Assembly (NCBI GenBank): GCA_004431415.1
Contig: QPMI01000144.1
Coordinates: forward strand, 10,325 to 74,324
Length of the DNA: 64,000 bases
Source: Cyanophora paradoxa CCMP329
Lineage: Eukaryota > Plantae > Glaucophyta
Direction of reading: 5' to 3'
This document shows, piece by piece, positions 1 to 64,000 of this stretch (positions within the stretch are counted from its first letter, which is position 1; every line of letters begins with the position of its first letter). The translations under genes and the position numbers were made by a program. The notes under the pieces are model-generated. The model was not told where the DNA came from. It saw only the letters and a program-made list of their open reading frames with translations, and did no database searches.

Positions 1-166
1 ACGTCCCACTCACAACAAGAACAGTATCAATCTTTTTCGCATCATGCAGCTGTTTCAACCAATATTTCACACATTCTGACTTGCCTGTTGCAGACTTTCC
101 TATGAAAAGAGCACGAAATGGTGGGGTAATCATCTCAGATGCAACAAACTCCTCTAAATCGTTCAT
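1..166 (-). CDS. A32/FtsK-like DNA packaging ATPase, N-terminal part (runs off the window)
   Basis: Manual translation from ATG at 166 gives MNDLEEFVASEMITPPFRALFIGKSATGKSECV. It has a Walker A motif and aligns with VPFKALFISKSNSGKS of the ATPase at 39349-40092. Confidence 0.85.
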   Translation of the reverse strand, partial: MNDLEEFVASEMITPPFRALFIGKSATGKSECVKYWLKQLHDAKKIDTVLVVSGT

Positions 167-228
167 GGCTTTGTAGATCTTTCTTATTAAAGATAGATAA
201 AAATAACGAACTGTTACTGATCATGGTT

Positions 229-1602
229 TTAGAGATTAATGCGTCGGAGCCCATCTTTGTCAACAATAATGAAACTGTGCATGAGAGCACGAACATTAAC
301 TGTGATTGTCTGGTCAGAAGGCATGTATAGAGTGAGGAAAGAGGAGGAGGAGTTCGTGAGATCAACATAGCCAGACTGGGCAATGTTGCGAATCGCTTTC
401 TCTCCATCAACACAGAATGGTAGACCACTGAGGACATATTTGTCTGCAACCTTGTCCATATTTGAGCACTTGAAGGCATCCGCAATTAATTCGGCACCTT
501 TGAGGAGAGGGATGGGCTCAGTAGCATAGAGACGTTGACCATTAATTTCAACAGTGAAAGTAATGTCTTTTGAGTTAGCATGCGTTTTTAGGACACTGTG
601 GGAACCATTGAAACCATCAATACCTGCGGCATCACGAACTGAAACAAGAAGACCATAGACAAGCCCAGAGATCTGTGACAGGTTAATACGATTTGGTTGA
701 GCATTGCCTTTTGCAGCAAAATTGACACTGTCTACGAAACCAATATCCAGAGCAGGAATAGCCATACCAGTGGTCTTCACCTTCTCAATGACAGTAGCAA
801 ACAGTTCATCAGAAACATTAATAGCATGCATGTAAAGACGAGGAGAAGTGACTTTAATTTCGGGGGTTGTTGTTGCACCAATTCCAAAAGTGGTGATTTG
901 TTGACCAACATGGGCAAGAGTAGCATTAGCAGTAGCACCAAGTCCATCATCCTCTGTCTTATCAGCAGCTGTTCCACCAACAACAGGAAGAGCACGACCA
1001 CCATAAGAAGTCTCAACATAACCCTTTCCAGCATCCTTGAACCAGACAGTTACCACCATTTCTCCTGAGAGAGCACCAAGAGGTAGGTAGTGGTTTAGCC
1101 ATGGGACTGGGATTTCAGTGAAAAATGACCCACCAAGTCGGTTGGTTCCATGGGCAGGGATACCATGAACCATTCCCATTGAACGCTTCTTCTTGGCGAG
1201 TTGATCCTCACTGTAATAGATAAGAGGGAAATGAGCGAGGAAATCAGAAGGCACATGGAAGGTGTAAGATCCATAGGTAATTTCAAGTCGAGAGACAAGA
1301 GCACCAACTGGGCGAACGTATCCATTGCGAACAAGGTCGGTATCACCAGCAAAAGTGACAGCTGGAAGGTCAAACGCAAGTTCGAGTTTTCCACAGAAAT
1401 TGTAGCGAGGGAGCTTGAAAGAAATGCGATTTCCAGCATTATTCTCGAAAGTGTTGCTTGGGTTCACAACAACAAGAACTGGCTTCGACTTGGATTCAAG
1501 ACCAAGCATGAGAGAGTTGTCCAGGAAAAACGCCTTGGCTTCTTCCGGGGTTGTTAGAGCTTCTTTCAGAGAAAGACGTTGGAGGGTCGAAGTAATATCC
1601 AT
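229..1602 (-). CDS. Major capsid protein (probable double jelly-roll), element A
   Basis: ORF 229..1644, likely start MDITSTLQRL at 1602. Clearly homologous end to end to 40155..41543, lies between ATPase and penton, and is the right size for an MCP. Confidence 0.8.
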   Translation of the reverse strand: MDITSTLQRLSLKEALTTPEEAKAFFLDNSLMLGLESKSKPVLVVVNPSNTFENNAGNRISFKLPRYNFCGKLELAFDLPAVTFAGDTDLVRNGYVRPVGALVSRLEITYGSYTFHVPSDFLAHFPLIYYSEDQLAKKKRSMGMVHGIPAHGTNRLGGSFFTEIPVPWLNHYLPLGALSGEMVVTVWFKDAGKGYVETSYGGRALPVVGGTAADKTEDDGLGATANATLAHVGQQITTFGIGATTTPEIKVTSPRLYMHAINVSDELFATVIEKVKTTGMAIPALDIGFVDSVNFAAKGNAQPNRINLSQISGLVYGLLVSVRDAAGIDGFNGSHSVLKTHANSKDITFTVEINGQRLYATEPIPLLKGAELIADAFKCSNMDKVADKYVLSGLPFCVDGEKAIRNIAQSGYVDLTNSSSSFLTLYMPSDQTITVNVRALMHSFIIVDKDGLRRINL

Positions 1603-1656
1603 GATTATCTCTTTTATTATACTGCAACATAAAAAATTCACCAATGATCCTTGATT

Positions 1657-2666
1657 TTACGCAAAATTCGCAATAACTGGATAAGATGGATGTGTTTCCG
1701 CCATTCTCCTCTTAAAGTATTCGTACACAGGATCACCAGCAGGTTCATCACCATATCGAATTTCGAAGGTGAGGTGGACAGGTTGACCCTCGAAATCAAT
1801 TGGTTCATTAACTGCATTCACAATATCAACCGAAAATGTGGAAAGTCCCAGATTCTTGTTATAGTATTTATAAATCGGATGGGCTTCTGTCGAATTATAA
1901 ACGACATGCTCACCATAATCTTTATCTGGAACAACGATTTTGTGGAAATATCCAGTGAGGAGACCATCACCACATTGAACCAGATCACCCAACTCCTTTA
2001 CTCTCACAAACAGAACACTATCCCTGGTCTTTTCAGGTTCAAATGAAGATATGATACCATGCACCATCGACCAGTAAAGATACCATCAGTCAGAGTATTA
2101 TAAACTTGTGATTGGATTGGGGTGTTACCATATCTCCCAGGATCAAGACCAAGCAGTCGAGCAGAACTCAAAAACCTCTGAATCTGCGCCTGGGTTGGGT
2201 TTATTGCAGTTGAGAAAGCCAGGTAAAACGGTATGGTGGAATGGAATATTACTCGTTTCAGTGTATCATCCCATTTACAGCGAATTGCTACTGGTGGCTC
2301 TCTCAATGCAAGTTTGGAGTTAATTACATTCACCAGTTGTTGGTGGTTTTGAATGGGTGTGCTGCGACTTATCACAATGTGCTTCCATTGCTCATAATCG
2401 GCAGCAGGTCGATCAGTTGGAATACCAGTGCTTCCTGCACCAGAATAATATTCAGACCAATAAAGGTAGATTGCATTATCTATTGTCACATCTCCTACTT
2501 TGGTTTCACCACTCACCATGGGAATGCTGTTATAGAATTCTGCTGAAACCAGTCTTACTGCTCTCACAAATTCATAGGTGCTGGGGAGGCGAGCAATAAA
2601 ACTCGAAGTTGGTCCATCTCCCGAAATTGTATTGAAAGAGCTCACTTCGATGTAATCCACAGGCAT
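1657..2666 (-). CDS. Minor capsid/penton-like protein 1, element A (split by one frameshift near 2070)
   Basis: ORFs 2004..2666 and 1657..2067 together match the intact 318-aa ORF 41588..42544 (VRLVSAE, GDLV, Y.STEAHP.YKY, EIRYG). Confidence 0.7.
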
Positions 2667-2694
2667 CTTCTTTTATCTATAAACATATATTAAA

Positions 2695-3626
2695 ATGATT
2701 CGGCTGGTCAATATAGATAGCAGAGACCGATCAGATGGACAAATAGAAAACTCCTACAAAGTTTCACTCACAACCCCAGTGACCAAACCAAGAGAATGTC
2801 GAGTTTTGTATGCAGAGATCCCCAACAGCATCTATAATTCCATTGGAACAGACCACCTTCTTCTCAGATTCTTCTACCAAGGCATCTCTGAAACCAAACA
2901 GGTCTTCCTTCTCCCAAGTGGTTATATTAATCAAGGGCATTTCGGGGTCACCAGTCCATATAATTATGGTCTGAATTTCACCTTTACTGGGAGCAACAAT
3001 CTCACATATGCATTCAAGGTCTACTACAATCCTACCTCCTACAAGTTGGAGTTTTACAGTAATGTTCAATTCGAATTGGTAGCATCTACACAGCGATTGG
3101 GTAAACTTCTTGGGGTGAGTTCTGTTGATTGGGTCGCTTCAATTGAGCAAACCTACGATTTCCCAGAGTCTGCAAGGTCTTTATATGCCCCAGAGAATTT
3201 CCTATATTTTGCAGGAGTACCAATCACCCCAAACCATCCCAATGGGGAATGACATTCACAGGATATGAATTCGAGGCATCTCGCTTAAACTACAAGTTAG
3301 AAGCAGCCAAGATGACAGATATGAATGCAGAACAGTACTTGTACATGCACATTAAAGAACTCTCCCCATTTGCTACAAACCACAATATTGTCCCACAATC
3401 TCAACCACAGAATCAAGGGGCGATTCTCAGATTGCAGTTAAGTAAAGATATTGGGCAGTATGTTTATCACAGTGGAGAGCACAGTGAATACATAAAAATA
3501 ACCGATCGAAACCTGGTGATTAGAGAGTTAACAGTTGAGTTTCGCGATTATTATGGTGATCTTGTTGATATGAATGGAATTGACAACTCATTCCAGTTGG
3601 AGTTTCTGGCTATTGGTAATGATTAA
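2695..3626 (+). CDS. Minor capsid/penton-like protein 2, element A (frameshift at the G-run near 3244)
   Basis: N-terminal IDSRDR...AEIPNS and C-terminal L.VEFRD..G..VDMNG motifs of PLV/NCLDV penton-like proteins. Homologous to 42572..43461. Confidence 0.7.
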
Positions 3627-4014
3627 ACCGATTCAAATTCACTGTTTCGAAAACATCCAGAAGGGGACTCTTGGGATCTTCTGTATACCATTTGCGAATT
3701 GTCTTATCCCATTTAGCACCATTCTTTTTCAAGAAACTACAAAGGGTTGATCTCCTTGTAATTCGCAATCCCATCTCTTGGAAGATCTCATAATGCTCTT
3801 GGAGTTTCTTGACAATCAAGAAGTAATGCCCATAGTAATTGTAATACTGCTGGTTAATCGGCATGTTTCCTTTACAGCATGATGGGAAATCGTTTGTCAA
3901 TTTTTGGCGAAACGAGAGTATCTCATGAGATAGATGAGAGAATAACAGGTGTGTTTTCAGGGTTGGAGAAATCGGAGAAACATAGAGTATTGCGATTTCC
4001 GAGTTAGTTGACAC
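3610..4014 (-). CDS. Hypothetical viral protein with a DUF5710-like C-terminal motif
   Basis: ORF ends with FLKKNGAKWDKTIRKWY (K..GA.WD...K.WY pattern). Start uncertain. Confidence 0.45.
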   Translation of the reverse strand: MSTNSEIAILYVSPISPTLKTHLLFSHLSHEILSFRQKLTNDFPSCCKGNMPINQQYYNYYGHYFLIVKKLQEHYEIFQEMGLRITRRSTLCSFLKKNGAKWDKTIRKWYTEDPKSPLLDVFETVNLNRFNHYQ

Positions 4015-4037
4015 TGAGAAATTCAGAATTTCAGATG

Positions 4038-4560
4038 GTCTTACTGAAAATGGTCAGATAATCGGGTGTGACACCTATTTAATTGACTGTGACGCCTGTG
4101 ACAGGTGTGACACCTATTTTCAAACTTTTTAAAATTCTCACAAATTACAGACTTCTGAAAACACCTGTCACACCTGTCACACCCGTCACACCCAATTAAC
4201 AAAAGACTCTATTTCTTACTGAGATATTCAAGAATTTATTGTTGTCTTACTGAAAACAGTCTATGTGACAGGTGTGACACCTTCAAAATCCACCCAACAA
4301 TAGTCGATTTCATGAATACCTTTCTGTCTTACTGAAAATGGTAAGGAGACCAGGTGTGACAGGTAGTTTAATTGAGTGTGACAGGTGTGACAGGTGTGAC
4401 ACCTATTTTCAAACTTTCTAAATTTTTCAAAAATGACAGACTTCTGAAAACACCTGTCACACCTGTCACACCTGTCACAGACATTCTACCCCTCTTACTG
4501 ACTTTCTCAAAAACAAATATATCTATTACTGAATATCATTTGAATACTACCTGTCACACT
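4038..4560. repeat. Duplicated (~288-bp period) unit of inverted 9-bp iterons flanking an AT-rich core; candidate replication origin
   Basis: Three TGTGAC(A)GG/CC copies, a ~47-bp AT core, then three (CACC)TGTCA copies, seen at ~4088-4192 and again at ~4377-4480. Confidence 0.75.
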
Positions 4561-4592
4561 TGAATTCAATTATTCTGTTTTATAGAACATAT

Positions 4593-4853
4593 GCAATCTA
4601 ATCGATTGTTCAATTGGAGACCATGCAACTCTGTGACACTTTTTCGATCTAAAATATAAATCCGCAATCTCATCGATTGTTTAATTGGACATAATGCAGT
4701 TCCGATATATTCCAATAGAAAATCCCGCAATCTAATCGATTGTTTAATGGGAGATAATGCAACTCTGTGACACTTTTTCGGTGCAAAAATGTACATCAGC
4801 AATCTCATCGATTGTTCAATTGGACACAATGCAACTCTGTGACACTTTTTGCG
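4593..4853. repeat. Four-copy tandem repeat, 63-72 bp period
   Basis: GCAATCTMATCGATTGTTYAATKGGA starts at 4593, 4664, 4727 and 4799. Three copies continue ATGCAACTCTGTGACACTTTTT. Confidence 0.85.
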
Positions 4854-5170
4854 TTTTTCGATACAGAATGGGCGGTGGTCTACTTCAATACATGAGAGTT
4901 ATATCGAGTTTATGCGAATTTATGCAATTTAATCGCAATTATATCGATCTTTAAGCAGTTTAATGTTAATCTATCGCAGATTTGTATGTAAACAACAAAG
5001 TACATAATCAATCGATATAAGATCAATTGAATCTATCGAAGTTTAATCGAAAATATGCATTTTGGTAAACGCGTTTTCATTTTTAATACAAAGTTTGCAT
5101 TATTTTATACAAAGTTTGCATAAAAAGTTTAAGAAATTAATCGAAAAATATGTATTTTAGTATTAAATTA

Positions 5171-5265
5171 ACACATATTGAAAAACGAATTTAAATCCAG
5201 AGTGAATCGAGATCGCGAAGCGATCGAGATGAACGAGGGATTTAAATTCGTTTTTCAATATGTGT
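5171..5265. repeat. Perfect 28-bp inverted repeat (hairpin) at the AT/GC boundary
   Basis: ACACATATTGAAAAACGAATTTAAATCC (5171-5198) and its exact reverse complement (5238-5265). Confidence 0.9.
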
Positions 5266-7965
5266 GTGGGCCTGGAGGGCAGATGCAGAGGCGAACCGAG
5301 TGCCGCAGGTGCAGGAGAAGTCAGACGTCCCGGCGGCGGGTCCTGCATCGGGCAGCTGGGGGGAGGGAGGGGCCTGGGGTGAGGGGGCGACGGGGAGTCG
5401 TGCAATTGCTTGGCGGAAGTTTTCCAAGAGAATCCATGGTTGGCCTTCCGAGCCCAATTCGCAGCAGAAGTCGGTGATGGAGATGGTATCATGGAGGGAG
5501 GGGCGGGGGGGGGGCGGGGGGAGGGGGGGACTGGGCGGCTGCACTAGAGGCGAGCGGGAGGGTTTGGAGTCTGCATGTTTGCGGTACCGACGTTTGGTTT
5601 TGTCATTGATGCCGTGTCGGAGCTCCCAGGCGTGGTTGCGGGCGCAGCGGTCTCTCCAGATCGCACGGAGGTGTTGGTCAAGGAGCAGCGCTAGGTCTTT
5701 TTGGATTGACGATGAGGTGGTCTTGTTGATGCCCAGAGCTGTGCAGAGGGCAGGCAGTCCTGCCGGGGTACCGAGGCGCAGGAGAGCGAGGGCGGGGAAG
5801 GGAAGCATGTCGGCCAGGGCCGGGCTGAGTTTTTTCCATAGTGTATCGGCGAGGCCGGGGGGGCGGAAGAGAGCCGGATTTGCGGTGGGGGAGAGAAGGG
5901 CGGAATGGAGGGGAGAGGCGGGGTCAGGAGAAACGAGGCGGAGGAAGGGGAAGAGTTGAAAGATGGTATCGTCGTGTCCTAGTGGTTTGGGCGAGTGGCG
6001 GAGAACCCGGGTACGGAGGAAGGTCACGAGTGCGTCCTGGAAAGCTTGGAGAAGGAGGCAAGCGGCGGGGCAAGTAAATATGTGGACGAAGTCTTCGGGG
6101 GGGTGGGTTGTGGGGTCGGGCGGTCTGGGGTCTGCGGCCCTCGGTGGGGAAAAGGGCGAGGGGGAGCCCGGGGGGGTGCATGTGGCAGGGGGCGGGGAGG
6201 GGGGGGGTGGGGAAGCAGCATCTTCGGGGATGGGGGCAGGGGTGGGAGGGAGGTGACAGAAGGGGCAGTGGGCGGTGCCGTCGGGGAAGAGAGGGCCGTA
6301 GAGGTCGGGGTCGTGGAGGAGGCGGATGGTGAGGGAGGGAAGGCTTCCAAGCATGCATTGGAATCTGACTTTGCGGAGGTGGTCGCCTGTGGGGGTGCGG
6401 CGGTCCGGTGGCTTGTCGGACACTAGGGAGAGGGCTGGGGCGAGGGTAACATGGGGGTTGCTGAGGATGGCCCCCGCGTTGCGAAGTTGGCGCCAGTCAA
6501 GGTATTGGGAGAGGGAGGCTTCGGCTAGGAAGTGAGGGCGGGGGTCCCCCTCGACGCGGTACGCATGGAGTCTGCCTCGGTAGGGCTCGGCCCCGGGGAC
6601 TGGGCCGTGGGATAGTGGGGGCGGGAGGCCAACACGGATGAGGAAGCATTTGAAACTGTGGGGAATGAAAAGAAGGGCGGAGAGGGGGGCGTCGGGGGCT
6701 GTTTTAGCAAGCTTGTCAACGGCGTCATTGTGGCGGTTGTCAGGGGTGTAGGCTGGGTTCGGGATACGATTCTTAGCCGGGGTGCGGGCCGCCTCTTTCT
6801 GTGCGGCTGTTTTGGATGTTTTGGCGGACCGTGGTTGCGGCAGGGTGGCTTCACGGTGAGCGGCTTCAGTTAGGATGGACGCCGCTTCGAGTGGGGTAAC
6901 GTGGGACGGCCGGAAGAGACGGCGCGCTGTGGCGGAGGCTTCGTTGCGAGCCAGGTCGGCGAGCTGAGAGGCGAGTTCTTGGGCGTAGCGGGCGCCGGGA
7001 GGGAGGGGGGTGGCGGGCCCTTCGGGGCGGGGCGGGGGAGACTCAAGCACAGTTGGGGAGCGCGGGAGGGCTGGATGGTTGGGGGAGGATGGTGGGGAGT
7101 CGAGGGTAGGGAGGGTGCCGCCGGTGGAGACTGGGGGGCGGCGCGGCGGATGGGTACGCCCGGGGAAGGTCGGCGGGGGCCGGAGGGCCGGGAGGGTTGG
7201 GCTGCAGCATAGGGGGTCAAGGGTGACGGACCCGTAGCAGAGGCTGAGGGTAATATATTCACGGTATCTGCGGAGCGCTGCAGCGTCGGCCTGAATGTAG
7301 GCTGGGGGGCGGGGCAGGTCCGACGGGGTAAGTGCTGAGGAACGACTGAGTAGGTCAGCTGTGAGGAGGAGGAGTGGACCGCAGGCCGTGCTGTTTGGGG
7401 GCTGGAGAACGGAGAGGGATGTCTCCGGGCGTAGATAGGTCCATCTGCAGAAGGGAGTGGGGGGGAGGGGGATCCAGAGTCGCGCTGACTCCAAGTGGCC
7501 GCCAAGTCTTGTGCAAAGGAGACAAGGTGATCAGGGACGTCGAGGGAGCCATTGTAGAAGTAGAATGAGCGCGTCTGTGGAAATAGGGCAAGTAGGTGCC
7601 AGTGTCCCGGAGGTCTGCTGGAGGAAGGGGTCAGCGAGGGGGCTGGTGGGGTCTGTTGAATTGGGCAATAGGTGAGGATGGGGACGAGAGCGAGGCGGGC
7701 ATCGAGGAGTCGTCCGTGGGGGATGTATCGGTGTAGGGGGAGGAGGGCAGAACCCCGAGAGTCGAAGTGGGAGGCTGCGCTAGCAGGGTAGGAGCTGGAG
7801 GATAGGAAGTGAGCGGGGTGGGGCGAGGCCAGGGCGGCTTCACGGGAAGAGAGCAGGTCAAAAAAGGCTTCCACGAGGGGGAGGCTGAGGGGGGCATTCG
7901 GACGGAGGTGTATAAGGTCGCCTCGTCGAATGAGTGAGTAACAGTGAGGGTCGGCTCGGGCTCAT
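5266..7965 (-). mobile_element. Internally deleted non-LTR retroelement: Ulp1/C48-like peptidase, RNase H tail, zf-RVT; no RT core seen
   Basis: GHWHLLALF...FYFYNGSL and QPPNSTACGPLLL (Ulp1-like, across a frameshift near 7450). HNDAVDKLAK resembles the RNase H end; CPFC...EDFVHIFTCP and AIWRDRC match the C-terminus of L1-type ORF2. Intron-less. Boundaries approximate. Confidence 0.6.
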
Positions 7966-8117
7966 GCTGTACCCCCCCATAATTACCACCCGAAACAATT
8001 TAATTCGGGCTCCACTATTTCACCTATGCATATGTGCATATATATGGGAGGGTTATATACAATGCACTAATTCCCGATCAGGTATTTACGATCCATGCGC
8101 ACTGATTTCCGATCTGG

Positions 8118-8225
8118 CCGGCCGCCGCCGGTGCCGGGCCGCCGCCGGTGCCGGGCCGCCGCCGGCGGCGCCGCGCCGGCGCCGGGCCGCCGCCGGCGCG
8201 GCGCGGCGTCACCGCCGGCGCCGTC
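8118..8225. repeat. GC-rich short tandem repeat
   Basis: Repeated GGCCGCCGCCGG(T/C)GCCG units. Confidence 0.7.
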
Positions 8226-8733
8226 ACTAGGTCCGAGTCGATCCGGATCCCCGCGGTCCGACTAGCTCCCGATCAATCGATATCCGAGTCGAGAATCACA
8301 CTGCTGTACATGTGACCTCGCGATCGACAGCTGCAGGATCATGATCTCGAGCCTGTCGATGCATGTCGATCATGCACAAAACTTGAAATCCAGGACGTGG
8401 ACAGGATTGATCGGGTAAACGTGCGGCTCATGATCAGCGGCCGCGGCTGCCATATATGCATGCTGGCGCCCAGCAGCTGCAGCGCTAGCTAGACTCTGCT
8501 GCTAGAGTCAGTGCAGACTGCAGTCTGCGTACGGTATATAGCTGTATACGTATACGTATAGCTAGCTAGCTACTCGGCGATCCGAGCCCGTCGGTACTGG
8601 TATGCGGCGGCGGCACGGCGCGCTGCTTTCGCGCGCCTCGCGCGAATTACTCACTCATCGTACGCGCGAAGACGAAATCCAACCTGTCGAAGTCTGTTGA
8701 CATCAACACTTTTCCAATTGCAAGTCAAGTGCG

Positions 8734-11677
8734 ATGGAGCTCGAACTCGTCGCCTTCTCTAGCAAGTGCAGTCGTCTTGCGGCGCCGGCTGGCGCATGCG
8801 CGAGGGCAGCGATTCGCACGGTGACGCATCTTGGTGAGAGAAAGATGCTGCAATCTTTAAAAAAGCTTCTTGTGCACAAGCGCGTGCACGTGCCCGTTTA
8901 CATGTACAAATAATCATTAATGTTCTCCATCGCCTGCGCTCGCGCGCGCAGCTGCTGTGAAGTTCGCGACGTCGACGGTCATGATCAAGCAGTTTGATCG
9001 CAAGTGCGCTGTTCAGCGTATATTACACGTATACATGCGTCAGTATATTGTACTGATCGCAATGCATGCGCGCGTTTGCCCAGGCCCGTATCCGCGCTGA
9101 GGGCGTTCAAGACCACCGCGAATTATAAATACGCTCTATCGATATCGGCGCCATCGGTGGGCTTCGCCACCTTGGCGAAGCCGAGGGACGAACCAAGTGC
9201 GAAGAACGCTTGTTCGCGCTAGCGCTGCCTAAAATTTCGCGCACCACGCTAACTTCGATTCGGTGCACTTGAACTTACAGAGGCGAATGTGGTCATCACA
9301 AGCGTTGCAGTCGGCCTTCCCACCCAACCGGTCAGCGAGGACAGCCCAGACAGCCTTGGAAGCCCCGAGACAGCGTGGCGCCGCCGGTTTGCGGACCCCG
9401 CGAACATAGACCACCTACTGCAGGGCGAGAACTTCGTGCACCGCCTCAGCGACGCCCAGAAGCGCGTGGTCCTCAACCAGCACGTCGTGAAGACCGTCAA
9501 GGACCCCGTAACCAAGGCCCCCGTCACCAAGGAGGTCACCAAGCCAAGCGAAGTCATGCAGGTGCGTTCCATACAAACCAAAATACTGAAGAGTAACGTT
9601 ACATATATATATACAAATGGAACCAAAATCTTCGGTCAGGTGATGTCCACGGTTGACGATCCGAACATCTTGGCGGAGTACGGCATCGACCAGCACATCG
9701 GCGAGGTGTACGATGAAGCTTGCAAGCTCGCCATCGCCGCCGGCCTCGAGGCTGTCTATCAGGCCGGCTTGTGCGAGGCCGTCGACCCCTTCGACACGAT
9801 CAAGGATACCGCGCGAGGCAGGGACGCCCCTTCGCCTTTCATCCTTAAGGAGGAGTTCCGCGGCACGACAGGCGTGGTTTTCGCGGTGCGCGCATGTGCT
9901 CAGAGCTCGCTTATAATTATAATTAGGCTTCATAATATAAATACTTTAATTCACGAAAGCATGCTCTGACGAAACCCCTGCACGCAGTCGAGCTTCCCAG
10001 CACTGGATTCGCTTATTCACGAGGTGAGCGAGTACTAGTTTGCGCAACACTGCACTTAATTGTATATATATAACCTCTGACACTGCACTTAATTATAAGC
10101 ACCGAAATATTTTGCCGCACGTGCGCAGGTGACGAAGTGCACAGAGGCGCGCGTCTCGAATGGGGCTTTCGATGCTGCCCTACGGCTTGCAGAGAAGCGC
10201 ATCCGCGAGGCGCTGCCGTGCGCACGCATTCGCGTGATCGAATTTGCCGCGTGCTCTTATGACCTCCTGCGCAGTGCTGAGCAGGCGGAAAAGCTGCTGG
10301 CTACGCTAGACATCGACGCGAAGAAACGCCCCGCGGAAGGCTACACGTTCGACAAGAAGCTTTTAATGCGCGTCCTGGTCCTCGCAAACCAGCAACTGGC
10401 GCAGCTCATTCATGCCCATGGGTGCAAACTTGTTGATTCTATTCGAGACCTTCAGCATATCTGATCATGAGAATCTCGGGCTCCAGACCGAACTCCTTCC
10501 TCAACACCGCGTGCGCTGGCACGACCGCGGCGATCACTCTCGCTGAGGGTAGGCCTAGTCGACTGACGATGAATAATTATATATATATAAACGGCGATAT
10601 AAATATATATATACTGTACTCATGAGCTGAAACGATCGTACTTTGTCAGATTGGATTCGCACGAAGCGCTGCGAGCGGGTCATCGTTATCAGCGGCGACA
10701 ACCCAACGACACGCAACACACTCCCGTACATTGGAACGGGTTTCCTGGCGCTCGGCGCCGCCTCGACGGCTCCCGATGTCGATTCTGCATGCGCGCCATT
10801 CGACGCGCGTCGCTCCGGTGCGCTATCTTACGCGTACGCGTGGCGGCATGATCGCGATGGCTGATGCGCATGCCCGATGTTCTCATCTATTTATAACTTA
10901 CTTGGAATTTATGGCCGATGGTCAACGCAGGGATGGTTCTCGGCTCGGGCGCCTGCGCCCTTGTGCTTGAGACGGCGGAGGCCGCGGCCCAGCGAAAGGC
11001 AGCACCCGTCTGCCGCCTCATCGGCTCCCACATCGCCAACTCGGGCTTCCACGCGACGTCGATGGACGGGGCGCACATCGCCCGCGAGCTCAACGCGTTC
11101 CTCGACCGCGTGGAGCACATGCACGGCATCACGCGCAAGCAGCTGATCGACGGCGGCCTCGTCTACTTCGCCCACGAGTCCTTCACGCACGTGAACGGCG
11201 GCTGCTCCAAGAACGAGGTCGACGCGCTGCGCGCCGCGTTCGGCGAGGAGAGCGTCAAGAGCATCACCCTCGCCTCCGCAAAGAGCCTCGTCGCGCACGC
11301 CATGGCCGTCGGCTACGAAGGTTCGCTAGCGCTCGCCGTTTTTGAATAGAGACTCTTCAGACGAATCCGAAGACAGTATATCATTATATTAAGGTTTGCC
11401 ACGGCTCGCTGTCTGATCCCTCGCGCCCGCAGACGTGCTCGCCGCGTGCACGCTGCAGCGGGGCGAGATCCCGCCGGCCGCACACCACCACGTGCCGGAC
11501 GAGCGCCTCGGAGCGGTGCGGGTCAGCACTGGAGGCAAGACGGACGCAAAGTTCGTCCTCCGCTTCGCCGCCGGCTTCGGCTCGCATCTCGTCTACGCCC
11601 TCTACGGCATGCCGACGTCGACTGAGACGACCGTCAAGGTCGCCCAGGAAGTTCAGCGCAAGCAGCTGCAGCAATAA
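8734..11677 (+). CDS. Beta-ketoacyl synthase (KAS/KS-like, thiolase fold), multi-exon
   Basis: Exons encode NTACAGTTAAI (catalytic Cys, ~10503-10535), CERVIVISGD, PFDARRSG, MVLGSGACALVLE, YFAHES, AKSLVAHAM and FAAGFGSH. Start codon and exon limits approximate. Confidence 0.75.
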
Positions 11678-12327
11678 TTTGAGCAGTGAAGTGTGTATAG
11701 TTCGAAGGCACGCCATTGTTCGAATTTTCGTTCCAATAAGCACCGTACCAGATATGCATAGGCTTGGATGCATATGTAGATATCAATCTTCACGATCAGT
11801 TTAAAACTCAGTCAACGCTTTTTCTGTCACAGGGGGTGCGGTCGGGGGTGATCATGAGGGGCGCGGGGGGACCGATATCGATGAAGGGCGCGGCGGCGCC
11901 CTGCAGCGCTAGCTGGCCGGCCGCCGGCTTCGAAAAGAAGCCTCCGCCGGCCGGCTTCGAATTCGAAAAGAGCTGGCCGGCCGCCGGCTTCAAAAAGAGC
12001 CGGTCAGCTCCCATGGGCCAGCGGCGCGGCGCCCGGGGGGCGGGGGGGCGGGCCTTGGTCTAGATCTCCCCGGAGACGAGCCCGCCCGGGGCGGCCGCGG
12101 GACATGCGCCCCGCCTCGCGCTTCGCTCGCATCGACTCCAGGATCCGCAGCGGCAGCGTCTGCGCGTGCTCATGATCAGCCTAGCCGGCGGGTGGCCGGA
12201 CGGAGCGGGGGGCGCTGGGGGCGGGCGGCCGCGGGCCTGCATGAGGGGGTGCATGGCGACGACGATGCCATGATGTGCGCATGCGGGTCGTAGCTCTCGA
12301 AGAGCATGCTGGTCGTACCTCTCGAAG

Positions 12328-12393
12328 AGATGCGGTTCGCGGAGGAGCTTATGCGGGAGATCTTCCAGATAAGCTCCTCCGCGAACCGCATCT
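12328..12393. repeat. Perfect 25-bp inverted repeat with 16-nt loop
   Basis: AGATGCGGTTCGCGGAGGAGCTTAT (12328-12352) and ATAAGCTCCTCCGCGAACCGCATCT (12369-12393). Confidence 0.9.
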
Positions 12394-12849
12394 GTGCGCA
12401 CGCGCCCCGCGCCCGTCGGCGGGTGCTAGAATGGTTCGCGATCGATATCGAGCGCGAGGCACGCCGCGGCGGATTCAATGGTCAAGTTCGAATTTCGAAT
12501 TCCATTCCACTCGGCGATTCGCTGAATAAATTAAAGGCCACGCAGGAGTTGACGACAAAACAGGCTCTAATTATAAACAGACCAGGCTCCAGGACTAGCG
12601 GCGCAGTCTAGCGGGTGACAAGATGCGCTACACATTTATCTAGCTAGAAATTCGAAGGGCTAGCACAGATCTAGAAGAAGCTATATATAGCTATAGCTGA
12701 GCATTGAAATTTAACAACGGACCCTAGGCCTAAAGTACAGCTACTTGCTATAGGCTGATTATATAAGCCCTCAAACTGTACAAAGCAAACAACGAGAAAC
12801 GTACATTACAACTAAAGTTTGCGTCCTGCAGCGAGAAAAAAAACACTAG

Positions 12850-13700
12850 TTATACGAAGCAGAGGTTATTGAAAGTCTGAAACAAGCCTAGGGGCCTAAG
12901 GCCTCGGCAAGGAGGAGGCCGGCCGAGGCGGGGCGGGCGAGGGGCGGGGGCGAGGGTGCGTGCGCTGGGGCGGGGGCAGGGGCTGGGGGAGGAACGACGC
13001 CGGGGGCGGGCTTGGCCTCGGGGTCGGCGTCGGGGGGCTCCTCGGGGCGGGGGCGGGCGGTGGCGAGCAGGCAGAGGGTCCAGAAGCAGCTGTAGAGGAC
13101 CATGAGCGTCCCCAGCGCCACCGCCGCCGCGTCCGCCCCCGCCCCGCCCCCGTCCCACCCCGACGCCTCCATCCTCCCCGGCACCCGCAGCGCCCCCGGT
13201 CCCGCCACCGCCTCGAAATCCAGCGCCGGCGGTTTGGCCCCGGACGGGGTTCTGGCGCTCTGCGCGCGCCGGCGTCGGGGCGAGCGGCGGGGCGAGCGGC
13301 GGGGCGGGGGGCGGTGCGGGGGGCGGTGCGGCTGAGCGCACGTGCTGCCAGGTAAGAAGGCCGACGATGGTGAGGAGCAGGCTGAAGAACGAAGAGCCGA
13401 GGCAGGAGGCGGCGAGGAGCGGGACGGCGTCGTCAGCGAGGCAGAGGATGGCGCAGCAGACCGCCAGCGTGAAGGCATTCAGCACCGCCGCGGCGCTCTG
13501 AAGCTGCAGCGCGATGCCGAGCTGCGGCAGCACGCGTCAGGCGCCCCGAGGCCAGGGCGCTGGGACGGGCGGCGCGCGCGCACCTTCACCCCGCGCTCGG
13601 CGCTGGGGCATTCCCCCTCGATCTCCGAGCGGCACTCGCGCGCCTGAGCGCGAGCCACGAAGACGTCGCGCAGCCGCTTCACCTGCGGCGCAGGCTAGGT
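12850..13700 (-). CDS. Hypothetical membrane protein, multi-exon
   Basis: Hydrophobic segments AVLNAFTLAVCCAILCL, FFSLLLTIVGLLTW and VALGTLMVLYSCFWTLCLL separated by GC-rich intron-like stretches. Extent uncertain. Confidence 0.4.
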
Positions 13701-14434
13701 GAGGTCACAGGTCGGAGGGGAACTGAGGTCAAAGAGTCGCACGATAAGCTCAGGCCACGAGCTCAGACCTAGCACCAAGCGCACGGGCGGCGGCGTCTCC
13801 GACTCTCCGGGCCGCCGCAAGCGCAGCTCGCCTCGCAGTGTCCTGTATGACGCGCGTCATGGCTGATCGTGGCGCGCGCGCGCGCTCGCAAGGGGAAAGG
13901 AAGACGGATCGCAATACAGACCACGCGCGGGAGTCCAGAGATGCGGTGGTCGTCAGGGTTTCCGCCACCAAAAGCAGCATGAAGCAGCAGACCCACGCGG
14001 CTGCCGCGCCGCGCATTGTGTTGCGCCAAGGACTAGGGTTTCGCCGTCAAGAGCGGTGGGATCGTCGAGGCTGGGAGAGGAAGCAAGTTAGGGGGGTACG
14101 GGGTCGAAACCGGAGCCGCTGCCTTCTTCCGGCGCATCCTGCACCCCGCGTGACCGTCCTCGGCGTCAGCAAGCACACAGGAAGCGATCCGAGCGACGGA
14201 CGCGGCGAGCACGAGCCTGACGTGCTCTTGTTCTTGTGCGCGATTTGGGTTGAAGATGGAACCGGCACCGGAACGCCGGCTCCGTGCAGGAATCGGCACA
14301 TCGAGCAGCTCACACGCATCTTAAGCGAGCCGTGCGACCTCAGAAGCGCAGCAGCGCTTCTTGCTAGACTATAGCTATAGCCTCCGATCGGCCGGGATCG
14401 GGAGAGCGTTGACGCAGATCTAGGGCCGGCTCTT

Positions 14435-17400
14435 ATGAACCAAATCCACAACGCCGCAGTCGCAATGGAGCAGCCTGTAGCGCTTGCGGCCGACCCCTCC
14501 GTTCACATTCGCCCGAGTTCCACGCCGAACGTGATGTCGTTCCAGCTGCGAGACTCCCCCGCGCCGCCGCTCGGCGTCGAGTACGTCGAGCCTATGCCAA
14601 CATTCACAGGTGCGCGTCGCCCGCACGGACGCCGCGCGTCCCGGCGCGCGCTGAGCGCTAGCGCGTACGTATACGTACGCGGCGCAGAGAAGGGAGTCGC
14701 CGCCGCCGCCGCCGAGAAAGGAGACGGAAGAAAGACGGATCAGAAGAAGGATGCCACGGAGGAGAGGAAGAAACCGGACCCGGATAAGATGGTGCCCTCC
14801 TGCCCTCCTGCCCTCCCGGCCCGGCCCTCAGTGAGCACCCGCACTCGCCCGACGCGCCGGCGCAGGTCTCGTTCTCCTCGCTGCTCTTCCGCTTTGCGAC
14901 GCCCACGGACAAGCTGATCATGCTCCTGGGGGCGGTCGGCGCCGTCGCCAACGGCGGCGCTCTCCCCGCCTTCGCCATCATCTTCGTGCGCCGCGCCCTC
15001 CGGCCCGCCAGCCGGCCCCCGCGCCGCCCCCCGCCCCTGACGGCCTCCCGTGCGCGCAGGGAGAAATGATGAACGTGAGCCACTGGGCCGCTGAGCGGCT
15101 CGGGCCGGCGCCGCCGCTCACGACCGCCCGCGCGCAGAGCCTCAACAGCGCGGACATCGAGGGCCAGGCGCGCCAGCGACCCCAGCTGTCGCCGCAGCCG
15201 CCCCGTCCCGCCCCGCCCCGCCGACCGGCGCGCGCAGGTTGGGTACTACGCCAAGGTCTTCGTGCTCCTGGGCGTGGGCCTTTTCTTCGCCTCCTGGTGC
15301 GGCGTACCCTCCCCGCCCCGCTTTAGGAGTACCCCTCCGTGACGCTCCAGGGGGCGCGCAGGCTGGAGACGGGCCTGTGGATGATCAACTCGGAGCGGCA
15401 GAGCCGCCGCATCCGGACGGCGCTGCTCAAGTCCATGCTGCGCCAGGAGGCGTGCCCCGGGCCCGGACCCTCCCTCGCACCGAGACGTCCCCGCCGGGAT
15501 TCGAGCCGGGGCCTCCCCTACCGCCCGCAGGTGGCCTGGTTCGACGGCCACAAGCCCGGCGAGCTCTCCTCCCGCATCAACGCCGACGTCAAGCTCATCC
15601 AGGATGCGTGCGTACCCCCTTCTCATCCGCCGCTGTACCCCCGGGCCGACGGTACCGGTTGAGGCCGGGCGCCCCGCAGCATCGGAGAGAAGGTGGGCAG
15701 TGCCATACACCACAACGCGACGTTCGTCGGTGCGGCGCCGCACCGACGTCGGGGCCCGGGCCGCCGGCCCGCGGCCGATGAACGGCCCCCCCCGCAGCCG
15801 GGATGGCGGTCGGATTTGCCAAGGGCTGGCACCTCGCGCTGCTGATCATGGGGGTACGCAGCCCCTGCGCCGGGGCTCGAGCTTGAGCTCCTTTCCTCGA
15901 GCCCGTCGCGATCGCCAGGTCATTCCGTTTCTGGGCGCCTGCGGGGCCGTCATGGCGAAGCTCGTCGTGCGCCCCCTCCTCCTCCTCGGCGCCGGCGTAC
16001 CCCCCGTACGCCCGCTGAGGCTCTGCACAGAGCCAGGCGAGCCAGAGCGGCCAGGGCGCCTACGCCAAGGCCGGCGACGTCGCCGACGAGGCGAGCGTAC
16101 CGTACCCCCCCCCCCCCCCCCTCCCGGCTTCGTCCCGGAAGCAGAGCCCGCGGCCGATGCCGACCGGCCCGCCGGGCTCCCCCCGCAGGCCATCACGAGC
16201 GTGCGCACCGTCGTGTCTCATTGCGGGGAGAAGCGCGAGCAGGTGCTGGCCCCGCCGCCCCGCCCCGTCCCCGCCGGCGGCCTGCCCACGCCGCCGGGGA
16301 GCAGGAGCGCTACCGCGAGAACCTGCAGGAGGCGCGCCGCTTCGGGATGAAGAAGGGGTGCGCGGAGCGAGGCGGCACCCCGCGCGCTTGGCAGGCCCGA
16401 ACTCGTGTCCCCGCGCAGGCTCAGCGCGGGGATGTCGGTCGGGGCGATGATGCTCGTCATGTTCTGCACCTACGGCCTCGCCTTCTGGTGCGAGCCCGCG
16501 CTGCCCCGCCCCCCGCCCGCCCGCCAGCACCCCCTCACCCCGCCCCCAGGTTCGGGTCCTGGCTCATCCAGCACGAGGCGCGTCGGCCGCGCCCCTTCCT
16601 TTTCCGCCTCCTCCCTCTCCCCTCGAACCGCGTGCGGCAGGTGTGGAACCCGGCGCGGGGCGGGATCTACACGGGGGGCGACATCATGACCGTCCTCTTC
16701 GCGATCGTCATGGGCGCCTTCGGCGTCGGGTCCGCTCCCCGCGCCCCCGCCGGCGCCCAGCGCGGCCGCCTGACCCGCCGCGCAGGCAAGCGGCGCCGAG
16801 CTTCCCCGTCATCGCGGATGGGCGCGGGGCGGCGTTCACCGTCTGGGCCATCTGCGACCGCAAGTCCAGGCGCCCCCCGCTCCATGCCGCGGGCCCCGGG
16901 TCGGAGCTGCGCGCCCGCTGAGCGGCGCCGGCGCCGCAGCATCGACGTCTTCGAGGGGAGCGGGGAGAGCCTCCCCTCCCTCACCGTGCGCGCCCCTCTC
17001 CTGGCGCGCCTCCCGCCCCGCCGGCCTCTGACGGGCGGGGCCGGCGGGGCGCAGGGCGACATCGACTTCCGCGGCGTCGAGTTCACTTACGCGCGCCCCC
17101 CGCGCGAGCCCCGCCCCGCCCCGCCGCGCTGAGGCGCGGGGGCAGCCGACGCGGGCGGACGTGCCGATCCTGCGGGGCGCCTCCCTCTCCGTGCGCCGCG
17201 GCGAGACCGTCGCCCTCGTCGGCCACTCCGGCTGCGGTGCGCCCGCCCCGCGCCGGCCCGAGCCGCCCCGGGCGCGGCCGGGCCAGGCCTGGGGCGCGCC
17301 CTCCGAGGCCGACGCCGGCGGCAGGCAAGAGCACGTGCATGCAGCTGGTCCTCCGCTACTACGACCCCGCCGTGCGCCCCGCGCCTCCTCCCCGGGGGCG

Positions 17401-20400
17401 GGCCCTCCCTGAGCGGGGGCGCTGGCAGGCGGGGGCGGTGACGGTGGACGGGCGGGACCTCAAGCAGCTCAACGTGCGCTGGTGGCGCTCCCAGATCGGC
17501 CTCGTCGGCCAGGCACGCCCCCTCCGCCCGCGGCCGTCCCCTCGCTCCTCCGGCGAGCGCGGGGCGCAGGAGCCGGTACTCTTCGCCACATCCATCGCCG
17601 AGAACATCCGCGTGCGCCCCCGCCCGCGAGCTTCTCCCGCCGCCGCCTTCTGCCGCCCCTGACCCCGCCACCGCCGCCAGATGGGGAAGGAGGACGCGAC
17701 GATGGACGAGATCGTCGCCGCCTGCAAGGTCCGACCCGCCCGCCCGCCGCCACGGGCCCCGGGGCGCCTCCGAGTCGAGCCCTCCGGATCTCGCCAGGCG
17801 GCGAACGCGCACGACTTCATCTCGAAGATGCCCAAGGGCTACGACACCTACGTCGGCGACATCGGTGCCCGCCGCCCATCCAGCGGCTCGCTCGCCGCCG
17901 CCGCCGCCCACCGCCGCCGCCGCCGCCGCCGCCGCCCGCAGGCGCGCAGCTCTCGGGGGGGCAGAAGCAGCGGATCGCGATCGCGCGGGCGCTGATCAAG
18001 AACCCCCGCATCCTCCTCCTCGACGAGGTCCGCCGGCCACGCGCCCCCGGAGCCCCCCTCCGACCCTCGCCCCCGCCCGCCCGCCGCTCACCGTCGCGCC
18101 GCAGGCGACGTCGGCGCTGGACACGCAGAGCGAGCGGGTCGTGCAGGAGGCGCTGGACCGCCTCATGCGGGGCCGCACCACCATCGGTGCCCCCCGAGCG
18201 GCCCCGCCACCGCCGCCGCGCCTCACCGGCCGCTCGCAGTGATCGCGCACCGGCTCTCGACGATCCAGAAGGCGGACCGCATCTACGTCTTCGAGGCCGG
18301 GGTGCGCGGGGCCGCCAGGAGCCGGGGGGCGTCTCGCTGAGGGGGCGGGGCAGGCGGTGGCGGAGGAGGGGACGCACGAGGCGCTGATGGCCCGGGGCGG
18401 CCTCTACGCCGGCCTCGTCCACGCCCAGGCGCGCATGCCCCCGGCCCCGCCTCCAGCTCCCTTCCGCCCGCTCCACTCCGTTCGCCGGCGCCGGCGCGGT
18501 GCTGAGCCATTCTTGGCCGATCGATCGCGGCAGTCGGCGAAGAAAGACGAGGAGCGCGACACGAAGGTCCGCCGGGCCCCCGCGCCCCTCGTACCAGATC
18601 TGATCTGATCGCGTCGCGCCCCCCGCACAGGCGATGGAGGCGGCGGGGCCGCAGGGGGACCCCGACGCGCTCCTGCCCGCCCCTGCAGTGCGCCCGGGCC
18701 CCGGCCCCGGGCCCGCCCGCGCGGCTCTGATCGGCTCCCCCCCCCCCTCTCCTCCGGGCTCCCCTCTCTCAGGCCGCCGCGCTAGCGCTCCCGGGGGCCC
18801 AGTCGGTGCGCGGCAGCGCATGCGAGGGCCCGATAAGCCGACGGCGGCCCGATGAGCCGACGGCGGCCCCCGCGCGCAGATGCAGAAGGCGCGCTGGACG
18901 GGCCCCGCGCCAGCGCCGGCCCGACGGCGGCCCGCCCCTTCAGCTCGGCCCCGGTGCGCGCCGCTCTGCGCCGGCCGCGCGCGCGCGCGTTGTCCGCGAC
19001 GCGTGTCGGGCGCAGACTCGCCGGCTGAGAAGGAGGACGCGGAGGGCGAGGGCGGGAAGAAGAAGGGGAAGGCGGAGAAGATCGCCGTCCCCTGGGGTGC
19101 CCTCGATCCCTCCCCCGCCCCTCGTCCCGCGCCGCCCCGCCCTGCTGAGCTCCCGCAGGGCGGGTGATGAGGAGCGTCTCGGGGAAGTGGTGGCTCCTCC
19201 TCCTCGGTGCCCGGCGCCGCGCCCCCGCGAGGCGGAAGGGACGGGCTGAGGGGCCGGGGCGGGGCGGGGCGGGGCAGGGGCGCTGGGGGGCCTGGGGAAC
19301 GGGACCGTGATGCCCATCTTCGCGGTCCTCTTCTCCGAGATCCTCGCCGTCTTCTTCAAGTCCGCCCCCCGGAGCAGTCAGAGCATCTAAGACTCCCAGA
19401 AGCCCTAAGCTGCTAGATTAATTATAAGTGTATTTGAGCGTTGTTCTAGCTTTTCAAGCTCTCATGATCATTGGCATCAGCCTCTGTATAAATCCTCGCC
19501 GTACTCTTCAAGCGCGCCCCCCGGACCTCACCGTGACCGTCGCGCAGGCCGTGGAGCGGGGAGACGGAGGGTGAGGCGCGCTTCTGGTCCCTCATGTTCG
19601 TCGCCATCGGCGGCGCCATCTTCGCCTTCACCCTCACCAAGGTGTGCATGCCTTTAGTTTCTGCGCCAATTCCCTGGCCGGCGCTCACCCGGCCCGCGCC
19701 CCGCCAGATCGCGTGCTTCGACATCGTGCGCGCCCTCGGCGCCGCCGCCGGCCTCGGCTCACGGGCGGGCGGGGGCAGGTCGGGGAGCACCTCACGTACC
19801 GCCTCCGCCTCGACACCTTCCGGTGCCCCCCCGCCCCCGCCCGCCCGCCGCCGCCGCCGACGCTGGGCCGCGCTGCAGGGCGATCCTGCGGCAGGAGATC
19901 GCCTGGTTCGACGAGGAGAAGAACTCGGCCCGCATCGTGCGCCCGCGCCCGGCGCCGGCGCCCGATGAGCCCGAGGGGTCTGACGGGCGCCGCTCGGCTC
20001 GGCGCGCAGGTGACGACGAACCTGCAGACGGACGCGTCGCTCGTGCAGGGCGCCACCACCGCCCGCGTCCGCCCCCGCCCCGCCCCTCCCCCTCGCCGCC
20101 GGCCCGGCCTCGGCGGCCGACGCGACCCCCCGCCGTGCCGCAGCTGGGGATGATGTGCGAGCTGGTGTCGACCGTGACGACCGGCCTCGTCATCGCCTTC
20201 GTCTCCGGCTGGAAACTCGCCCTCGTCACCCTCGCCGTCGGTGCCTGCCTCTCCTCTCCCCTCCTTTCCGCTTCTTCCACGCCCTGAGTACTAGTGCGCC
20301 CGCGCAGCGCCGACGATCGCCTTCTCGGAAGTGCTGCAGTTCAAGTTCATGACGGGCTTCAGCGCGGGGCGCAACGCCTACGAGCAGGCGGGGAAGCTCG

Positions 20401-22899
20401 CCGGCGACACCGTCGCCAACATCCGCACCGTCGCCAGGTCCGCGGGGCCGCCCCCCGCCGGCGCGGCCTCCTCCGACGCCCCGCCGGCCGGCCGCGCAGC
20501 TTCGTGAGCGAGCAGCGGCTGCTGGGCGCGTACGACGCGCTCCTGGCGACGCCGCAGCGCGCGGGCGTGAAGAAGGCGCACGTCTCCGGCATCAGCTTCG
20601 GTGCCCTGCGCGCGCGAGCTGCGGGCGATGGGGCGCATGCGCAGCTCACCCCGCCCCTCCACGGCGCAGGGCTCTCGCAGTTCTGCAACTTTGCGGCCCA
20701 GGCCTTCATCTTCTGGTGGGCGGCCCCTCCCGTCGCCCCCGGCCGCCCTCGGGCCCGCCTCACCTCGCCGCGCCGCGCAGGTACGGCGCGAGGCTGATCG
20801 CGAACGGCGAGATGAACTTCATGAACGTGCGCCCCCCGTAATTATAACCCCGGATCCGGACCCTACCAACACTCCCGCCCCGCGCACAGATGATCCGGAC
20901 GATGATGGCGATAGTGGTGCGCGGCAGCAGCGCTGAGCTCCGCGCCCCGCCGGGCCCCGCCTGACCGCTTCTCCCCGCCCTGCCGCAGATGACGGTCGGG
21001 CCTCCCCGAGCCCCTCTCACCCACCCTCCCGCCCCTCCCGCCCCGCTCCTAACTCGGTGAGCGCAGGCGATGGGCGCGGGGCAGATCCACTCGCTGGCGC
21101 CCGACTACGAGAAGGCGGTGGCGGCGTGCGGCAAGATCTTCGGCCTCCTCGACCGCGTCGTGCGGCCCCGTCCCGCCCCGCCCGGCCGGGGGCGGGGCCT
21201 GACTGCCGCCTGGCGGGGGCAGCCGGGGATCGACTCGGAGAGCGAGGCGGGGGAGCGGCTGCAGGTCGAGCGGGGCGAGCTGACCCTCCACAACGTCCAC
21301 TTCCGCTACGTGCGCCCCGCCCCCGCCCGCGCGCCCCCGCCCCCGGGGCCCTCACTGGGGCGGGGCAGCCGACGCGGCCGGGGGTGCCGATCCTGCGCGG
21401 CCTCGACCTCACCGTCCCCGCCGGCAAGACCCTCGCCCTCGTCGGGCCTTCCGGCTGCGGCAAGGCCCGCCCGACCCGGCCCCGCCCCGCCTTGCACCCG
21501 CCTCGAGCATCTCCCTAACGCGAGGCGGGCTGCAGAGCACGGTGATGCAGCTGGCGCAGCGCTTCTACGACCCCGAGCAGGGCGCCGTCCTCGTCGACGG
21601 CCGCGACCTCAGGCGCGCCAGCGCCCGGGCCGGCGCGCTTGCCTCGCCCCGGGGGCCCTGCACCTGACGCTCGCGGCAGGACGCTGCACGTGAAGCACCT
21701 GAGGCAGCAGGTGGGCGCAGCCCCTCGGGGCCCGGCTCGGCTCGGCGGGGCGGGCGGGGGGCTGAGGCCTAGGGGGCGGGGCGGGGCGGGCAGGTGGGGA
21801 TCGTGGCGCAGGAGCCCGTCCTCTTCGCCGCCTCCATCCGCGACAACGTCCGCCCCGCCCCGCCCCGCTGCACCGCCCCGTTGGGCGGTGCGGGGTTCGC
21901 GGGCCTTGGGCGCGGCCTGACGGTCGCGCTCGCGCGGGGCGGCAGATCCGGTACGGGCGGCCGGAGGCGTCGGACGGGGAGGTCGAGCAGGCGGCGCGCG
22001 CCGCCAACATCCACGACTTCATCGCCTCCCTCCCCGCCGGCGTCCGCCACCCCCGCCCTCCCTGCTCCCGCCGTCTTTCCCCGCGCTCTTCTGACGCGGG
22101 CGGGGCAGTACGAGACGTACGTGGGGACGCGGGGCTCGCAGCTCTCCGGAGGGCAGAAGCAGCGGATCGCCATCGCGCGCGCCGTCCTCAAGAACCCCCG
22201 CATCCTCCTCCTCGACGAGGCCCGCCCTAAAATTAGCTCCCCTCTGTCCGGTCCGCGCTGCTGCCTGAGCACTCGCTCGCGCGCTCGCGAGCGCAGGCGA
22301 CGTCGGCGCTGGACACGCAGTCGGAGCGGGTCGTGCAGGAGGCCCTCGACCGGGTCATGCAGGGCCGCACCACCGTCGGTCCGCCCCCCGGCCCCCTGCC
22401 TTCCTTCGCGACCGCGCCTGTTTTGCGCTCTCGCGGCCTGAGCCGCCCGGTAGTCGTCGCGCACCGCCTCTCCACCGTCCGCAACGCCCACCTCATTGCC
22501 TTCATTCGGGTGCGCCCGCCGCCCCGGCCCGGCCCGGCCCGCCACGGGGGCGGATGCTGAGGGCGGGGTCGGGGCCGGGGCAGGAGGGGCGGGTGGCGGA
22601 GGCGGGGACGCACGAGGAGCTCGTTGCCCGCAACGGCCACTACGCCCAGGTCCGCCTCGCCCCCAGGACTCCGCCCCCGCCCCCGCCCCGTCCCCCGAGA
22701 GCGCTAGCTCGAGCTTTCTAGTCTGCCTCCGAGGCTCAAACATTAGCTTCATTCACAAACATTCAAAAATAATTCTCAAGCCTGCCCCCCTCGCGATCGC
22801 CCCCATGGCCACGCTCCTGTGCGCTGATCATGAGCCCGGGCCCTCGCACCGCGCGCGCAGCTGGTGCGGCAGGGGCAGCTCCACCGCGCCCCCGCGTGA
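14435..22899 (+). CDS. Full-length ABCB (MDR/P-glycoprotein) transporter, dozens of short introns
   Basis: Two TMD-NBD halves: [38 protein letters not shown] and LLLDE-ATSALD in half 1; [21 protein letters not shown] and AHRLSTV in half 2. Last exon [12 protein letters not shown] ends at 22899. Start is tentative. Confidence 0.92.
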
Positions 22900-23511
22900 C
22901 CCCGGCCCCGCCCCTCCTCGCCACTTCCGCGCCACCCCGCACCCAAACCGGCAAACTTAGTACTCCCGGCGAACTTTGGTTTTCCAATTGCAGCTGCGAG
23001 CATGCATATTTTCCATTAGGTTCACTAAACGCTTGCAGAACTCTACCGTACCGATGTAGATTTAGAGTTTCATGAGGATCGGTCTAGGTCTGTCTTTACG
23101 TTCACATTGTACAGTTGCTAGATGCTCTCTCCTCGCGTTGTGCACTTCCTCGTCTTCGTTTTCCTCCCTCGCGATCGCGTCCATGGCCTCCAACGGTGAT
23201 TTTCTCTTTCTGTTTTTCCTGTTTTCTTTTCGAGTGACGTAGGACGATGGACGACATCGCGAATACGTTTTCGGGTCGAAAGAGACACATGTTGCACAAC
23301 TGGTTGTCGAGATCTAGACAATAACCATTGATCGTGAGATATGTCTCAGTGTGCGCCATGATGCAAAACCAGTATTTGTGCACGCACGTAAACTGGTTTC
23401 AAATTTGCAATGACATGACATTTTTGGTTTTCTGTTGGCTGCTAGATCTCTAGATCTCCTGCCGTGTCTCCGACTCTGCCGCAGTGCCCCTTCTGCTCCT
23501 GTCAACCCCGG

Positions 23512-25121
23512 ATGGCGGCCTGCTCTAGATCTGGCGTCTTCGGAGACCGGGTCGAAGGCCTAGGGCGTCCCCGTGCGCGTTTCGCTTTCGTGTGCGCGCT
23601 CGCGGCCGTCGGCCTCCTGCTCCAGTGCCGCACCGCTCTCGCGGAGTGCGAGTTTGCCGATGGTCCCGGTCCCGGTGAGAACGCGTACGCCTTCACCTAG
23701 CTTTAATTTGCGTTGTCGACACGTTTGACGTCTTCGATTCTGCCACAGAGGGGACGTCGGCGCTCGACCTTTATCCCGCTGCACTGACCCCTGTCACCTC
23801 ACGCTCGGTGCGCATGCCGCGGCTGCTCGTTTCGCCGGCATGCGCAGGCAGGTCACGCTGTCCGAGGCTCACCCGCTTAGCGGGCAGGGCACAATTACGG
23901 GGAGCGAGCTCGGCGTGCAGGCCCTCGCAGCCGGCTCCTGCAGCTGCAAGGACCGCCTTGATTGCTGGAGCGACTACGTCCAGGTGCGGCCGTTGAGCTC
24001 CCCGCGCGACTTTGAATCCTCCCAGACAGCCCGCGGGCCGGGGTCCCGTCGCGATCGTGCGCACGCGCAGTTCAAGTCGGGAGACTCGGAGGAGTCGCTC
24101 TCGCGCACGCTGATTCGCTTCGACCTGCCCTACTTGAAAGACGACGACTTCGACGCGTTAGGCGACGCCGAGCTCGCCGTCAAATTCCGCGGTGCACATG
24201 CACATGTTTATAAATTTATTAACGATATTTCACGTTCCTGATGTCGGTCGCCTAATTTGTTCATGTGCACGGCGCGGGCAGGCCCCGACGGCGGCTGGAT
24301 TGCGTGGCGCTGGGATGTTCAAGACCAGATCACGAAGGAGTGGGTGTTACTCGGAAACAACTCTGGCATCTCCTGGCCCGATTCCTGGTGTGCTTTGCGC
24401 TTCGAATTATATTAATTACGATCGTCGTTGAACGTTCGCTGTAGGGTGTGGACGACGTTCAATTTCAAGCAGGGCGGCGCCGCCCGCTTCGTCGACCGCA
24501 GCGGCGCGAAGCCTGCAATCCAAGTCCGCCAGAGCTGCACCAGTGCGCATTATTTAGTGGCGTCGACCTGCAAAGCTCATTTTGGCCCTTTCACATTTTC
24601 TCGTGATTGACGGCCGCCGCAGCGACGAGGCCCGACGCGATGAACATCGACTTCATGCGCCTCCGTGTGCAGCTGCGCTCCGCCGGCTCCGGAATCCTCA
24701 TCAACGGCACCTCGGCCTCTCAGGCGGTGCGTCGCCTCCGGAAATTCAAAATTTTGAGCCGAACCAAATTGAACTGATCGCGACGGCGCTGTTCGGATTC
24801 GCAGACCGGAGGGATCGCGTTGGACCGGCCGGCGCGGAACGCGGGCCTCCCGAAGGTGCTCGTGGGCGACGACGGCCTCGGCGTCGTCCTCTTCCGCAGC
24901 ACCGAGGGCTGCCCAAGCACCGCGTCCGCAATCTCGCTGTTGTTGAATGATTAAATTATCTAACTTCACGCTACACGTCGTATACAAACTAAACCCCGTA
25001 ATGGCAGGTACCTATCCGTGGCGCACTGCTCCGACAAGAACTGCACGAGTTTCGACAGCGAGCGGATGGTCTTCTCTTACAGGTTCTCCATCTTTCGCGC
25101 GCTTCAATTCGACCCGGGTGC

Positions 25122-25160
<39 letters not shown>

Positions 25161-26957
25161 TTCAGTTTCCAATCTACGACATTTGTCCGTATGTGTTCTA
25201 ATTCAGCGTGCGCTTTCGAATCCGGATTCGGCACCGGTATCGGCGGCGGATATATTTATAATTAGACTTTGCCATTGGAAGCGACGGCTTCCCCATCATT
25301 GCCGTGTCGCCCGATACCGGCCTTCGCTTCATTCACTGCCTGTGAGCAATCTCCTCAATCGATTCTTCTGAATGCGCGTTCTGAATCTTTAGATCTGGTG
25401 CTGAACTCTGCACAGAGACTACAGCTGTGAGAACACGGAGACCCGAAATTTCGCAGAGGTCCCAGCGACGCAAGGCACCGTCCTCAGATCGAACGTCGCT
25501 CTGTCCGTTGGCGGGGACGGTTTGCCCATCATCGCTGTTGCAAGGACGGTACGGCATCTATAAGCGGGCCCCGCGGTACTCTGCCTGACCCTCAGCCGCG
25601 CGCAGAGCGAGCTGGTGTTCTGCCTGACCCTCAGCTGCGAGCGGGCGGTGACCGCGCCGTTCCGCCTGCCGGGCTTCCCGCCCACCTACAAGCCCGATGT
25701 CGCCGTCCCCTCCGACGGGAACCCCGTCGTCCTGTACAGCGTGCGCCCTGGGTGCCCGTTTTGCGCGCGCGGCGTGATCGTACATGTGCCGTGCACGTGC
25801 ACGTGATCGCGCGAAATTCGGATTCGAAGTTAAACCACAACGCGGAAGCCTGTGTTATTAAATCAAACCGCAATCCTCCTCTCTTCTCCTGATTCCATCG
25901 CGGCGTTTCAATTTTCGCAGTCCGGGACCAACGGATATTACGAAACCGACCAGTTCGTGAACGTGCGAATTTCACCGATCCATGGCCGGCCGCCTATCCG
26001 TACCCGTCTTGACATCTCCGGATTTGCGCTTGCAGATCGCGCGGTGCCGTGACCGGCGCTGCTCCGCCTTCGACGTGGGCCCCGAGCTGGGCGCCCCCGT
26101 CGGGCCGCTGCTCGTCGTCCCCTCTACCGGCGCCGGCGCGACGTCGACGCTCCTCGTCTTCAAGGTCGTCCGCCGCCAGCTGCCCCCGCCCTCAGGATCC
26201 CCATCCGCATCCGACGTGCCTCAAGTTCGTTCAATTATTAAAATTCAAGCCGTGTTGTACCAATCATCATTGAATGTGCCCGGCTTGCAGTACGAGAGCG
26301 CGATCCAAGTGGCGGACTGCGCGGGCGCGTCGTGCACCGGCCCGCTCGCCTTCCGCGACATCTTCTCCATTGCCACCGCCGGCAACGAGCCCGGCGTCTC
26401 CCCGAGCTCCCTCTCCGCCGCCCTCAGCCCCGCCGGCCGGCCCCTGCTCGCTTTTGCCGTCGGGACGACCGTCTACCAGGCGGAGTGCGCCGACGCCGTG
26501 TGCACAAGCGCCGAATCGAAGCCCGTTGTCGAGCGCCCGTGCGCCACCGCGCTCGACCAGGTGCGCCCCATGCGATCGAATTTGAATTCGTTGTTTGGCG
26601 CCTGGCGCGAGGATGGCGATAGTAATGGATGTGACGGGCGGGCATGCGCAGGTCTCCATCGCCTCGCTGGGCGACGTCACTCTCGTCGCCTACACCCAGG
26701 GCGAGCGGGCGCGCACCCCGGCTTCAATAGAAAATTTGAAAAGCAATCTAGATCGTATCGGCTCACGCTCGCGGTTCGCCGCGGATGCGCAGGACCCCCT
26801 GCTGGCGGGGAAGGACATGGAGGCCTTCTCGCGCTTGTACATCGCCAAGCTCCCGCGGTGCGCTCGGCTTGCTGGCTCGACGTGTAACGTTCTTGGATTG
26901 ACTTCGCTTATAACCAGGTACACTCGCCTCGCCTGCGCTCGCGTGGACTATCCTTGA
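23512..26957 (+). CDS. Secreted/membrane protein with repeated V/IAxCxDxxC (probable beta-propeller) motifs, multi-exon
   Basis: Hydrophobic leader FAFVCALAAVGLLLQCRTALA, then SRTLIRFDL, and repeats VAHCSDKNCT, IARCRDRRCS, VADCAGASCT, QAECADAVCT. Confidence 0.55.
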
Positions 26958-27036
26958 TAATGATCACACTTGTTGTCATTGTCTCTGGACGGGATCTCCA
27001 ATGTACAATTACAAAACGATTTATACGTAGACACCT

Positions 27037-28134
27037 CTACAGAATTATGCGAACGCGGTCTCGGATGCAGGCGCGGCAGTCGGGGCACTCCTCGACCCGC
27101 GCGGCGCAGAGCTCGCACAGTCGCGTGTGGCCGCAGGGGCGCAGGGAGACGCCGCGGGGCCGGTCCATGCACACGGTGCAGCGCTCGGCCTCGACCTGCG
27201 CCGCCGCCTCCGCCGCGAGGCGCTGCGCGAGGGCGCCGGCCTCGAGCAGGCCGGCGGCCACTGCCGCGAGCCGCCCGGGAGGCAGCTCGCGCATGCTGTG
27301 CTCCGCGAAGAGGCGCAGAGCCGCCTCGAGGCTCGCGATCGGGACGCCGCGAGAATTCAGAGGCCCACGGCCAGCGGCGTCAAGCGGGGGAGGGCCGTTG
27401 ACGTCGACGTCGGCCACGGCGCGCTCCGCAGCGTCCATCGCCTCCCGCTGCCGCCGGAGTGCCGCCAGCAGCCCCGACCTCGCCTCCTCGCCCCGCCGCC
27501 TCGCCTCGGCCTCCCTCCGCGAGACCGCCGCCTCCGCCTCCGCCGCCTCCGCCGCAGCTCTGGCGACCGCGGCCGCAGCGGCCGCCTCGGCCGCGGCGAG
27601 CTGTTCCGCCGCTGCAGTCGCCGCAGCGGCAGCCTCTGCTCGCTCCTGCGCAAGCAGCGCCTCCACCTGCCCCCGCTGCGCCCGTTCTACCTCCAGAAGC
27701 TGCGCCAGCGCGTCGCGCTCCGCCCACAGCTGCTCCGCTTCGGCCTGCGCCCGCTGCAGCTCCTCCTGGAGCTGGAGCTGCTGCTGCCTGGCCGTCTCCG
27801 CCGACGCAGGAGGGGGCGACGTGGGCTTGGAGACGAGAGGGGGCCTGTACGGTGGGGGACGATCACGGTCACGAGCTCGAGGAAGTGCAGGCTGTTGCGC
27901 GCTGGCTGCAGCTGCAGGCAGGGCTGTTCGCAATTGAGAGCCAGGCTCACGGTTGCGAATGTTCTCCGAATTCGAAGTCTGTGCTGGCAGTTCAAACTCC
28001 GCCAATTGATCATTCGCATCGTGCACGTGAGGCCTAGGCTCGCGATCGATCGATATTGCGAGCTCCGCCTCTGCTCCCAGTGGCTGCACACGCGGTACGG
28101 ATGTTGAGATTTTTCGAAATCGCAAAGGCTGCAA
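27037..28134 (-). CDS. RING-HC (C3HC4, IAP/MGRN-type) E3 ligase-like protein with a coiled coil
   Basis: C-terminal CTVCMDRPRGVSLRPCGHTRLCELCAARVEECPDCR and an Ala/Glu/Gln-rich coiled coil. 5' end uncertain. Confidence 0.8.
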   Translation of the reverse strand: MQPLRFRKISTSVPRVQPLGAEAELAISIDREPRPHVHDANDQLAEFELPAQTSNSENIRNREPGSQLRTALPAAAASAQQPALPRARDRDRPPPYRPPLVSKPTSPPPASAETARQQQLQLQEELQRAQAEAEQLWAERDALAQLLEVERAQRGQVEALLAQERAEAAAAATAAAEQLAAAEAAAAAAVARAAAEAAEAEAAVSRREAEARRRGEEARSGLLAALRRQREAMDAAERAVADVDVNGPPPLDAAGRGPLNSRGVPIASLEAALRLFAEHSMRELPPGRLAAVAAGLLEAGALAQRLAAEAAAQVEAERCTVCMDRPRGVSLRPCGHTRLCELCAARVEECPDCRACIRDRVRIIL

Positions 28135-28710
28135 AGTAAAGGTTTGTGCAGCCTACAGCTATAGCTAGGCCTGCGAACCATGCGAGTGGCCATGGATGTC
28201 GACGTGGGGATAGAGCACTCGATCGCGAGCTGAAGATCACGATCGACATCGATGCGATCATGTTCATCGAATTCATGATCAGAAGTGCGATTCGGATTCG
28301 AATTCGGCTGCTGCGTGGCAAACTGTTAAAGTTATACTTTAGCTTTATTTTTAATTTTTACTTCTTCGAAATTACGCCACCTTCGCTTTGGACTTCTTCT
28401 TCTTGGTCGTCCTTGCAATTGAATATGAAGAGCTTGCGCATGCGACGTCGACTGCAGCTGGCGCGCTCTGCTCTAGATCTTTTGCCCCCTGGCCTGTCCA
28501 TGGGCTCAATGTCGGCTCACTCTGCTTAGAGATGGCAATTGTTAATCTCAGGATCGATATTAAGAGGAGCTCGGGTATATCATACCAGCATCGATGTCGA
28601 TGACGTGCACGTGGTAGCACCTGTACATGTGCATGTATAGCATCCGGGATCCGCGACCGTGCACGTATACGTAGTCAGCGATCATGTATGCACACGCATA
28701 GTGTTTTAAT

Positions 28711-28989
28711 TTATATGTTAGAAAAAAATGCGCCGGCGAGTCGCGCACGTCTGCAGCTGTTGACGTTCGACATGGCGAGAATTGCATCAGCATGTACTTT
28801 CCTCACTGTTTTTTGGCGTATCCTGGCAGAGAGAGCCGGACCGTTGCAACACGACTGCAGCATTTTCAAACACTCCACGTCGGACATTTGGGTCACGACA
28901 TTTGCGAGCTGTCTTTGTGTGTCTTCTGGCAGAGGCAACCTTGGACCTACTTTAAGCCTTGAAAGGTTCTTGGGCTCCCTCATTAATGT
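28711..28989 (-). CDS. Downstream exon of the host beta-helix gene interrupted by the virus
   Basis: Acceptor TTCAG ends at 28990, then TLMREPKNL..., which is phase 0 and in frame with the exon ending ...RGMK at 53708. Confidence 0.6.
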   Translation of the reverse strand, partial: TLMREPKNLSRLKVGPRLPLPEDTQRQLANVVTQMSDVECLKMLQSCCNGPALSARIRQKTVRKVHADAILAMSNVNSCRRARLAGAFFSNI

Positions 28990-29076
28990 CTGAATTTAAT
29001 GCAAACGCGCGCATTTCAGCGTTTCAAAATCAAAAAAAGATTTTGCACACGTGCACGTGTGCAAGTATACGTCTAC

Positions 29077-29359
29077 TGTTGTAAAGGGGAGGACCCCCCC
29101 CCAAACCAGACCGCCCCCAAAGTCTGGTTTTACCTTCAGGGATCCACCCCTTCTAGCGTCATCAATTAGCGATTTTTCTGAGATCAGTTAGGCGTGTTAA
29201 TTAGGCGTGATGATGGACGAGCATGGATTTGAAGATTGGAAGGCGTGAGGGCGAGTGCATTTGGATCTGAGTAGAGAATATCGAGGGAGCTCTATCTAGG
29301 CGCTATCAGGGGCGACCTCCCAAGCGGTACGGGCCCCCAGAGCGGTCTGGTGCGGCCTC
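29077..29359 (+). repeat. Left terminal inverted repeat (283 bp)
   Basis: TGTTGTAAAGGGGAGG...GGTGCGGCCTC, exact reverse complement of 53415-53697 by manual comparison. Confidence 0.96.
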
Positions 29360-29558
29360 TGGAGATGAGAAACGTCGAGATTAATATGTACAGTACTAGT
29401 GGACCTATAGCTAACTGCTGAACGTAACTGCTCCTCACACAAATCAGAGTCATATATCAGAGTCAGAGTCAGAGTCTGAACTGTTCCTTACTGAGTCAGA
29501 GTCAGAGCCATAGAGTATTCTATAGCTAATCATTTGATAGCTATAGAATAATTCAAGA

Positions 29559-29813
29559 TCAATGCGCCACCGACATGGAGGGCAGTAATCTGATATATCG
29601 ATATATAGGTGTCAGAAAGCATTTCAGCAAAGAATGATATATAGTCATTATATAAGTAAACGCACATTTGTGGCGGTCGGGCACGTCCGCATCCTGTAGA
29701 GGACGAGAGTCTGCACACTCGCAGCAGCAGGGCATACAACCGGACTTGACAAGGGCGCATGCTGCCTTTTCGCCGTAACGGTGAATCTTGCGCGACGGCT
29801 CGCACACGTTCAT
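29559..29813 (-). CDS. Small Cys-rich protein, paralog of 29886..30134
   Basis: CEPSRK...CALVKSGCMPCCCECADS matches CEPSHK...CALVKYGCLPCCCECMDS. Confidence 0.4.
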   Translation of the reverse strand: MNVCEPSRKIHRYGEKAACALVKSGCMPCCCECADSRPLQDADVPDRHKCAFTYIMTIYHSLLKCFLTPIYRYIRLLPSMSVAH

Positions 29814-29885
29814 TCTTGCTTCGACGCGCCAGCGGCACGGAGGGCAGTAATCTGATAGATTTTATTAGGCAAGGCACAAATTGTA

Positions 29886-30134
29886 CTAAGTGTACGTAAT
29901 TGCACACGCACACATATGGTAGCGAGAAGGGATGCTAGAACGTATACTAGAATCCATGCACTCGCAACAGCAGGGCAAACAACCGTACTTTACAAGGGCG
30001 CATGTGGATTCGAAATTGAGCTTGTGGGACGGCTCGCACAGGAAGCTGGTAATGTGAAGGCAAATCTCTTCTGGAAACGGCAGAACCTCAGTCAACAGCT
30101 GTGCAACTTCTGTGACGGTTGCCGATCGCGACAT
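29886..30134 (-). CDS. Small Cys-rich protein with an F-box-like N-terminus
   Basis: LPFPEEICLHITSFL resembles the F-box pattern LPxEIxxxIxxYL; followed by PCCCEC. Confidence 0.45.
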   Translation of the reverse strand: MSRSATVTEVAQLLTEVLPFPEEICLHITSFLCEPSHKLNFESTCALVKYGCLPCCCECMDSSIRSSIPSRYHMCACAITYT

Positions 30135-30804
30135 GGCCCAGTGGTCTACTAGGCCCGGGCTAGCGCTAGTACGACTCTGTAGTAGAGTCTGTACGAGTAG
30201 GCTACGCCGCTACTAGGCTACTTACTACTACTAAGTTAGCCGCTAGTAGCCCGCTACTATAGTACGCCGCGACCGCGACTTGCCAAGTTGCCAAGTTGGC
30301 GAGTGTGATAGCTGAAAGCCGCTGAGCACGCCTTTTATACTACGGTTGTGTTTCTTTATTCAGAAAGAAAGATAATAATTGCAATTTGGCCGGCTTAAGA
30401 AGGTTCCATCAAGTTCTGCTACTTCATATAACAAAATTCGCATTTAACATAAAAGAATTAAATTCTGGGTCCCGAAGGTTCCAGCTGCCGAGTCAGACGT
30501 GGCAGCTTGCCATTGGCCAACGTGGCAGCTCGCCATTGGCCAACTTCAAGAATTGTGCAATTAGCAAAATGAGTTATATTCGTATTTGTTTGCGCCATGA
30601 TATTGAAAAACAGTACAATTGTAAGATTTGTCTATAGCAATTCTCAATTCTATTGCTGAAGTTCTAGCAATTCTCAATTCTCTACCTGCCAGGCTGTTGC
30701 TGCAACTTCAAATTTCAGGCTTGCTAGCATGCTGGCCTAGCTAGCGCCGCCGTCAAGGCCGACGTACTACTGTAGGCGTAGTTTTTTAGCCGTTGTAAAT
30801 AATT

Positions 30805-30944
30805 CGGCAATTTAGTATGACGGCAATTGCTTTGGGGGTAGGTAAATGCTCAGCCCGCCATAGAGCAGAAATCTGGATTCGGCAATTTAATACCACGGCA
30901 ATTCCGGTTTTGGACAAATTCGGCAATTTTACTACGCGGCAATT
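30805..30944 (+). promoter_or_regulatory. Three pairs of CGGCAATT direct repeats, candidate protein-binding sites
   Basis: Copies at 30805/30821, 30880/30896 and 30921/30937; each pair is 16 bp apart. Confidence 0.5.
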
Positions 30945-32132
30945 TAACTACGCCTAAAGTAGACTACTAGCTATAGCGCGGTACTAGCGCCGCTAGCTAT
31001 AGCGGCTAGCGTATTATAATTACATTTGTACATCAAGTCGAGCTGATGTTAATTTGATGCGGATCGGAGTCATGGGAAAGTTTGCAATTGACTCATTGAC
31101 TCAGTGATGGCTATCATAGTATTTGAAGCCGCCGCCGTCGACGTCAGTAGGCCTGCACCGCGCGCGACTCAGCTCGAGAGTCAGAGGCTCAGAGCTAGCG
31201 ACGCTCAGGCTACTAGGCTAACCCATTAATTAGTACAGCTAGCGCTAGCGCAGCGCCACGCACGTTTGATTTTGATAGCTTCCATTTCAACTTCTTCCTT
31301 CAGCTTGAGCACGCGACTGCAGATCGCGTCGAGATGTTGCATGCTACTATCGTGCTCTTGCTGGCTCTGCGCAAGCGCCGCGAGCGTTAGTGCATCGGAC
31401 TCGCCGACGCCAGCGCTAGTCGCGCTAGTCTATCTCCTCACCATATTGTGACTCTTGAGCTCGAGATCATGTCTGATTTGCCGCATTCCTGCAGCCATGC
31501 TGCTCAAATCCTCGAAAAGGGCCGCAAACATCTGCTCGCTAATTTCTGCTCGCATCGAAACTCGTATGTCGTCGAGGCGCCGGCGCTTGTTCGACATAGC
31601 GTTCTCAAGGCTGTGCTCGGTGTTGTTGGCCATTGGATTTGGGGTCTGTACGCTCGCAAAGCTTGCTGCGCACGCGTGTACTCTTCTTTTGCTAGCTCTA
31701 TTGCCTGCTCTGAGCGTCCGGATCCTGATTTATCTGCCCGGTCTAATCTGGCCTTCGCGTTTTTGCAGTCTTTCCTCAGCCGTGCCTTCTCCGGGTGCTC
31801 CGCCTTTTTCCACTTTGCAGTGCGCTCCTTTCCGGGGACTGGCGGCGGCCGCGGCGCTGCAAGGCGCTGGTGCCGGGCTGGACCGCTTACTAGTTTAACT
31901 GAGCTTGCCGGTGCCGCCAGCCTGGCCTAAGAGTCTAGGACTTCCCGGGCCGAAGCTTCGAGGTTTTCCACCGACTTTCTTTAATTGGCTGAAAAGAAAG
32001 AAAGAGAGAAAACACGAAAAAACGTGAAGAAACGAGAAACAGTCAAAAACCAATTGCAATTCGAAAAAAGTCACGAGTCTCAAAAAAACAACATATTGAA
32101 CGTGTACCGTCACTACCGTGACATCCGTATCC

Positions 32133-32330
32133 GACGTACGGCGGGTGTGACGGACGTACGGCGGGTGTGACGGACGTACGGCGGGTGTGACACTGTGACA
32201 GTCGACGTCAGGCCGCTAGTACTAGCCTAGTAGGCCCGCTACACCCGCTAGCGCTAGCGCTAACCTAGCCTAGTAGCTGGTACGGCTTGCGGACGTTCGG
32301 CGGTGTGACGGACGTACGGCGAGGGTGACG
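32133..32330. repeat. 20-bp tandem repeat containing GGTGTGAC
   Basis: GACGTACGGCGGGTGTGAC(G) x3 at 32133-32191 plus degenerate copies at ~32291-32330, next to an A-rich tract at ~31990-32100. Confidence 0.8.
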
Positions 32331-32493
32331 CGGGCGGTCTGCAGTGACACTGTGCAATCGGCTAGCACAGCAGTAGCGCTAGCGCTAGCGCTAGCTATAT
32401 ATATATAGGTCCTAGCAAGTCTTAGAGATAGCTTCACGATCTAGCGCTACAGCTCCGGCCGCGGATCGAGAGCGCCACAATCACTAAGCCAAG

Positions 32494-33162
32494 ATGCCGT
32501 CGCACAATCCAACAGCGTACCGGCGTGCTCTGAAAGAGGGGCTGAAGCATCTATGTTCGACGGCACTGGAGCGCCAAGTAATAAGCCAGCGCGATTATGC
32601 GTATTTTGAGCTATTTTTCAGCAGCAACTCGAGGAAAAGTCTTAACTCGATTAACATGTGCATACTATCAATTCACAGAATCATGCGCGACGCAAATCAG
32701 CAGTACGTGCAAATGATGGAGATAGCTGGGTCGTCCCCTGAGCAAGCTCAACTGCGGGCTGACATCGAACGGGCTTATCAACGAGTTGAAGAAGCTGATC
32801 TGACTGCGTTTTCCCTAGCGAGTATCAAAACGTTCTCGCACCAGGCTGATTCGATTTGCCCAATTCCAGATGTAGGCGTTGAGGATTCACAGTCTATCGC
32901 TAATGCGTCAGAGACAGCGAGCACCGTACTTGGCGAAGCCGAAGAGCCAGCTGCAGCGGAGGGCATAGCCAGCGCCGGCCAAGGCGAAAATGACGAGAAT
33001 AATAATTCAGCACCGGCTGATGCAGCTGCTGAGATCGAACAGGGCTCTGATCGTGAGGAGATCGACGCCACGCGTACGGCTCTAGATCTTGATCCAGTGG
33101 TTGATGGCTCCGTTCCAGGGGGCTTGGGGTTGGAGGGAGCGAAGTGGTCCGGCTATAGCTAG
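32494..33162 (+). CDS. Hypothetical viral protein with an acidic low-complexity C-terminus
   Basis: 222-aa ATG ORF directly upstream of and co-oriented with pPolB; may continue into 33089..33394 through a frameshift. Confidence 0.55.
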   Translation: MPSHNPTAYRRALKEGLKHLCSTALERQVISQRDYAYFELFFSSNSRKSLNSINMCILSIHRIMRDANQQYVQMMEIAGSSPEQAQLRADIERAYQRVEEADLTAFSLASIKTFSHQADSICPIPDVGVEDSQSIANASETASTVLGEAEEPAAAEGIASAGQGENDENNNSAPADAAAEIEQGSDREEIDATRTALDLDPVVDGSVPGGLGLEGAKWSGYS

Positions 33163-33526
33163 CGCTAGCACCGACGCCAGGCGAGCTCAGCAGCCTCGCC
33201 GGCAGTTGACAGCAGAGGAGCGCGCAGAGCGACTACTGAAGCGTAAGCGTAAGGCGCAGCACGAGCTCTGCCTAAAATTGAAAGCAGCTGGGGTTAGAGT
33301 GGCTGTGGTGGGAATCAGACGAGAAGATGGCGGCCACTATTTCACAGAGCTCGTCCGACTTCAGAGCAGTTTACAAGATGGTCACAAATCGTGAACACGA
33401 TCATGCTGGCCAGCCCTTGACCTCTCTTGCATGGCTTAGAGGTTTCCTGCATTCTATCTAGCAGTCAGAGATTGTTGCGCTGAAATCCGAAATTAATTTC
33501 AGTCCCTCTTCTTGGAAGCGCATGCA

Positions 33527-36500
33527 ATGGCCAGCACTGCAGCACTTAAGGCCGAACTTAGAAATTTAGCGACAGAACTTTATGATCGTGGATATGTTCA
33601 CGGGACATTTCGAAACAAACTGATGCGCCTAGCGGACGCTAGCAGCGGGACCTGGGGCCAAACGATTCGCAAATATATAGCGACACTGCTGCGACTGCGG
33701 AGCACGATTCGCCCAGCACGCCGCTTATATGAAGGCCAGCTCGCAGGCCATTTTGGCGCAATTGCAGCAGCTCGCGCAAACGCGGTTCAGGCCGAGGAGG
33801 CGATACTGGAGGACGTTCCTAATATATTTCAGGATGTTGAAGAAATTCCCGTGCCACAAGATCTGGATGGGGTGCTCTCTCACAGGCACCACCGCTATCC
33901 GAATTTACTATTCGATAAGCACGTATATGCAATCGAGCCCACCTACGATCCGGAGTCCGTAAAGAATTTAACTATCGACGTTCTGGGTCAACTGGGCATT
34001 GCAGAGATGATAGGGCGATTTGTGTTAATCCGGTTCCGCTTTGACAATAATCACATGTATACGACCCAGCTGATCCAAATAAGACAGAACGGGTTGCAGA
34101 GTTTGACTGAGAGTTTAGATGAGCGGATTGCGCAGTGGATGTCAGCACAAATGTCATATCAGGAGGACGATTTCTGGACGGTAACATCGATCGAGGTGTT
34201 AATTGCAGACAACGCGGCTGGCGCCCTAGGCAATGTTCCGAAATTGCCATTTTATCATAGGACAGTCGATAAGCTATACTGCCCGATGTCCCCAGCGAAT
34301 GACTGCGTGCTCGAATGCTTTGAGTACGTTAAATTAAATCCACGCGGACTGAGCCTGAAGACAGTAATCGAAAAGCTGGCAAAGGCACCCTATGCATCTA
34401 TTCGAGAGCGGCTCGGACTGGGAAAGGGCATGATATCTCTTGATCGCAGCACAGTAGAAGCAATCTGCGGATTTTATTCGATAGATACAACTGTGACGGA
34501 GTGGGCAAACACGAAATTCAAGGAGCTTTTTCGAACCCAGTTTGATTATTCGAAGCGTGCAATTCTCTGCAACATTGATGGGCATTGCTACCTGATTAAA
34601 AAGGAGGCGACACTAGGTCTGGAGCGGTGCCCTTGCTGCGGAAAGATGTTTGATTTGGCAACGCATGTGGAGCAATGCACGTTCTGCAATAACTGCAAAC
34701 GCGCGTACGACCCCAGAAAAGATCATTCATCAGAGTGCCAGGAGATGACGCGCCGTCAAAACGTGATCGGGCGGCAAATCAAGCCCTGCAAACCGGAGAC
34801 AGAATTTACAGCGTTGGACAGCGTTGTCTGCGCGGATTTTGAAACGTTTGCTGCCAACGGCAAGACGCACGTTCCATATGCTGTCAGCTATTGCACGATT
34901 GAAAAAGGGGAGGTCTCGCCATGCGAGTTAATTTATGGTGAGCAAACGTTGGACTTGTTCATGCGCTGGCTTGAGCGCCGCAGCGAAAAGACGACGTTGG
35001 TGTTCTACAATGGGTCTGGCTTTGACTATATATTTGTCTACAAATGGCTCGTGTTAAATCGACCGAATACAGCATTAAACGTTCTGCGGTCGAACGGCAA
35101 GATCAAGAATATGTCGTGGAAAACGGCTGCAGGCGGGCCTATAAGTACGTTTGATCCGTGCCTGCACATCCAGGCTTCGCTCAAACAGGCCTGCAAGGAC
35201 TACGGCTGCACTAACGTAAAGGGAGATTTTGATCATAGCAAGATTAAAACGTGGGAGGACGTTGAGCGCTTTAAATCTGAATGGGAGCCGTACGTGGAAG
35301 ACGACGTTAAGGCAATGACAGAGCTTTACATTAAATATTCGACAGCAGTCTTCGATCTGTACGGCTTAAACGTGAACACAACGCAAACAACCACAGCTTC
35401 GGCAATGGCGTTCCAGATTCATCGGCAGACGTTGATCAATCCAATTTCGCTACCGACCTACAAGGATGATCAGGTGCTGCGCCAGGCAATATATGGTGGA
35501 CGGTGTCTCCCATTTAAACGCAAATTCGTCTCATCGGGCCCGGATGATTATTTAGTCGACCTGGATGTTGTAAGCTTGTATCCGACGGCTATGTACGAGA
35601 ATTGGTTTCCAACTGGAAAGTACAAGCATATTACGTCGCCCGATGCGCTGGACAGATTCTGCAAGATATTACAATCGAATCAGCGTTCGTTGATGTTTAT
35701 TGCGTGCGTGGACGTGACAATTCCGCAAAATCTGCTGCTCTCTCCGCTGCCACGGCACGAATCTAATCTAGGCTGGTCTAATCTCAAGCCAATTGAGCGC
35801 GGTTGGTATACGTCAGTCGATATTAATCGTGCAATTAAACTGGGATGCGAGGTGACGAAGGTGCGCGAGGTCTACCTGTTTGACGGTAAAGATCAGATGT
35901 TTAAGACCTACATGGAGCGGATGTACTGCCAGAAAGCTAGATCTCGCAAGGGAACAGCTCCGTATGCGACGTCAAAGATTTACATGAATGGCCTTTACGG
36001 TAAATATTGCCAGCGGCCTGTGATCACAACCTCGGATCTGGTCACATCATACAAGCGATTTCGAGAAATTCAGCGATCAGCGCAGATCACAGACATTTCG
36101 ATCGAATCAGACACGCGGATGTTTGTCACGTACGAGATTGAGGAGTCCAAGCGTGATAGAGCTGTCACTAAACCGTGCTTTATTGGCGCATTTATTCTGT
36201 CATATTCGCGGGAGATCATGGACAGGTTTCTGATTGAAATAGGCGCATACTGGAGCATCGATGCAATGCCGTTTTATACTGATACGGACTCTTTGATTGT
36301 CCATCGAAAATACGCTGATCTGCTGCGGGCAAAAGGTTATATGAAGCCAGCATATGATATAGCGACGGCAACAGATGCGGACATTTGCAGGCAGGAACTA
36401 GGGAAACTTGACTGTGACATTAAAGGGCGGATTGTGGAAGCGTACTTCATTGGGCCGAAGCTTTATACGTGTTCATTTGTACGTGACAGCGACGCGCAGC

Positions 36501-36852
36501 TTGATCTGCATGTACGCGCAAAGGGGATTCCGCAATCGTGGATCCAGGAGCACTGGCTACCAGACGAACCAGAGGCGAGGAAAGGGGCCCTCGACCGCAG
36601 GATCGCTCTGGATGCTTACAGGTGCATGCTCGAGGATCCCACGTACCAACCCAAATGCACAATCGAATCAAAGCTGGCCCGTGTTTATAAACCGAACGGG
36701 CGGCAACGGAGAGCGGAATCAGCTTTAGTTCCATGATCCAAATTCCGTTCGCTCGACAGCTGAACAAGTCGCAGTATACAAAGCGCAAGATAATTTCGGA
36801 CGAATACTATAGTAGCGTCCCCCATGAGTACCGCGCAGGCGAGCCGAATTAA
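33527..36852 (+). CDS. polB: Protein-primed family B DNA polymerase (pPolB); frameshift near 36700
   Basis: ExoI ADFET, ExoII FYNGSGFD, ExoIII YVEDDV, DVVSLYP, KIYMNGLYGK and YTDTDS. The shifted frame supplies the expected tail YTKRKII...SSVPHEY, ending TAA at 36852. Confidence 0.95.
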
Positions 36853-38010
36853 GCAAGCTTATTACGATCCGGAAACTGGCTTTCAGTCTGCGGCGAGGAT
36901 AGCTAAGCGGCTCAATTTACCGCTATCAAGAGTGCAGGACGTACTTTCAAAATTGACGACTGCGCAGCGTTTTGCGAAACCTGTAAAGGAAAAGCCATCG
37001 ACCAGCATAATTTACGGGGAGCCCGAAAAGTACTACGAAGTCGATCTGATTGATGTGACCCGTACGCGAGAACTAATCGAGGGATTACTTTTATTATGAA
37101 CGGTATCGATGTGACGACGCGCAAAGCGTATAGCATCCCTATGAAGACGAAATCGGAAAGCACTCTGCTAGCCAGTTTGAAGAAATTGATTGATGCACTC
37201 CCCTCGAAGCCGGACGTCATTCAGACAGATCAGGAGTTCAAAGGAACCGCAGCAACAATGCTAGCGAGTATGGGCATCAAGCATAATGCAGTGGAGGCGC
37301 ATCGCCCGCAAGCAAACGGCAAAATAGAGAGATTTAATGGTACGCTTAAGCGCATCATTGCAAAGTACATGGATGCGTACGACACGGACAGATATATCGA
37401 TAAGCTGCCTGCTTTCTTGCGCAATTATAATTCGTCAGAGCATAGGTCAATTGGTACGTCGCCGAACGCTGCAGCAGAAAATCCGAAGGAGACAATTGCA
37501 CGCAACGACTACCAGAGAGAAGCGTACGAGCAACAGCACTATTTTGCCCAAGCGGAATTTAAGGTAGGCGATCGGGTGCGAGTGCAGCTAGAGCGGCAGC
37601 GTTTCGACAAGTCTTCAAAGCCGACGTATTCAAAAGAAATCTACACGATCACGGAGATAGGTGGCTTTGGGCCGCTGCTCAAATTTACGCTTTCGGGCTA
37701 CGACAAAGCGGTGACCTACCAGCGACTATTGAAAGTAGCGGCAGATTCAGAGGAACGTCGTGCGGGCAATGCAGCACAGCGGGCACAGCAGCGCAGGAAG
37801 AAAGAGATTAATCTAATGCAAGAGAATCTAGACAAGAGTGATATAGAGAGAGCGCGCAAACTCGAGCGTTTGCAGAAGCAATTGTTGACTGCAGGTAAAG
37901 AGAAGCTGAACCCAGGAGGGGCAACACAGAGATGGTATTCGTCGTTCCAGAATAAAACTGCAGCGTACTCAGCCCCTGGCAATACGCGAACTCTCCGCCC
38001 ACGCGCGTGA
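36824..38010 (+). CDS. int: Retroviral-like (rve/DDE) integrase of Polinton type; frameshift near 37060
   Basis: YYDP N-terminus, EVDLID, QTDQEF, NGKIERFNGTLK, YNSSEHRSIGTSP and FKVGDRVRV. ORFs 36824..37099 and 37096..38010 join with a one-base correction. Confidence 0.92.
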
Positions 38011-38076
38011 AAAAGAAAGGGAGCCATCTTGGCTTCCTCCTTCTTTCGCTCCCCTCTTTTTACTAATTGCCGGCCA

Positions 38077-38352
38077 TTAGAGAGCTATAACAATTGTTTG
38101 TTGGAGGGACTCTAGCAGAGCTAACTTTTCGTAGATTCGATTGCGATAGCGGCGATTGGCCTCCAGATGGCCCTCACTGTTATTGCGTTGATATTTCAAA
38201 CTGGCTTCGATGTGACGTCGCCGGTAATCAGGATCTTCATTGTACCTGCGCCGATGGCTCTCCGCTCGCTTGGCCTTCCGTGCCGCAGCGATTTCAGGGG
38301 TGACAACAATTGGCTTGCGGCCTGGGCGCTTTGGCGATGATTCGGCATCCAT
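38077..38352 (-). CDS. Small basic protein, possibly DNA-binding
   Basis: KRPGRKP (AT-hook-like) followed by an Arg/Tyr-rich helix. Confidence 0.5.
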   Translation of the reverse strand: MDAESSPKRPGRKPIVVTPEIAAARKAKRAESHRRRYNEDPDYRRRHIEASLKYQRNNSEGHLEANRRYRNRIYEKLALLESLQQTIVIAL

Positions 38353-38463
38353 ATTTGCGGGTTTCTCGTCACAAACAAGGAGCGAAATAATTTTATGGCA
38401 TCAATCGCAGAACGACCAACTGCGTTGGATTTCGAGAATTAAATCCGAGATATAATTAAAACA

Positions 38464-38820
38464 ATGCCAGCAACGATCCGATTCGGCAAGTATCGAGGGG
38501 AGACGCATCTGGAGGTTGTTTACAGGGATCCAAAATATGCAGAATGGTTAATTTCGTGGCCGCATTTGCGCCCATACGATAAGCAAAAGCTTGAGCGTGC
38601 ATTCGAAATGTGCCGCACAATAGAGGGCTCTGAGCTTAGGAAGATGATTGACTTCGCAAAGCAGCAGCGACGTCCTACAGTCGAAGCCGATGGGCTGGGC
38701 GAACTGATTACAGTCGAATCCGCCGACCTCCAGAGCTCCCTTCATTTGAGAGCTTGTAGAATTGGGCTCAGAAACATTGGGGGTAGCTGGCTTTACAGCT
38801 GCATCATCGAGAGCTTGTGA
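38464..38820 (+). CDS. Protein with a DUF3820-like FGKY motif
   Basis: IRFGKYRGETHLEVVYRDPKYAEWL fits the FGK(Y/H)xG...P.Y..W pattern. Confidence 0.55.
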   Translation: MPATIRFGKYRGETHLEVVYRDPKYAEWLISWPHLRPYDKQKLERAFEMCRTIEGSELRKMIDFAKQQRRPTVEADGLGELITVESADLQSSLHLRACRIGLRNIGGSWLYSCIIESL

Positions 38821-39339
38821 AGCCTTTTCTTTTTCGATTTTTAAATAGCGTAAATCTGGCACGTCCATAGGTCTGTGCTTAAACATCTCGCTTCGAAGCA
38901 TCTCCCGAATTTTCGCTCTCTCTTGCTTTTCCTTAACGTATGATTCGACATTAGCCGACCGCGCTTCCAGATCACGCAATTTCGCTGCAAGCTCATCGAA
39001 CTGGCTTTTGCTCAAAGCTGGCGCACGTATTTTCGGGCCAGAGTACCGCGGCTCGCTAGCCATCGCTTGGAGAATTCTTGCAGCATCATCGTCGATATCG
39101 GACTGCATTTCGCTCACGGTTTTAACTTGTCCATGGCGATCGTCGGTCGCACTGGCATTCGCTGCTGCCGAGGCGATCGTTTTAGCTACGGGTGCATTTA
39201 GGCGGGGGTCACTAGCTAGCTCACCGCTAGGATCAGCAACAGCTGCGCCCTCAGTTGAGCCGCTTTCAATCAGTGGGGCGTTCGGCTCGGGGAGCACCCT
39301 TCGTTCCCGGTAGCCTTTTCTTGGAACACCGCGTGGCAT
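38548..39339 (-). CDS. Hypothetical viral protein downstream of the ATPase
   Basis: ATG 10 bp after the ATPase stop, with a coiled-coil segment. The 3' part overlaps the opposite ORF, so the true end may be earlier. Confidence 0.5.
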   Translation of the reverse strand: MPRGVPRKGYRERRVLPEPNAPLIESGSTEGAAVADPSGELASDPRLNAPVAKTIASAAANASATDDRHGQVKTVSEMQSDIDDDAARILQAMASEPRYSGPKIRAPALSKSQFDELAAKLRDLEARSANVESYVKEKQERAKIREMLRSEMFKHRPMDVPDLRYLKIEKEKASQALDDAAVKPATPNVSEPNSTSSQMKGALEVGGFDCNQFAQPIGFDCRTSLLLCEVNHLPKLRALYCAAHFECTLKLLLIVWAQMRPRN

Positions 39340-39348
39340 CTTTTTCTC

Positions 39349-40092
39349 TTATGGTAAGATTTTAAAACGCTTCTTTTTGGGATGAACAGGCGTTGAATTT
39401 TCTTTCTTAGGCTCTTCTTGTCTTAGCCATTTAGTAAAACGAAAGCTCTTATCTTCAACGGCTTTATCAACGTACCAGGCCGTATCATACTTAGTTCCAT
39501 CCAGGACTAGGCACTGATAATCATGCGCCCAAGTCTCGAACAAGGCGATGAACTTATCTTTTGGGAGATGACTGAACTCTCTATAGATCGCCTCGAGCTC
39601 GGTATGATTAGAATAACTAAAGAAAAAGCAGTAATCGCTGTTTGATCTTATAGATTGACTAAGAGCTGTTAGCTTTTGCGTCATAAGAATCGTACTTATA
39701 TTAAAATGGCGGCCCTGCGTAAAAAGTCGATTTACAGCCTTGCTGTTTCGCAGATCAACAGTTTCAGAGGCGGCAACTAGATCGTCCAATACAAGCAATA
39801 TCTGCGGTGCTTTCTCTTTGTTTTCGATCAACTTTCGCTGTGAATCAATGATTTCTGCAACTATGGCGGGTTGAAAATCGTCGTAAAGCTCTTTAGTTAT
39901 TGCAGAGTATTCACCATTGAATTTGGTGGCAGTGAAAACGACGACTCGGTTGATCTTTGGATACAGCAGTCGAAGCAGATGCTTTGTGCAATAGAACGAT
40001 TTGCCGCTATTGGACTTCGATATAAATAGGGCTTTGAAAGGGACCCTCATGTCTCCCGGCTGGAACTGTGCGAGCTCTTGAGACTGATCCAT
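39349..40092 (-). CDS. A32-like DNA packaging ATPase
   Basis: Walker A SKSNSGKS, Walker B LLVLDD, and QGRHFNISTILMTQ...IRSNSDY. Likely start MDQSQ at 40092. Confidence 0.92.
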   Translation of the reverse strand: MDQSQELAQFQPGDMRVPFKALFISKSNSGKSFYCTKHLLRLLYPKINRVVVFTATKFNGEYSAITKELYDDFQPAIVAEIIDSQRKLIENKEKAPQILLVLDDLVAASETVDLRNSKAVNRLFTQGRHFNISTILMTQKLTALSQSIRSNSDYCFFFSYSNHTELEAIYREFSHLPKDKFIALFETWAHDYQCLVLDGTKYDTAWYVDKAVEDKSFRFTKWLRQEEPKKENSTPVHPKKKRFKILP

Positions 40093-40154
40093 CAAAAAAT
40101 TAACTACCGAGATTCGCAGGCGCAGCCAAGGCAGCTTGTCTGACGACACTTCGA

Positions 40155-41543
40155 CTAGAGGTTCACCTTGCGAAGGCCCGCAGCATCAACAATTAGGACA
40201 GTGTGCAGGAGAGCGCGAACCTGGACGTAAATCTTGTTGTTTGCATCGTAAGCGGCAGGATTCATGATATTCAGGAAGCAGCTGCTGCTGTTGGTGAGAT
40301 CCACGAAACCAGTTTGAGCTGCATTTCGGATCGATTTATCCCCACTAATGCAAAATGGCAATCCACTCAGGACATATCTGTTAAGAGGCGCGTCGAGATT
40401 TGAGCACTTGAACACATCAGCAATGAGCTCAGCACCTTGCAAGAGTGGCACAGGCTCGTTAGAATAAAGTCGCTGGCCATTCAATTCGCAGGAAATAGTT
40501 ATGTCACGAGCATTGGCCTCAGTTTTAAGGACACTGTGTTTTCCATCAGTTTGGTTCATATTTGTCTGCTTGCGAATGCTAACAAAAAGGCCATAGCAGA
40601 GCCCACTGATCTGCGACAGATTAATCCGTGTAGGTGCACCAGCCCCTGCATAGGTGATCGAGTCAGCATCAACCCAGCCAACCTCAGTGGCAGGAATGGC
40701 GATTCCAGACGATTTGACTTTTTCAATAACCTGTGCAAAAGTAGCCTCATCAACGTTGATGCAGTGAGCTATAATCTTTGGATTCGATAGCTCGGGATTG
40801 GCAGGAGTGACAGTGAGGACATTGGGGGTTATATTCTGGCCAATGTTTGCAGGGGATGCAGCGGCAGCTCCTACGCTCCCAAGTCCATCATCTTTAGAGG
40901 CATCACCGTTTGCGGCATATTCTGCTACAAACCTACCACCATAGCTGGTCTCAACGAAGCCCTGGGCACGGTCACGGAACCAAACCTCCACAGACACCTC
41001 GCCCGATAGCGCACCAATTGGAAGCACTGAGCCCTCCCAGGGACAGGGGATCTTTACACTGAAAATACCTCCAGCACGATTGCTCCCCTGAGGTGGTGTT
41101 CCATGAAGCCAGCCACCGGATCGGTACTTCTTTTTAAGCTGAGCATCATCATTGAAAATCAGAGCGCTGTGAACAAGCCAGTCCTCGGGGACAATGTAGC
41201 TGTAGGAAGCATATTTGATTTCGATTCGCTTTACGAGAGCACCAACCGATCGCAAATAACCAGTGCGAACCAGGTCAGTGTCACCAGTAAATGCGGTCAG
41301 CTCTGGAAGGGTAAACTGGAGTTCGAGCCCCTGAAGGAAATTGTAGCGGGGCAGGAAATAAGTAACCCTCTTTCCGAAGCAGTCTCCATAGTCATTGCTT
41401 GGGTTGACAACAACACGCACAGGCTTTGTTTGGCTGGTTAGACCTAACATAAGCTCATTGTTCATGAAAAAGTCCTTAGCTTCCTGCGGAGTTGTCAGGA
41501 GCTCTTTGAGACCGAGTCGCTGCAAGTTTTGGGTAACATCCAT
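40155..41543 (-). CDS. Major capsid protein (probable double jelly-roll), element B
   Basis: 462 aa, most conserved gene between elements A and B. FGKRVTYFLPR...LELQFTLP and LPIGALSGEVSVEVWFR recall NCLDV-type capsid N-terminal motifs. Confidence 0.82.
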   Translation of the reverse strand: MDVTQNLQRLGLKELLTTPQEAKDFFMNNELMLGLTSQTKPVRVVVNPSNDYGDCFGKRVTYFLPRYNFLQGLELQFTLPELTAFTGDTDLVRTGYLRSVGALVKRIEIKYASYSYIVPEDWLVHSALIFNDDAQLKKKYRSGGWLHGTPPQGSNRAGGIFSVKIPCPWEGSVLPIGALSGEVSVEVWFRDRAQGFVETSYGGRFVAEYAANGDASKDDGLGSVGAAAASPANIGQNITPNVLTVTPANPELSNPKIIAHCINVDEATFAQVIEKVKSSGIAIPATEVGWVDADSITYAGAGAPTRINLSQISGLCYGLFVSIRKQTNMNQTDGKHSVLKTEANARDITISCELNGQRLYSNEPVPLLQGAELIADVFKCSNLDAPLNRYVLSGLPFCISGDKSIRNAAQTGFVDLTNSSSCFLNIMNPAAYDANNKIYVQVRALLHTVLIVDAAGLRKVNL

Positions 41544-41587
41544 CGAAGTATATAATTGCAGTGAAAGAAAATAATTTGGGACTTAGC

Positions 41588-42544
41588 TCAATTTGACGAA
41601 TTGATCCAAGGATATGTCTTCGATCTTTTCTGGAGCTGAAGCTTGGCGAGCTCGTAGACAACATCACCATTGGGTTCATCTGGGCCATAACGAATTTCGA
41701 GTATAAATGAGACAGGACCTCCATTTAAATCAGCAATTCGCTGCATAAAATCGTAAATCTCAATAGTCACAGAGTAGAGGTCCAGCTTTGAATAAATATA
41801 CTTGTACAAAGGATGTGCTTCAGTTGAATCATAGTATGCTATCTCGCCTGGACGAAGGACGCTTGGAATGCTCAGCTTTGAGAAGAAGCCAGGTATTGAC
41901 GTGTTCGGCATACTGACAAGGTCACCAATTTCAGGAATGCGTAGGAGCACATGATCATCGGGAGTGACATCAGGCTCATAAGCGCCTGCTATATATTCAG
42001 TATTTATAGATAATGTCTTTGACCGAATCGGTAGAATTGATCGCAGCCCTAGAAGCTTTGCAGTTCGCTGAGCCCTTGCAACGGCCTGGTAGTTTCTGAC
42101 TTCCCGCCCACCCTGGTTCGTTGGCAACATCAGAGCAATAAAGAACTCGAAGTTAGCTGTGAACCCTATTAATTTGATCGCTGAATTATACGTGCACGTG
42201 ATACCTGTTCCCGTCAACCTTTCGTTTATCTCTGTCACAAGCGAGGTGACGTCGTAATTTCCAGGTGGAATTGCAATGTTATTCCACGCTCCAAAGCCGG
42301 CCTGAGGTGGGTCGGGTCCTTCATTAGTAGGATCATATTTGCACCAATATATGTAGGTGTCAAAGACCAAATCCTCTGCTGGATCGAGTACATCAATTGT
42401 GCTCATTGTGTTGGGGATCTCAGCTGATACCAAGCGCACGGCTTTCACATCCTGATAAACTTTAGGCAGTCTTACTTTAAATTTCGAGGTGGATGTCAGC
42501 TCCTCCGCTTGGTGACTTGCAATGCAGACGTAGTCCGTAGGCAT
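41588..42544 (-). CDS. Minor capsid/penton-like protein 1
   Basis: VRLVSAEIPNT, IPPGNY and DLNG...FILEI motifs; adjacent to MCP. Confidence 0.75.
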   Translation of the reverse strand: MPTDYVCIASHQAEELTSTSKFKVRLPKVYQDVKAVRLVSAEIPNTMSTIDVLDPAEDLVFDTYIYWCKYDPTNEGPDPPQAGFGAWNNIAIPPGNYDVTSLVTEINERLTGTGITCTYNSAIKLIGFTANFEFFIALMLPTNQGGREVRNYQAVARAQRTAKLLGLRSILPIRSKTLSINTEYIAGAYEPDVTPDDHVLLRIPEIGDLVSMPNTSIPGFFSKLSIPSVLRPGEIAYYDSTEAHPLYKYIYSKLDLYSVTIEIYDFMQRIADLNGGPVSFILEIRYGPDEPNGDVVYELAKLQLQKRSKTYPWINSSN

Positions 42545-42571
42545 CTTTTTTATATCAGTTAGAGAATAAAA

Positions 42572-43461
42572 ATGCGGCTTACCTTTGACAGCAGAGACAG
42601 AAGGCCAATCGATTCCGAGGCAAACTTTGTGCTCGAAATCAATGAACCTATAATCAATCCAGTTGCTGTTCGACTTACCCAGTGTGAGTTCGCAAACAGC
42701 CTTTACACCAGCATTAAAGATGAGTATCTTTCGATCACCTTTCCCTACATTGGGACAGAAAATCTGGCGGTTTTTGAGCCTGGCATAATTACTACTGCAA
42801 ATCTGGGCGAAACAGATATTTATAACTTTGGCCTATCGTTTAATATTAGGCTAGAAGGGATCTCAATCGCATATTTCAAATTGTTTCGAGACCCAGAGAC
42901 GTTGAAAATGTCTGCCTATTGCAGCCGTTCCTGCACACTGACCTGCCAGTTCAAAGCTCTATCGAATCTGCTTGGGCTGAACCGAAATGAGTCTCTCCAG
43001 CTGTCTCCTATCGTGCTTGAAGGGGGCAAAGACCAGCAACTGCAGCTGAGCGGTATCTCGAGGTTGCTGGCATTCCAGTTACACCTGCTCACCCTGAGTA
43101 CGGCATTGATTTCACCGGAAGAATGCGGAGTGAGCCACTTGGTTATGCTGTCGAATTTCCAAAGATAATCGACATGAACAGCGACCAGTACCTCTTCCTT
43201 GTCTGCGAAGAGCTACGGCCATTTGCTTCAAAGCTTCGCCGCGGGGCCAAAACAATGTGCAATTATGGGCTCGCTCGAATTCAAATGAGCCAGGACGTTG
43301 GCAAGTTCGTTTATATAAATCAGGAAAATGACGGCGAGTGGATCCCCATCGAAGAGCGCCTAGTGCTGACCTCTTTGCGACTGCGCATTGTCGACAGAGA
43401 TGGTGATGACGTCTCTCTGAATGGCCTGCCATGGTCTGGTGAACTGCAATTTTTAGTTTAG
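42572..43461 (+). CDS. Minor capsid/penton-like protein 2 (frameshift at the G-run near 43022)
   Basis: FDSRDR, CEFANS and LRLRIVDRDG..VSLNG. The corrected frame reads YLEVAGIPVTPAHP, matching FLYFAGVPITPNHP in element A. Confidence 0.72.
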
Positions 43462-44937
43462 GTAACGTCCCCGGAAATCAAGCCGGAACGCATTCACATT
43501 TATAAATTCGTTTGTTATAATTTGCACATAGTTATAAACCTGTGGGGTGATCAAATGCGAGTCACTATGCATTAGATCAAAGCCTGTCATAGATGGGTTT
43601 GCAGCAAGCACATTTGCTAGGACCGTATTCTCAAATAGTGACCCGTCTCGTAAATATCCTAAGTTGGTCAGAATGCTGAAATTAAATAGGACTCCGGCAG
43701 CAAAGGCTGGCCCATACATAATGATTTGATGTAGCTCAAAAGGCTTTGGAAATTCGACTCTGATCCAGGGATTAGGTAGAGTGCCACCTTGGAACCCTGT
43801 TGAGTTGGGTCGCACATGAGAAGGTGGGTGCAATTCCTCAAAGTCGTTGCTTATGATGTTTGCATCTGGAATTATAAACCAGTTTACATCAAATGGCGGC
43901 TCAACTGTTAAAGTAGACGATATGATTAGTCTCTCATCGTTCAGTAGGTCGTAGTTCGCCAATAGAAAGCTGCAGAGTGCATTTATTTTAGCATTTATTT
44001 CGATTTGTTTCAGCCATAAATCTGTTGTGGAAATCAAATAAGAAATATTCGATGGGGAGGCATCATCAAGCTTGCTCATGACTGCAGCTGGCAGCGGAAC
44101 ACTTAAACGCCAGTATCTAGTTAGATTCCTATCTGCATCAACTGGAAGCAGTTCCTGCATTTGAAAGTGCGATTCCAGCTCGCTACCTGACATTAGCATA
44201 GAAATGATTGGGCTGCCTGAGAGGGATAGGATCCAGCCCAGAGCGCCCCAGCCTGACGTCTCCGAATTCGAAAAGCCTGCAGTCAATTGCTCACTGGCTT
44301 GGACCTCACCACAGCTAATGCTCACAAGAACAATTGGATCTTCTGCATCGTAAATTTTACTGGCGTGGCTGAGTGCAGCAACTGAGGGATTATTCAAACA
44401 GGCTATCGCCCCGTCAACAAGGTTTTTGTCCCCTAGAACCTTCGGTGGAAAGAATGTAGGCGCTGCAGAAGATGCTCTCACTGCATCACGAATCAGCGTG
44501 CTTGAATATGGCCCATCCTTCGTAAAAACTACTGGCTGCATCCGAACTGTATCAAACGCTGTAATTAATACGTCTTTTGTCGATTCTGCAATTGTGTAGT
44601 CCAGGGCAACGTCTGTAAGCACCGACTCCAGAGGATTTGCATCATAGCGGCTTCCTGAGAGCAAGCTTGTCAGTGATCTTGGATTTGCAAATATTGTTGG
44701 CAGGTTCGTTTGATATAGACTCAAGATATCACCTGCAGAATATCGGTAAGCAAGAACAGAGCCTGGAGTTGATGGGATCGCCAATCCGGCCGCTATTATT
44801 GCCCCTGTTGAGGTGCCTGCAAAGAAATCAAACAGCTGTGGTATTGCTTTCCCAGTAATCGCCTCAATCCGCTGTAGAATTCGGGCTATGACTATTCCAC
44901 GAGCACCTCCACCTGATAGTGAGAGAATGACCTTCAT
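43453..44937 (-). CDS. Patatin-like phospholipase with a C-terminal extension
   Basis: SGGGARG oxyanion loop, GTSTG nucleophile, ASSAAPTFF and DGA catalytic Asp. Likely start MKVIL at 44937. Confidence 0.92.
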   Translation of the reverse strand: MKVILSLSGGGARGIVIARILQRIEAITGKAIPQLFDFFAGTSTGAIIAAGLAIPSTPGSVLAYRYSAGDILSLYQTNLPTIFANPRSLTSLLSGSRYDANPLESVLTDVALDYTIAESTKDVLITAFDTVRMQPVVFTKDGPYSSTLIRDAVRASSAAPTFFPPKVLGDKNLVDGAIACLNNPSVAALSHASKIYDAEDPIVLVSISCGEVQASEQLTAGFSNSETSGWGALGWILSLSGSPIISMLMSGSELESHFQMQELLPVDADRNLTRYWRLSVPLPAAVMSKLDDASPSNISYLISTTDLWLKQIEINAKINALCSFLLANYDLLNDERLIISSTLTVEPPFDVNWFIIPDANIISNDFEELHPPSHVRPNSTGFQGGTLPNPWIRVEFPKPFELHQIIMYGPAFAAGVLFNFSILTNLGYLRDGSLFENTVLANVLAANPSMTGFDLMHSDSHLITPQVYNYVQIITNEFINVNAFRLDFRGRYLN

Positions 44938-45052
44938 TTTTAAAAGGGGGCTTATATAAAAATGTCCTACATCTTGAAGAAGCCAGTGCCACTTCGTAAA
45001 GCTCCAGATTTTGTGGATGATCGGCATATAAATATTCGCGTATTTGGGAGTA

Positions 45053-45571
45053 CTACTGCTGGAAATTCAGCTGCAGGAATTGCTTATCAGCCTCTAAAGT
45101 GTGCACAATAGCAAATGCATCACGAGCACGAGCAGCAGCCTCGGCTGTGTGGAAATAACCTATGTGCTTCTTTTTACCATCTACATTAAAATAAGCTCGC
45201 CATTTACTACTTGATCTATCAAAGTTGACTCCAATAAATCCTGATGAATTGTTAGATTGGCGGTATCGATTCAAAATTTGCTGGCGCCTAGATGCAACTC
45301 GCAAATTTTCACGTCGATTGTCGAGGGGATTATGGTTGATGTGATCGACAGATAGGCCTTCTTCGATATTTGGAAAGAGAAACACTTGAAGTTTAATTGT
45401 TGTATACTTCCCGTTTACTTTTATGTTAGCCTGAGCATAGCCATTATTATCCAAGTGCCATTTCTTCTGAAGAACTCGTTCGGTATCTTCGTGAGACACA
45501 AGGGTATATGCACGAATGTTTCCTCGACGATCACGGAGTGGAACCGCCATTGCACCAACAGGAATGTCCAT
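45053..45571 (-). CDS. HNH-AP2 homing-endonuclease-like protein
   Basis: VDHINHNPLDNRRENLR (HNH) plus SGFIGV...KWRAY...HIGYFHTAEAAARARD (AP2). Confidence 0.9.
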   Translation of the reverse strand: MDIPVGAMAVPLRDRRGNIRAYTLVSHEDTERVLQKKWHLDNNGYAQANIKVNGKYTTIKLQVFLFPNIEEGLSVDHINHNPLDNRRENLRVASRRQQILNRYRQSNNSSGFIGVNFDRSSSKWRAYFNVDGKKKHIGYFHTAEAAARARDAFAIVHTLEADKQFLQLNFQQ

Positions 45572-45679
45572 TTCGATTCCAGCTTACTTAAGCTTGGCTT
45601 CTTTACAGTTAGAACCCGACATCTCTTTATAGCATATCAAAGTCTTGATCTGCATTCTTTTATCGAACCATCTACTATC

Positions 45680-48600
45680 ATGTCTTATCTCCTGAGAAAG
45701 CCTGTGCCTCTGCGACGGCCACCAGAATCGCCTGAAGAGGATAGGCTCATTAATATTCGCGTTTTCGGAAGCATTTTGGCTGACTACAATGCTGACAAAG
45801 ATATACACCAGACCGAGTTTAATCGCCCAGCTGCGTTAATTCTGCGCAACTCACATGTTGGCGCCCCGGACATTGCACAGAGATTTTGTCTAGGTCCAGC
45901 TGAGAACTATGTTGCTGAAATAATTGGATCCAGGGCGTTGCCGCGGCACCTGCGAATTGCCTCCTCAGGCACTGTTTCCAAGTATGATTCTGGTAGATTA
46001 ATCTTTAGGCTCCAAAATGATAGAGGGGTCCACACATCAGCTCTACGCCTAATTGATGAATCCAATGCTGTCACAAACAAGACTGCGGCTCACATTACAG
46101 GGCGAATTCTCCTTGGCGAAGATGCAGGAATATCAGTGCTAGCATCACAAATCCAGCCGTTTCCCTGGGATTTACTTTTTACAGCTGCACGAGAAGCAAA
46201 TATTTTATACGGTTTTGATGTAAATCAAATCGATACCGAGCCAGCCACCAGGTTAGATATTCCTGGATGCACCTTTGGCTCGATCCTGATGGAAGCTGAT
46301 AGGCACCTGCTCCCGGCGTTGCATGACAGCTACGATCTTGGGCTCCGCACCAGGCAGTGGCGAAATATTCACGGCACGTCGATTTACCAAGATGGAAAAA
46401 GGTCATCACTGAACCGGAGATAATAAACATTTTCAACTACTACTTCGGACCTATTGTCCCTATACCACCTATACCACCTCTTCCAGGGCTACCGAAGCCA
46501 AACCCTGAAGGGCCAGGTCGTGAGAGAGTTGCAGATGAAACAATTCCATTCGGGCAAAATATTATTTCGTGGGAGGCTGTCAGGAATCGCCCCGTGATAG
46601 AACGCTATAAGCATCCGCATGAAGAATACCTGCCGCCTGATATTGAAGTTTTCCCGCTCGAAATGTACACAGAGCCTGAAGAGCAGTTACTTCCTGATGG
46701 CTTAGATGTTCAAGAACTCCAGTACGAGCAACCTGTGATTCCACATGAGCAGCTGCTTCCAGACGGCTTTGAACCTATTCTCTTCCCTTGGAGTTCACCG
46801 TAGATTGGGAATCAATAACCAATAAACCTGGGAGTTTTCCACCAGAGGAACACAGGCATGATTGGGATGAAATCGATAATAAACCGTTGCGGTTTCCCCC
46901 AGAGGATCACAGACATGATTGGGCTGAGATCGATAATAAGCCTTTACGGTTCCCCCCAGAGGATCATAGACACGACTGGGGTGACCTTGATAATGTTCCG
47001 CTTGAATTTCCACCGGAAGATCACAGACACATTTGGAGCGAAATAGATGAGCAGCCCGAGTTCGCAAAGATTGAGCTTCCTGTCACACTAGCTGTCTCTC
47101 TCTACAAATCAATTAACACCCCTGAAAGGTTATATTTGAATGACCACTATGTCCACAGGCAGGGAATTCGTGCTAACACTGACATGTCAGGCTCTTTGTT
47201 TGTAAGGATTCCCCGTGGAATGGAGATAGTTGCTGCTGGCGGGAATATTGGTTTGCAGGACACGTTCCCAAGTATTTATGTCACAAACTACTACGCCTCT
47301 GACATCGAAATGACATCTGTTCTACCTTTTTTGCCTTCACTGCCGTTGGATCCTCTCTCCCATGCTGATTTTCATTCTGCAATCCAGATTAATGTAACAG
47401 ATGTTAGCGATTTAGATTCATCGAGACCGAAATTAGTTTTTAGCCGTGAACGCCTTTTACCCAATGCTCTGATAGGAAATCGAGATGATTATAAGAAATG
47501 CGAAATAGCATGGATAAAAACGAACTATAACGGTGGAGTTGGGGAGGGCATTTTAGAAATTAATCAGAGGGCAGCAGCAAAAAACATTCACAACGAGACT
47601 ATATCCAGAGTGGTCACAGAGGATTACCTTCAAGCCCAAAATTATGTAGATGAAACAGAGCTCGCTTTAGTTATTGCAGGTCTAGCTGTGACAGGGAATT
47701 ACCTGCCCTTGACAGGAGGAACTATTGACGGAACAGTGACTGCTGACAACTTTTTTGTTCACACTGAAAGTGATCAGACCTTCCCTGTGGTTCACCCAGG
47801 AGCTGAGTACGAGATTCCTATTGATCCTGCTATTATGCCCATAAAAATCGATCTCCCTTCCGATTATGTTGGACGGGGTGAACTGAAAATAATCTCTTTC
47901 ACAGGAGATTATAATGATCTTTTAAACAAGCCTACTGCTGAGAACCTTCACCCTGTTGCCTATTCAGGAAATTTCCTCCATTTAAATAATAGGGCACACA
48001 CCCACACAAAGGCTGAGATCACAGATTTTGCACACACTCACACGAAGTCCCAAATAACAGATTTTGCACACACCCATACCCGAGCAGATATAACTAATTT
48101 CGCTCACACCCATGTTAAATCAGAGATAACTGATCTTGGGAATGTTGCTTATGTTGGTCATACCCATACCAAGGCAGAGATTACAGACCTGGGAAATGTA
48201 TCGTACGTTGGTCATACCCATGATTGGAATACTGATATCTATAACAAACCGGCGTTGTTCTCAGGCAACTACAACGATCTGACCAATAGACCCACTCTTG
48301 ATCCCTTCACAGCCACCACTATCAGAGCCAATAATACAATGTATGTAGGATCAGGTCAGATTGTAGAACCAGCAGGGCCTATGTTTGAAGAAACATGGTT
48401 CTTCCACAATTCGCAGAATTACTTTGATAAAACCTTACTTGTTCGTGGAAATGCCTATGCAAGAAATTTCTATGCTATGAACCCCTCAAATAATGCGACC
48501 ATCAGTCGATGTATTACAGAGGCAGATCTTTCCAGTCAACTCAATGCATATTTTAATGGGAAAATTCAAGCAGGGAAGTATGTTTACACTACTCCCGTTT

Positions 48601-48854
48601 TAGATTACAATAATCTCTATGTGTTCAATCTAACTATCTATTTTACCAATGCCTTTGCTTCTCCTCCTGTTGTGACAGCAACAGTAAGGCATGAAGGACA
48701 AGATCCAAATTATCAATTAACTCCCGTCGTTTTTACTGTGAACCTGTTGAATGTTTATAGTAACTATTTTACTTGTGAACTTTTCACTGATCCATATGCA
48801 ATGATTAATTCATCCAAAACTGTTACAATTCATTACATTGCTGTCGCAATTTAA
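45680..48854 (+). CDS. Long phage-like tail-fibre protein (three ORFs joined over frameshifts near 46398 and 46787)
   Basis: Four HRH(D/I)W.(E/D)(I/L)D..P..F repeats, six HTH...I repeats (HTHTKAEITDFA type), GxYNDLxNxP twice, YLPLTGGTIDG, and a C-terminal FTNAFASPPVVTAT (H-type lectin/gp53-like). Joining the three ORFs is an inference. Confidence 0.75.
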
Positions 48855-48873
48855 CTGTTTGGTAATTATAAAG

Positions 48874-49875
48874 ATGACATCTGTATTAGAAATCCCGAAT
48901 TATGAATTAGCAGCCAAATCACTGCATAGCACCTCTCATGAAGTAGTTGATTCTACACCTGGGAATATCTGCACCGAAACAGCAAGCAATACCTCCTTAA
49001 CCGAAACCAATATTTTGAGAGTCAAAGAAATACGCTGTGACCGAAATGGAGGCAAGATACGAACTACAGGTATTATTATTTCGAATAAAAATCAGGTTCA
49101 AGCAGGTCAAGTAGTCCCTGATTCAGCAGTTTATGATAACGTGGGTGGATTCACCACGGCAAAGATCGTAACTTTCGATAACACAAGCAATAACTCCGCT
49201 CTTGTGGTTAAGAGTGGTGGAGCCTATATTGGTGACGGAGCGATTGTAGTGGGGACTGTCACAGCAAATCAATTAAACGTGAGTGGTACATGCATTTTCA
49301 GTTCTTTGATGACTTTTAACTATGGCCTTTTAGGTAACATAATTTATGGGACTCTTCAGGCATTTCTGAGAGTTCAAGCACCCGAAATTGGTAGTGGAAC
49401 AGATTCCAACATGAGCTACAAACGAAATGGTAATGCAATTGTCACTCTTGAAAAAACGACGGTAGCAGAGATAGAGATAAACTCATTCACACTTTCCCCA
49501 ACTTGCTATTTGAAAAGGACTTATTGCCCAAGATTTTGTGTCACAAAACTATTACCTAATCAGGCAGCATCATCCTCATCATGGTCATCTGGCGTCCGTA
49601 TTACCTTCACAGTTCCTAATTTCGCTACTTATTATGTCAACAATGAAGGCAACTGGAATGATTCGTATATATTTACTGCACCTGTTGCAGGTGTTTACCG
49701 GGTTTTTTTCACAGCTCTCAGAATAGATACTCAGACTTCTTATGTGACTATCTTAAAGCTTTCAATAAATGGAATTGCATCCGATTACGAATTTCAATGT
49801 TCATTAACGGGACAAATGGCTATCACATACGAAACTTTACTTACTCTTAACATGGGGACAATGTTGGAGTATTAA
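48874..49875 (+). CDS. Fibre paralog 1 with a C1q-like head
   Basis: Shared N-module (PG.ICTE...KEIRCDRNGGK.RTT) and FTAPVAGVY. The true C-terminus probably extends to ~49945 past a G-run frameshift. Confidence 0.7.
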   Translation: MTSVLEIPNYELAAKSLHSTSHEVVDSTPGNICTETASNTSLTETNILRVKEIRCDRNGGKIRTTGIIISNKNQVQAGQVVPDSAVYDNVGGFTTAKIVTFDNTSNNSALVVKSGGAYIGDGAIVVGTVTANQLNVSGTCIFSSLMTFNYGLLGNIIYGTLQAFLRVQAPEIGSGTDSNMSYKRNGNAIVTLEKTTVAEIEINSFTLSPTCYLKRTYCPRFCVTKLLPNQAASSSSWSSGVRITFTVPNFATYYVNNEGNWNDSYIFTAPVAGVYRVFFTALRIDTQTSYVTILKLSINGIASDYEFQCSLTGQMAITYETLLTLNMGTMLEY

Positions 49876-49967
49876 ACTCAACAGGTGTTACCATCACTAT
49901 TAGCACACGCTGTTACTTGGGTGCTATCTCGTAAGTGCTATATAATATTGTCTGTGTAATATAAAGA

Positions 49968-50993
49968 ATGGCTACTCAAATAGCAGTCCCTGTTTTCTGT
50001 TACGCTGCACCGAAAATTCATCAACTCAACCACACTGTAACAGATGCAACTCCGGGTTTTATTTGCACAGAAACAACAGGAGCAGATTCATTTTCGCAGA
50101 ACTCTTTGATTCGATGCAAGGAAATCCGGTGTGATCGCAATGGGGGCAAAGTGAGAACCACAGGTCTCATCGTTTCGAACAAGAACCAAGTTCAATCAGG
50201 ACAGATCGTTTCTGATTCCGCAATCTATGATGATGTGGGAGGGTTCACCACACCCAAGATTGTTACGTTTGATAACACAAGTAATAATTCTGCTCTTGTC
50301 GTGAAAAGTGGAGGTGCTTACATCGGAGATGGTGCGAGGATTGATGGAAACCTTACAGCTGAGCAACTCACAGTAACAGGAACGACTACTTTTAATAACT
50401 TAGTAACAGCTAATGGTGGTGTGTATGTCCCTGGTGCTCAGCAGTCTATTGTGACAGCAACTACCAAAATTGTTACACCCGAAGTAGATACAGGTTCGAG
50501 CTCAAATCTTCTCTTGAAACGCAATAGTAATCTCATGGCGACACTGGAAGCCAATAGTCTCACTCTAAATACAGGTTGTTACTTCAAGTACGATTTTCAA
50601 CCTCGATTCTGCGCACAACTTGGTTACACACATGTTGCTTCAAGTGCTGCTCCTCTGATCAACTGGACAACAGTTTTTATAGACAACAGAGGTGCCTTCA
50701 ATACAGGCAATGGAAGATATACAGCTCCTGTTGCAGGACATTACAGATTAACTGTAAATTCTTCCTCAACATCTTCAACAGCTGTAAGTCTGACTTTGCA
50801 GGTAAACGATACTAACCCTGGTGGTCTGACCATCTTCACATCTGGAACTTCAACTACAATTGCAGCGAAACCTCTATATATCAACGTTATACTCAATCTT
50901 GCTGCCGGAGAATATGTCACAATTGTCACAGGAACAGCTGGTAGTTATGCAAGTCGAACAACATTTACAGCTGAACTTCTAAGTATCACATAA
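49968..50993 (+). CDS. Fibre paralog 2 with a C1q-like head
   Basis: Same N-module; FNTGNGRYTAPVAGHY...LNLAAGEYV is a C1q/TNF-like signature. Confidence 0.78.
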   Translation: MATQIAVPVFCYAAPKIHQLNHTVTDATPGFICTETTGADSFSQNSLIRCKEIRCDRNGGKVRTTGLIVSNKNQVQSGQIVSDSAIYDDVGGFTTPKIVTFDNTSNNSALVVKSGGAYIGDGARIDGNLTAEQLTVTGTTTFNNLVTANGGVYVPGAQQSIVTATTKIVTPEVDTGSSSNLLLKRNSNLMATLEANSLTLNTGCYFKYDFQPRFCAQLGYTHVASSAAPLINWTTVFIDNRGAFNTGNGRYTAPVAGHYRLTVNSSSTSSTAVSLTLQVNDTNPGGLTIFTSGTSTTIAAKPLYINVILNLAAGEYVTIVTGTAGSYASRTTFTAELLSIT

Positions 50994-51015
50994 ATTTTCT
51001 CTCTATAATGTAGGA

Positions 51016-51282
51016 ATGTCGAATATCTACCAAGTGGTTCTCTCAGATACTGAGAAGTTGGGAATGGAATATTGTGCTGCTTCTGTTCAGGATTGGATTG
51101 ATAATGTCGTTCATAACAGGGCAAGAATTGCAATTGATGAGATTGTTCAGAAAGAAATTCAATCTTGCATCTCATCAGGAGTTCAAATACCAACCTCAAA
51201 GGAAGCCATTGTGTCACAGGCATTCCAAAGGGGAACTGTAAAGAAAGGCATCGAGTATAATAATGTCACAGAAGAGCAGTGA
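51016..51282 (+). CDS. Small phage-like tail-fibre-associated protein
   Basis: LSDTE...MEY.A..VQDWIDNVVHNRARIAIDEI resembles small proteins I recall next to fibre genes in aquatic tailed phages; from memory, not a search. Confidence 0.55.
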   Translation: MSNIYQVVLSDTEKLGMEYCAASVQDWIDNVVHNRARIAIDEIVQKEIQSCISSGVQIPTSKEAIVSQAFQRGTVKKGIEYNNVTEEQ

Positions 51283-51330
51283 AGCTATAGCTTGTCTGCA
51301 GCCTATTTTTTTCTCTCGCATTTCTATCAA

Positions 51331-52178
51331 ATGACCGAGTACAATCGGGTTCAGCTACCTATCTACTCACTGGGCTCCCCAGCCATCCATATGAGGCAGC
51401 ATGAAGTTAGCGATGCTATTGCGGATTAGAGTCCACTGAGCGTCCAAACTCAACTAATGCATTTGATCAACGATCTGTGATTCGGTGTAAAGAATTGCGC
51501 GCAGATAAAAACTCTGGGGTTGTAAAAACAACGCGATTATTAGTCACTAATGCAAATTTTTCCCAGCCCATAACAGGGGGAGTTGATTCGTACAGTGTTG
51601 ACCTCCGAAGCATAAACTATGATCAAAACACTGCTGCCCTCACTGTGCGCTCCGGGGGAGCAGCTATTACTGGAGCTTGCCGTGTTAGTGGAGGACTATC
51701 ATCATCGATTGCCATCAATGATGTTCCAGACTTTTCATTAGAGAATGTCGAAAATCGTAAACGAGTTCGAATGTACTTACCTTGCTGTGACCTCCCCTAT
51801 GCACAAGCTCTAGTAGAAGTTGAGATAACCATAGCAAATTCAAGTACACCAAATGGTCTGGATGGTGAGAGGTTGCTTTCAAACAGAGAAATACCGAAGG
51901 CACTTCAATCACTCTGTCAGGATCAAAATGATCAGATAGGGCATGTGTATACGTTCTTTGTGCAAGGTCTTGGGCATGCTGGCCGGGGATACGTAGTTCG
52001 TAATATCAATACAAGGCATCTTTTCGATTTATATGCTACCGCTATAGGCAGATATTCTATCCTAATAATCGGATATCGCTCCGATGTAGCTGCATCAGCG
52101 GCCACTAGAGGACTGAACCCTGATCCAGCACTCAATAATATGTATGAGGAGAACAATCCAGAAAATCCTATAGCTTGA
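51331..52178 (+). CDS. Fibre paralog 3 (frameshift near 51423)
   Basis: ATG 51331 MTEYNRVQLP...QHEVSD joins GLESTE...IRCKELRADKNSGVVKTT; parallels 52207..53040. Confidence 0.68.
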
Positions 52179-52206
52179 GTGAAAGTTTTATCTTCTGTTT
52201 TCTAAA

Positions 52207-53040
52207 ATGGAAGCTGTTGAAAGAATTGTTGTTCCCTCTTTGACACTAGCAGCCCCAGCAAATCACGTCCTCCAGCATGCTGTCTCAGACGACGTGCCTG
52301 GTCTGCAATCAACTGAGCAGCAGCCAACTCTAAATACCTTCCGGGAGAATCACATATTACGTTTAGGCGAGGTTCGATGCGACAAAAATAATGGGACAAT
52401 AAAAACAACAAGTCTCCTTGTAACCAATGCAAACTTTAATTCAAATTATGGGGATCCTGATAGCTATGACGATGCTAATAAGGTCAATACTTTTACCTTT
52501 GAATCAAGAACAGGTGCCGTCACCTGCAGATTTGGAGGTGCTTATATTGGCGATGGTCTGAGAGTAGGCGGCGCTGCTTGTGCTCCTATATTTGTTAATG
52601 ATCAACCTAACCCTGAAAACACAAATGAAAGAATTCGAACCTATGTGCCTTCTATGAATTCGCCTTACATTATTAAACTATTCACCCTAAACATAAATGA
52701 GCAAACATCGATTGTAGATAACGTTCAGCCACTCGGAAATCATTTCAAGAGTGTTGTTGATATTCCCCCGGATGTCTACTTCCTTTGTAGAAGGAATGAT
52801 GCTCTCCGGCCAAACATAGCTGTTTTGATCAATCCTATCGATAATTTTGGTGTCGCTTTCCATTCGACTCCAGTTGGGGTTGAAGATTACCAGTTTATTG
52901 TGAGGGCCACGCTAATGGGTGCCTACAAAATTATTCTATTTGCTGAAAGAACAGATGTGATTGCAAGCGGGGTCAAGTATGGTGAGACCTTCAATTCGAA
53001 TCGTTACTTTCCAATTGGAGGGGCTGATCCCAACCCATAG
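52207..53040 (+). CDS. Fibre paralog 4
   Basis: QHAVSDDVPGLQSTE...GEVRCDKNNGTIKTT...GGAYIGDG N-module with a non-C1q C-terminus. Confidence 0.72.
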   Translation: MEAVERIVVPSLTLAAPANHVLQHAVSDDVPGLQSTEQQPTLNTFRENHILRLGEVRCDKNNGTIKTTSLLVTNANFNSNYGDPDSYDDANKVNTFTFESRTGAVTCRFGGAYIGDGLRVGGAACAPIFVNDQPNPENTNERIRTYVPSMNSPYIIKLFTLNINEQTSIVDNVQPLGNHFKSVVDIPPDVYFLCRRNDALRPNIAVLINPIDNFGVAFHSTPVGVEDYQFIVRATLMGAYKIILFAERTDVIASGVKYGETFNSNRYFPIGGADPNP

Positions 53041-53073
53041 AATCTTTGTTTTTATATATATTACCCCTTGTAG

Positions 53074-53478
53074 ATGGATCTGCTCCGTAAATGCATGGAC
53101 ATGTTCCATCTCAACGTCACCAGCAAATTGAAATGCAGTTGCTGCGAGACAACTATCAACCTCGAAATATCTGACACTGAGGGCTCACGCACCCCTGATA
53201 CTCAGCTATCGCCTAATAACACACCCGGACTTCTAGGTCCAATTCTCCTTTTACGCGATCTGATTCACCTATACCATGGCTTGATTCTGAAAGCCGAAGA
53301 TCGTCTTGGCCACCCCAAATATCCCGAAGCCCCTGAAAAGAAAGAAGTCCTTGCTATCAAGTTTCAGAAAGGAGAAGACTCCAGTTGCCGAAAAGCAACC
53401 AGATCAAGTGGAATGAGGCCGCACCAGACCGCTCTGGGGGCCCGTACCGCTTGGGAGGTCGCCCCTGATAGCGCCTAG
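53074..53478 (+). CDS. Small hypothetical viral protein with a CSCC motif
   Basis: ATG ORF after the fibre cassette; as assembled it runs into the right TIR, so the end is doubtful. Confidence 0.4.
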   Translation: MDLLRKCMDMFHLNVTSKLKCSCCETTINLEISDTEGSRTPDTQLSPNNTPGLLGPILLLRDLIHLYHGLILKAEDRLGHPKYPEAPEKKEVLAIKFQKGEDSSCRKATRSSGMRPHQTALGARTAWEVAPDSA

Positions 53479-53697
53479 ATAGAGCTCCCTCGATATTCTC
53501 TACTCAGATCCAAATGCACTCGCCCTCACGCCTTCCAATCTTCAAATCCATGCTCGTCCATCATCACGCCTAATTAACACGCCTAACTGATCTCAGAAAA
53601 ATCGCTAATTGATGACGCTAGAAGGGGTGGATCCCTGAAGGTAAAACCAGACTTTGGGGGCGGTCTGGTTTGGGGGGGGGTCCTCCCCTTTACAACA
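53415..53697 (-). repeat. Right terminal inverted repeat (283 bp)
   Basis: Reverse complement of 29077-29359; followed by GTCTAC. Confidence 0.96.
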
Positions 53698-53707
53698 GTC
53701 TACGCAC

Positions 53708-54690
53708 CTTCATTCCGCGGAGAGCGTTGGGTCCCATTATCTTATGCGGCACAGGCGCATTCCAGATCAAGCAATCGTATGCCCTCACTAGGCAGGACTC
53801 GTCGGTATTAATGCCTACTCTGCAGTCCGATATGTGGCACCGTACGATCTGCAATCGGTGTATATAATTAAAAGAGCTGCGCAGAAATTGTTTTACAGAC
53901 AGAACTGAAAAATATTCGAATTCACCCGAGCTGAAGCGCCGCGTTGAGACACCCCGATTCCATCCTCCGCGTCTGAGATCTCGCAGGAGTCGATAACCAG
54001 CTCCCCATCATCCGCTTCGAAAAGCACGCCGGGATACTTCCGCGCGCCGCCGTGGATGCGACAATGGAAGATGCTGAGATTAGATTTGCGACAGGCGGAA
54101 AATTCGTGGAAACCGTAGCAAGCGGCTGAAGAAACAGCACAAACGCCGTTCCCTTGCAGGCTGTTGATGTCGCACCGCTCAAGCCGCCACTCGCAATTTC
54201 GCCCAAGGAGAAGAACGCGGCCGAAGATGTACAAATCACGCACGATCACGTTGTGGCGGTCGCCTATTACGGAGACTGACATGTAGACGGCTGCCGGCTG
54301 CTCGAGATCCCCCCGATAAGGCTCGAAGATGATGTTGAGTGGATGAGGGTGCTCTGGAAAGCTGATTGGGTTGGCGCACAGAGCGTCGCCAACGACGAGA
54401 AAACGGATGGTGATCTGACGCAGCTGAAGCCCTCGCGCAGATTGCTGTCGGGCCATGTATTCTCGAATCAGCTGCAGTCGAAACCGAGCTGCGTGTATGG
54501 CTTCATCGATCGTGAGTCGCTCGCATTCGTTCAAAGAATTTTCTCGTCGAAGCTCATTCTCGGTATCCCATGGCCAAAGCTCAGAATTCTCATCGGGACC
54601 CCCCACAACGAGGGTGATCTCATCAAGCGGCCACTTCCCCGACTTGAAAAGCTGCTCAATTTTCTCTGCTCAATCTCGTGATCAGCCAAA
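53708..54690 (-). CDS. Host right-handed beta-helix (pectin-lyase-like repeat) protein, exons upstream of the virus
   Basis: ...LVIDSCEISDAEDGIGVSQRGASAR, intron 53925-53849 (GT-AG), then IVRCHISDCRVGINTDESCLVRAYDCLIWN...RGMK (53848-53708). More 5' exons probably lie at ~54.8-55.6 kb. Confidence 0.65.
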
Positions 54691-56607
54691 TGAATAAATT
54701 TCAATTTGAATGTACGTGTGTGGAAAAGCAGGCACCATCGATTTCAGATTTGCACTTGGGCTCTCCCGCGATCTGATGTCTGATGTCGCGAATATCTATT
54801 GATATTCAGAAGCCCTCGAATTCCTTTGAAGCAGAGTTTCTTTCTCTCGCTTACCATATTCGTCAATGACACCCTGAAGCACGGCCAGCACGCCCTGCAA
54901 GTAACTTGCGGCTTTAGAAATATGATGGTTAATTTTTAAAGCTGTGCCGCCTGTCGCAAGCCCAGGCTATAGCTACAGCTACTGCTCGCGGCATAGCGCT
55001 AGCATGCGCATGGGACGCGTACACACCAACTTCAACTTCAAGTCAGAACCGGGCCCGCCCTTGGTGGAACGCACGGCGGGCGTTTGAATGTATGTGTCAA
55101 CTGCGTCGAGCGCCGTCCTCAAAAACTGTTGCAATTCCACGGCTGGAGCAGTAGTAGTAGTACCAGTGATTGATATTATACTGTTTGCAACCCCCAAAAG
55201 CCCCATGGTTCTGCAGCCGCGCGCGCACATGCTTGAGATTAATATTCGAGATTCGAAGGCATGCGCAGGCCTAGGGACGCGCGCGCGCGAACAGCGCCAC
55301 AGAAATATGGTCACAATGACCTGAGCCTGAAAGCGAGTTCGGAGTCTCGGTCGATGATGAACCCGTTCGCGCTGCCCGAGCCCCGACTCCCTTGAAGCCG
55401 CTCGCCGATCGCGATCGCCTGCTCGACCGCCGAAATGACGTCGACTCCACTGTTCGAATTCGCCGCGGTCGACCGCGGCGACGTCGACCGCGAGCCGCTG
55501 ATGCATTTGTCTGGAGCTCGAGCCGTCGATCGCGAGTCCGGTACGAGAAGGGCGCCATCATAGTACGATGCGCATGCGGAGCCCGATTGCTGGTTCGAGC
55601 TAGCGCTCGCCATACTTGAATTCAACTTCCAGCAGCAGCACGTTCACTGCGCATGCAGCTGCACCTGCGAGTGTGCAGGTTTGATCATGATTGATCATCA
55701 TATGCATGCATATGGCATGACAGGATGGCGACATCGGCGAGACTCGGCGCTCCGGCCCTCTTGCGAGCGCATATGCATGCATATGATCTAGATCTAGATC
55801 TTCGAACGCGCGCGTGGAACCATCTTGTCATCGATATCCGCGGCCGGCGGCACGCATCCGCACGCATATTCGCACGAACCTGGTCATCGACCGCGCACGT
55901 GTGACTGAGCCGCGCGCGCGCTGTAGAGCCGGCGCCGTACGCGTAGAGCCGGCGCCGCTCCGTAGCCTGTAGACGTACAGGTACCCCCCCCAGAGCCCTT
56001 CGCTACCCCGCTAATAGACCCTGCTATAAAAGCTATAGAATACTCCTTCGTCCTTTTCCCTTGCGTTTCGAAGACAGCAACGAATTCGAAGACAGTTCCC
56101 CTCCCAATTTCCTGCCGCAGTGCATTCCGCCCCCTCCCTCTCAAACGCATAAGAGGGGAGACGCCAGTCCCTCTCATACTTGCATCCGCTCCTGTCTGTT
56201 CGGTTCGGCTCGATTAATTAAATATAAACTAGGGGGAGCGATTGGCGAGAGACCGAAGCGCTTAACACGATCGCGAGCTAGTACTAGTACGCCTCTTAAT
56301 GCATATCTGATGCTCATGTTCCTAGTTGCATATGCATACCTCTCGCGGATCGAGGACGCGGTACAAAAGTTTCCTAGATGAACATGTATATATATATGGC
56401 TTTACAAAGGCGACGAGGAAAAGGAGATGTTCTGGCGGGAGACCAAAAATGTTATTCATCTCGGCTGATCTAAAATGCACTTCCTACGTGCCTGGTCTCG
56501 CGCCAGTCACTCGCTGTGCTCCGCTTTAATTTCGGCTGGACTTGCATGGCGTGTATCCAGCCCCTGTCAGACCTAGCTCCCGCACTCGGATCCTATGTAT
56601 CCGGCTC

Positions 56608-59600
56608 TTAGCTTGACAAATCTGCCACATTGGGATCTCTACTGCACGCGATTACCGAGCTAGAGCCTAGAAGCCTCCCGGTGGGGGATGCCCGTGCAGG
56701 TCCGGCGGGGGGTACGGGTGCTGGGGGCCGCCGGGGAATGGGTACGGGCCGGAATGGGCCAAGGGGTGGGGCCCGTGCTGCGGGGGGTACTGCTGGTAGC
56801 CCCCCCCCGGAGATTGGGGCTGCGGGGCGCCGTGCGGGGGCTGGGCGGTCAGCGGGGGGTACGGGCCGTGGTGGGGCAGAGGGGGGCCCGGGGGCGGTGG
56901 AAAGGGTCGGGGAGAAGGCCGGCGCCGGGGGGGGCCTGGGGGCTCGCTGGGCGTCCGCGGGGTGCGGGGGGTACGGCTCCGGGCGGGCGAGCGCGTGGGA
57001 GACGGGGGCTGGCCCGGCCGCGCGAGGCGGGCGGCGAGCCCGGGCGCCCTGCCGCCGGCGCCTCCGCCCCCTCCCTGGCGGCTCGGGGTAGACGAAGTCG
57101 AGGCCGTCGCGGGGGTGCGGACGCGAGGTCCGAGGGGGCGAGGGGAGGAGGGAGGTGTCCAGGGGCACGAGGGCGGGGCGGCGGGGACGGGAGGGCACGG
57201 GATCGGGGAGGAGGCCCTGCCCGGCGGGGGCGGGGTACGGGGTCCGGGAGGAGCCCGGGGGGCGGGGCGGGACGGCGGGCTTGGTCGAGGTCGCTGCGGC
57301 GGTGGGGCGGGGGCGGGGGCGCCAGGCGGGGGCTCTTCTTGAGGAGGGGCCCCCGCTTGGCGAAGATCTTCGCCGCCAGGTCCCGCCTCCTGGGGGTACG
57401 TGAGCGGGGGGGGGACGCGAGGGGAGCGGGGGCGCACTCGAGGCGCTCCTTCTCCGCCGCTGTGGAGGAGGAGGAGGCGCCCGGGCGTCGCCGGGGGCCC
57501 CGGGGGCGAGCGGCCGCCGGCCGGGCGGGCCGGGGGGCCCCCGCGTGCTCCTTGCAGCGCTTGCCTCCGCCCACGACCAGCCGCCCGCACGGCACCTGCC
57601 GCGCCCAGTCGATACAGCGAAGGGGGCCCCCGCGCGCTGCGCCCGCCGCCGCCGCACCATTGGCGCCGGCGCAGACGCGTCCTCCGACTCCCGCTTGGCC
57701 GGCACGGGGTACGCGCACCGCGTCTGAGGGGCGTACAGGTCGGATCAGAGGACGCTGGCGCACAAGGAACGGGCGCGGGGACCTTCGAAGCGGCGGCGGC
57801 GGCCTTCGCGGCGTGCGTGGCGCAAAGCTGCCCGATGCGCGAGACCTGCGGGGTACCACATTCAGCGGGAGGGCGAGGCGGCGGTCCGGGGGGTACAGCG
57901 CGCCTTCTTCTCGCAAGGCTCCTTCACGGCCCCCATTTGTATCGGTACCCCGCAGAGGTAGATTCTGCGGGAGGGGCACGATCGGCTGGCGAAGGGAGCA
58001 GGAACGCATTCCATCGTTTTCGGGGGCGCACTTGCTCCCGTCGGGCCCATTCTTGACGATCGTGTCGTGCTTCGGGCCCGAGTCCTGTGCCCCGGCCCCG
58101 GCCCCGTCGGCACGCACCCCCCGCGCCGAATGCGCCGTACCCCCCGCGCACCTCGAGCTTGGCCAGCTCCTCCGCGTTGAGATCCCGAAAGGCCCGCACG
58201 ACCTGAGAGGGGGGGAGGGCGTCAGGGGCACGGGCTCGGCCCGACGAGGGGGTGCGGCGCGCCTTGAGGAAGTCCCCCCCCACGAGGTGCACGCGGCGCT
58301 TCGCGAGCGGCCCGCACGCCTGCGGATCGTGAGAGGAAGACGAGGGGGGAAGGTAGGGGGTTCAAGGGCGCGCCTCTCCGAACGCGGCGTCGTTGGGGGG
58401 GATGCGCTGCGCCACGGCGCGCAGCCACTCCGCCTGGGAGGTGGGGGAAGGTGGCTCAGGAAGGGTACGGCAGGGGGGCGGGGCGGCAGGCGGGGGATAC
58501 CCGGAAGTACTCCTCGGGGCCGAACTTGCCGCCCTCCTTCATCGCGGCGGGCAGCTTGCTGAAGCCCTGCGGAGGAGGGTCGGCCGGCGGCGGGGGGAGC
58601 GGCGAGGGGGCGCGGCACCTTGCGGCGGGTCTCGATGAGGATGGCGTAGAGCTCCCGCTGCAAGCGCTGCGGGGAGGGGCGGGGGGCACGAGAGGGCGTG
58701 GGCGGGGCGTGCAGGGGAGGGGCGGGCGGACGGGGGCGGGCACCTGGAGGGCGGGCGGGGCGCCGGCGGAGGGCGCGAAGTGCCTCTCGTCCCTCGCCTC
58801 CTCCGCCGCCTGCGCGCATCGTATCCAAGTCGAATGCGATCCGGGCTCGGCGAGGCGCCGGCGGGGCGGGGCGGGGGCACCTTCCGCTCGGCCGCCCGCC
58901 GCTCGCGCTCCTCCCCCGCCCGCCGCTCCCGCTCGTCGGCAATCTGCGCAGCCCCTCAGCCCGGCCCGGGGCGCGGAGAGGCGCCGGGCCGAGCCGGGCG
59001 GGGCACCTTGCGGTCGCGCTCGTCGGCGGCGCGCCGTTCGGCCGACTTGGGCGAGGCGGACGGCTGCCCCGGCCCCGGCGGTGCAGGCGACGGCTGCGGC
59101 AGCGGCGGCGCAGGCGGCAGCGGCGGCGGCGACGCGTCCGCCGCGCCCAGCGCCGGGGTCTGAGAAACTCTCAGAGGTGGCGGGGGCGGGGCGGGGGCGG
59201 GGCGGGGGCGCCGAACCCTCGCCGCGTGCTCGTCCGTCTTGGGGCGCTTGTGGGCGGGGCCGGGGCCCCCGTCCTCCTCCCCGGCGCGGCGCCTGGCCTC
59301 CTTCTCGGGTGCCGTCTCACGGGCCGGCTCCTCCGCGCCGGCCCCCTCGTCCCTCGTCTTCCGCTTCTCCTTCTTCGGCTGCGCGGGGGCGCCGGCGCCG
59401 TGGGCGGGGGCGGGGGCGGGGGCGGGGGCACGGAGCGGCGCGGTGCCCGCACCTTCTCGTCCTTCTTCTTCTTGCTCTTCTCCCCTCCCGCCCCGGCCTC
59501 GGGCTTGGCCTCGGCCTCGGCCTCCTCGCCGCTCGCGGGGCCCTCGGGCGAGCCGGCGCACTGCACGCACAGGTGCTCCCGCCCGAACACCTGCGCCCGG

Positions 59601-61900
59601 CGCTCAGGCCGAGGCCCGGCGGGGGCGCGGGACCGTTCGATGCGGCAGGGGTGCCGCACCGTGGGGAACTCCTCCTCGGGGGGCACGCATCCCTTGTGGT
59701 ACGCCTTCGGGCACCTGCCGCCGGCGCGCAGGCCGCTCAGGCCCAGGCCGGCGCGGCGGCGGGGGCGGGGCGGGAGGCGGCGGGGCGCGGGCACCGGAAG
59801 CAGCGCGGGTCCTCGGGGGCGGTCTCCTTCGCGCAGGCGGCGCAGCGGTGGCGCGGGCAGCCGGCGATGCGGGCCCCGAAGCGCTGCGCGGGGCGCTCGG
59901 ATGGGGCGGGGGGCTCCCCCTCGCTGCAGGGGCGGGGGCACCGTGGCCTTCTTCTGGGGGGCCACGCTCTCCACGGCCCCGGGGTCCGGGGCCACCCGCT
60001 TCAGGCACTCTGCAGTCCAGGCCCCGCCGGGGCTCACGCGGGGGTGCTGCTTCTCGGAGGGGAGGGCGCGGGGGCACCGAGGTGGTAGTACTTGCCGCAG
60101 GGGGCGTGCTGCGGGAGGAGGGGAAGAGGGGCGTGAGAGGGATGCGGGGAGACGGGGGCGGCGGTAGGGGGCCTACCTGGCAGAGGAGGACGTCGCGGCC
60201 GTCGTCCCCGTACTCCTCGCACACGAAGCACGAGTGCTGAGGCACGAGTGCTGCCCGTCAGATGGATGCGAGGGGCGCTGGGGAGGCGCGCACGCGGTTG
60301 CAGGTGCAGTCGAGGCAGACCCAGGCGCGCTTGCCGCTCGGCATGCGCTTCATTCCCAGGCAGGCGAGGTGGAACGAGCGCTGGCACGCCTGCCGCCGGC
60401 GGGGCCTCAGGCCAGGGGAGCGGGGGAGCACGCGGGGGGCGGGCCCCCTCGGGGCGCTGGCGCACCCCCTCGCACATGAGGAGCTCGCCCTCGCCGGCGC
60501 ACACGTGGCACAGGTCTGCACCCGCCTCGCCTCGGCTCGCGCGCAGGCGCGGGGTGGCGGGGGAGGGGTGGGGCGGGCGCGGGGCCCGCGGCACCGTCGT
60601 TGGTGGCGTCCGCGTCGCAGATGACCTCGTCCACGAACCCGTCCTCCTGCACCCGCCTCAGAGGTCGGAGGGGGGGGGGGGACTCGAGGTGGATCGCGCA
60701 CCTCCTTGCCGCTGCCGTCCTCAGCCTTCTCATCCTCCCCCTCCTTCTTCTTCCCCTTGTCCTTCTTTTTCGCCTTCTTTTTGGGTGGCTTGCCTTCGTC
60801 CTGCGCGTGGTTGAGCCGCTGCGGCAGGTGCGGGGGGCGGGGGGAGGGGCGGCGCGCCTCGGCCCCGCTGCCGCTGGCCTCCCCCTCGCTCCCGGGGGCC
60901 TTGTCGCCCCCCTTGTTCTTCCCCTTCTTCTTCTTGGGGGCCGCCTTGGGGGCCTCCTGCTCGCTCTGCGGGGCGCGTCGGGGGGCCGCGCCGTCGAGGG
61001 CGCCCCGCCCGGCGCACCTCGCCCCCGCTGCCGGCCTCGGACCCCTCCTCCTTCTCCCCCCCCTCCTTGCTCTTCTTGCCCTTCTTCTTCTTGTTCGGCT
61101 TCTCGGCATCCTGGGCGGGGGTGAGGGGCGTGCGGGGCGGGGGTGAGGGGCGTGCGGGGCGGGGCGCCCCCGGCCGGCGCACCTCGCCCTCCTTCCGCTT
61201 CTTCTCCTTCTCCTTCTTCTTCTTGCCCTTCGCCGGCTTCTCCTCTTCTTCCTCCTCCTCGCCCTCGCTGCCGCTGCTGGCCTCCTTCGCCTGCGGAGGG
61301 TCGGCCCGGGCGGGGCGGGCGGGAAAAGCGGGTAGGCCGGGCCGGACCTTGTGCTTCTTGCCTCGCTTCTTGGAGCTGGCGCCGCCTTCCTCCTCCTCCT
61401 CGCTCTCTTCCTTCTTGTGCTTGTCTGTCTTCTTCTTCTCCTTCTTCGACTTCTTGGCCTGCAGGGCGCGCTCAGGGGGCGGGCGTGGGGCGCCCGGGTA
61501 GCGAGGCGAGCGCACGGATTCCTTCTCCTCTTTCTTCAACTTCGACTTGCCGCCGGCGCCGCTCTCCTCCGAATCGCGCTTCTTCTTGGACTTGAGGTCC
61601 GCGCCGCCGCTCTGCTCCTTACCGTCCTTCTCCTTCTTTACCTTCGACTTCTTCGATCCAGCGCCGTCCCCGTCCTGCTCCGCCTCAGCCCCGAACGCGA
61701 TACCGGTCACAACGCGGTCTCGGCGCCAACCTTCTGCTTGCCCCCGCTGCCGGATGTACGCGCATCGCCCAACTTCTCCTTCGCACCTGCATCGTCGCCA
61801 GCGGGACCCTCGGCCTTCGCAGCCTCGGCCGCTGCCGGCTCCTGCGCAAAGTTAGCGGCGATCGGGCCACGTACGGAGATGCGGGCCGCGCACGGATGCC
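56608..61900 (-). CDS. Multi-PHD-finger chromatin protein (NSD-like PHD cluster), multi-exon
   Basis: CHVCAGEGELLMCEG, CQRSFHLACLG...WVCLDC, HSCFVCEEYG, CGKYYH and CPKAYHKGC. Lys/Glu-rich N-terminus and Pro/Tyr/His-rich C-terminus. Ends approximate. Confidence 0.72.
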
Positions 61901-62198
61901 ACGGGAGCAGCTGGAGGAATCAGAGGCGGCGCGACGCCGGCGTTCTGCAGGATTGCAAACAGGTCGATGCCGCGACTGGCGAGGCGGGAGCGTCAGCGTC
62001 AGGCGCGGTGGCGCGTTCACAATGCGCGGCGACGCACGGCTTATGGCGGGGAGCCCGCGCCGGTCGGGTCCATTGCAGATGCGTACCCCCGGACGCCCAA
62101 ACAGTAGGGCCAAACTGTGCCTTAGCTATGCTGCCGTAGGCCGTCCTCACGAAGCGCTTAGGTCCTACAGCGCATCTGCCAACTTTCTCAGCACTGCG

Positions 62199-64000
62199 AT
62201 GCTGGACACGGTGCCGCCGGGCCGACGACGCCCCGGCCGAGCACGCAGGCCAGCCCTCGCACACGGGGCCTGTCGCTGGCACAAAGCCGGTGAGCACCGC
62301 GCTGGCCGCGTTCCGCGTTGCTCCTCGAGCGACAGCTGGCCCGCTCAAGGGCATGGCGCTCACGGGTCGGCGCGCAGGGCGGGGGCACGTTCAAGTCGTT
62401 CAGCAGGGACGCGCAGCTGGTGCAGTCCGTCCTGATCGAGCAGGACGCGGCGCACGTCCCCCTCTTCATCGGCGACCTCTCCCACATCCAGAAGCCCTCG
62501 ACCGCCCCCGCCGCGCCTCCCGCGGGGTCGCCGCGCCCACGACACGCGGCGCGCTCGGTGATTCACGTCCACGCGCCCCGCGGAGGCCGCAGCTCACGCC
62601 CTCGCCGCAGTGCCGCGCGATGAAAACTTCGCTGCAACGCCGCGGAGGGTGCGCCGCCCCGACCGCGCCCGCGCGAGCGCGGCAGCCGAGCTGAACCCGC
62701 GCTGGCGCAGCTCCCATGTCCCTGCAGCTCGACGACTTGGGGAGGCGTATGCGGGACCCGGGCAGTCGCCCCCGCCCTCTCGACCGCGGCGGCGCGCGCC
62801 GTCCCCGCGAGCGCCGCGCCGCGGCCCGCTGACCTCCCCCCGCAGATCGCGACAGGATACCCCTCAAGCTCGAGAGCCTGCCCCCCCTCCGTGCTTGCCT
62901 CCCGCCCCGCGCCCCGGCGGCCTCGCCTCCGCGTGACGCCGCGGCAGCGCCGGTCTCGACGCCGTCGGTGCTGGAGCGGACGCCGCGGGGCCGGCGGGGC
63001 GCGGGGAGGAGGTACGACGTGGCGCAGCACGCCATCCGCGGGCCTGGAGCAGCGCCTCCCGGGCGGCGCCGGCGTCCCAGTGCCCCTTCCCCTCGAGGCG
63101 AAGCGTGCGAGGTCGAGGCGGGGCGGGGCGGGGCGGGCAGGACGGGGCGGACCTGGAGCGTGGCTGCAGAGAACCTGGTGGCGGCGGCGCAGTCGAAGCG
63201 GGGCGGGGGCGGGCGGGGGTCCGGGGCGGGGCCCGACGTGGAGGGGCCCTCTCCTCAACGCCGGCTTCACCTTCGACCAGGGCTCGGCGCCTCGCCTCGG
63301 TCCGCCCCCCGCCCCGCCCCACGGCCCCGCCCCCCTGCCTGACGCCGGGCAGCGCGGGGCCAGCTGCGGGGGGAGAGGATGCACGCCGACGCGATCGAGC
63401 GGCTCTACCGCGCCCTCTACGTCTACTCCGTCGGCTTCGCGGACGTCGTCCGCCCCGCCCGCACCCCCCCCGCCCCGCTGCCGTCGCCCCGCGCCGAGGC
63501 GCGAGGCGCGCGCGCAGCTGCAGCAGCTGAGCGAGCACGTCCCCGAGCGCTCGAAGCTCATCCCCAAGGCGCGCGCGCCCCGGGCGCCGCGGCGGGGCCG
63601 GGCGGGCGGGGACGAGGGCCGACGGCGGGGCGGGCGGCAGGTGTGGCGGCGTACATGATGCTGGTGGAGGAGCGGCAGCACCTCGCCTTCCCCTCCGCCC
63701 TCGCTACCAGTGCGCTCGCGCCCGACGGGCGGGGCGGGCGGAGGGCGCGGCTGAGCTCGCGGGGGCAGTGGTGCGGGAGCAGGAGGAGGGCCTCTCGTCG
63801 GAGCGGCGGCGCCACGAGGCCGAGGTCGCCGCCCTCGACGCCCGCGCCGAGCAGTCCGCCCGCCCGCCCCGCCCGCCGCGCCCCCGCTCCGTTGGGCCGA
63901 CGCGGGGCGACGCGGGGCGCAGGCTGGCGGGGGAGGTGCAGGAGGCGCGGAGCGAGCAGTCGCGGCTGGCGGGGGAGCTGCAGCAGCAGGCCGAGGCCGC
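62199..64000 (+). CDS. Hypothetical multi-exon coiled-coil protein (3' end beyond the window)
   Basis: Exon-like segments between GT/GC...CAG introns: GTFKSFSRDAQLVQ, LLNAGFTFDQ, AIERLYRALYVYSVGFADV and a Glu/Gln-rich tail. Confidence 0.5.

Follow-up and report, generated by a model that had tools for sequence, protein, structure and literature searches.

The closest described systems are the EMALEs (endogenous mavirus-like elements) of Cafeteria burkhardae, found in host genes, and the Polintons/Mavericks (polintoviruses) with the polinton-like viruses. For the EMALEs, Hackl et al. (2021) classified 13 integration sites as exonic, 2 as intronic, 4 as likely in 3′ UTRs and 3 as intergenic (PMC8547959), and the two intronic sites put intron insertion of related elements already on record. 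According to the available portion of that study, EMALE integration has no sequence specificity, and mavirus and Maverick/Polinton elements habitually make 5-6-bp target duplications; that portion gives no splicing outcome either (PMC8547959). Polintons/Mavericks and polinton-like viruses have been catalogued in protist genomes, including that of Cyanophora paradoxa (PMC12220804; PMC8502044; PMC10120064).

We analysed a window of 64,000 nucleotides from Cyanophora paradoxa CCMP329 (contig QPMI01000144.1), to which all positions below refer, and found in it an integrated virus element. Like the EMALEs, as far as these are covered by the available portion of PMC8547959, it is a virus element of the 20-kb class with inverted ends, a short target duplication and a G+C content below that of its G+C-rich protist host. 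Unlike them, it sits in a glaucophyte, the sequence of its likely capsid gene matches no solved structure, that of mavirus included, and no protease was found among its frames. Its GTAGAC duplication is absent from the EMALE site table (PMC8547959, Supplementary file 1, sheet 2). With Polintons and polinton-like viruses, as described in the available texts, it shares a protein-primed polymerase and an rve integrase, inverted ends of a few hundred bp, a 6-bp duplication and a length of 15-30 kb. Also shared are the packaging ATPase, next to a likely capsid gene, the patatin-like, phage-tail-repeat fibre and free-standing HNH genes, and a G+C content below that of the host. The available portions of PMC12220804, PMC8502044 and PMC10120064 do not mention this copy or where it lies with respect to a host splice donor, and it could be one of the catalogued Cyanophora elements. 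Our main reading, a tentative one to which we give a probability of roughly 45%, is that the element lies 4 bases after a GTGCGT signal, in a predicted 91-base intron that precedes the final coding segment of an unannotated beta-helix gene, and that it likely disrupts splicing instead of being removed as a 24.7-kb intron.

Boundaries and gene content of the element

The element, its ends and the target duplication are as follows.

29077-53697, no strand assigned: virus element, classed as Polinton/Maverick-type, 24,621 bp, 46.6% G+C
29077-29359, no strand assigned: left terminal inverted repeat, 283 nt
53415-53697, no strand assigned: right terminal inverted repeat, 283 nt, 0 mismatches against the left repeat
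53698-53703, no strand assigned: target-site duplication, copy 1, GTAGAC on the minus strand; donor positions +5 to +10
29071-29076, no strand assigned: target-site duplication, copy 2, GTAGAC on the minus strand

A repeat finder returned 290 nt at 99% for the inverted ends; this value reflects chance extension through the near-palindromic duplication, and the ends are 283 nt. The 18-mer at the element tip has 2 matches, both at the element ends (0.04 expected). The 6-bp duplication is perfect and reads GTCTAC on the plus strand at both sides. On the minus strand, the frame at 53848-53708 ends in ...GGAATGAAG and is followed by GTGC (53707-53704), GTAGAC (53703-53698) and the element tip TGTTGTAAAGG; at the far end, the tip ...CCTTTACAACA gives way to GTAGAC (29076-29071), after which 81 nt run to TTCAG at 28990. 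This reading bears out the original prediction of an element, its target duplications, a donor signal just after the frame 53848-53708 and an acceptor signal at 28990. Single contigs from DNA runs X1 and X4 cross from the left host flank into the left element end, reaching 28 nt inside it, and at the right end an X1 contig enters by 27 nt. The insertion is present in DNA runs of different years (X1, 2012; X4, 2024), and the flank contig depths of 32.8 and 35.9 resemble those of neighbouring host contigs (about 11-32). The element's rve integrase would have made a staggered 6-bp cut and pasted in a linear copy. Since the element ends are 100% identical, the insertion is probably recent.

The following genes were recognised within the element.

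33527-36736, plus strand: protein-primed polymerase (pPolB); Pfam DNA_pol_B_2, E 2.1e-50, 172 bits
36824-37099 and 37096-38010 (36824-38010), plus strand: rve-type integrase in two frames; Pfam rve_3 on the second piece
39349-40092, minus strand: A32/FtsK-type packaging ATPase; Pfam Pox_A32, E 2.4e-9, 37.5 bits against a cut-off of 22.8
40155-41543, minus strand: likely major capsid protein; nearest ESM Atlas clusters viral
41588-42544, minus strand: putative minor capsid (penton) gene, named by position, adjoining the capsid gene
43453-45027, minus strand: patatin-like phospholipase with an extra C-terminal region; Pfam Patatin, E 8.1e-26
45053-45571, minus strand: HNH endonuclease with an AP2-like domain; Pfam HNH_3, E 3.8e-10, and AP2, E 4.9e-5
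47184-53040, plus strand: fibre-like genes; Pfam PTR, E 2.8e-7, and C1q, E 9.8e-6

Judged from its sequence, the element is Polinton/Maverick-type, because it combines a protein-primed polymerase, an rve integrase, a packaging ATPase, a likely capsid gene, inverted ends and a 6-bp duplication. The integrase matches rve_3 at E 1.4e-8 and 34.8 bits (cut-off 26.5); X1 contigs show a one-base length difference at 37058, inside the integrase region, which is either an assembly error or specific to a copy. The capsid candidate falls near viral ESM Atlas clusters (score 0.98, 220 of 256 features), just 12-30% of whose members carry NCLDV capsid families. A second copy, at 229-1656, shares 56% identity with it. 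The candidate has no sequence match in Pfam or PDB, and its AlphaFold model is unusable (mean pLDDT 35). The putative penton likewise has no family match in Pfam or PDB, and the capsid candidate has no relative in the viral contigs searched. A mavirus-type virophage or EMALE is not supported: phmmer searches of all PDB chains, among them those of the mavirus capsid proteins, returned nothing beyond chance matches (E at least 0.079). A Pfam search of the 24 element frames at E ≤0.01 found no adenovirus-type cysteine maturation protease, a search that a divergent protease could escape. The fibre-like genes comprise one with phage-tail repeats and three paralogs, one of them bearing a C1q-like head, and their translations have N-terminal motifs in common. 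One X1 contig omits 45055-45780, the region of the HNH endonuclease. Seven element frames (38077-45571) run in the sense of the host gene.

The flanking beta-helix gene and the predicted intron

The host features lie on both sides of the element.

53926-54669, minus strand: exon A, beta-helix module; open frame, 5′ limit uncertain
53849-53925, minus strand: predicted intron between exons A and B, 77 nt, phase 0, GTGAAT...TTGCAG, 33.8% G+C
53708-53848, minus strand: exon B, 47 codons, end of the beta-helix module, ending ...ATGAAG
53704-53707, minus strand: GTGC, first four bases of the predicted donor AAG/GTGCGT
28990-29070, minus strand: 3′ part of the predicted intron, 81 nt, with a T-rich tract, CTGAA and the acceptor ...TTCAG
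28711-28989, minus strand: predicted exon C, a candidate of 92 codons plus TAA (28713-28711); its frame opens 2 codons before the acceptor
27037-28152, minus strand: next gene downstream, coiled coil with a C-terminal RING; tig00000572_g2209.t1, 250 aa

From homology, codon-position G+C and the longer alignments obtained on joining them, we conclude that exons A and B are genuinely coding and belong to a beta-helix family. Exon A is an intact frame of 248 codons (258 from stop to stop) whose codon-position G+C of 0.64/0.42/0.62 has a coding-type periodicity. It matches Pfam Beta_helix at E 2.2e-5 and 24.6 bits, slightly below the cut-off of 25.9, and is 33-34% identical to the Cyanophora proteins P0001 and P0002; among 1.84 billion representatives its relatives are 3 proteins, the best two from Cyanophora. 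Joining A to B gave longer alignments to P0001 (56.2 to 62.0 bits; 46.2 to 54.3 bits) and P0002. The next gene downstream is 100% identical over 248 aa to the EukProt Cyanophora paradoxa protein tig00000572_g2209.t1, its RING is 60% identical to that of P0001, and an RNA contig of run X21 covers 27854-28093 within it.

The flanking gene could be a pseudogene in decay, or DNA of foreign origin. It has about 50-56% G+C against 67.6% genome-wide, and the flanks stay at 43-58% over about 3.8 kb while nearby sequence reaches 83%. The gene is absent from the published proteome, exon A itself has no matching annotated or assembled protein, and the 5′ exons resist a clean layout. If the flanks were a decaying beta-helix paralog or older low-G+C foreign DNA and not a working host gene, the insertion would be neutral and the splice-like signals relics or chance. 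We consider this distinctly unlikely, given the intact exon A with its coding periodicity and its best relatives in Cyanophora, an A/B intron backed by homology, and a flank contig depth like that of neighbouring host contigs.

With the element in place, the interval from donor to acceptor is 24,718 nt; without it and one copy of the duplication, the interval is 4 + 6 + 81 = 91 nt. On the minus strand, the element sits 4 nt past the boundary in AAG/GTGCGT and 87 nt ahead of that in TTCAG/. Through the duplication the donor regains its positions +5 to +10, so both splice-type signals are unchanged, and the claim that GT and AG were left intact stands at the level of sequence. So does the claim that removing the element leaves an interval of genome-typical length: the published mean for Cyanophora paradoxa introns is 86 bp (PMC6704402), and the introns that RNA confirms within the window measure 60-82 nt. 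The element-free GT-AG interval joins open frames in phase 0, with 100 codons upstream and 92 downstream. Its donor GTGCGT shares GTGCG with all three RNA-confirmed introns of the window (GTGCGC, GTGCGC and GTGCGA), and its G+C content is 41.8%, against 53% and 50% in the flanking frames. The frame of exon B closes 16 codons beyond the donor. Among single gene models the 91-nt intron fits best, and the interval may well be a true intron.

The proposal that a host intron joins two exons here is supported in part. Phase, donor type and G+C favour it; exon C, other in-phase donors and the abundance of in-frame GT-AG pairs weaken it. Homolog searches and annotation gave nothing for exon C, its Pfam match is weak and below the cut-off, and its codon-position G+C (0.51/0.46/0.53) is a weak signal. 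We counted 78 in-frame GT-AG pairs with any GTR donor against 19.1 in shuffles, and 7 against 0.68 with a GTGCG donor. A naive exon-chaining script took an alternative path bypassing the proposed 91-nt intron, and the 53708-to-28989 junction is absent from the contigs of the RNA-type runs examined, from annotated models and from homologs.

The element may instead lie in coding or 3′ sequence, either because exon B is the last coding exon or because the real donor is at 29056 or 29050; the reading frame would then be truncated or interrupted directly. Donor-like GTGCAC (29056) and GTGTGC (29050) lie past the element and reach the same acceptor at 28990 in phase 0, with typical intron lengths of 67 and 61 nt, and their use would place the element in an exon. 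The frame read through from exon B crosses the duplication without a stop and soon closes (16 codons after ...GMK without the element, 5 with it), exon C has no homolog, and related elements in Cafeteria occupy exons at 13 of 22 classified sites and likely 3′ UTRs at 4 of 22 (PMC8547959). However, only GTGCGT among the three donors fits the GTGCG of all three RNA-confirmed introns, the interval is lower in G+C than both flanking frames, a T-rich tract precedes the acceptor, and the 92-codon frame starts 2 codons ahead of it. On balance we regard a coding or 3′ position as rather unlikely.

Predicted fate of the interrupted gene

We return to the preferred reading, an element within the 91-nt intron. 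In short-intron genomes, each intron is recognised across its own length. With its acceptor now 24.7 kb away, the donor would be expected to pair with a cryptic acceptor close by, or otherwise to be read through. Ten cryptic YAG acceptors lie 43-243 nt after the donor, and all lead to a stop after 1-31 added codons; one of the candidates in the inverted end, GGTTTTACCTTCAG/G, is 73 nt downstream of the donor. Read-through from exon B into the element meets a stop after 5 codons. Every aberrant outcome examined would end the frame within 31 codons, and the genome, probably haploid, may tolerate this loss or truncation of what would be a dispensable gene with poor expression. Haploidy of Cyanophora paradoxa is favoured by k-mer and SNP analysis in the literature (PMC6704402), so the element-bearing allele, described in the original prediction as "this allele", is probably the only copy.

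Insertions of this kind are ordinary, and this one likely breaks the gene. By our own arithmetic from published numbers, introns make up about 20% of the genome (25,831 genes × 9.2 introns × 86 bp over 99.94 Mb), and related elements have already been reported in introns; a single intron insertion is therefore unremarkable, and its placement needs no special explanation. The locus is one more documented polinton-like virus integration in a protist, from the glaucophytes, whose elements are catalogued but little studied. Its sole special point is its geometry: by coincidence, the 6-bp duplication made by the integrase re-forms the end of a splice donor. Such a site would offer a clean natural experiment on how a short-intron spliceosome handles a 270-fold enlarged intron.

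Silent splicing and a knock-out had been offered as the two possible outcomes; the anatomy makes the first unlikely and disruption more likely. In silent carriage, the spliceosome would remove the whole 24.7-kb interval, a normal mRNA would be made and host transcription would cross the virus. Both splice-type signals and the 81 nt on the acceptor side are unchanged, the insertion was kept between the 2012 and 2024 DNA runs, and the expectation that this alga would fail to splice a long intron comes from general knowledge of short-intron genomes. We nonetheless judge this outcome very improbable: the interval is about 290 times the 86-bp mean intron, the 10 cryptic acceptors lie within 243 nt of the donor, and the seven same-sense element frames would be expected to have transcript ends of their own that stop a through-transcript. 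That the virus is a working 24.7-kb spliceosomal intron, with the host gene transcribed through it and cleanly spliced and the virus hidden at no cost to the host, we find scarcely credible; if it were so, host read-through might also give the virus an expression route. RNA contigs at another copy hold the element tip unspliced, which also speaks against silent carriage. In all three RNA-type runs examined, contigs join the terminal 149-166 nt of the identical end, unspliced, to a different flank, which indicates that at this other copy transcription crosses the junction between host and element.

Insertion site and identity of the element

The original prediction held that a virus sits inside a host intron of about 91 bp, leaves both splice sites intact, and is either spliced out silently or knocks out the allele. 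The observation itself was borne out by the sequence: the element, its duplication and both splice-type signals are all there, with identical inverted ends of 283 nt and two copies of GTAGAC.

53926-54669, minus strand: exon A of the host gene
53849-53925, minus strand: 77-nt GT-AG interval between exons A and B
53708-53848, minus strand: exon B of the host gene
53698-53703, minus strand: GTAGAC, first copy
29077-53697: Polinton/Maverick-type element, 24,621 bp, 46.6% G+C
29071-29076, minus strand: GTAGAC, second copy
28711-28989, minus strand: exon C, predicted
27040-28152, minus strand: frame of the downstream RING gene g2209

On the minus strand, the frame of exon B ends ...GGAATGAAG and is followed by GTGC, GTAGAC and the element tip, TGTTGTAAAGG. 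At the far end come the mirrored tip, the second GTAGAC, and 81 nt with TTCAG at its end (28990), directly after which a 92-codon frame opens in phase 0. From donor to acceptor the interval measures 24,718 nt with the element, versus 91 nt without it. An alternative estimate of the inverted ends, 290 nt at 99%, takes in a few further bases that match by chance across the near-palindromic duplication. Within the window, the tip 18-mer occurs in two places only, the two element ends. A tip 23-mer had no matches in viral or metagenome contigs, and a host-flank 23-mer had none in metagenome contigs.

Because it combines inverted ends and a 6-bp duplication with a polymerase and an integrase, the element is of the Polinton/Maverick type, with a polinton-like-virus gene set. 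Pfam identified a protein-primed family B polymerase (E 2.1e-50), an rve integrase (E 1.4e-8) and an A32-type packaging ATPase (E 2.4e-9), as well as a patatin-like phospholipase, an HNH/AP2 endonuclease, a phage-tail-repeat fibre and a C1q-like fibre head; it found no protease among the element frames. A 462-aa frame adjoining the ATPase (40155-41543), the candidate capsid gene, had no sequence match in Pfam or PDB and no relative among viral contigs. The ESM Atlas clusters closest to it are without exception viral and in part carry NCLDV capsid families (score 0.98); a structure model built from a two-sequence alignment reached a pLDDT of 35, unusable for a fold search. Judged by its predicted capsid sequence, the element is not a mavirus-type virophage.

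The integrase is split over two frames in the window, and contigs of the DNA run X1 are one base different in length where the frames meet, so the split is either an assembly error or a copy-specific change. Between X1 and the window, all 11 length differences listed within the element (36707-53655) are of one base, which X1 has and the window lacks, and the difference at the integrase is one of them; at 29113, the window likewise lacks one base relative to the contigs. Such differences are either bases under-called in the long-read assembly or differences among copies. An X1 contig (depth 586) omits 726 nt at 45054-45781 and carries 5 other letters instead. In other copies of the element, therefore, the segment with the HNH/AP2 endonuclease gene (45053-45571) is missing, a variation between copies that is consistent with a mobile homing-type gene. 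Just within the left end (29559-30134, minus strand) lie two small paralogous cysteine-rich frames of 84 and 82 aa, which share ALVK.GC.PCCCEC and have no family match in Pfam. The fibre-like genes include three paralogs at 48874-53040 (333, 341 and 277 aa); their N-terminal halves are conserved, their C-terminal heads differ, and only the middle one scores as C1q-like.

Endogenous polinton-like viruses of Cyanophora are already catalogued (PMC12220804 and its supplements; PMC8502044). Calculated from the published figures, about 20% of the genome is intronic, so a single insertion in an intron needs no explanation. The Cafeteria survey lists related elements at 2 intron, 13 exon, 4 UTR and 3 intergenic sites; the duplication GTAGAC is absent from its EMALE table (Hackl et al. 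2021, PMC8547959). Cafeteria was weighed as the host and rejected, on this absence and on the protein identity, which points to Cyanophora. In the literature searched for Cyanophora with Maverick, polinton or virophage, no publication dealt with how splicing proceeds around an insertion of this sort.

The host gene and the 91-nt interval

The frame of exon A (54669-53926) scores narrowly below the Pfam cut-off for the right-handed beta-helix. It has three relatives among 1.84 billion representatives, the best two being the Cyanophora proteins P0001 and P0002; among homologs of near length, none of 487 candidates scored. The interval at 53925-53849 links exon A to exon B in phase 0, and when the two were joined by script, the P0001 alignments gained in score (56.2 to 62.0 bits; 46.2 to 54.3 bits) and length, and the P0002 alignment was extended. 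The homologs and the longer alignments upon joining show exons A and B to be genuine coding sequence, belonging to a gene family of the host.

Cyanophora paradoxa has a 99.94-Mb genome of 67.6% G+C with 25,831 genes, carrying 9.2 introns per gene with a mean length of 86 bp, according to its genome description (PMC6704402). A length of 91 nt is typical of these introns. Three introns in the window are confirmed by RNA contigs: they measure 82, 62 and 60 nt, all end in CAG, and have GTGCGC (twice) and GTGCGA as donors. The donor of the 91-nt interval shares GTGCG with all three. A T-rich tract precedes the TTCAG acceptor, and the G+C of the interval is 41.8%, versus 53% and 50% in the frames on either side (33.8% in the intron between exons A and B). 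The upstream frame is closed 16 codons beyond the donor, and the downstream frame is open from 2 codons ahead of the acceptor. We put the probability that the interval is an intron, as originally predicted, at a little over one half.

For exon C, the homolog search gave one candidate, which did not score, with no usable ESM Atlas match and chance-level BLAST to P0001 only. Its codon periodicity is weak, and adding it to exons A and B hardly altered the alignments. Beyond the element, two further donor-like sites (29056 and 29050) are also in phase 0 with the acceptor at 28990. An insertion into a coding or 3'-end position rather than an intron is a serious, though less probable, reading. Less probable still is that the splice-type signals are a relic or chance in a non-working gene. 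In-frame GT-AG pairs are common in this stretch (78 observed versus 19 in shuffles; 7 versus 0.68 with GTGCG), and a naive exon-chaining script chose a path other than the proposed intron. The beta-helix gene has 50-56% G+C, odd for this genome, is absent from the published proteome (no self-match), and lacks a clear layout in its 5' part.

Predicted consequence, occupancy and transcription

In genomes whose introns are very short, splice sites are generally paired across the intron itself. Once the element is in place, the acceptors nearest to the donor are cryptic ones within the inverted end: 10 YAG sites lie 43-243 nt downstream of it, including GGTTTTACCTTCAG before a G at 73 nt. All 10, and plain read-through, end the frame within 31 codons. 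The donor would pair with one of these sites, or be read through, giving a truncated frame. Seven element frames also run in the sense of the host gene. Clean removal of a 24.7-kb intron seems unlikely, and disruption or truncation of a dispensable gene much more likely. Of the original prediction, which is supported in part, the intron stays plausible, and silent carriage is unlikely from anatomy.

The right-hand flank is present in 20 of the 24 listed runs, and none of the listed runs that contain it is on record as RNA. Single contigs of the DNA runs X1 and X4 extend from the host sequence on the left 28 nt into the left end, and an X1 contig reaches 27 nt into the right end; flank contigs resemble neighbouring host contigs in depth. 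Among the matches listed for X1 and X4, no loose end falls at the duplication to mark an empty site. K-mer and SNP evidence points to haploidy in this species (PMC6704402), so an empty allele is unexpected in this strain.

A spliced contig in X24 and its match in X21, which carry the three confirmed introns, show these two runs to be RNA; X22 is of RNA type. On 36000-55900, X21, X22 and X24 have one contig each, confined to 53535-53700; their lack of cover over 53701-55900 and over the 17 kb at the right of the element says nothing either way. In all three runs, RNA contigs of 1.3-1.9 kb, at a depth of about 40, carry the outermost 149-166 nt of an identical inverted end (53535-53700 / 29075-29239) fused, unspliced, to a different flank that lies outside the window. 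Transcription therefore crosses a host-element junction at another copy, which is co-transcribed with its neighbourhood, by either read-in or read-out.

Neighbouring genes and a second element

The frame at 27040-28152, a coiled coil plus RING, is 100% identical over 248 residues to the EukProt Cyanophora paradoxa model tig00000572_g2209.t1, which points to this alga as the host. That model starts with two residues (ML) not encoded beside its third residue at 27783. Upstream of there, 27854-28093 is covered by an RNA contig, and as far as 28152 the frame has neither a stop nor an ATG. The published model probably lacks part of its 5' end. P0001 consists of two beta-helix modules and a C-terminal RING, to which the RING of g2209 is 60% identical. 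We considered that exon C runs on into this RING in a P0001-like gene. The frames could not be linked by any path when donors had to match GTGCGC at 4 or more of its 6 positions and up to 4 introns, each 45-220 nt long, were permitted; the exon C frame ends at a TAA (28713-28711). We therefore treat g2209 as the next gene. As to whether the two flanks of the element belong to different genes, which bears on the original prediction, nothing found separates exons B and C and nothing found joins them. Over 9500-29400, RNA-contig depth in the bins 28092-28755 and 28756-29400 is slightly above what the listed contigs account for, which hints at some transcription, on either strand, somewhere between 28092 and 29074.

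The window holds no tRNA genes. The window start cuts into a second, related virus element (1-5170, lower in G+C at 38-43%). It has a capsid-like gene (229-1656, minus strand) with 56% identity to the 40155-41543 frame, the penton-like gene beside that is split in two frames (1657-2085 and 2004-2672), and GTGACA-rich short repeats occupy 4060-4560. Long proline-rich open frames of high G+C (762 and 363 aa, stop to stop; 5242-7961, minus strand) adjoin this element. Exactly where G+C passes from low to high, a 39-nt loop is flanked by inverted arms of 28 nt each, at 5171-5198 and 5238-5265; this may be the end structure of that element or a small separate element.

Follow-up and report, generated by a model that had tools for sequence, protein, structure and literature searches.

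A probably intact PLV provirus with a Polinton-type replication module in the genome of Cyanophora paradoxa CCMP329

The window analyzed here, a 64,000-nt stretch of the Cyanophora paradoxa CCMP329 genome, contains what we interpret, with a probability of roughly 0.8, as a complete integrated polinton-like virus (PLV) genome of 24,621 bp (29077-53697), predicted to replicate through a protein-primed polymerase (pPolB), to form a double-jelly-roll (DJR) capsid and to re-integrate through a retroviral-type (rve) integrase. The first-pass annotation of this DNA had described a virus combining a Polinton-type module, an NCLDV-like capsid module and phage-like fibres, and had assigned it to a possibly undescribed lineage; the combination holds, but the lineage claim does not. 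The element is probably a complete, young, integrated and intact provirus, and likely still functional (Table 1).

On recomputation, the two TIRs form an inverted repeat that is complementary at 283 of 283 positions, as the first-pass annotation had stated, and a perfect inverted repeat of 283 nt cannot arise by chance. The perfect 6-bp TSD it had reported is likewise present, with GTCTAC beside both ends (the chance odds of a 6-mer match being 1/4096). The element opens with TGTTG and closes with CAACA, and its TG...CA termini differ from the AG... termini of animal Polintons. Although they had been called unusual, CA-3′ ends are the substrate processed by retroviral-type integrases, and we judge these termini to be ordinary. 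The GC content is 46.6% within the element versus 69.7% in the flanks. Read-derived contigs were available from four independent public DNA runs (dated 2012, 2019, and, for two of them, 2024); because contigs in all four pass from position 53671 into the right flank with zero differences, the integration is real.

Table 1. Features of the integrated element and of the second, truncated element (window coordinates).
Feature	Position	Strand	Remarks
Left TSD copy, 6 bp	29071..29076		GTCTAC, abutting element
Left TIR	29077..29359		283 bp; start = TGTTGTAAAG
Two small paralogous Cys-rich ORFs	29559-29813, 29886-30134	-	shared motif; F-box-like match below cut-off
Gene-poor left arm	30135..32493		without ORF of known family
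ORF, acidic product	32494-33162	+	no family
ORF, basic product	33104-33394	+	no family
pPolB	33527..36736	+	PF03175, phrog_1907
rve integrase	36824..38010	+	two frames, break at CCC run 37059-37061
Small ORF, basic product	38077-38352	-	no family
Small ORF	38464-38820	+	ExoX-like_C 25.9 bits, just below cut-off
Small ORF	38548-39339	-	no family
A32/FtsK-HerA-type genome-packaging ATPase	39349..40092	-	PF04665, phrog_2666
Double-jelly-roll MCP, 462 aa	40155..41543	-	predicted-structure match
Penton-like minor capsid candidate 1, 318 aa	41588..42544	-	embedding lead
Penton-like candidate 2	42572..43461	+	two frames, break at G5 run 43022-43026
Patatin-like phospholipase	43453..45027	-	PF01734 E 8e-26
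Free-standing HNH-AP2 homing-type endonuclease	45053..45571	-	HNH_3 E 4e-10, AP2
Long fibre, phage-tail-like repeats	45680..48854	+	PF12789 (PTR) E 2e-6, PHROG
Four paralogous short-fibre genes	48874-49875, 49968-50993, 51331-52178, 52207-53040	+	alignment
Small ORF within short-fibre cassette	51016-51282	+	
ORF reaching into right TIR	53074..53478	+	function unknown
Right TIR	53415..53697		283 bp; end = CTTTACAACA
Right TSD copy, 6 bp	53698..53703		GTCTAC, abutting element
Second, diverged same-family element	1..5170		cut by window's left edge
Second element, ATPase fragment	2-160		
Second element, MCP	232-1656	-	55% identity to MCP of main element
Second element, penton-like 1	1672-2666	-	
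Second element, penton-like 2	2683-3626	+	

The pPolB, rve integrase and ATPase proposed at first pass were confirmed by profile searches with Pfam and PHROG. The pPolB gene is an uninterrupted reading frame of 1069 aa, in which residues 485-903 match PF03175 (E 2.1e-50; 172 bits, cut-off 25.8); it also matches phrog_1907 (E 2.8e-44), and its best relative is 36% identical. For the integrase, a match to rve_3 (E 1e-8; 34.8 bits, cut-off 26.5) is accompanied by an alignment to core residues 139-255 of the PFV integrase (E 2.9e-5). Its two frames are read as one gene because the first catalytic Asp, placed by ungapped offset, lies in the upstream frame, and with one additional C they become, by arithmetic, a single ORF of 395 aa. 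The ATPase matches Pox_A32 (PF04665; E 2.4e-9, 37.5 bits, cut-off 22.8) and phrog_2666 (E 1.2e-13), and its frame, like that of the MCP, is open end to end. In agreement with the first-pass reading, which had seen no adenain-like protease or helicase ORF, a Pfam scan of 23 + 15 ORFs (E <= 0.01-0.05) turned up neither a protease nor a helicase family, and the PHROG and NCBIfam profiles likewise gave no protease match; an unassigned ORF could still encode a very divergent protease.

The MCP has no Pfam match, and its assignment comes from a predicted structure (pLDDT 64, pTM 0.71). This model has 198 matches in the PDB at E <= 0.001, the best being the SGIV MCP (E 1.4e-19, TM 0.60) and PBCV-1 Vp54 (E 7.6e-17), and in BFVD its top named matches are NCLDV capsids, whereas virophages first appear at rank 37. 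As modelled, the fold is an iridovirus/chlorovirus-like double jelly roll. The NCLDV-like MCP of the earlier annotation is thereby upheld by a fold match, while its two pentons stand as candidates. In embedding space, the clusters nearest to penton-like 1 are viral (0.98) and the Sputnik V18/19 cluster follows at 0.97, which serves as a lead only; this gene is also the neighbour of the MCP in the second element, where penton-like 2 has a conserved counterpart. The two candidates show no similarity to each other by BLASTP, and both are tentatively assigned as pentons.

Profiles also confirmed the patatin gene and the fibre cassette (Patatin, PTR, C1q), and the share of the element given to entry and attachment genes, earlier put at "about 40%", is about 35% when the coordinates are summed. 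In the assembled window the long fibre gene is split over three frames, the breaks lying near 46398 (an A5 run) and 46784 (a CCC run). Alignment of the four short-fibre paralogs shows a common N-terminal module and differing heads, including a C1q head in the second (E 9.8e-6, Pfam); the N-terminus of the third lies in another frame. The patatin gene, whose frame is open throughout, consists of a CapV-like catalytic domain (residues ~34-350) and a C-terminal domain of ~175 aa without a family. The catalytic domain is nearest to bacterial CBASS effector phospholipases (PDLC00758, E 1.2e-51; CBASS_lipase of NCBIfam, 144 bits, under the cut-off of 200). A CBASS defence system was considered for this gene and rejected: the lipase domain matches, but the ORF scans gave no CD-NTase cyclase. 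The HNH-AP2 gene is missing from most related copies, as seen from a joint of 45054 to 45781 in 4/4 runs, and is a separate selfish passenger. Toward the left end, the Cys-rich ORF pair shares, by eye, the motif CALVK.GC.PCCCEC (with an F-box-like match at E 0.03, below cut-off), and the left arm contains short tandem repeats (three units of 20 bp at 32133-32191).

An alternative reading, which we consider unlikely, is that of an intragenomic, Maverick-style self-synthesising transposon that forms no infectious particles, the capsid and fibre genes being carried along or serving another role, for example in defence against giant viruses. The element family is indeed multi-copy within one organism, since contigs that match the interior exactly are, as a rough ratio, 1.7 to 8 times as deep as the junction contig and the check for other copies also located the second element in the same window. 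Searches of viral and metagenome contigs (IMG/VR, JGI) returned no relatives of the MCP and so gave no hint of free particles. The proximity of the patatin domain to CBASS effectors would also suit a defensive role, and, according to Bulzu et al. (2025; PMC12220804), PLVs are proposed to act in antiviral defence. However, this lipase has no cyclase partner in the ORFs scanned, the entire morphogenetic module is open, and a diversified fibre cassette takes up about one third of the genome, its four paralogs having a common base and differing heads. Such head diversity is the pattern expected under selection for binding cells from outside, and argues for a virus.

We consider it quite unlikely that the element is a defunct endogenous relic undergoing decay, in which the frame breaks would be real mutations and the left arm degraded coding sequence. 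Five breaks occur in the assembled window version of the element (two in the long fibre and one each in the integrase, penton-like 2 and a short fibre), and no gene is recognisable over ~3 kb of the left arm (29360-32490), where decay is possible. By arithmetic, however, each of these five breaks, like both of those in the second element, amounts to a deficit of one base, and 5/7 fall at runs of 3-5 identical bases; single-base deficits at short runs point to errors of long-read assembly and not to random mutation. In the integrase, an additional C behind 37058 is present in 100% of contig depth in 4/4 runs: the break is absent from the read-derived contigs, and the version in the window is backed by none of them. 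An additional C follows 46784 in 50-100% of depth, an additional T follows 51422 in about 60%, and one-base insertions occur at 43021-43026 in part of the depth. The window version therefore retains part of the depth at these three sites and, as the depth is pooled from many related copies, genuine breaks are possible there in the copy studied here. The fifth break, near 46398, lies outside the indels listed. Because contigs of the four runs carry the extra base at four of the five breaks, we regard the breaks as most likely assembly errors. The identity of the TIRs and the intact TSD also weigh against a relic, as do the full-length open frames of pPolB, MCP, ATPase and patatin.

The closest match of the MCP is P0093 (65% identity, 100% coverage), the sole close MCP among 5.8 billion clusters, and an exhaustive search of 1.84 billion representatives returned 8 proteins at E <= 0.001 and 3 at E <= 1e-10. 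P0093 is itself an MCP of C. paradoxa CCMP329, located on tig00020904, with an HHpred match to an iridovirus MCP (probability 98.47), and three further related C. paradoxa MCPs are tabulated with it (Bellas et al., 2023; PMC10120064, Table S2). For this genome, the same study lists 366 MCP hits in two 'new' clusters and estimates that such elements make up 7.3% of the genome (Table S4). Its clusters were built at >= 25% identity over >= 30% of length (Table S4 legend), and the values for P0093 and the present MCP lie within this range; judged by MCP sequence, the element belongs to a capsid cluster already listed for C. paradoxa. As the identity is 65%, the element is not the one that carries P0093. 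In another study, 156 glaucophyte elements have been tabulated (Bulzu et al., 2025; PMC12220804, Table S6), with A32 ATPase in 139, PF03175 in 49, rve in 85, lipases in 89, HNH_3 in 40, and any of nine protease models in 0; the paper itself also refers to the patatin and PTR fibres of these elements.

An undescribed lineage of integrating protist viruses, separate from every PLV, Maverick and virophage group described so far, is very unlikely, for although the MCP has no Pfam family and only the 8 relatives above, pPolB has no match above 36% identity, 76 IMG/VR loci reached through pPolB share no other element protein bar one weak ATPase match, the standard PLV MCP model finds 2/156 glaucophyte elements (Bulzu et al., 2025; PMC12220804), and the main text of Bellas et al. 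(2023; PMC10120064) does not mention Cyanophora, the capsid cluster is already in print as data, the gene content corresponds to the glaucophyte row of Bulzu Table S6, and adintovirus-like PolB and integrase have been reported in C. paradoxa contigs (Starrett et al., 2021).

The element is most like the endogenous PLV-type elements of C. paradoxa CCMP329 (PMC10120064, Tables S1, S2, S4; PMC12220804, Table S6), which have the same set of A32 ATPase, pPolB, rve, lipase, HNH_3 and PTR fibres without a protease, and the same low GC inside a very GC-rich host; another of their listed MCPs resembles, by eye, that of the second element. Aquintoviricetes-type PLVs (PMC12220804) are alike in size (14-40 kb), TIRs, DJR MCP, A32 ATPase and lack of a protease, and perhaps in the minor capsid protein, for which the element has candidates, whereas the element differs in having a Polinton-type pPolB and rve integrase instead of a primase-helicase, and nearly all glaucophyte MCPs escape the standard PLV MCP models. 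Polintons/Mavericks and adintoviruses (Polintoviricetes) are alike in pPolB, rve, long TIRs, 6-bp TSD, DJR capsid gene and A32 ATPase, but the element has a large fibre cassette and no adenain/Ulp1-like protease in the 38 ORFs scanned. This absence, earlier singled out as unusual, is ordinary, being typical of Aquintoviricetes PLVs (Bulzu et al., 2025; PMC12220804, section 9), and on this count the element belongs with reduced-module, Aquintoviricetes-like PLVs and not with Polintons/Mavericks proper. Mavirus-type virophages are similar as small integrating dsDNA viruses with pPolB, rve, TIRs and a short TSD; this assignment was rejected, given the rank of the first virophage MCP in BFVD, behind NCLDV capsids, and the absence of a detectable protease. 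With the capsids of Nucleocytoviricota (SGIV MCP, PBCV-1 Vp54), the predicted MCP model has the DJR fold in common (TM 0.57-0.68, E 1e-19 to 1e-15) at a sequence identity of 8-13%, but the element is 24.6 kb in length and its sole other NCLDV core gene is the A32-type ATPase.

Taken as an integrated virus, the element suggests a possible life cycle. The algal surface may be bound by the long repeat fibre together with the four short fibres, whose heads, two of them C1q/TNF-like, could be exchangeable, and the patatin phospholipase, with its extra C-terminal domain, may open the membrane at entry or exit. Replication would begin with a protein-primed start by pPolB at the TIR ends and proceed by strand-displacement copying, after which the A32 ATPase would load the genome into capsids of MCP trimers and penton-like vertex proteins. 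The integrase would cut at the CA-3′ ends and insert the linear genome via a 6-bp staggered cut. Since the frame breaks look like assembly errors, reactivation of the element is more likely than the raw sequence implies.

The element is a real, precisely bounded and young polinton-like provirus of 24,621 bp (46.6% GC), with the termini TGTTGTAAAG...CTTTACAACA. The exact TIRs claimed in the first-pass annotation hold, as the two arms are complementary at 283 of 283 positions and the hexamer GTCTAC lies directly outside each of them. Contigs of four DNA runs (one from 2012, one from 2019 and two from 2024) were compared with the window over 34200–54199, and in all four a contig of ∼2.6 kb spans the junction without a single difference, reaching from 53671 across the end of the TIR and the TSD to the flank; the right junction is therefore real, and was stable from 2012 to 2024. 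The flanks (8000–28000 and 56650–64000) have a GC content of 69.7%, locally up to 83%. When they are joined in silico no interrupted large ORF is found at the insertion site, and no tRNA or Rfam family is found in the window. A patch of intermediate GC (45–62%), ∼4 kb in total, lies around the element within surroundings of 70–83% GC, and could be what is left of an earlier mobile element; it contains an ORF with a right-handed beta-helix match approximately at the Pfam cut-off.

Gene families were assigned with Pfam and PHROGs, and these profiles support the pPolB, rve integrase, ATPase, patatin and fibre genes that had been read from the sequence alone (see table). No protease or helicase family was found in a scan of 23 + 15 ORFs, in agreement with the earlier observation that no ORF for a maturation protease or helicase was seen. 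The pPolB has no match among PDB sequences, and the integrase core aligns with residues 139–255 of the prototype foamy virus (PFV) integrase (E 2.9e-5). The four short-fibre genes have an N-terminal module of ∼100 residues in common, while their heads differ.

Features of the provirus, its surroundings and the second element (positions in the window)
Feature	Position	Evidence or remarks
Left and right TIR	29077–29359; 53415–53697	
Two Cys-rich ORFs	29559–30134	adjoin left TIR
Left-arm repeats	32133–32330	gene-poor; perfect 20-bp repeat, three tandem copies; related pair of 19 bp
pPolB	33527–36736	PF03175, E 2.1e-50
rve integrase		rve_3, E 1.4e-8
A32-type packaging ATPase		E 2.4e-9
MCP	40155–41543	462 aa
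Penton-like 1	41588–42544	
Penton-like 2	42572–43461	
Patatin phospholipase	43453–45027	E 8.1e-26
HNH_3 endonuclease with AP2-like domain		Pfam/PHROGs
Long fibre		phage-tail-like repeats, PF12789
One short fibre		C1q-like head
Intermediate-GC patch	28000–29076; 53704–56650	
ORF in patch	53893–54669	minus strand
Second element	∼1–5170	clipped by left edge of window
Second element, ATPase fragment	2–160	
Second element, MCP	232–1656	55% identity (257/465) to main MCP
Second element, penton-like 1	1672–2666	frame break inside
Second element, penton-like 2	2683–3626	frame break inside
29-residue reading	5172–5265	
GC-rich ORF	5242–7530	762 aa, minus strand, no Pfam family

The patatin domain is nearest to the effector phospholipases of bacterial CBASS systems (CapV-type; PADLOC PDLC00758, E 1.2e-51), and scores 144 bits against the NCBIfam model CBASS_lipase, below its 200-bit cut-off. 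Because of this affinity, and because no CBASS cyclase is encoded in the element, the sequence suggests that a bacterial-type lipase was captured by the virus; a CBASS-type phospholipase may have been re-used as a virion enzyme. The protein has an additional C-terminal domain of ∼175 residues, which matches no family. Elsewhere in the element, the two small Cys-rich ORFs are paralogous, with the common motif CALVK.GC.PCCCEC, and one of them gives a weak hit of F-box type (E 0.03, below cut-off). The repeats of the left arm may be putative regulatory or protein-binding sites.

The MCP candidate has no match in Pfam, and a profile of its family retrieves nothing meaningful from PDB sequences (best E 0.24). 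A single-sequence AlphaFold model was poor (pLDDT 33.7), and a usable model (pTM 0.71) was obtained only from a five-row alignment. This model has 198 matches in the PDB at E ≤ 0.001, with E values down to 1.4e-19 for the MCP of Singapore grouper iridovirus (TM 0.60), and it also matches PBCV-1 Vp54 and other NCLDV capsids. NCLDV capsids lead the named matches in BFVD, where virophages do not appear before rank 37 and an adintovirus protein stands at rank 45. On the strength of these matches to the predicted structure, the MCP is confirmed as a double-jelly-roll, NCLDV-like protein, and the NCLDV-like capsid gene of the first-pass annotation is thereby borne out; an embedding search, which serves as a lead only, agrees. 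Support for the penton candidates is weaker than that for the MCP. Penton-like 1 has an embedding lead to viral clusters at 0.98 and to a Sputnik V18/19 cluster at 0.97, and the two candidates have no BLASTP similarity to each other. The second element, a diverged relative, has the same gene order as the main element, and its end is marked by a jump in GC from ∼31% to 61%.

As assembled, several genes of the main element are split between frames: the integrase, penton-like 2, the long fibre (twice) and the third short fibre, with breaks at 37058, 43022–43026, 46398, 46784 and 51422. Two further breaks, at about 2100 and about 3240, occur in the second element. By ORF-coordinate arithmetic all seven (five in the main element, two in the second) are −1 shifts with one base missing, and in five cases the site is a run of 3–5 identical bases. 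Such uniform one-base deficits, mostly at short homopolymers, indicate systematic deletion errors of the assembly, and gene decay should therefore not be inferred from it without polishing. Across 20 DNA runs of one organism, among them the four compared above, 65–70% of sampled words of 36500–46499 are present, and next to no sampled element words occur in four runs presumed to be RNA. In the contigs of the four DNA runs, an additional C after 37058 is carried by the whole depth (4/4 runs), an additional C after 46784 by half to all of it, and an additional T after 51422 by ∼60%; at 43021–43026 there are several one-base insertions, each carried by a fraction of the depth. The indels listed for these runs include none at the break near 46398. 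With its additional C the integrase forms one ORF of 395 aa, and the ungapped offset from the PFV alignment places its first catalytic Asp in the upstream frame. The frame break of the integrase is an assembly error, and the remaining breaks are most likely assembly errors also.

Since the second element breaks the same gene in the same direction, a conserved split of penton-like 2, as an intron or a programmed frameshift, was considered; it is rejected because the break positions do not coincide in the protein alignment: that of the main element precedes 'AGIPVTP', and that of the second element follows 'AGVPITPNHP'. An intron-like stretch of 100 bases in penton-like 2 of the second element (GTGAGT...TTTTGCAG, 3115–3214) is out of frame and is homologous in the upstream frame, and is thus read as chance. 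Given assembly error as the preferred reading, apparent pseudogenes elsewhere in this assembly merit the same suspicion.

The element family clearly has multiple copies, several near-identical sisters among them. With contig depth as a rough guide, exact interior contigs are 1.7 to 8 times as deep as the junction contig, and the depth summed over related contigs is tens of times that of the junction contig. Contigs of all four runs join 45054 to 45781, skipping 726 bases and carrying five other letters instead, and in one run (X1) this joined form is ∼7 times as deep as the contig with the HNH gene (1498 vs 209). Most related copies are therefore taken to be without the HNH-AP2 segment, and such presence or absence is what the spread of a homing endonuclease from copy to copy would be expected to produce. 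As the first 34 codons of the called long-fibre ORF are lost in the skip as well, the start of this gene is uncertain.

The suggestion that the element represents an undescribed lineage is essentially refuted, as a clade with the same gene content has been described before; the element is part of a capsid lineage specific to glaucophytes, which has been catalogued, if thinly described. In a word-indexed library of 5.8 billion clusters, the single match of the MCP is P0093, its nearest relative (a EukProt name; contig tig00020904, 456 aa), with 65% identity along the entire protein. Searched with a profile, this library yielded only two proteins, both rows of the query alignment, and no new relatives, and an exhaustive HMMER pass over 1.84 billion representatives returned eight proteins at E ≤ 0.001, three of them at E ≤ 1e-10; cluster look-ups attached no names to the distant relatives of the MCP or of pPolB. 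The P0093 sequence, as far as it is printed, is that of a C. paradoxa CCMP329 gene in Table S2 of Bellas et al. (2023; PMC10120064), where the best HHpred match of the entry is an iridovirus MCP (probability 98.47). Table S4 of that study lists 366 MCP hits for C. paradoxa in two clusters labelled 'new', by column count number 21, with 272 hits, and number 29, with 94; the tabulated density is 3.66 hits per Mbp and the estimated total 7.32 Mbp, or 7.3% of the assembly. Cyanophora is absent from the main text. A 29-residue reading (LKNEFKSRVNRDREAIEMNEGFKFVFQYV) close to the end of the second element matches, residue for residue, the beginning of a further C. paradoxa gene model of Table S2, where it precedes an MCP of the other cluster (PMC10120064); this stretch, which abuts the GC-rich ORF, is probably part of a repeat bordering PLV insertions. 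Together with the relatives described here, the 29-residue reading points to a Cyanophora-type glaucophyte as the probable host.

Bulzu et al. (2025; PMC12220804) report PTR repeats in the fibres of C. paradoxa PLVs, and glaucophyte PLV discoidin domains that are single, paired, or fused to a patatin phospholipase. The Glaucocystophyceae row of their Table S6 covers 156 elements, with PF04665 (A32 ATPase) in 139/156, lipases in 89/156, rve in 85/156, PF03175 (pPolB) in 49/156, HNH_3 in 40/156, each of nine protease models in 0/156, and the standard PLV MCP model in 2/156; in section 9, a reduced morphogenetic module is given as typical of Aquintoviricetes. Adintovirus-like PolB and integrase in C. 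paradoxa contigs had been noted earlier (Starrett et al., 2021; PMC8502044). In print the C. paradoxa elements figure only as rows of supplementary tables. No relatives of the MCP were found in IMG/VR or JGI metagenome contigs. The 76 IMG/VR loci reached via pPolB have polymerases at most 31% identical, and have none of the remaining 22 element proteins in common with the element, except for one weak ATPase match.

From the gene families, a life cycle may be proposed in which the genome would be linear, with CA-3' ends, and its insertion by the rve integrase would generate the 6-bp duplication; pPolB would carry out protein-primed replication from the TIR ends. Capsids would consist of MCP trimers and vertex proteins and be filled by the A32 ATPase. 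Attachment to the algal surface would fall to the fibres, and the patatin enzyme would work on a membrane as the virus enters or leaves. The provirus itself is probably intact. That the glaucophyte elements form a virus family (at family rank or higher) with present-day activity, and that this copy is an inducible provirus, is a tentative reading, to which we assign a probability of roughly 0.3. Its family rank draws on the capsid protein, which standard PLV models detect in 2/156 elements, and on the near-absence of relatives outside Cyanophora (eight matches in 1.84 billion representatives), and inducibility draws on the identical TIRs, the near-identical sisters and the frames that close once errors are removed. 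To our knowledge, no glaucophyte virus has been isolated, and if this reading is true, this copy would give glaucophytes their first tractable virus-host system. With its exact boundaries, its full gene map and the evidence that its breaks are artefactual, such a copy is a good start for tests of particle production, and the more interesting question is the activity of the family.

Follow-up and report, generated by a model that had tools for sequence, protein, structure and literature searches.

A head-to-head pair of genes for a predicted penton and a likely second penton-type protein in a Polinton-like element of Cyanophora paradoxa

In the giant virus PBCV-1 eleven vertices are formed by homopentamers of penton protein P1 and the unique one by a separate homopentamer of P1v1; the two proteins share about 10% identity and nearly identical jelly rolls, and P1v1 has a crown insertion and a bridging helix, as described by Shao et al. 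2022 (PMC9617893). The vertex of PR772/PRD1, a small membrane-type double jelly-roll virus, likewise contains two penton-type jelly rolls, and in the cited part of Reddy et al. 2019 (PMC6750898) the penton of phage PR772 is mixed, with three P5 N-domains and two P31 each. Algal Polinton-like viruses (TVS1/TsV group and others) carry a module in which the major capsid protein (MCP) is joined by a minor one (mCP) and an A32 ATPase (Yutin et al. 2015, PMC4642659); the literature annotates one mCP per genome in Polinton-like viruses, and their particles are taken to be icosahedral throughout. A link between small viruses and Nucleocytoviricota-related capsids has already been proposed for Mriyaviruses, ‘Zoravirus’ and related clusters (Bellas & Sommaruga 2026 preprint, 10.64898/2026.06.19.733378). 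Polinton-like viruses have been reported from Cyanophora paradoxa (PMC12220804), and adinto-like PolB and integrase contigs are noted in data sets from this alga in the cited portion of PMC8502044.

The window that we analysed, a 64,000-nt stretch of contig QPMI01000144.1 from C. paradoxa CCMP329, holds two related elements, el1 and el2. The latter is a 24.6-kb virus-like element (29070–53704) integrated in a GC-rich eukaryotic genome, and its features are collected in Table 1. It carries the Polinton hallmarks pPolB, rve integrase, TIRs and A32 ATPase, which together with jelly-roll capsid genes it shares with Maverick/Polintons and adintoviruses, but it differs from these in having two penton-type genes, the second of them likely, and in the lack of a cysteine protease detectable by Pfam. 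An adenain-type maturation protease is present in most Maverick/Polintons; no protease family was matched in the Pfam scan of 25 ORFs, from which diverged proteases could escape. El2 shares the capsid and ATPase module with algal Polinton-like viruses, and both have fibre genes, a lipase gene and TIRs and lie integrated in the genome of a protist, whereas el2 combines a sparse MCP family with pPolB and rve integrase and has a likely second penton gene where one mCP is usually annotated. The Mriyavirus and ‘Zoravirus’ groups resemble el2 in a genome of Polinton-like size range and a capsid related to that of giant viruses, in el2 by predicted fold, but are set apart by their gene descriptions, which include VLTF3, Mriya48 and often an HUH endonuclease; none of these three had a Pfam match in the el2 ORFs scanned, where pPolB and integrase are found instead. 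One protein of the el2 fibre block has a C1q-like head (Pfam C1q).

Table 1. Positions in the window of the features of el1 and el2.
Feature	Element	Position	Strand	Description
ATPase N-terminus	el1	2-196	-	truncated at window edge; tblastn 36% identity, E 2e-5
MCP	el1	229-1602	-	56% identity to el2 MCP
penton1	el1	1657-2666	-	frame broken near 2070 in window
spacer	el1	2667-2694		28 bp
penton2	el1	2695-3626	+	frame broken near 3237 in window
left TIR	el2	29070-29359		290 nt, 99% complementary to 53415-53704
pPolB gene	el2	33512-36736	+	Pfam DNA_pol_B_2 (PF03175), E 2.2e-50
retroviral-type (rve) integrase	el2	37096-38010	+	Pfam rve_3, E 1.4e-8
A32-like DNA-packaging ATPase	el2	39349-40149	-	Pfam Pox_A32, E 2.8e-9, passes cut-off
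MCP	el2	40155-41543	-	462 aa, predicted double jelly roll
penton1	el2	41588-42544	-	318 aa, predicted single jelly-roll penton protein
spacer	el2	42545-42571		27 bp, AT-rich, separates two divergent start codons
penton2 N-terminal part	el2	42572-43024	+	151 codons, first frame; hhalign to penton1 residues 6-49
penton2 C-terminal part	el2	43027-43461	+	144 codons, second frame; hhalign to penton1 residues 192-284
patatin-like phospholipase	el2	43453-45027	-	Pfam Patatin, E 8.1e-26
fibre gene block	el2	46788-53040	+	Pfam PTR and C1q; tblastn cross-hits
PTR-repeat protein, fibre block	el2	46788-48854	+	Pfam PTR
four fibre paralogs	el2	48838-49875, 49968-50993, 51477-52178, 52207-53040	+	N-terminal region in common
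right TIR	el2	53415-53704		pairs with 29070-29359

The capsid genes of the two elements are laid out alike. ATPase, MCP and penton1 of el2 all lie on the minus strand and are separated by the 27-bp spacer from the divergent penton2, which starts at 42572 on the plus strand, and el1 shows the same order, with the ATPase N-terminus, MCP and penton1 on the minus strand, a 28-bp spacer and a divergent penton2 on the plus strand. The sequence-only reading had placed two genes diverging from a 27–28-bp spacer beside MCP and ATPase in both elements, and its coordinates and gene order are right. Amino-acid identity between the elements is 56% for MCP, 33–38% for penton1 and 28–37% for penton2, with saturation at synonymous sites; el1 and el2 are old relatives, not recent copies, and their common head-to-head layout is therefore conserved synteny. 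In both penton genes pN (0.44–0.51) is below pS (0.75–0.82). The el2 spacer comprises two 12-nt leaders, both rich in A, and 3 further nt, and at its other end the el2 penton2 overlaps the 3′ end of the patatin gene by 9 nt. Low-depth contigs from one run, presumably RNA but perhaps DNA, extend over the 5′ portions of penton1 and penton2, and we give them no weight as a sign of expression.

The AF2 model of the el2 MCP is a double jelly roll of middling confidence (pLDDT 63, pTM 0.63; alignment of 10 rows), and both Foldseek, proposed as a check by the sequence-only reading, and VIA matched it to giant-virus MCPs. Among the best 29 BFVD matches all 20 that are named are giant-virus MCPs, and the one adintovirus entry, at rank 41, has a TMq of 0.45 vs 0.5–0.6 for giant-virus MCPs. 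Because the PDB holds no Polinton or Polinton-like-virus capsid structure, any comparison with ‘canonical Polintons’ rests on this single BFVD entry; with the non-giant Polinton side represented in this way, the model supports an MCP fold nearer to those of giant viruses than to the remaining double jelly-roll lineages. The earlier proposal that the whole structural module is closer to giant viruses than to canonical Polintons holds at the level of predicted fold, for MCP with that one entry as the Polinton reference and for penton1 through its likeness to the PBCV-1 penton. The two MCP motifs pointed out earlier, FG.R....LPR...L...LP and LP.GAL..E..V.V.FR, are both present, and their suggested resemblance to Nucleocytoviricota MCP is borne out by predicted fold and not by sequence methods. 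A PDB sequence search with the MCP and the MCP profile gave no match, the el2 MCP had no Pfam match including Capsid_NCLDV (PF04451), and none of the 10 MCP family members reached the gathering score of that family (best P0008, E 0.012, 15.8 bits vs a cut-off of 34.8). The family is sparse, with 8 matches at E <= 1e-3 among 1.84 billion representatives, one of which (P0004, a repetitive protein) we judged spurious. Its nearest database member is a EukProt protein of C. paradoxa with 65% identity, and no homolog was found in IMG/VR, searched with the MCP alignment, P0008 and P0006, or among JGI metagenome contigs.

Structure comparison, likewise suggested beforehand, also clarified penton1. Its AF2 model is again of middling confidence (pLDDT 60, pTM 0.45; alignment of 7 rows), and its best 7 matches in the PDB are all solved pentons, of which the PBCV-1 penton is the closest, supporting assignment of the predicted fold to a single jelly-roll penton. 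The Sputnik V18/19 and DUF5901 families appear among its Atlas features. In BFVD the top 8 matches of the model include two distinct Tetraselmis viridis virus S1 (TVS1) proteins, and the model also matched several proteins per giant-virus genome, for example three in CroV. By sequence, none of 1332 candidates in the homolog search proved homologous, and the PDB gave no match to penton1 or the penton profile.

Penton2 of el2, about 296 aa long, is related to penton1 much less visibly. By BLASTP the proteins show no resemblance to each other, and the likeness is detected by profile comparison alone. The N half aligns by hhalign to penton1 residues 6–49 (E 5.4e-4, score 30.5, vs 13.2 +/- 2.4 and a maximum of 21.8 in 100 column shuffles) and the C half to residues 192–284 (E 2.2e-4, score 32.9, vs 13.2 +/- 2.7 and a maximum of 22.3 in 100 column shuffles), so that each half lies about 7 sd over its shuffles and the two match the two ends of penton1 collinearly. 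The whole-length comparison covers 244 columns with a score of 31.5 (183 shuffles, 14.3 +/- 2.3, maximum 22.2), and in these alignments, made with profiles of 2–3 sequences, the local hhalign probabilities are only 30–45%. The matching parts are the strand-rich ends, and the middle is unlike in length and sequence. In Atlas the nearest named clusters of the C half are Sputnik V18/19 (0.94) and DUF5901 (0.90), with recognition values for the penton queries (2167 and 1663) under the tool's 2300 mark. None of 105 candidates for the penton2 ORF among 5.8 billion clustered proteins was homologous, and there was no Pfam match. From these profiles and features penton2 is likely a very diverged penton-type jelly roll. 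The two penton-like paralogs of the sequence-only reading thus stand on different footings: penton1 is upheld by its predicted fold, and penton2 by profile alignment and language-model features, BLASTP giving nothing.

The second gene, moreover, is a single open frame in neither window copy. The frame of el2 penton2 changes from 0 to 2 at a G run (43022–43026), that of el1 penton2 from 0 to 2 near 3237, and el1 penton1 is broken near 2070. At each of these places one additional base is present in short-read contigs from all three DNA runs (43021–43025 in el2 penton2, 3237 in el1 penton2 and 2070 in el1 penton1, the contigs at the last showing otherwise 0 differences over 171 nt), and therefore intact copies exist. 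At the el2 break 34–69% of the contig depth per run is without this base, and some copies in the genome may thus be truly frameshifted. All breaks sit in short homopolymer runs, at differing places in el1 and el2. We rejected an intron in penton2, as removal of the intron-like GTGAGT...CAG stretch at about 3115–3214 of el1 fails to join the frames and the stretch has no counterpart in el2, and also a programmed −1 frameshift, since the break sites differ between the elements and the other copies have one base more.

We suggest, with a probability of about 0.4, that the locus as a whole is best explained as the capsid module of an integrated Polinton-like virus of 24.6 kb with a unique-vertex penton variant. 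Penton2 would fold as a jelly roll and be part of the virion, where it would form its own pentamer at one unique vertex used for packaging or delivery, with penton1 at the other eleven; the AT-rich spacer, short as it is, may activate both genes jointly, and the vertex proteins would then be made simultaneously. A variant vertex like that of PBCV-1 is the reading that we tentatively favour over a mixed pentamer, other locations or decay. In the cited sections of PMC9617893 the PBCV-1 pair belongs to a giant virus, whereas here the genes lie in a small pPolB/integrase element, head to head and 27–28 bp apart. Our literature search found no description of a unique vertex in Polinton-like viruses.

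The sequence-only reading had envisaged a heteromeric or double vertex suited to several fibres, which differs from the separate homopentamers of PBCV-1. On that view penton1 and penton2 could co-assemble as a heteropentamer at every corner, which would solve the 5-to-3 mismatch with trimeric fibres. The mixed penton of PR772 is an equally real precedent (PMC6750898, in the part cited), the two divergent genes, 27–28 bp apart, would likely be co-expressed, and el2 has five fibre-like genes, four of them with a common N-terminal region. However, according to the same part of that source P5 of PR772 is a penton domain fused to its own fibre with a receptor-binding head, whereas here both proteins are of about 300 aa and lack fibre repeats and Pfam domains, the fibres being separate genes; the sequence of P31 closely resembles that of the P5 N-domain, whereas penton1 and penton2 are barely alike and BLASTP finds nothing; and PBCV-1, the closest by fold, has its two pentons in separate pentamers in the cited sections of PMC9617893. 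Given these differences we regard mixed corners as unlikely.

Still less likely in our estimate is that penton2 is a jelly-roll structural protein off the five-fold axis, such as a minor capsid protein with a cementing role or an adaptor joining fibres to capsomers. The restriction of its conservation with penton1 to the jelly-roll ends, around a middle of different length and sequence, would fit such a role, as would the several BFVD matches per giant-virus genome, since the three in CroV cannot all be the vertex penton, but the collinear match over the whole length of penton1 (244 columns) and the V18/19-type features indicate a penton-type protein, and nothing positive speaks for another location. 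That penton2 is unrelated to pentons or a decaying, functionless gene, with profile matches due to composition or chance and truly broken frames, would accord with the breaks in both window copies, with the lack of a Pfam match or of any homolog among 5.8 billion clustered proteins, and with hhalign probabilities below 50%, but we consider this improbable given that two independent halves match the corresponding penton1 ends in order at about 7 sd over shuffles, that the gene has kept its position in two lineages with MCPs 44% different and shows pN below pS, that frame-restoring variants occur in all three DNA runs, and that the breaks, all in short homopolymer runs, differ in position between the two elements.

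Searches of published main texts turned up no account of paired penton or mCP paralogs for Polintons, Polinton-like viruses or virophages. If the second penton gene is conserved, Polinton-like viruses would possess either an intrinsic special corner or corners of mixed make-up, and both would bear on DNA packaging, delivery and the attachment of several fibres, and, if true, the second penton would add a structural character linking some Polinton-like viruses to giant viruses. Going further, and here we are doubtful, a small pPolB/integrase virus may specify a unique vertex through its own penton variant, its MCP and penton would be small counterparts of the giant-virus module, and the design may be older than gigantism or run parallel to it, and would be common but unnoticed among Polinton-like viruses. 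Penton2 gives annotators a concrete gene to seek, and structural virologists would gain from it a small and manageable system in which to study a feature that, to date, has been resolved in PBCV-1 and PR772 only. As a side observation, TVS1, with its two penton-like proteins by fold match, offers a hint of an overlooked two-penton design.

A penton gene, penton1, and a second gene that is probably of the same type, penton2, diverge from a very short spacer in both virus-like elements of the window, the complete el2 and the el1 truncated by the window's start; the sequence-only reading had located these spacers correctly, with 27 bp between the ATG codons in el2 and 28 bp in el1. The two elements share 56% identity in the major capsid protein (MCP), 33–38% in penton1 and 28–37% in penton2, with synonymous sites saturated and pN < pS for all three genes, and this deep divergence indicates that the common layout is conserved and not a recent duplication. 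Two A-rich leaders of 12 nt each and 3 further nt make up the el2 spacer, so the promoters must overlap the adjacent coding regions or else the leaders must be very short, and penton1 and penton2 would be co-expressed across it. Examples of such leaders at the two penton genes are GATATAAAAAAG-ATG and TAGAGAATAAAA-ATG. Across 12 el2 genes the mean A fraction in the 12 nt before the ATG is 0.44, vs 0.28 for 749 background ATGs, an excess equalled in 1 of 20,000 resamples, and this A-rich stretch may serve as a signal in a promoter or leader.

Positions of the features discussed (window coordinates, strand in brackets)
Feature	el2	el1	Remark
Whole element	29070–53704		
Left TIR	29070–29359		290 nt, 99% complementary to right TIR
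Right TIR	53415–53704		290 nt
ORF with ExoX-like_C motif	38464–38820 (+)		E 6e-6, slightly below cut-off
Overlapping ORF	38548–39339 (−)		263 aa, without match
MCP	40155–41543 (−)	229–1602 (−)	
penton1	41588–42544 (−)	1657–2666 (−)	
Spacer	42545–42571	2667–2694	
penton2	42572–43461 (+)	2695–3626 (+)	
Patatin-like phospholipase	43453–45027 (−)		
Four fibre paralogs	48838–53040		345, 341, 233, 277 aa
Host-side ORF close to el2	27037–28134 (−)		

Although BLASTP detected no similarity between penton1 and penton2, the paralogy proposed by the sequence-only reading gains support from hhalign, whose probabilities were modest: the N half of penton2 aligns to penton1 residues 6–49 (E 5.4e-4) and its C half to residues 192–284 (E 2.2e-4), which are the strand-rich ends of the penton1 model, each half scoring about 7 sd above column shuffles (n = 100 each). 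A read-through of penton2, with X at the breaks, aligns to penton1 end to end over 244 columns with a score of 31.5 (14.3 ± 2.3 in 183 shuffles), and in the Atlas Sputnik V18/19 and DUF5901 are the named clusters closest to the C half, both of which come up for penton1 too. Penton2 is thus quite probably a penton-type jelly roll. The penton1 model (pLDDT 59.7, pTM 0.45; 7 rows) was compared with 48,161 PDB representatives without a prefilter, where its seven best matches are pentons and that of PBCV-1 is the closest, and Foldseek returned 57 matches in BFVD at E ≤ 1e-3, including giant-virus ‘putative minor capsid’ and DUF5901 proteins, minor capsid proteins of mavirus and Qinghai Lake virophage, adomavirus LO5, a MELD-virus penton and three proteins of CroV. 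Tetraselmis viridis virus S1 supplies two distinct proteins, at ranks 4 and 8, which suggests that the two-penton feature is wider than this family.

The earlier description holds for the coordinates of the head-to-head pair, but it missed that penton2 is split over two frames in both elements and that el1 penton1 is also broken. Each of the three breaks (2070, 3237 and 43021–43026) shifts the frame 0->2 in or next to a short homopolymer run, and short-read contigs of three DNA runs aligned to both penton regions restore it with one added base, so intact forms of these genes exist in the organism. At 43021–43025 the added base occurs in 3, 4 and 3 contigs (31%, 41% and 66% of depth), at 3237 it makes up 28–46% of depth, and at 2070 it reaches 47%, 100% and 100%, there including 171-nt contigs otherwise identical to the window. 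The breaks look like single-base assembly deletions or like differences between the copies of a multi-copy family; the one at 2070 resembles an assembly error, and copy-specific mutation is possible at the other two. The el2 family is highly multi-copy, with 328 to 845 matching contigs per run at 90–100% identity. Over 40155–43461 and 1600–3700, too, hundreds of short contigs per run match at 90–100% identity and very high word depth, and the organism holds many diverged copies of the el2/el1 family.

The giant-virus-like MCP of the sequence-only reading holds at the level of the fold, on a model of middling quality, and finds little support by sequence. Only 8 proteins among 1.84 billion representatives match at E ≤ 1e-3, of which P0004, a repetitive protein, was judged spurious; no relatives were found in IMG/VR or JGI contigs, no PDB match appeared by sequence or profile, and Capsid_NCLDV matched one of 10 family members below threshold (E 0.012). 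The model is a double jelly roll (pLDDT 63, pTM 0.63; 10-row alignment). In BFVD, all 20 named entries among ranks 1–29 are giant-virus MCPs (9 are unnamed), and the earliest other named entries are a Sputnik-like virophage (30), Qinghai Lake virophage (39), an adintovirus (41) and mavirus (50). Against solved structures, which include no Polinton or Polinton-like MCP, further down the list the values were 16.5 for PRD1 P3, 15.2 for STIV, 14.0 for mavirus, 13.5 for Sputnik, 13.1 for PM2 and 11.7 for hexon.

Element type, host group and giant-virus-like capsids in small viruses are already in print. Polinton-like viruses (PLVs) and adinto-like contigs of Cyanophora paradoxa are mentioned in PMC12220804 and PMC8502044, respectively, so el2 itself is of a known kind, and a 2026 preprint proposes that small viruses grade continuously into Nucleocytoviricota. 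In the databases the closest MCP, at 65% identity, comes from EukProt, where it carries the label Cyanophora paradoxa. Within the main-text portions covered, we found no PLV with a conserved second penton gene arranged head to head, and the corresponding portions of Yutin 2015, Bellas 2023, a Tetraselmis preprint and two 2026 preprints speak of one minor capsid protein.

Two penton-type proteins have been solved in each of PBCV-1 and PR772. In PBCV-1, P1 fills eleven vertices, and the pentamer at the unique vertex consists of a variant, P1v1, with about 10% identity to P1 and a nearly identical jelly roll (PMC9617893), whereas the PR772 penton combines three P5 N-domains with two P31 (PMC6750898). 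Since the el2 proteins would both be whole pentons without fibre parts, are barely alike, and have chlorovirus proteins as fold relatives, we tentatively prefer a separate variant pentamer as in PBCV-1 (probability roughly 0.4). A mixed pentamer of penton1 and penton2, for which PR772 is the precedent, is unlikely on the same features; another structural role for penton2 is somewhat less likely still; and that it has no relation to pentons, or has no function, is improbable.

Both elements are stretches of about 45% GC embedded in DNA of 65–78% GC. El2 spans 24.6 kb and is bounded by inverted repeats whose near-perfect complementarity suggests recent insertion, and runs from protein-primed PolB (PF03175, E 2.2e-50) and an rve integrase through an A32-type ATPase, MCP, penton1 and penton2 to a patatin-like lipase, an HNH-AP2 nuclease, and finally a phage-tail-repeat fibre protein with four paralogous fibre genes. 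El1, its start lost at the window edge, shows the same gene order from the N-terminus of the ATPase through MCP and penton1 to penton2, and apparently ends soon after penton2, with high-GC DNA carrying a 750-aa proline-rich ORF from about 5240. The four fibre paralogs have a common N-terminal region of about 120–260 aa (33–49% identity) and differing C-terminal parts, one with a C1q/BclA-like head, and look like an alternative fibre set with a common capsid-attachment end. The patatin-like gene converges on penton2, covering its final 9 nt, and encodes about 300 residues beyond the patatin domain without a Pfam match. The two candidate ORFs between the integrase and ATPase genes overlap on opposite strands. 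By eye, the host-side ORF has an alanine/glutamate-rich, coiled-coil-like region followed by a C-terminal cysteine-rich stretch resembling a RING finger.

Follow-up and report, generated by a model that had tools for sequence, protein, structure and literature searches.

The stretch between positions 45680 and 48854 of the window (the whole 64-kb stretch of DNA analysed here) raises the question whether three overlapping open frames, separated by two frame breaks, belong to one gene and what the product of such a gene might do. A first-pass annotation had proposed a bacteriophage-type long tail fibre encoded by an integrated eukaryotic virus. We conclude here, with a probability of about 0.73, that the stretch is one gene of an integrated polinton-like virus and likely encodes the attachment fibre of the virion, a function that follows from the match between the histidine repeats of the protein and phage tail repeats. 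The features on which the argument draws are collected in Table 1.

Table 1. Features of the likely fibre gene and of the element that carries it (window positions)
Feature	Position	Strand	Remarks
Left terminal inverted repeat	29070..29359	.	290 nt, 99% complementary to 53415–53704
Protein-primed polymerase (pPolB)	33512..36736	+	Pfam DNA_pol_B_2, E 2.2e-50
rve-type integrase	37096..38010	+	Pfam rve_3, E 1.4e-8
A32/FtsK-type packaging ATPase	39349..40149	-	Pfam Pox_A32, E 2.8e-9
Likely double-jelly-roll major capsid protein	40155..41543	-	weak Atlas lead; adjoins ATPase
Likely fibre gene	45680..48854	+	single ORF of ~1,058 codons after adding 2 homopolymer bases present in reads
N-terminal domain	45680..46395	+	~240 aa, sequence orphan
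First frame break, A5 run	46396..46400	+	one more A in short-read contigs
Proline-rich linker (PIVPIPPIPPLPGLPKPNPEGPG)	46450..46527	+	
Degenerate repeat unit (WEAVRNRPVIERYKHPH)	46570..46620	+	middle frame
Second frame break, C3 run	46785..46787	+	one more C in short-read contigs
HxH block 1	46806..47030	+	four 19-aa units (W.EIDNKP..FPPE.HRH; HRHDW.EIDNKPLRFPPED)
Middle domain	47073..47699	+	sequence orphan
YLPLTGG motif	47700..47720	+	
GDYNDLLNKP motif	47904..47933	+	aligns with the GDYNDLxNxP motifs that recur in P0115
HxH block 2	47997..48227	+	six HTH motifs, HTHTKAEITDFA type, spacings 12, 12, 12, 18, 18 aa
GNYNDLTNRP motif	48264..48293	+	
C-terminal tip	48300..48851	+	184 aa, sequence orphan
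Right terminal inverted repeat	53415..53704	.	

Reading frames and frame breaks

The borders of the gene are exact, with a start ATG at 45680 and a stop codon at 48852–48854. Between them lie three open frames with short overlaps (45680–46421, 46327–46801 and 46773–48852), and each step from one frame to the next amounts to one missing base; the last frame, taken from 46788 to 48854, comprises 688 aa. In the sequence of the window, the frameshifts that had been placed at 46398 and 46787 do exist and fall within the A5 and the C3 run, respectively. The read evidence on these two sites consists of short-read contigs of a multi-copy family from four runs (X1, X2, X3 and X10). At a likeness of at least 90%, the A-run site is covered by X1 and X2, with no cover in X3 and X10, and the entire covering depth carries an extra A behind 46395 (672.1 of 672.1 in X1 and 21.7 of 21.7 in X2). 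An extra C behind 46784 accounts for the whole depth over this site in X2, X3 and X10 and for 694.2 of 1363.8 in X1, about half of the depth in this run being without the insertion. At a likeness of at least 98%, contigs bridging the two sites come from X1 only; a 90-nt contig has the extra A and a 62-nt contig the extra C, each with 0 other differences, and no bridging contig has the A5 or C3 version of the window at either site. Furthermore, an exact 211-nt contig common to all four runs has 10 loose letters that fit only with CCCC. Both frame breaks are absent from otherwise exact short-read contigs, and with the two bases added the gene is one ORF.

An early ATG is missing from the middle segment and likewise from the first 130 residues of the last segment, which contain HxH block 1. 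A degenerate repeat unit lies in the middle frame, and the repeat array therefore begins before the second break. Among 40 listed differences between copies, 39 are in-gene substitutions (138 further differences lie outside the list), and 27 of these 39 (69%) are synonymous in the assigned frames, compared with an expected 23%. Of the same listed substitutions, 30 affect the third codon position (binomial p 9e-10), and the synonymous ones are spread as 7/8 over the N-terminal, 4/6 over the middle and 16/25 over the last segment. The three frames are one gene, as follows from the one-base steps, the lack of usable ATGs, the array crossing the second break, the exact contigs with extra bases and the synonymous divergence.

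Three open frames with short overlaps, and shift sites that are both homopolymers, would also be expected of three independent genes (45680–46423, 46357–46803 and 46788–48854) or of one gene with two programmed −1 ribosomal frameshifts. However, the second and third frames are without a usable ATG, the array runs across the second break, and the contigs of the DNA runs carry the extra bases, so that no recoding is needed; we regard both arrangements as highly improbable. The contigs agree with a single gene, as in the first-pass annotation, rather than with three separate genes.

It could be argued instead that the assembled strain has lost the two bases and that the gene is intact in sister copies only, which would make this a decaying pseudogene. 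As both breaks stand in the window, the copy of this strain may indeed be damaged. The family is multi-copy (117, 101 and 165 contigs per band at 90–99% likeness in X1), so an exact short contig may derive from a sister copy, and at a likeness of at least 90% half of the X1 depth at 46784 is without the extra C. However, the version of the window does not recur among the closest bridging contigs, both breaks are one-base deficits in homopolymers, which would be the usual long-read consensus error, the inverted repeats are 99% alike and all other genes of the element are open. We therefore consider decay unlikely and suggest that the apparent frameshifts should not be taken as a sign of it.

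The carrier element

The gene is located inside the inverted repeats of an element spanning 29070–53704, at a distance of 4.1 kb from the likely capsid gene. Polinton-like viruses were taken to be elements of 15–40 kb with inverted repeats, a pPolB or another replicase, an integrase, a packaging ATPase and a double-jelly-roll capsid protein. Based on its size of 24.6 kb, its inverted repeats, its pPolB, rve-type integrase and A32-type ATPase genes and its likely capsid gene, we identify the element as a polinton-like virus integrated in GC-rich eukaryotic DNA. The capsid component of this assignment is likely. In the Atlas, the candidate lies at 0.98 to clusters of which 12–30% of members bear Capsid_N or Capsid_NCLDV, with a recognition of 1827 that is below the mark of 2300 and hence weak; it has no Pfam match and no PDB sequence match, and neither in IMG/VR nor in the JGI metagenomes was a close relative found. 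Nothing meaningful came from PDB sequence searches with the polymerase and with the neighbouring 318-aa ORF. No maturation protease was recognized in a Pfam search of the element, and no target-site duplication is evident at its ends.

The host flanks have a GC content of 65–78%. ORFs of a flanking ABC transporter each cover about 30–40 of the 137 Pfam profile positions, and this partial cover suggests that the flanking host genes contain introns. A bacterial host is ruled out by the split of the ABC-transporter domain across ORFs and by the contigs of the runs, which add up to about 50–120 Mb, and a giant-virus origin of the island is ruled out by its size, its inverted repeats and its pPolB/rve core; no giant-virus genes are present in the 64-kb window. 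As regards transcription, none of the 24 runs listed is an RNA run that contains the stretch, and in the 4 entries guessed to be RNA the sampled words are almost entirely missing.

Histidine repeats and their relatives

The last frame contains 10 HxH motifs, compared with a mean of 1.4 and a maximum of 7 in 2000 shuffles of the same residues. This confirms the two repeat blocks that had been noticed at the outset, four motifs having a 19-aa period and six a spacing of 12–18 aa. The YLPLTGG and GNYNDLTNRP motifs are also present as described, the latter being one of two YNDLxN(K/R)P motifs in the gene. A six-frame scan of the 64-kb window with three motif patterns gave 13 matches, all of them on the + strand within 46570–48293. 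Tandem Repeats Finder detects 2.6 copies of a 57-nt unit, with 85% matches, and 3.3 copies of a 36-nt unit, with 76%.

The Pfam family PTR (PF12789, 'Phage tail repeat like'), with a cut-off of 27 bits, matches the 688-aa frame with 28.2 bits and the block 2 segment alone (residues 395–539) with 36.4 bits, and block 2 is covered by up to 115 of 120 listed hits. Thirteen PHROG families match, 8 of which are labelled tail; block 1 matches phrog_5231 (1.1e-14) and phrog_9574, a 'tail protein' (4.7e-11), and is 45–50% identical to minor tail proteins of actinobacteriophages (E down to 8e-18). There are 229 matching phage records, the features in the 25 rows listed being tail, minor tail or hypothetical proteins, and in the example record opened the 'minor tail protein' gene is situated two genes ahead of the endolysin gene. 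The best metagenome match, P0004, a protein with BppU_N and PTR domains, contains units of either type and shows 54% identity over 85 aa; scans of IMG/VR and the JGI metagenomes yielded no close relative of the fibre. The PDB sequence matches of block 1 are tail fibres, namely 9d93 ('Tail collar fibers, gp4', 1.3e-5) and 6cl5 (0.039). Judged by these searches, the repeat blocks are homologous to the repeats of phage tail proteins, as represented by Pfam PTR and the minor tail proteins of actinophages.

The idea that an integrated eukaryotic virus encodes a fibre-like protein of phage type is thus borne out by a PTR score above cut-off, by the PHROG tail families and by the phage records. No sequence likeness to T4 gp12 or gp37 was found: neither gives a PDB sequence match at E ≤ 1, the Collar domain (PF07484, accession as in PMC12724248) gives no match at E ≤ 0.1, and the relatives are siphophage minor tail and BppU-type baseplate proteins. 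The C-terminal chaperone Peptidase_S74 (PF13884) likewise gave no match at E ≤ 0.1.

The homology is limited to the repeats, about a quarter of the protein, and the identity as a fibre therefore rests on the repeats together with the viral setting. By the same token, the proposed capture from a tailed phage would apply at most to the repeat module, the rest of the protein being without phage homology. Nothing points to a recent capture from a phage, since gene and element are similar in GC content (0.438 and 0.466, respectively). With a bearing on the capture claim, PTR fibres already occur in several polinton-like viruses according to the excerpted text of PMC12220804.

Domains outside the repeats

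The N-terminal domain has no Pfam match and no relative among proteins of 434–2000 aa. In the middle domain, residues 101–280 are covered by 0–5 of 120 listed hits, and a search with residues 96–420 gave 5 weak hits. Residues 561–688 of the last frame have almost no relatives, and a search with the tip among 1.84 billion representatives returned 1 weak match (3.2e-5), which is uninformative with about 50 tip residues aligned. A lectin-like tip had been proposed for this end of the protein. A resemblance to H_lectin (PF09458) is indeed found at the extreme C-terminus, where residues 616–685 (48633–48842) align to profile positions 3–66 of 67, at scores of 14.7 bits for the whole frame and 17.5 bits for the tip alone that lie below the Pfam cut-off of 24. 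The first match of the tip in the Atlas is an H_lectin cluster (0.88), a lead only, and the tip is possibly H-lectin-like. The single-sequence AlphaFold2 models of the 688-aa frame and of the tip (residues 540–688) reached mean pLDDT values of 30.2 and 35.0, respectively, and are unusable. As the N-terminal, middle and tip domains are without relatives, they are candidates for new folds, putatively for capsid anchoring and receptor binding.

Proposed function and diversification

In the arrangement that we propose, the fibre would be a rod built of three chains, with a buried metal ion at each HxH triplet, as is the case for the R-pyocin fibre and T4 gp37. The rod would be attached to a capsid vertex by the orphan N-terminal domain, with the proline-rich linker as a hinge. 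Its orphan tip, which is possibly H-lectin-like, would recognize a sugar on the surface of either the host cell or a helper giant virus. Alternatively, the target of the fibre might not be the host cell at all but the helper giant virus or the factory of the latter, by analogy with Sputnik-type virophages, which are reported to ride on the surface of a giant virus. Elements with a pPolB, an rve integrase and an A32 ATPase include mavirus-type virophages (excerpts of PMC8547959), and entry of Sputnik on the fibres of its helper is set against independent entry in the consulted portion of 10.1101/2022.07.28.501842. However, the window holds no giant-virus gene, and the view published for the fibres of polinton-like viruses is that of independent attachment to the cell (PMC12220804, in the portion available); we judge a fibre that binds the giant virus and not the host cell to be rather improbable.

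The length and specificity of the fibre may change when repeat units are gained or lost and when the many genomic copies exchange their tips. It had been suggested that repeat number could tune fibre length; variation in repeat number fits one contig with an additional 57-nt unit, seen in one of the four runs. More tentatively, and with the odds rather against it, the fibre genes of this family might diversify like phage tail fibres, with whole 19-aa HxH units gained and lost, tips and shaft blocks swapped and the frame kept by purifying selection, so that the genome would form a reservoir of receptor specificities displayed on a metal-stapled trimeric shaft. To our knowledge, no structure of a eukaryotic virus has so far revealed such a shaft. 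With its many diverged copies, a single cultured organism offers a workable system for following changes in fibre length and receptor specificity.

Comparison with known systems

HxH motifs are common to the protein described here and to the R-type pyocin fibre, T4 gp37 and gp12. In the trimers of the pyocin fibre (6CL5), of the gp37 tip (2XGF) and of gp12, a set of six histidines holds a single buried Fe or Zn ion, and in the R1 pyocin fibre (6CL5) the Fe-binding HxH lies in the shaft (PMC6116203, as excerpted). The unit KPLRFPPEDHRH aligns to KPATFPPSGHNH of 6cl5 in a weak match (E 0.039), whereas metal binding in the present protein would follow from its HxH motifs by analogy. The tripartite tail of the virophage DSLV2 (PMC12724248) likewise equips a small eukaryotic virus with phage-fibre-like receptor-binding proteins; it consists of three proteins of 196–247 aa with a gp37-tip fold and Collar, modelled as a heterotrimer, in contrast to the one PTR protein of about 1,058 aa found here. 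The words 'fiber', 'fibre' and 'lectin' do not occur in the main text of the Cafeteria EMALE paper.

Siphophage PTR minor tail and BppU-type baseplate proteins (Streptomyces, Arthrobacter and Microbacterium phages; P0004) have in common with our protein the 19-aa W.EI.NKP..F.PE.H.H and the 12-aa HTHTKA.ITDFA units, at 45–54% identity over about 85 aa. The repeats alone are shared, amounting to at most 22% of the query in the phage records, and unlike the baseplate proteins the protein described here is without BppU_N and belongs to a eukaryotic virus.

The closest setting is found in the polinton-like viruses themselves. The Gezel-14T virus has a fibre-like protein, Ltf, which was found in virions (excerpted text of 10.1101/2022.07.28.501842), and a fibre protein 'TFP' belongs to a Tetraselmis PLV (10.1101/2025.10.09.676808). 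PTR-bearing fibres are described for several polinton-like viruses by Bulzu et al. (2025) in section 13 of PMC12220804; in the consulted part of this source, they are likewise long, modular and encoded near capsid genes of small integrating DNA viruses with protist-type hosts, a Cyanophora polinton-like virus has a PTR plus C-terminal H_lectin architecture, and the C-terminal Peptidase_S74 chaperone is frequent but not universal. Compared with the fibres described there, the present protein is without collagen, laminin_G_3 and Peptidase_S74, its H_lectin match is below threshold, it has an orphan N-terminal domain and two HxH blocks around an orphan domain of about 300 aa, and its carrier element combines pPolB with an rve integrase. 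Phage-like fibres with PTR, and even with PTR and H-lectin, are thus already published for polinton-like viruses, as far as this text extends, and the gene is a further example. As the general phenomenon is in print the gain is incremental, and it consists of a well-bounded PTR/HxH case in the likely fibre of an integrated polinton-like virus with pPolB and rve integrase.

Results

The fibre gene extends exactly as the first-pass annotation had placed it, from its ATG to its stop codon through three reading frames, and the two blocks of HxH repeats and the YLPLTGG and GNYNDLTNRP motifs described from it are indeed present. Ten HxH motifs occur in the last frame, compared with 1.4 on average and never more than 7 in residue shuffles (n=2000), and a six-frame scan of the window with three motif patterns gave 13 matches, every one within the fibre gene. 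In a DNA comparison within block 1, units 2 and 3 agree at 50 of 57 bases and the remaining pairs at 25–38, which suggests that one unit was duplicated fairly recently.

Features of the fibre gene, its carrier element and neighbouring loci (window numbering)
Feature	Position	Strand	Remarks
ABC-transporter copies	17139–18426; 21362–22662	+	about 4.2 kb apart, 73–89% identity
Left inverted repeat	29070–29359		290 nt, 99% alike to right one
Patatin-like phospholipase	43453–45027	-	8.1e-26; between capsid module and fibre gene
HNH_3 + AP2 endonuclease, homing type	45053–45571	-	divergently transcribed; 108 nt separate it from the start of the fibre gene
Fibre gene, frame 1	45680–46421	+	opened by ATG at 45680
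Fibre gene, frame 2	46327–46801	+	open
First frame break	46396–46400	+	A5 run
Degenerate repeat unit	46570–46620	+	WEAVRNRPVIERYKHPH; middle frame
Second frame break	46785–46787	+	C3 run
Fibre gene, frame 3 (last)	46773–48854	+	688 aa; stop 48852–48854
Block 1	46806–47030	+	4 HxH motifs in 19-aa units, W.EIDNKP..FPPE.HRH
YLPLTGG	47700	+	
GDYNDLLNKP	47904	+	
Block 2	47997–48227	+	6 HxH motifs, HTHTKAEITDFA-type units, spacings 12, 12, 12, 18, 18 aa
GNYNDLTNRP	48264	+	
Paralogous genes	48874–49875; 49968–50993	+	directly downstream of fibre gene, 49% identical
Right inverted repeat	53415–53704		290 nt
ORF with right-handed beta-helix match	53893–54606	-	outside right inverted repeat
Palindrome	55697–55787		45-nt

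Each change of frame corresponds to one missing base. Sampled words of the stretch were present at 65–76% in 20 runs labelled as one organism (17 named studies and three rows naming none), and the contigs of four runs were compared with the window at likenesses of at least 90% and at least 98%. At the lower threshold, an extra A behind 46395 was carried by all covering depth in runs X1 and X2, X3 and X10 having no cover there, and an extra C behind 46784 by all covering depth in X2, X3 and X10 and by 694.2 of 1363.8 in X1. At the higher threshold, these insertions were the sole differences from the window in a 90-nt and a 62-nt contig of X1, and no contig bridged either break with the window's version. 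In addition, the first ten letters of an exact 211-nt contig, found in all four runs (X1, X2, X10 and X4), fit only with four Cs. The frameshifts are therefore not borne out as real, since near-exact short-read contigs carry the extra bases. The contigs with the extra bases might instead derive from a sister copy, as the fibre gene family is multi-copy: X1 contigs fall into all three likeness bands (117 at at least 99%, 101 at 95–99% and 165 at 90–95%), with summed depths of hundreds to thousands.

That the three frames form one gene rather than three is upheld by these reads and by three further observations. An early ATG is lacking in the middle frame and the first ATG of the last frame lies only at about residue 133, so that block 1 would be missing entirely if frames 2 and 3 were separate genes. 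A degenerate unit already lies in the middle frame, and the repeat array thus extends across the second break. Finally, among the 40 best-supported listed substitutions (138 more exist), 39 lie inside the fibre gene; 27 of the 39 are synonymous in the assigned frames, against 23% expected, and 30 occupy third codon positions (p 9e-10). The synonymous bias is found in every segment (7/8, 4/6 and 16/25), and thus the copies have evolved apart as a single coding sequence of about 1,058 codons.

Some contigs fit unit-number changes and mosaic tips among copies, but the evidence is thin. The repeat-number variation that had been suggested is matched by a gain of 57 nt, exactly one 19-aa unit, in a single X3 contig that goes back 51 bases with six letters between (one of four runs). 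Each of the four runs has one contig joining 48034 back to 47020, and three of the four have one contig each that leaves out 226 nt of the tip (between 48595 and 48822, intervening letters undefined).

The repeats have phage-type relatives. Block 2 matches Pfam PTR, 'Phage tail repeat like', with 28.2 and 36.4 bits (cut-off 27), and block 1 matches phrog_5231 (1.1e-14) and phrog_9574, 'tail protein' (4.7e-11), in PHROG. By tblastn, 229 phage records match the fibre (Streptomyces 170, Arthrobacter 42, Moraxella 7, Microbacterium 4, Gordonia 3 and three others 1 each); among the rows listed, query coverage is at most 22%, with identity up to 45–50% over about 85 aa and E values down to 8e-18. 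Under the best 25 of the 229 lie tail, minor tail or hypothetical proteins, and in Streptomyces phage Provolone the match falls in a 'minor tail protein' gene, with an endolysin gene two genes further on. The best metagenome match, P0004, has BppU_N and PTR domains and both unit types (54% identity over 85 aa). Sequence matches in the PDB are to fibres only, namely 9d93, 'Tail collar fibers, gp4' (1.3e-5), and weakly the R1 pyocin fibre 6cl5 (0.039), whose KPATFPPSGHNH aligns opposite KPLRFPPEDHRH of the fibre gene. [quoted passage not shown] The proposed phage-type fibre is thus supported by the PTR and tail-protein matches; its specifically T4-like character is not, T4 gp37 and gp12 giving no match among solved structures. 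A Pfam search found neither Collar nor Peptidase_S74 domains in the fibre, and recent capture from a tailed phage was not borne out.

Outside the repeats, relatives are scarce. Among 120 listed matches, residues 360–520 of the last frame are covered by up to 115 and residues 1–100 by about 20, residues 101–280 by only 0–5 and residues 561–688 by 0–2. Residues 96–420 as query gave five weak matches, the tip (residues 505–688) one weak match among 1.84 billion representatives, and the N-terminal domain no relative among longer proteins. The suggestion of a lectin-like tip survives as a lead only: H_lectin scores 17.5 bits, below its cut-off of 24, although nearly the whole profile is spanned at the extreme C-terminus, and the first match of the tip in the Atlas, which compares clusters by protein language-model features, is an H_lectin cluster (0.88). 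Single-sequence AlphaFold2 gave two unusable models (pLDDT 30.2 and 35.0).

Discussion

The fibre gene sits inside a 24.6-kb island with a GC content of 0.466, in DNA that reaches 65–78% GC outside it. Beyond the island, each ABC-transporter ORF covers only 30–40 of the 137 positions of Pfam ABC_tran, which suggests interruption by introns. Together with the GC-rich flanks and contigs totalling about 50–120 Mb per run, this identifies the host as a eukaryote. The duplicated transporter sequence represents either a tandem pair or a single gene with its two nucleotide-binding halves.

Among the products of the island are a protein-primed polymerase (E 2.2e-50), an rve integrase (E 1.4e-8), an A32-type ATPase (E 2.8e-9) and, adjoining the latter, a 462-aa protein that resembles capsid clusters in its language-model features, a match rated weak; the island also carries phospholipase and endonuclease genes. 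The carrier is a polinton-like virus or Polinton. A giant virus was rejected, given a 24.6-kb element with inverted repeats, this polymerase and this integrase. A profile search recognised no maturation protease in the island, and no target-site duplication was recognised at its ends.

Downstream of the fibre gene, the two paralogues have a highly conserved N-terminal 150 aa and divergent C-terminal heads; both match phrog_15750, and the second matches Pfam C1q (9.8e-6). The two may be trimeric spikes or fibres of another type, whose heads can be exchanged. Outside both inverted repeats (28000–29069 and 53705–55600) GC is still intermediate (0.45–0.56), and the insertion site of the island may be what is left of an older element. 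A second low-GC stretch (1–6000, GC 0.41–0.45) may be another mobile element; its ORFs 229–1644, 2004–2666 and 2695–3252 have no Pfam matches, short direct and inverted repeats lie at 4078–4860, and no repeat of at least 60 nt is common to this stretch and the 24.6-kb element.

We propose that three chains would assemble into a homotrimeric vertex fibre, in which the N-terminal domain may anchor the protein to the capsid, a proline-rich stretch (46450–46527) may act as a hinge, both HxH blocks would make up stiff parts of the shaft, held together by metal ions on its axis, and the tip would recognise a glycan on a surface; a helper giant virus could also be the ligand. The phospholipase, whose C-terminal extension of roughly 300 aa has no family match, may be a virion entry lipase, by analogy with the putative lipase in Gezel-14T particles (10.1101/2022.07.28.501842).

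Phage-like fibres of polinton-like viruses are a kind already known from published fibres of these viruses and of virophages. The fibres in which Bulzu et al. report PTR (PF12789) include those of an Organic Lake virophage and of the polinton-like viruses of Trichomonas vaginalis and Rhodomonas lacustris (PMC12220804). Gezel-14T Ltf, a virion component, has repeats like T4 gp36 (10.1101/2022.07.28.501842), Tetraselmis polinton-like viruses have a 'tail fiber protein' in common (10.1101/2025.10.09.676808), and virophage DSLV2 has tip proteins like gp37 (PMC12724248). The present fibre joins this kind with an architecture of its own, with two HxH blocks, three domains without relatives and a pPolB/rve carrier.
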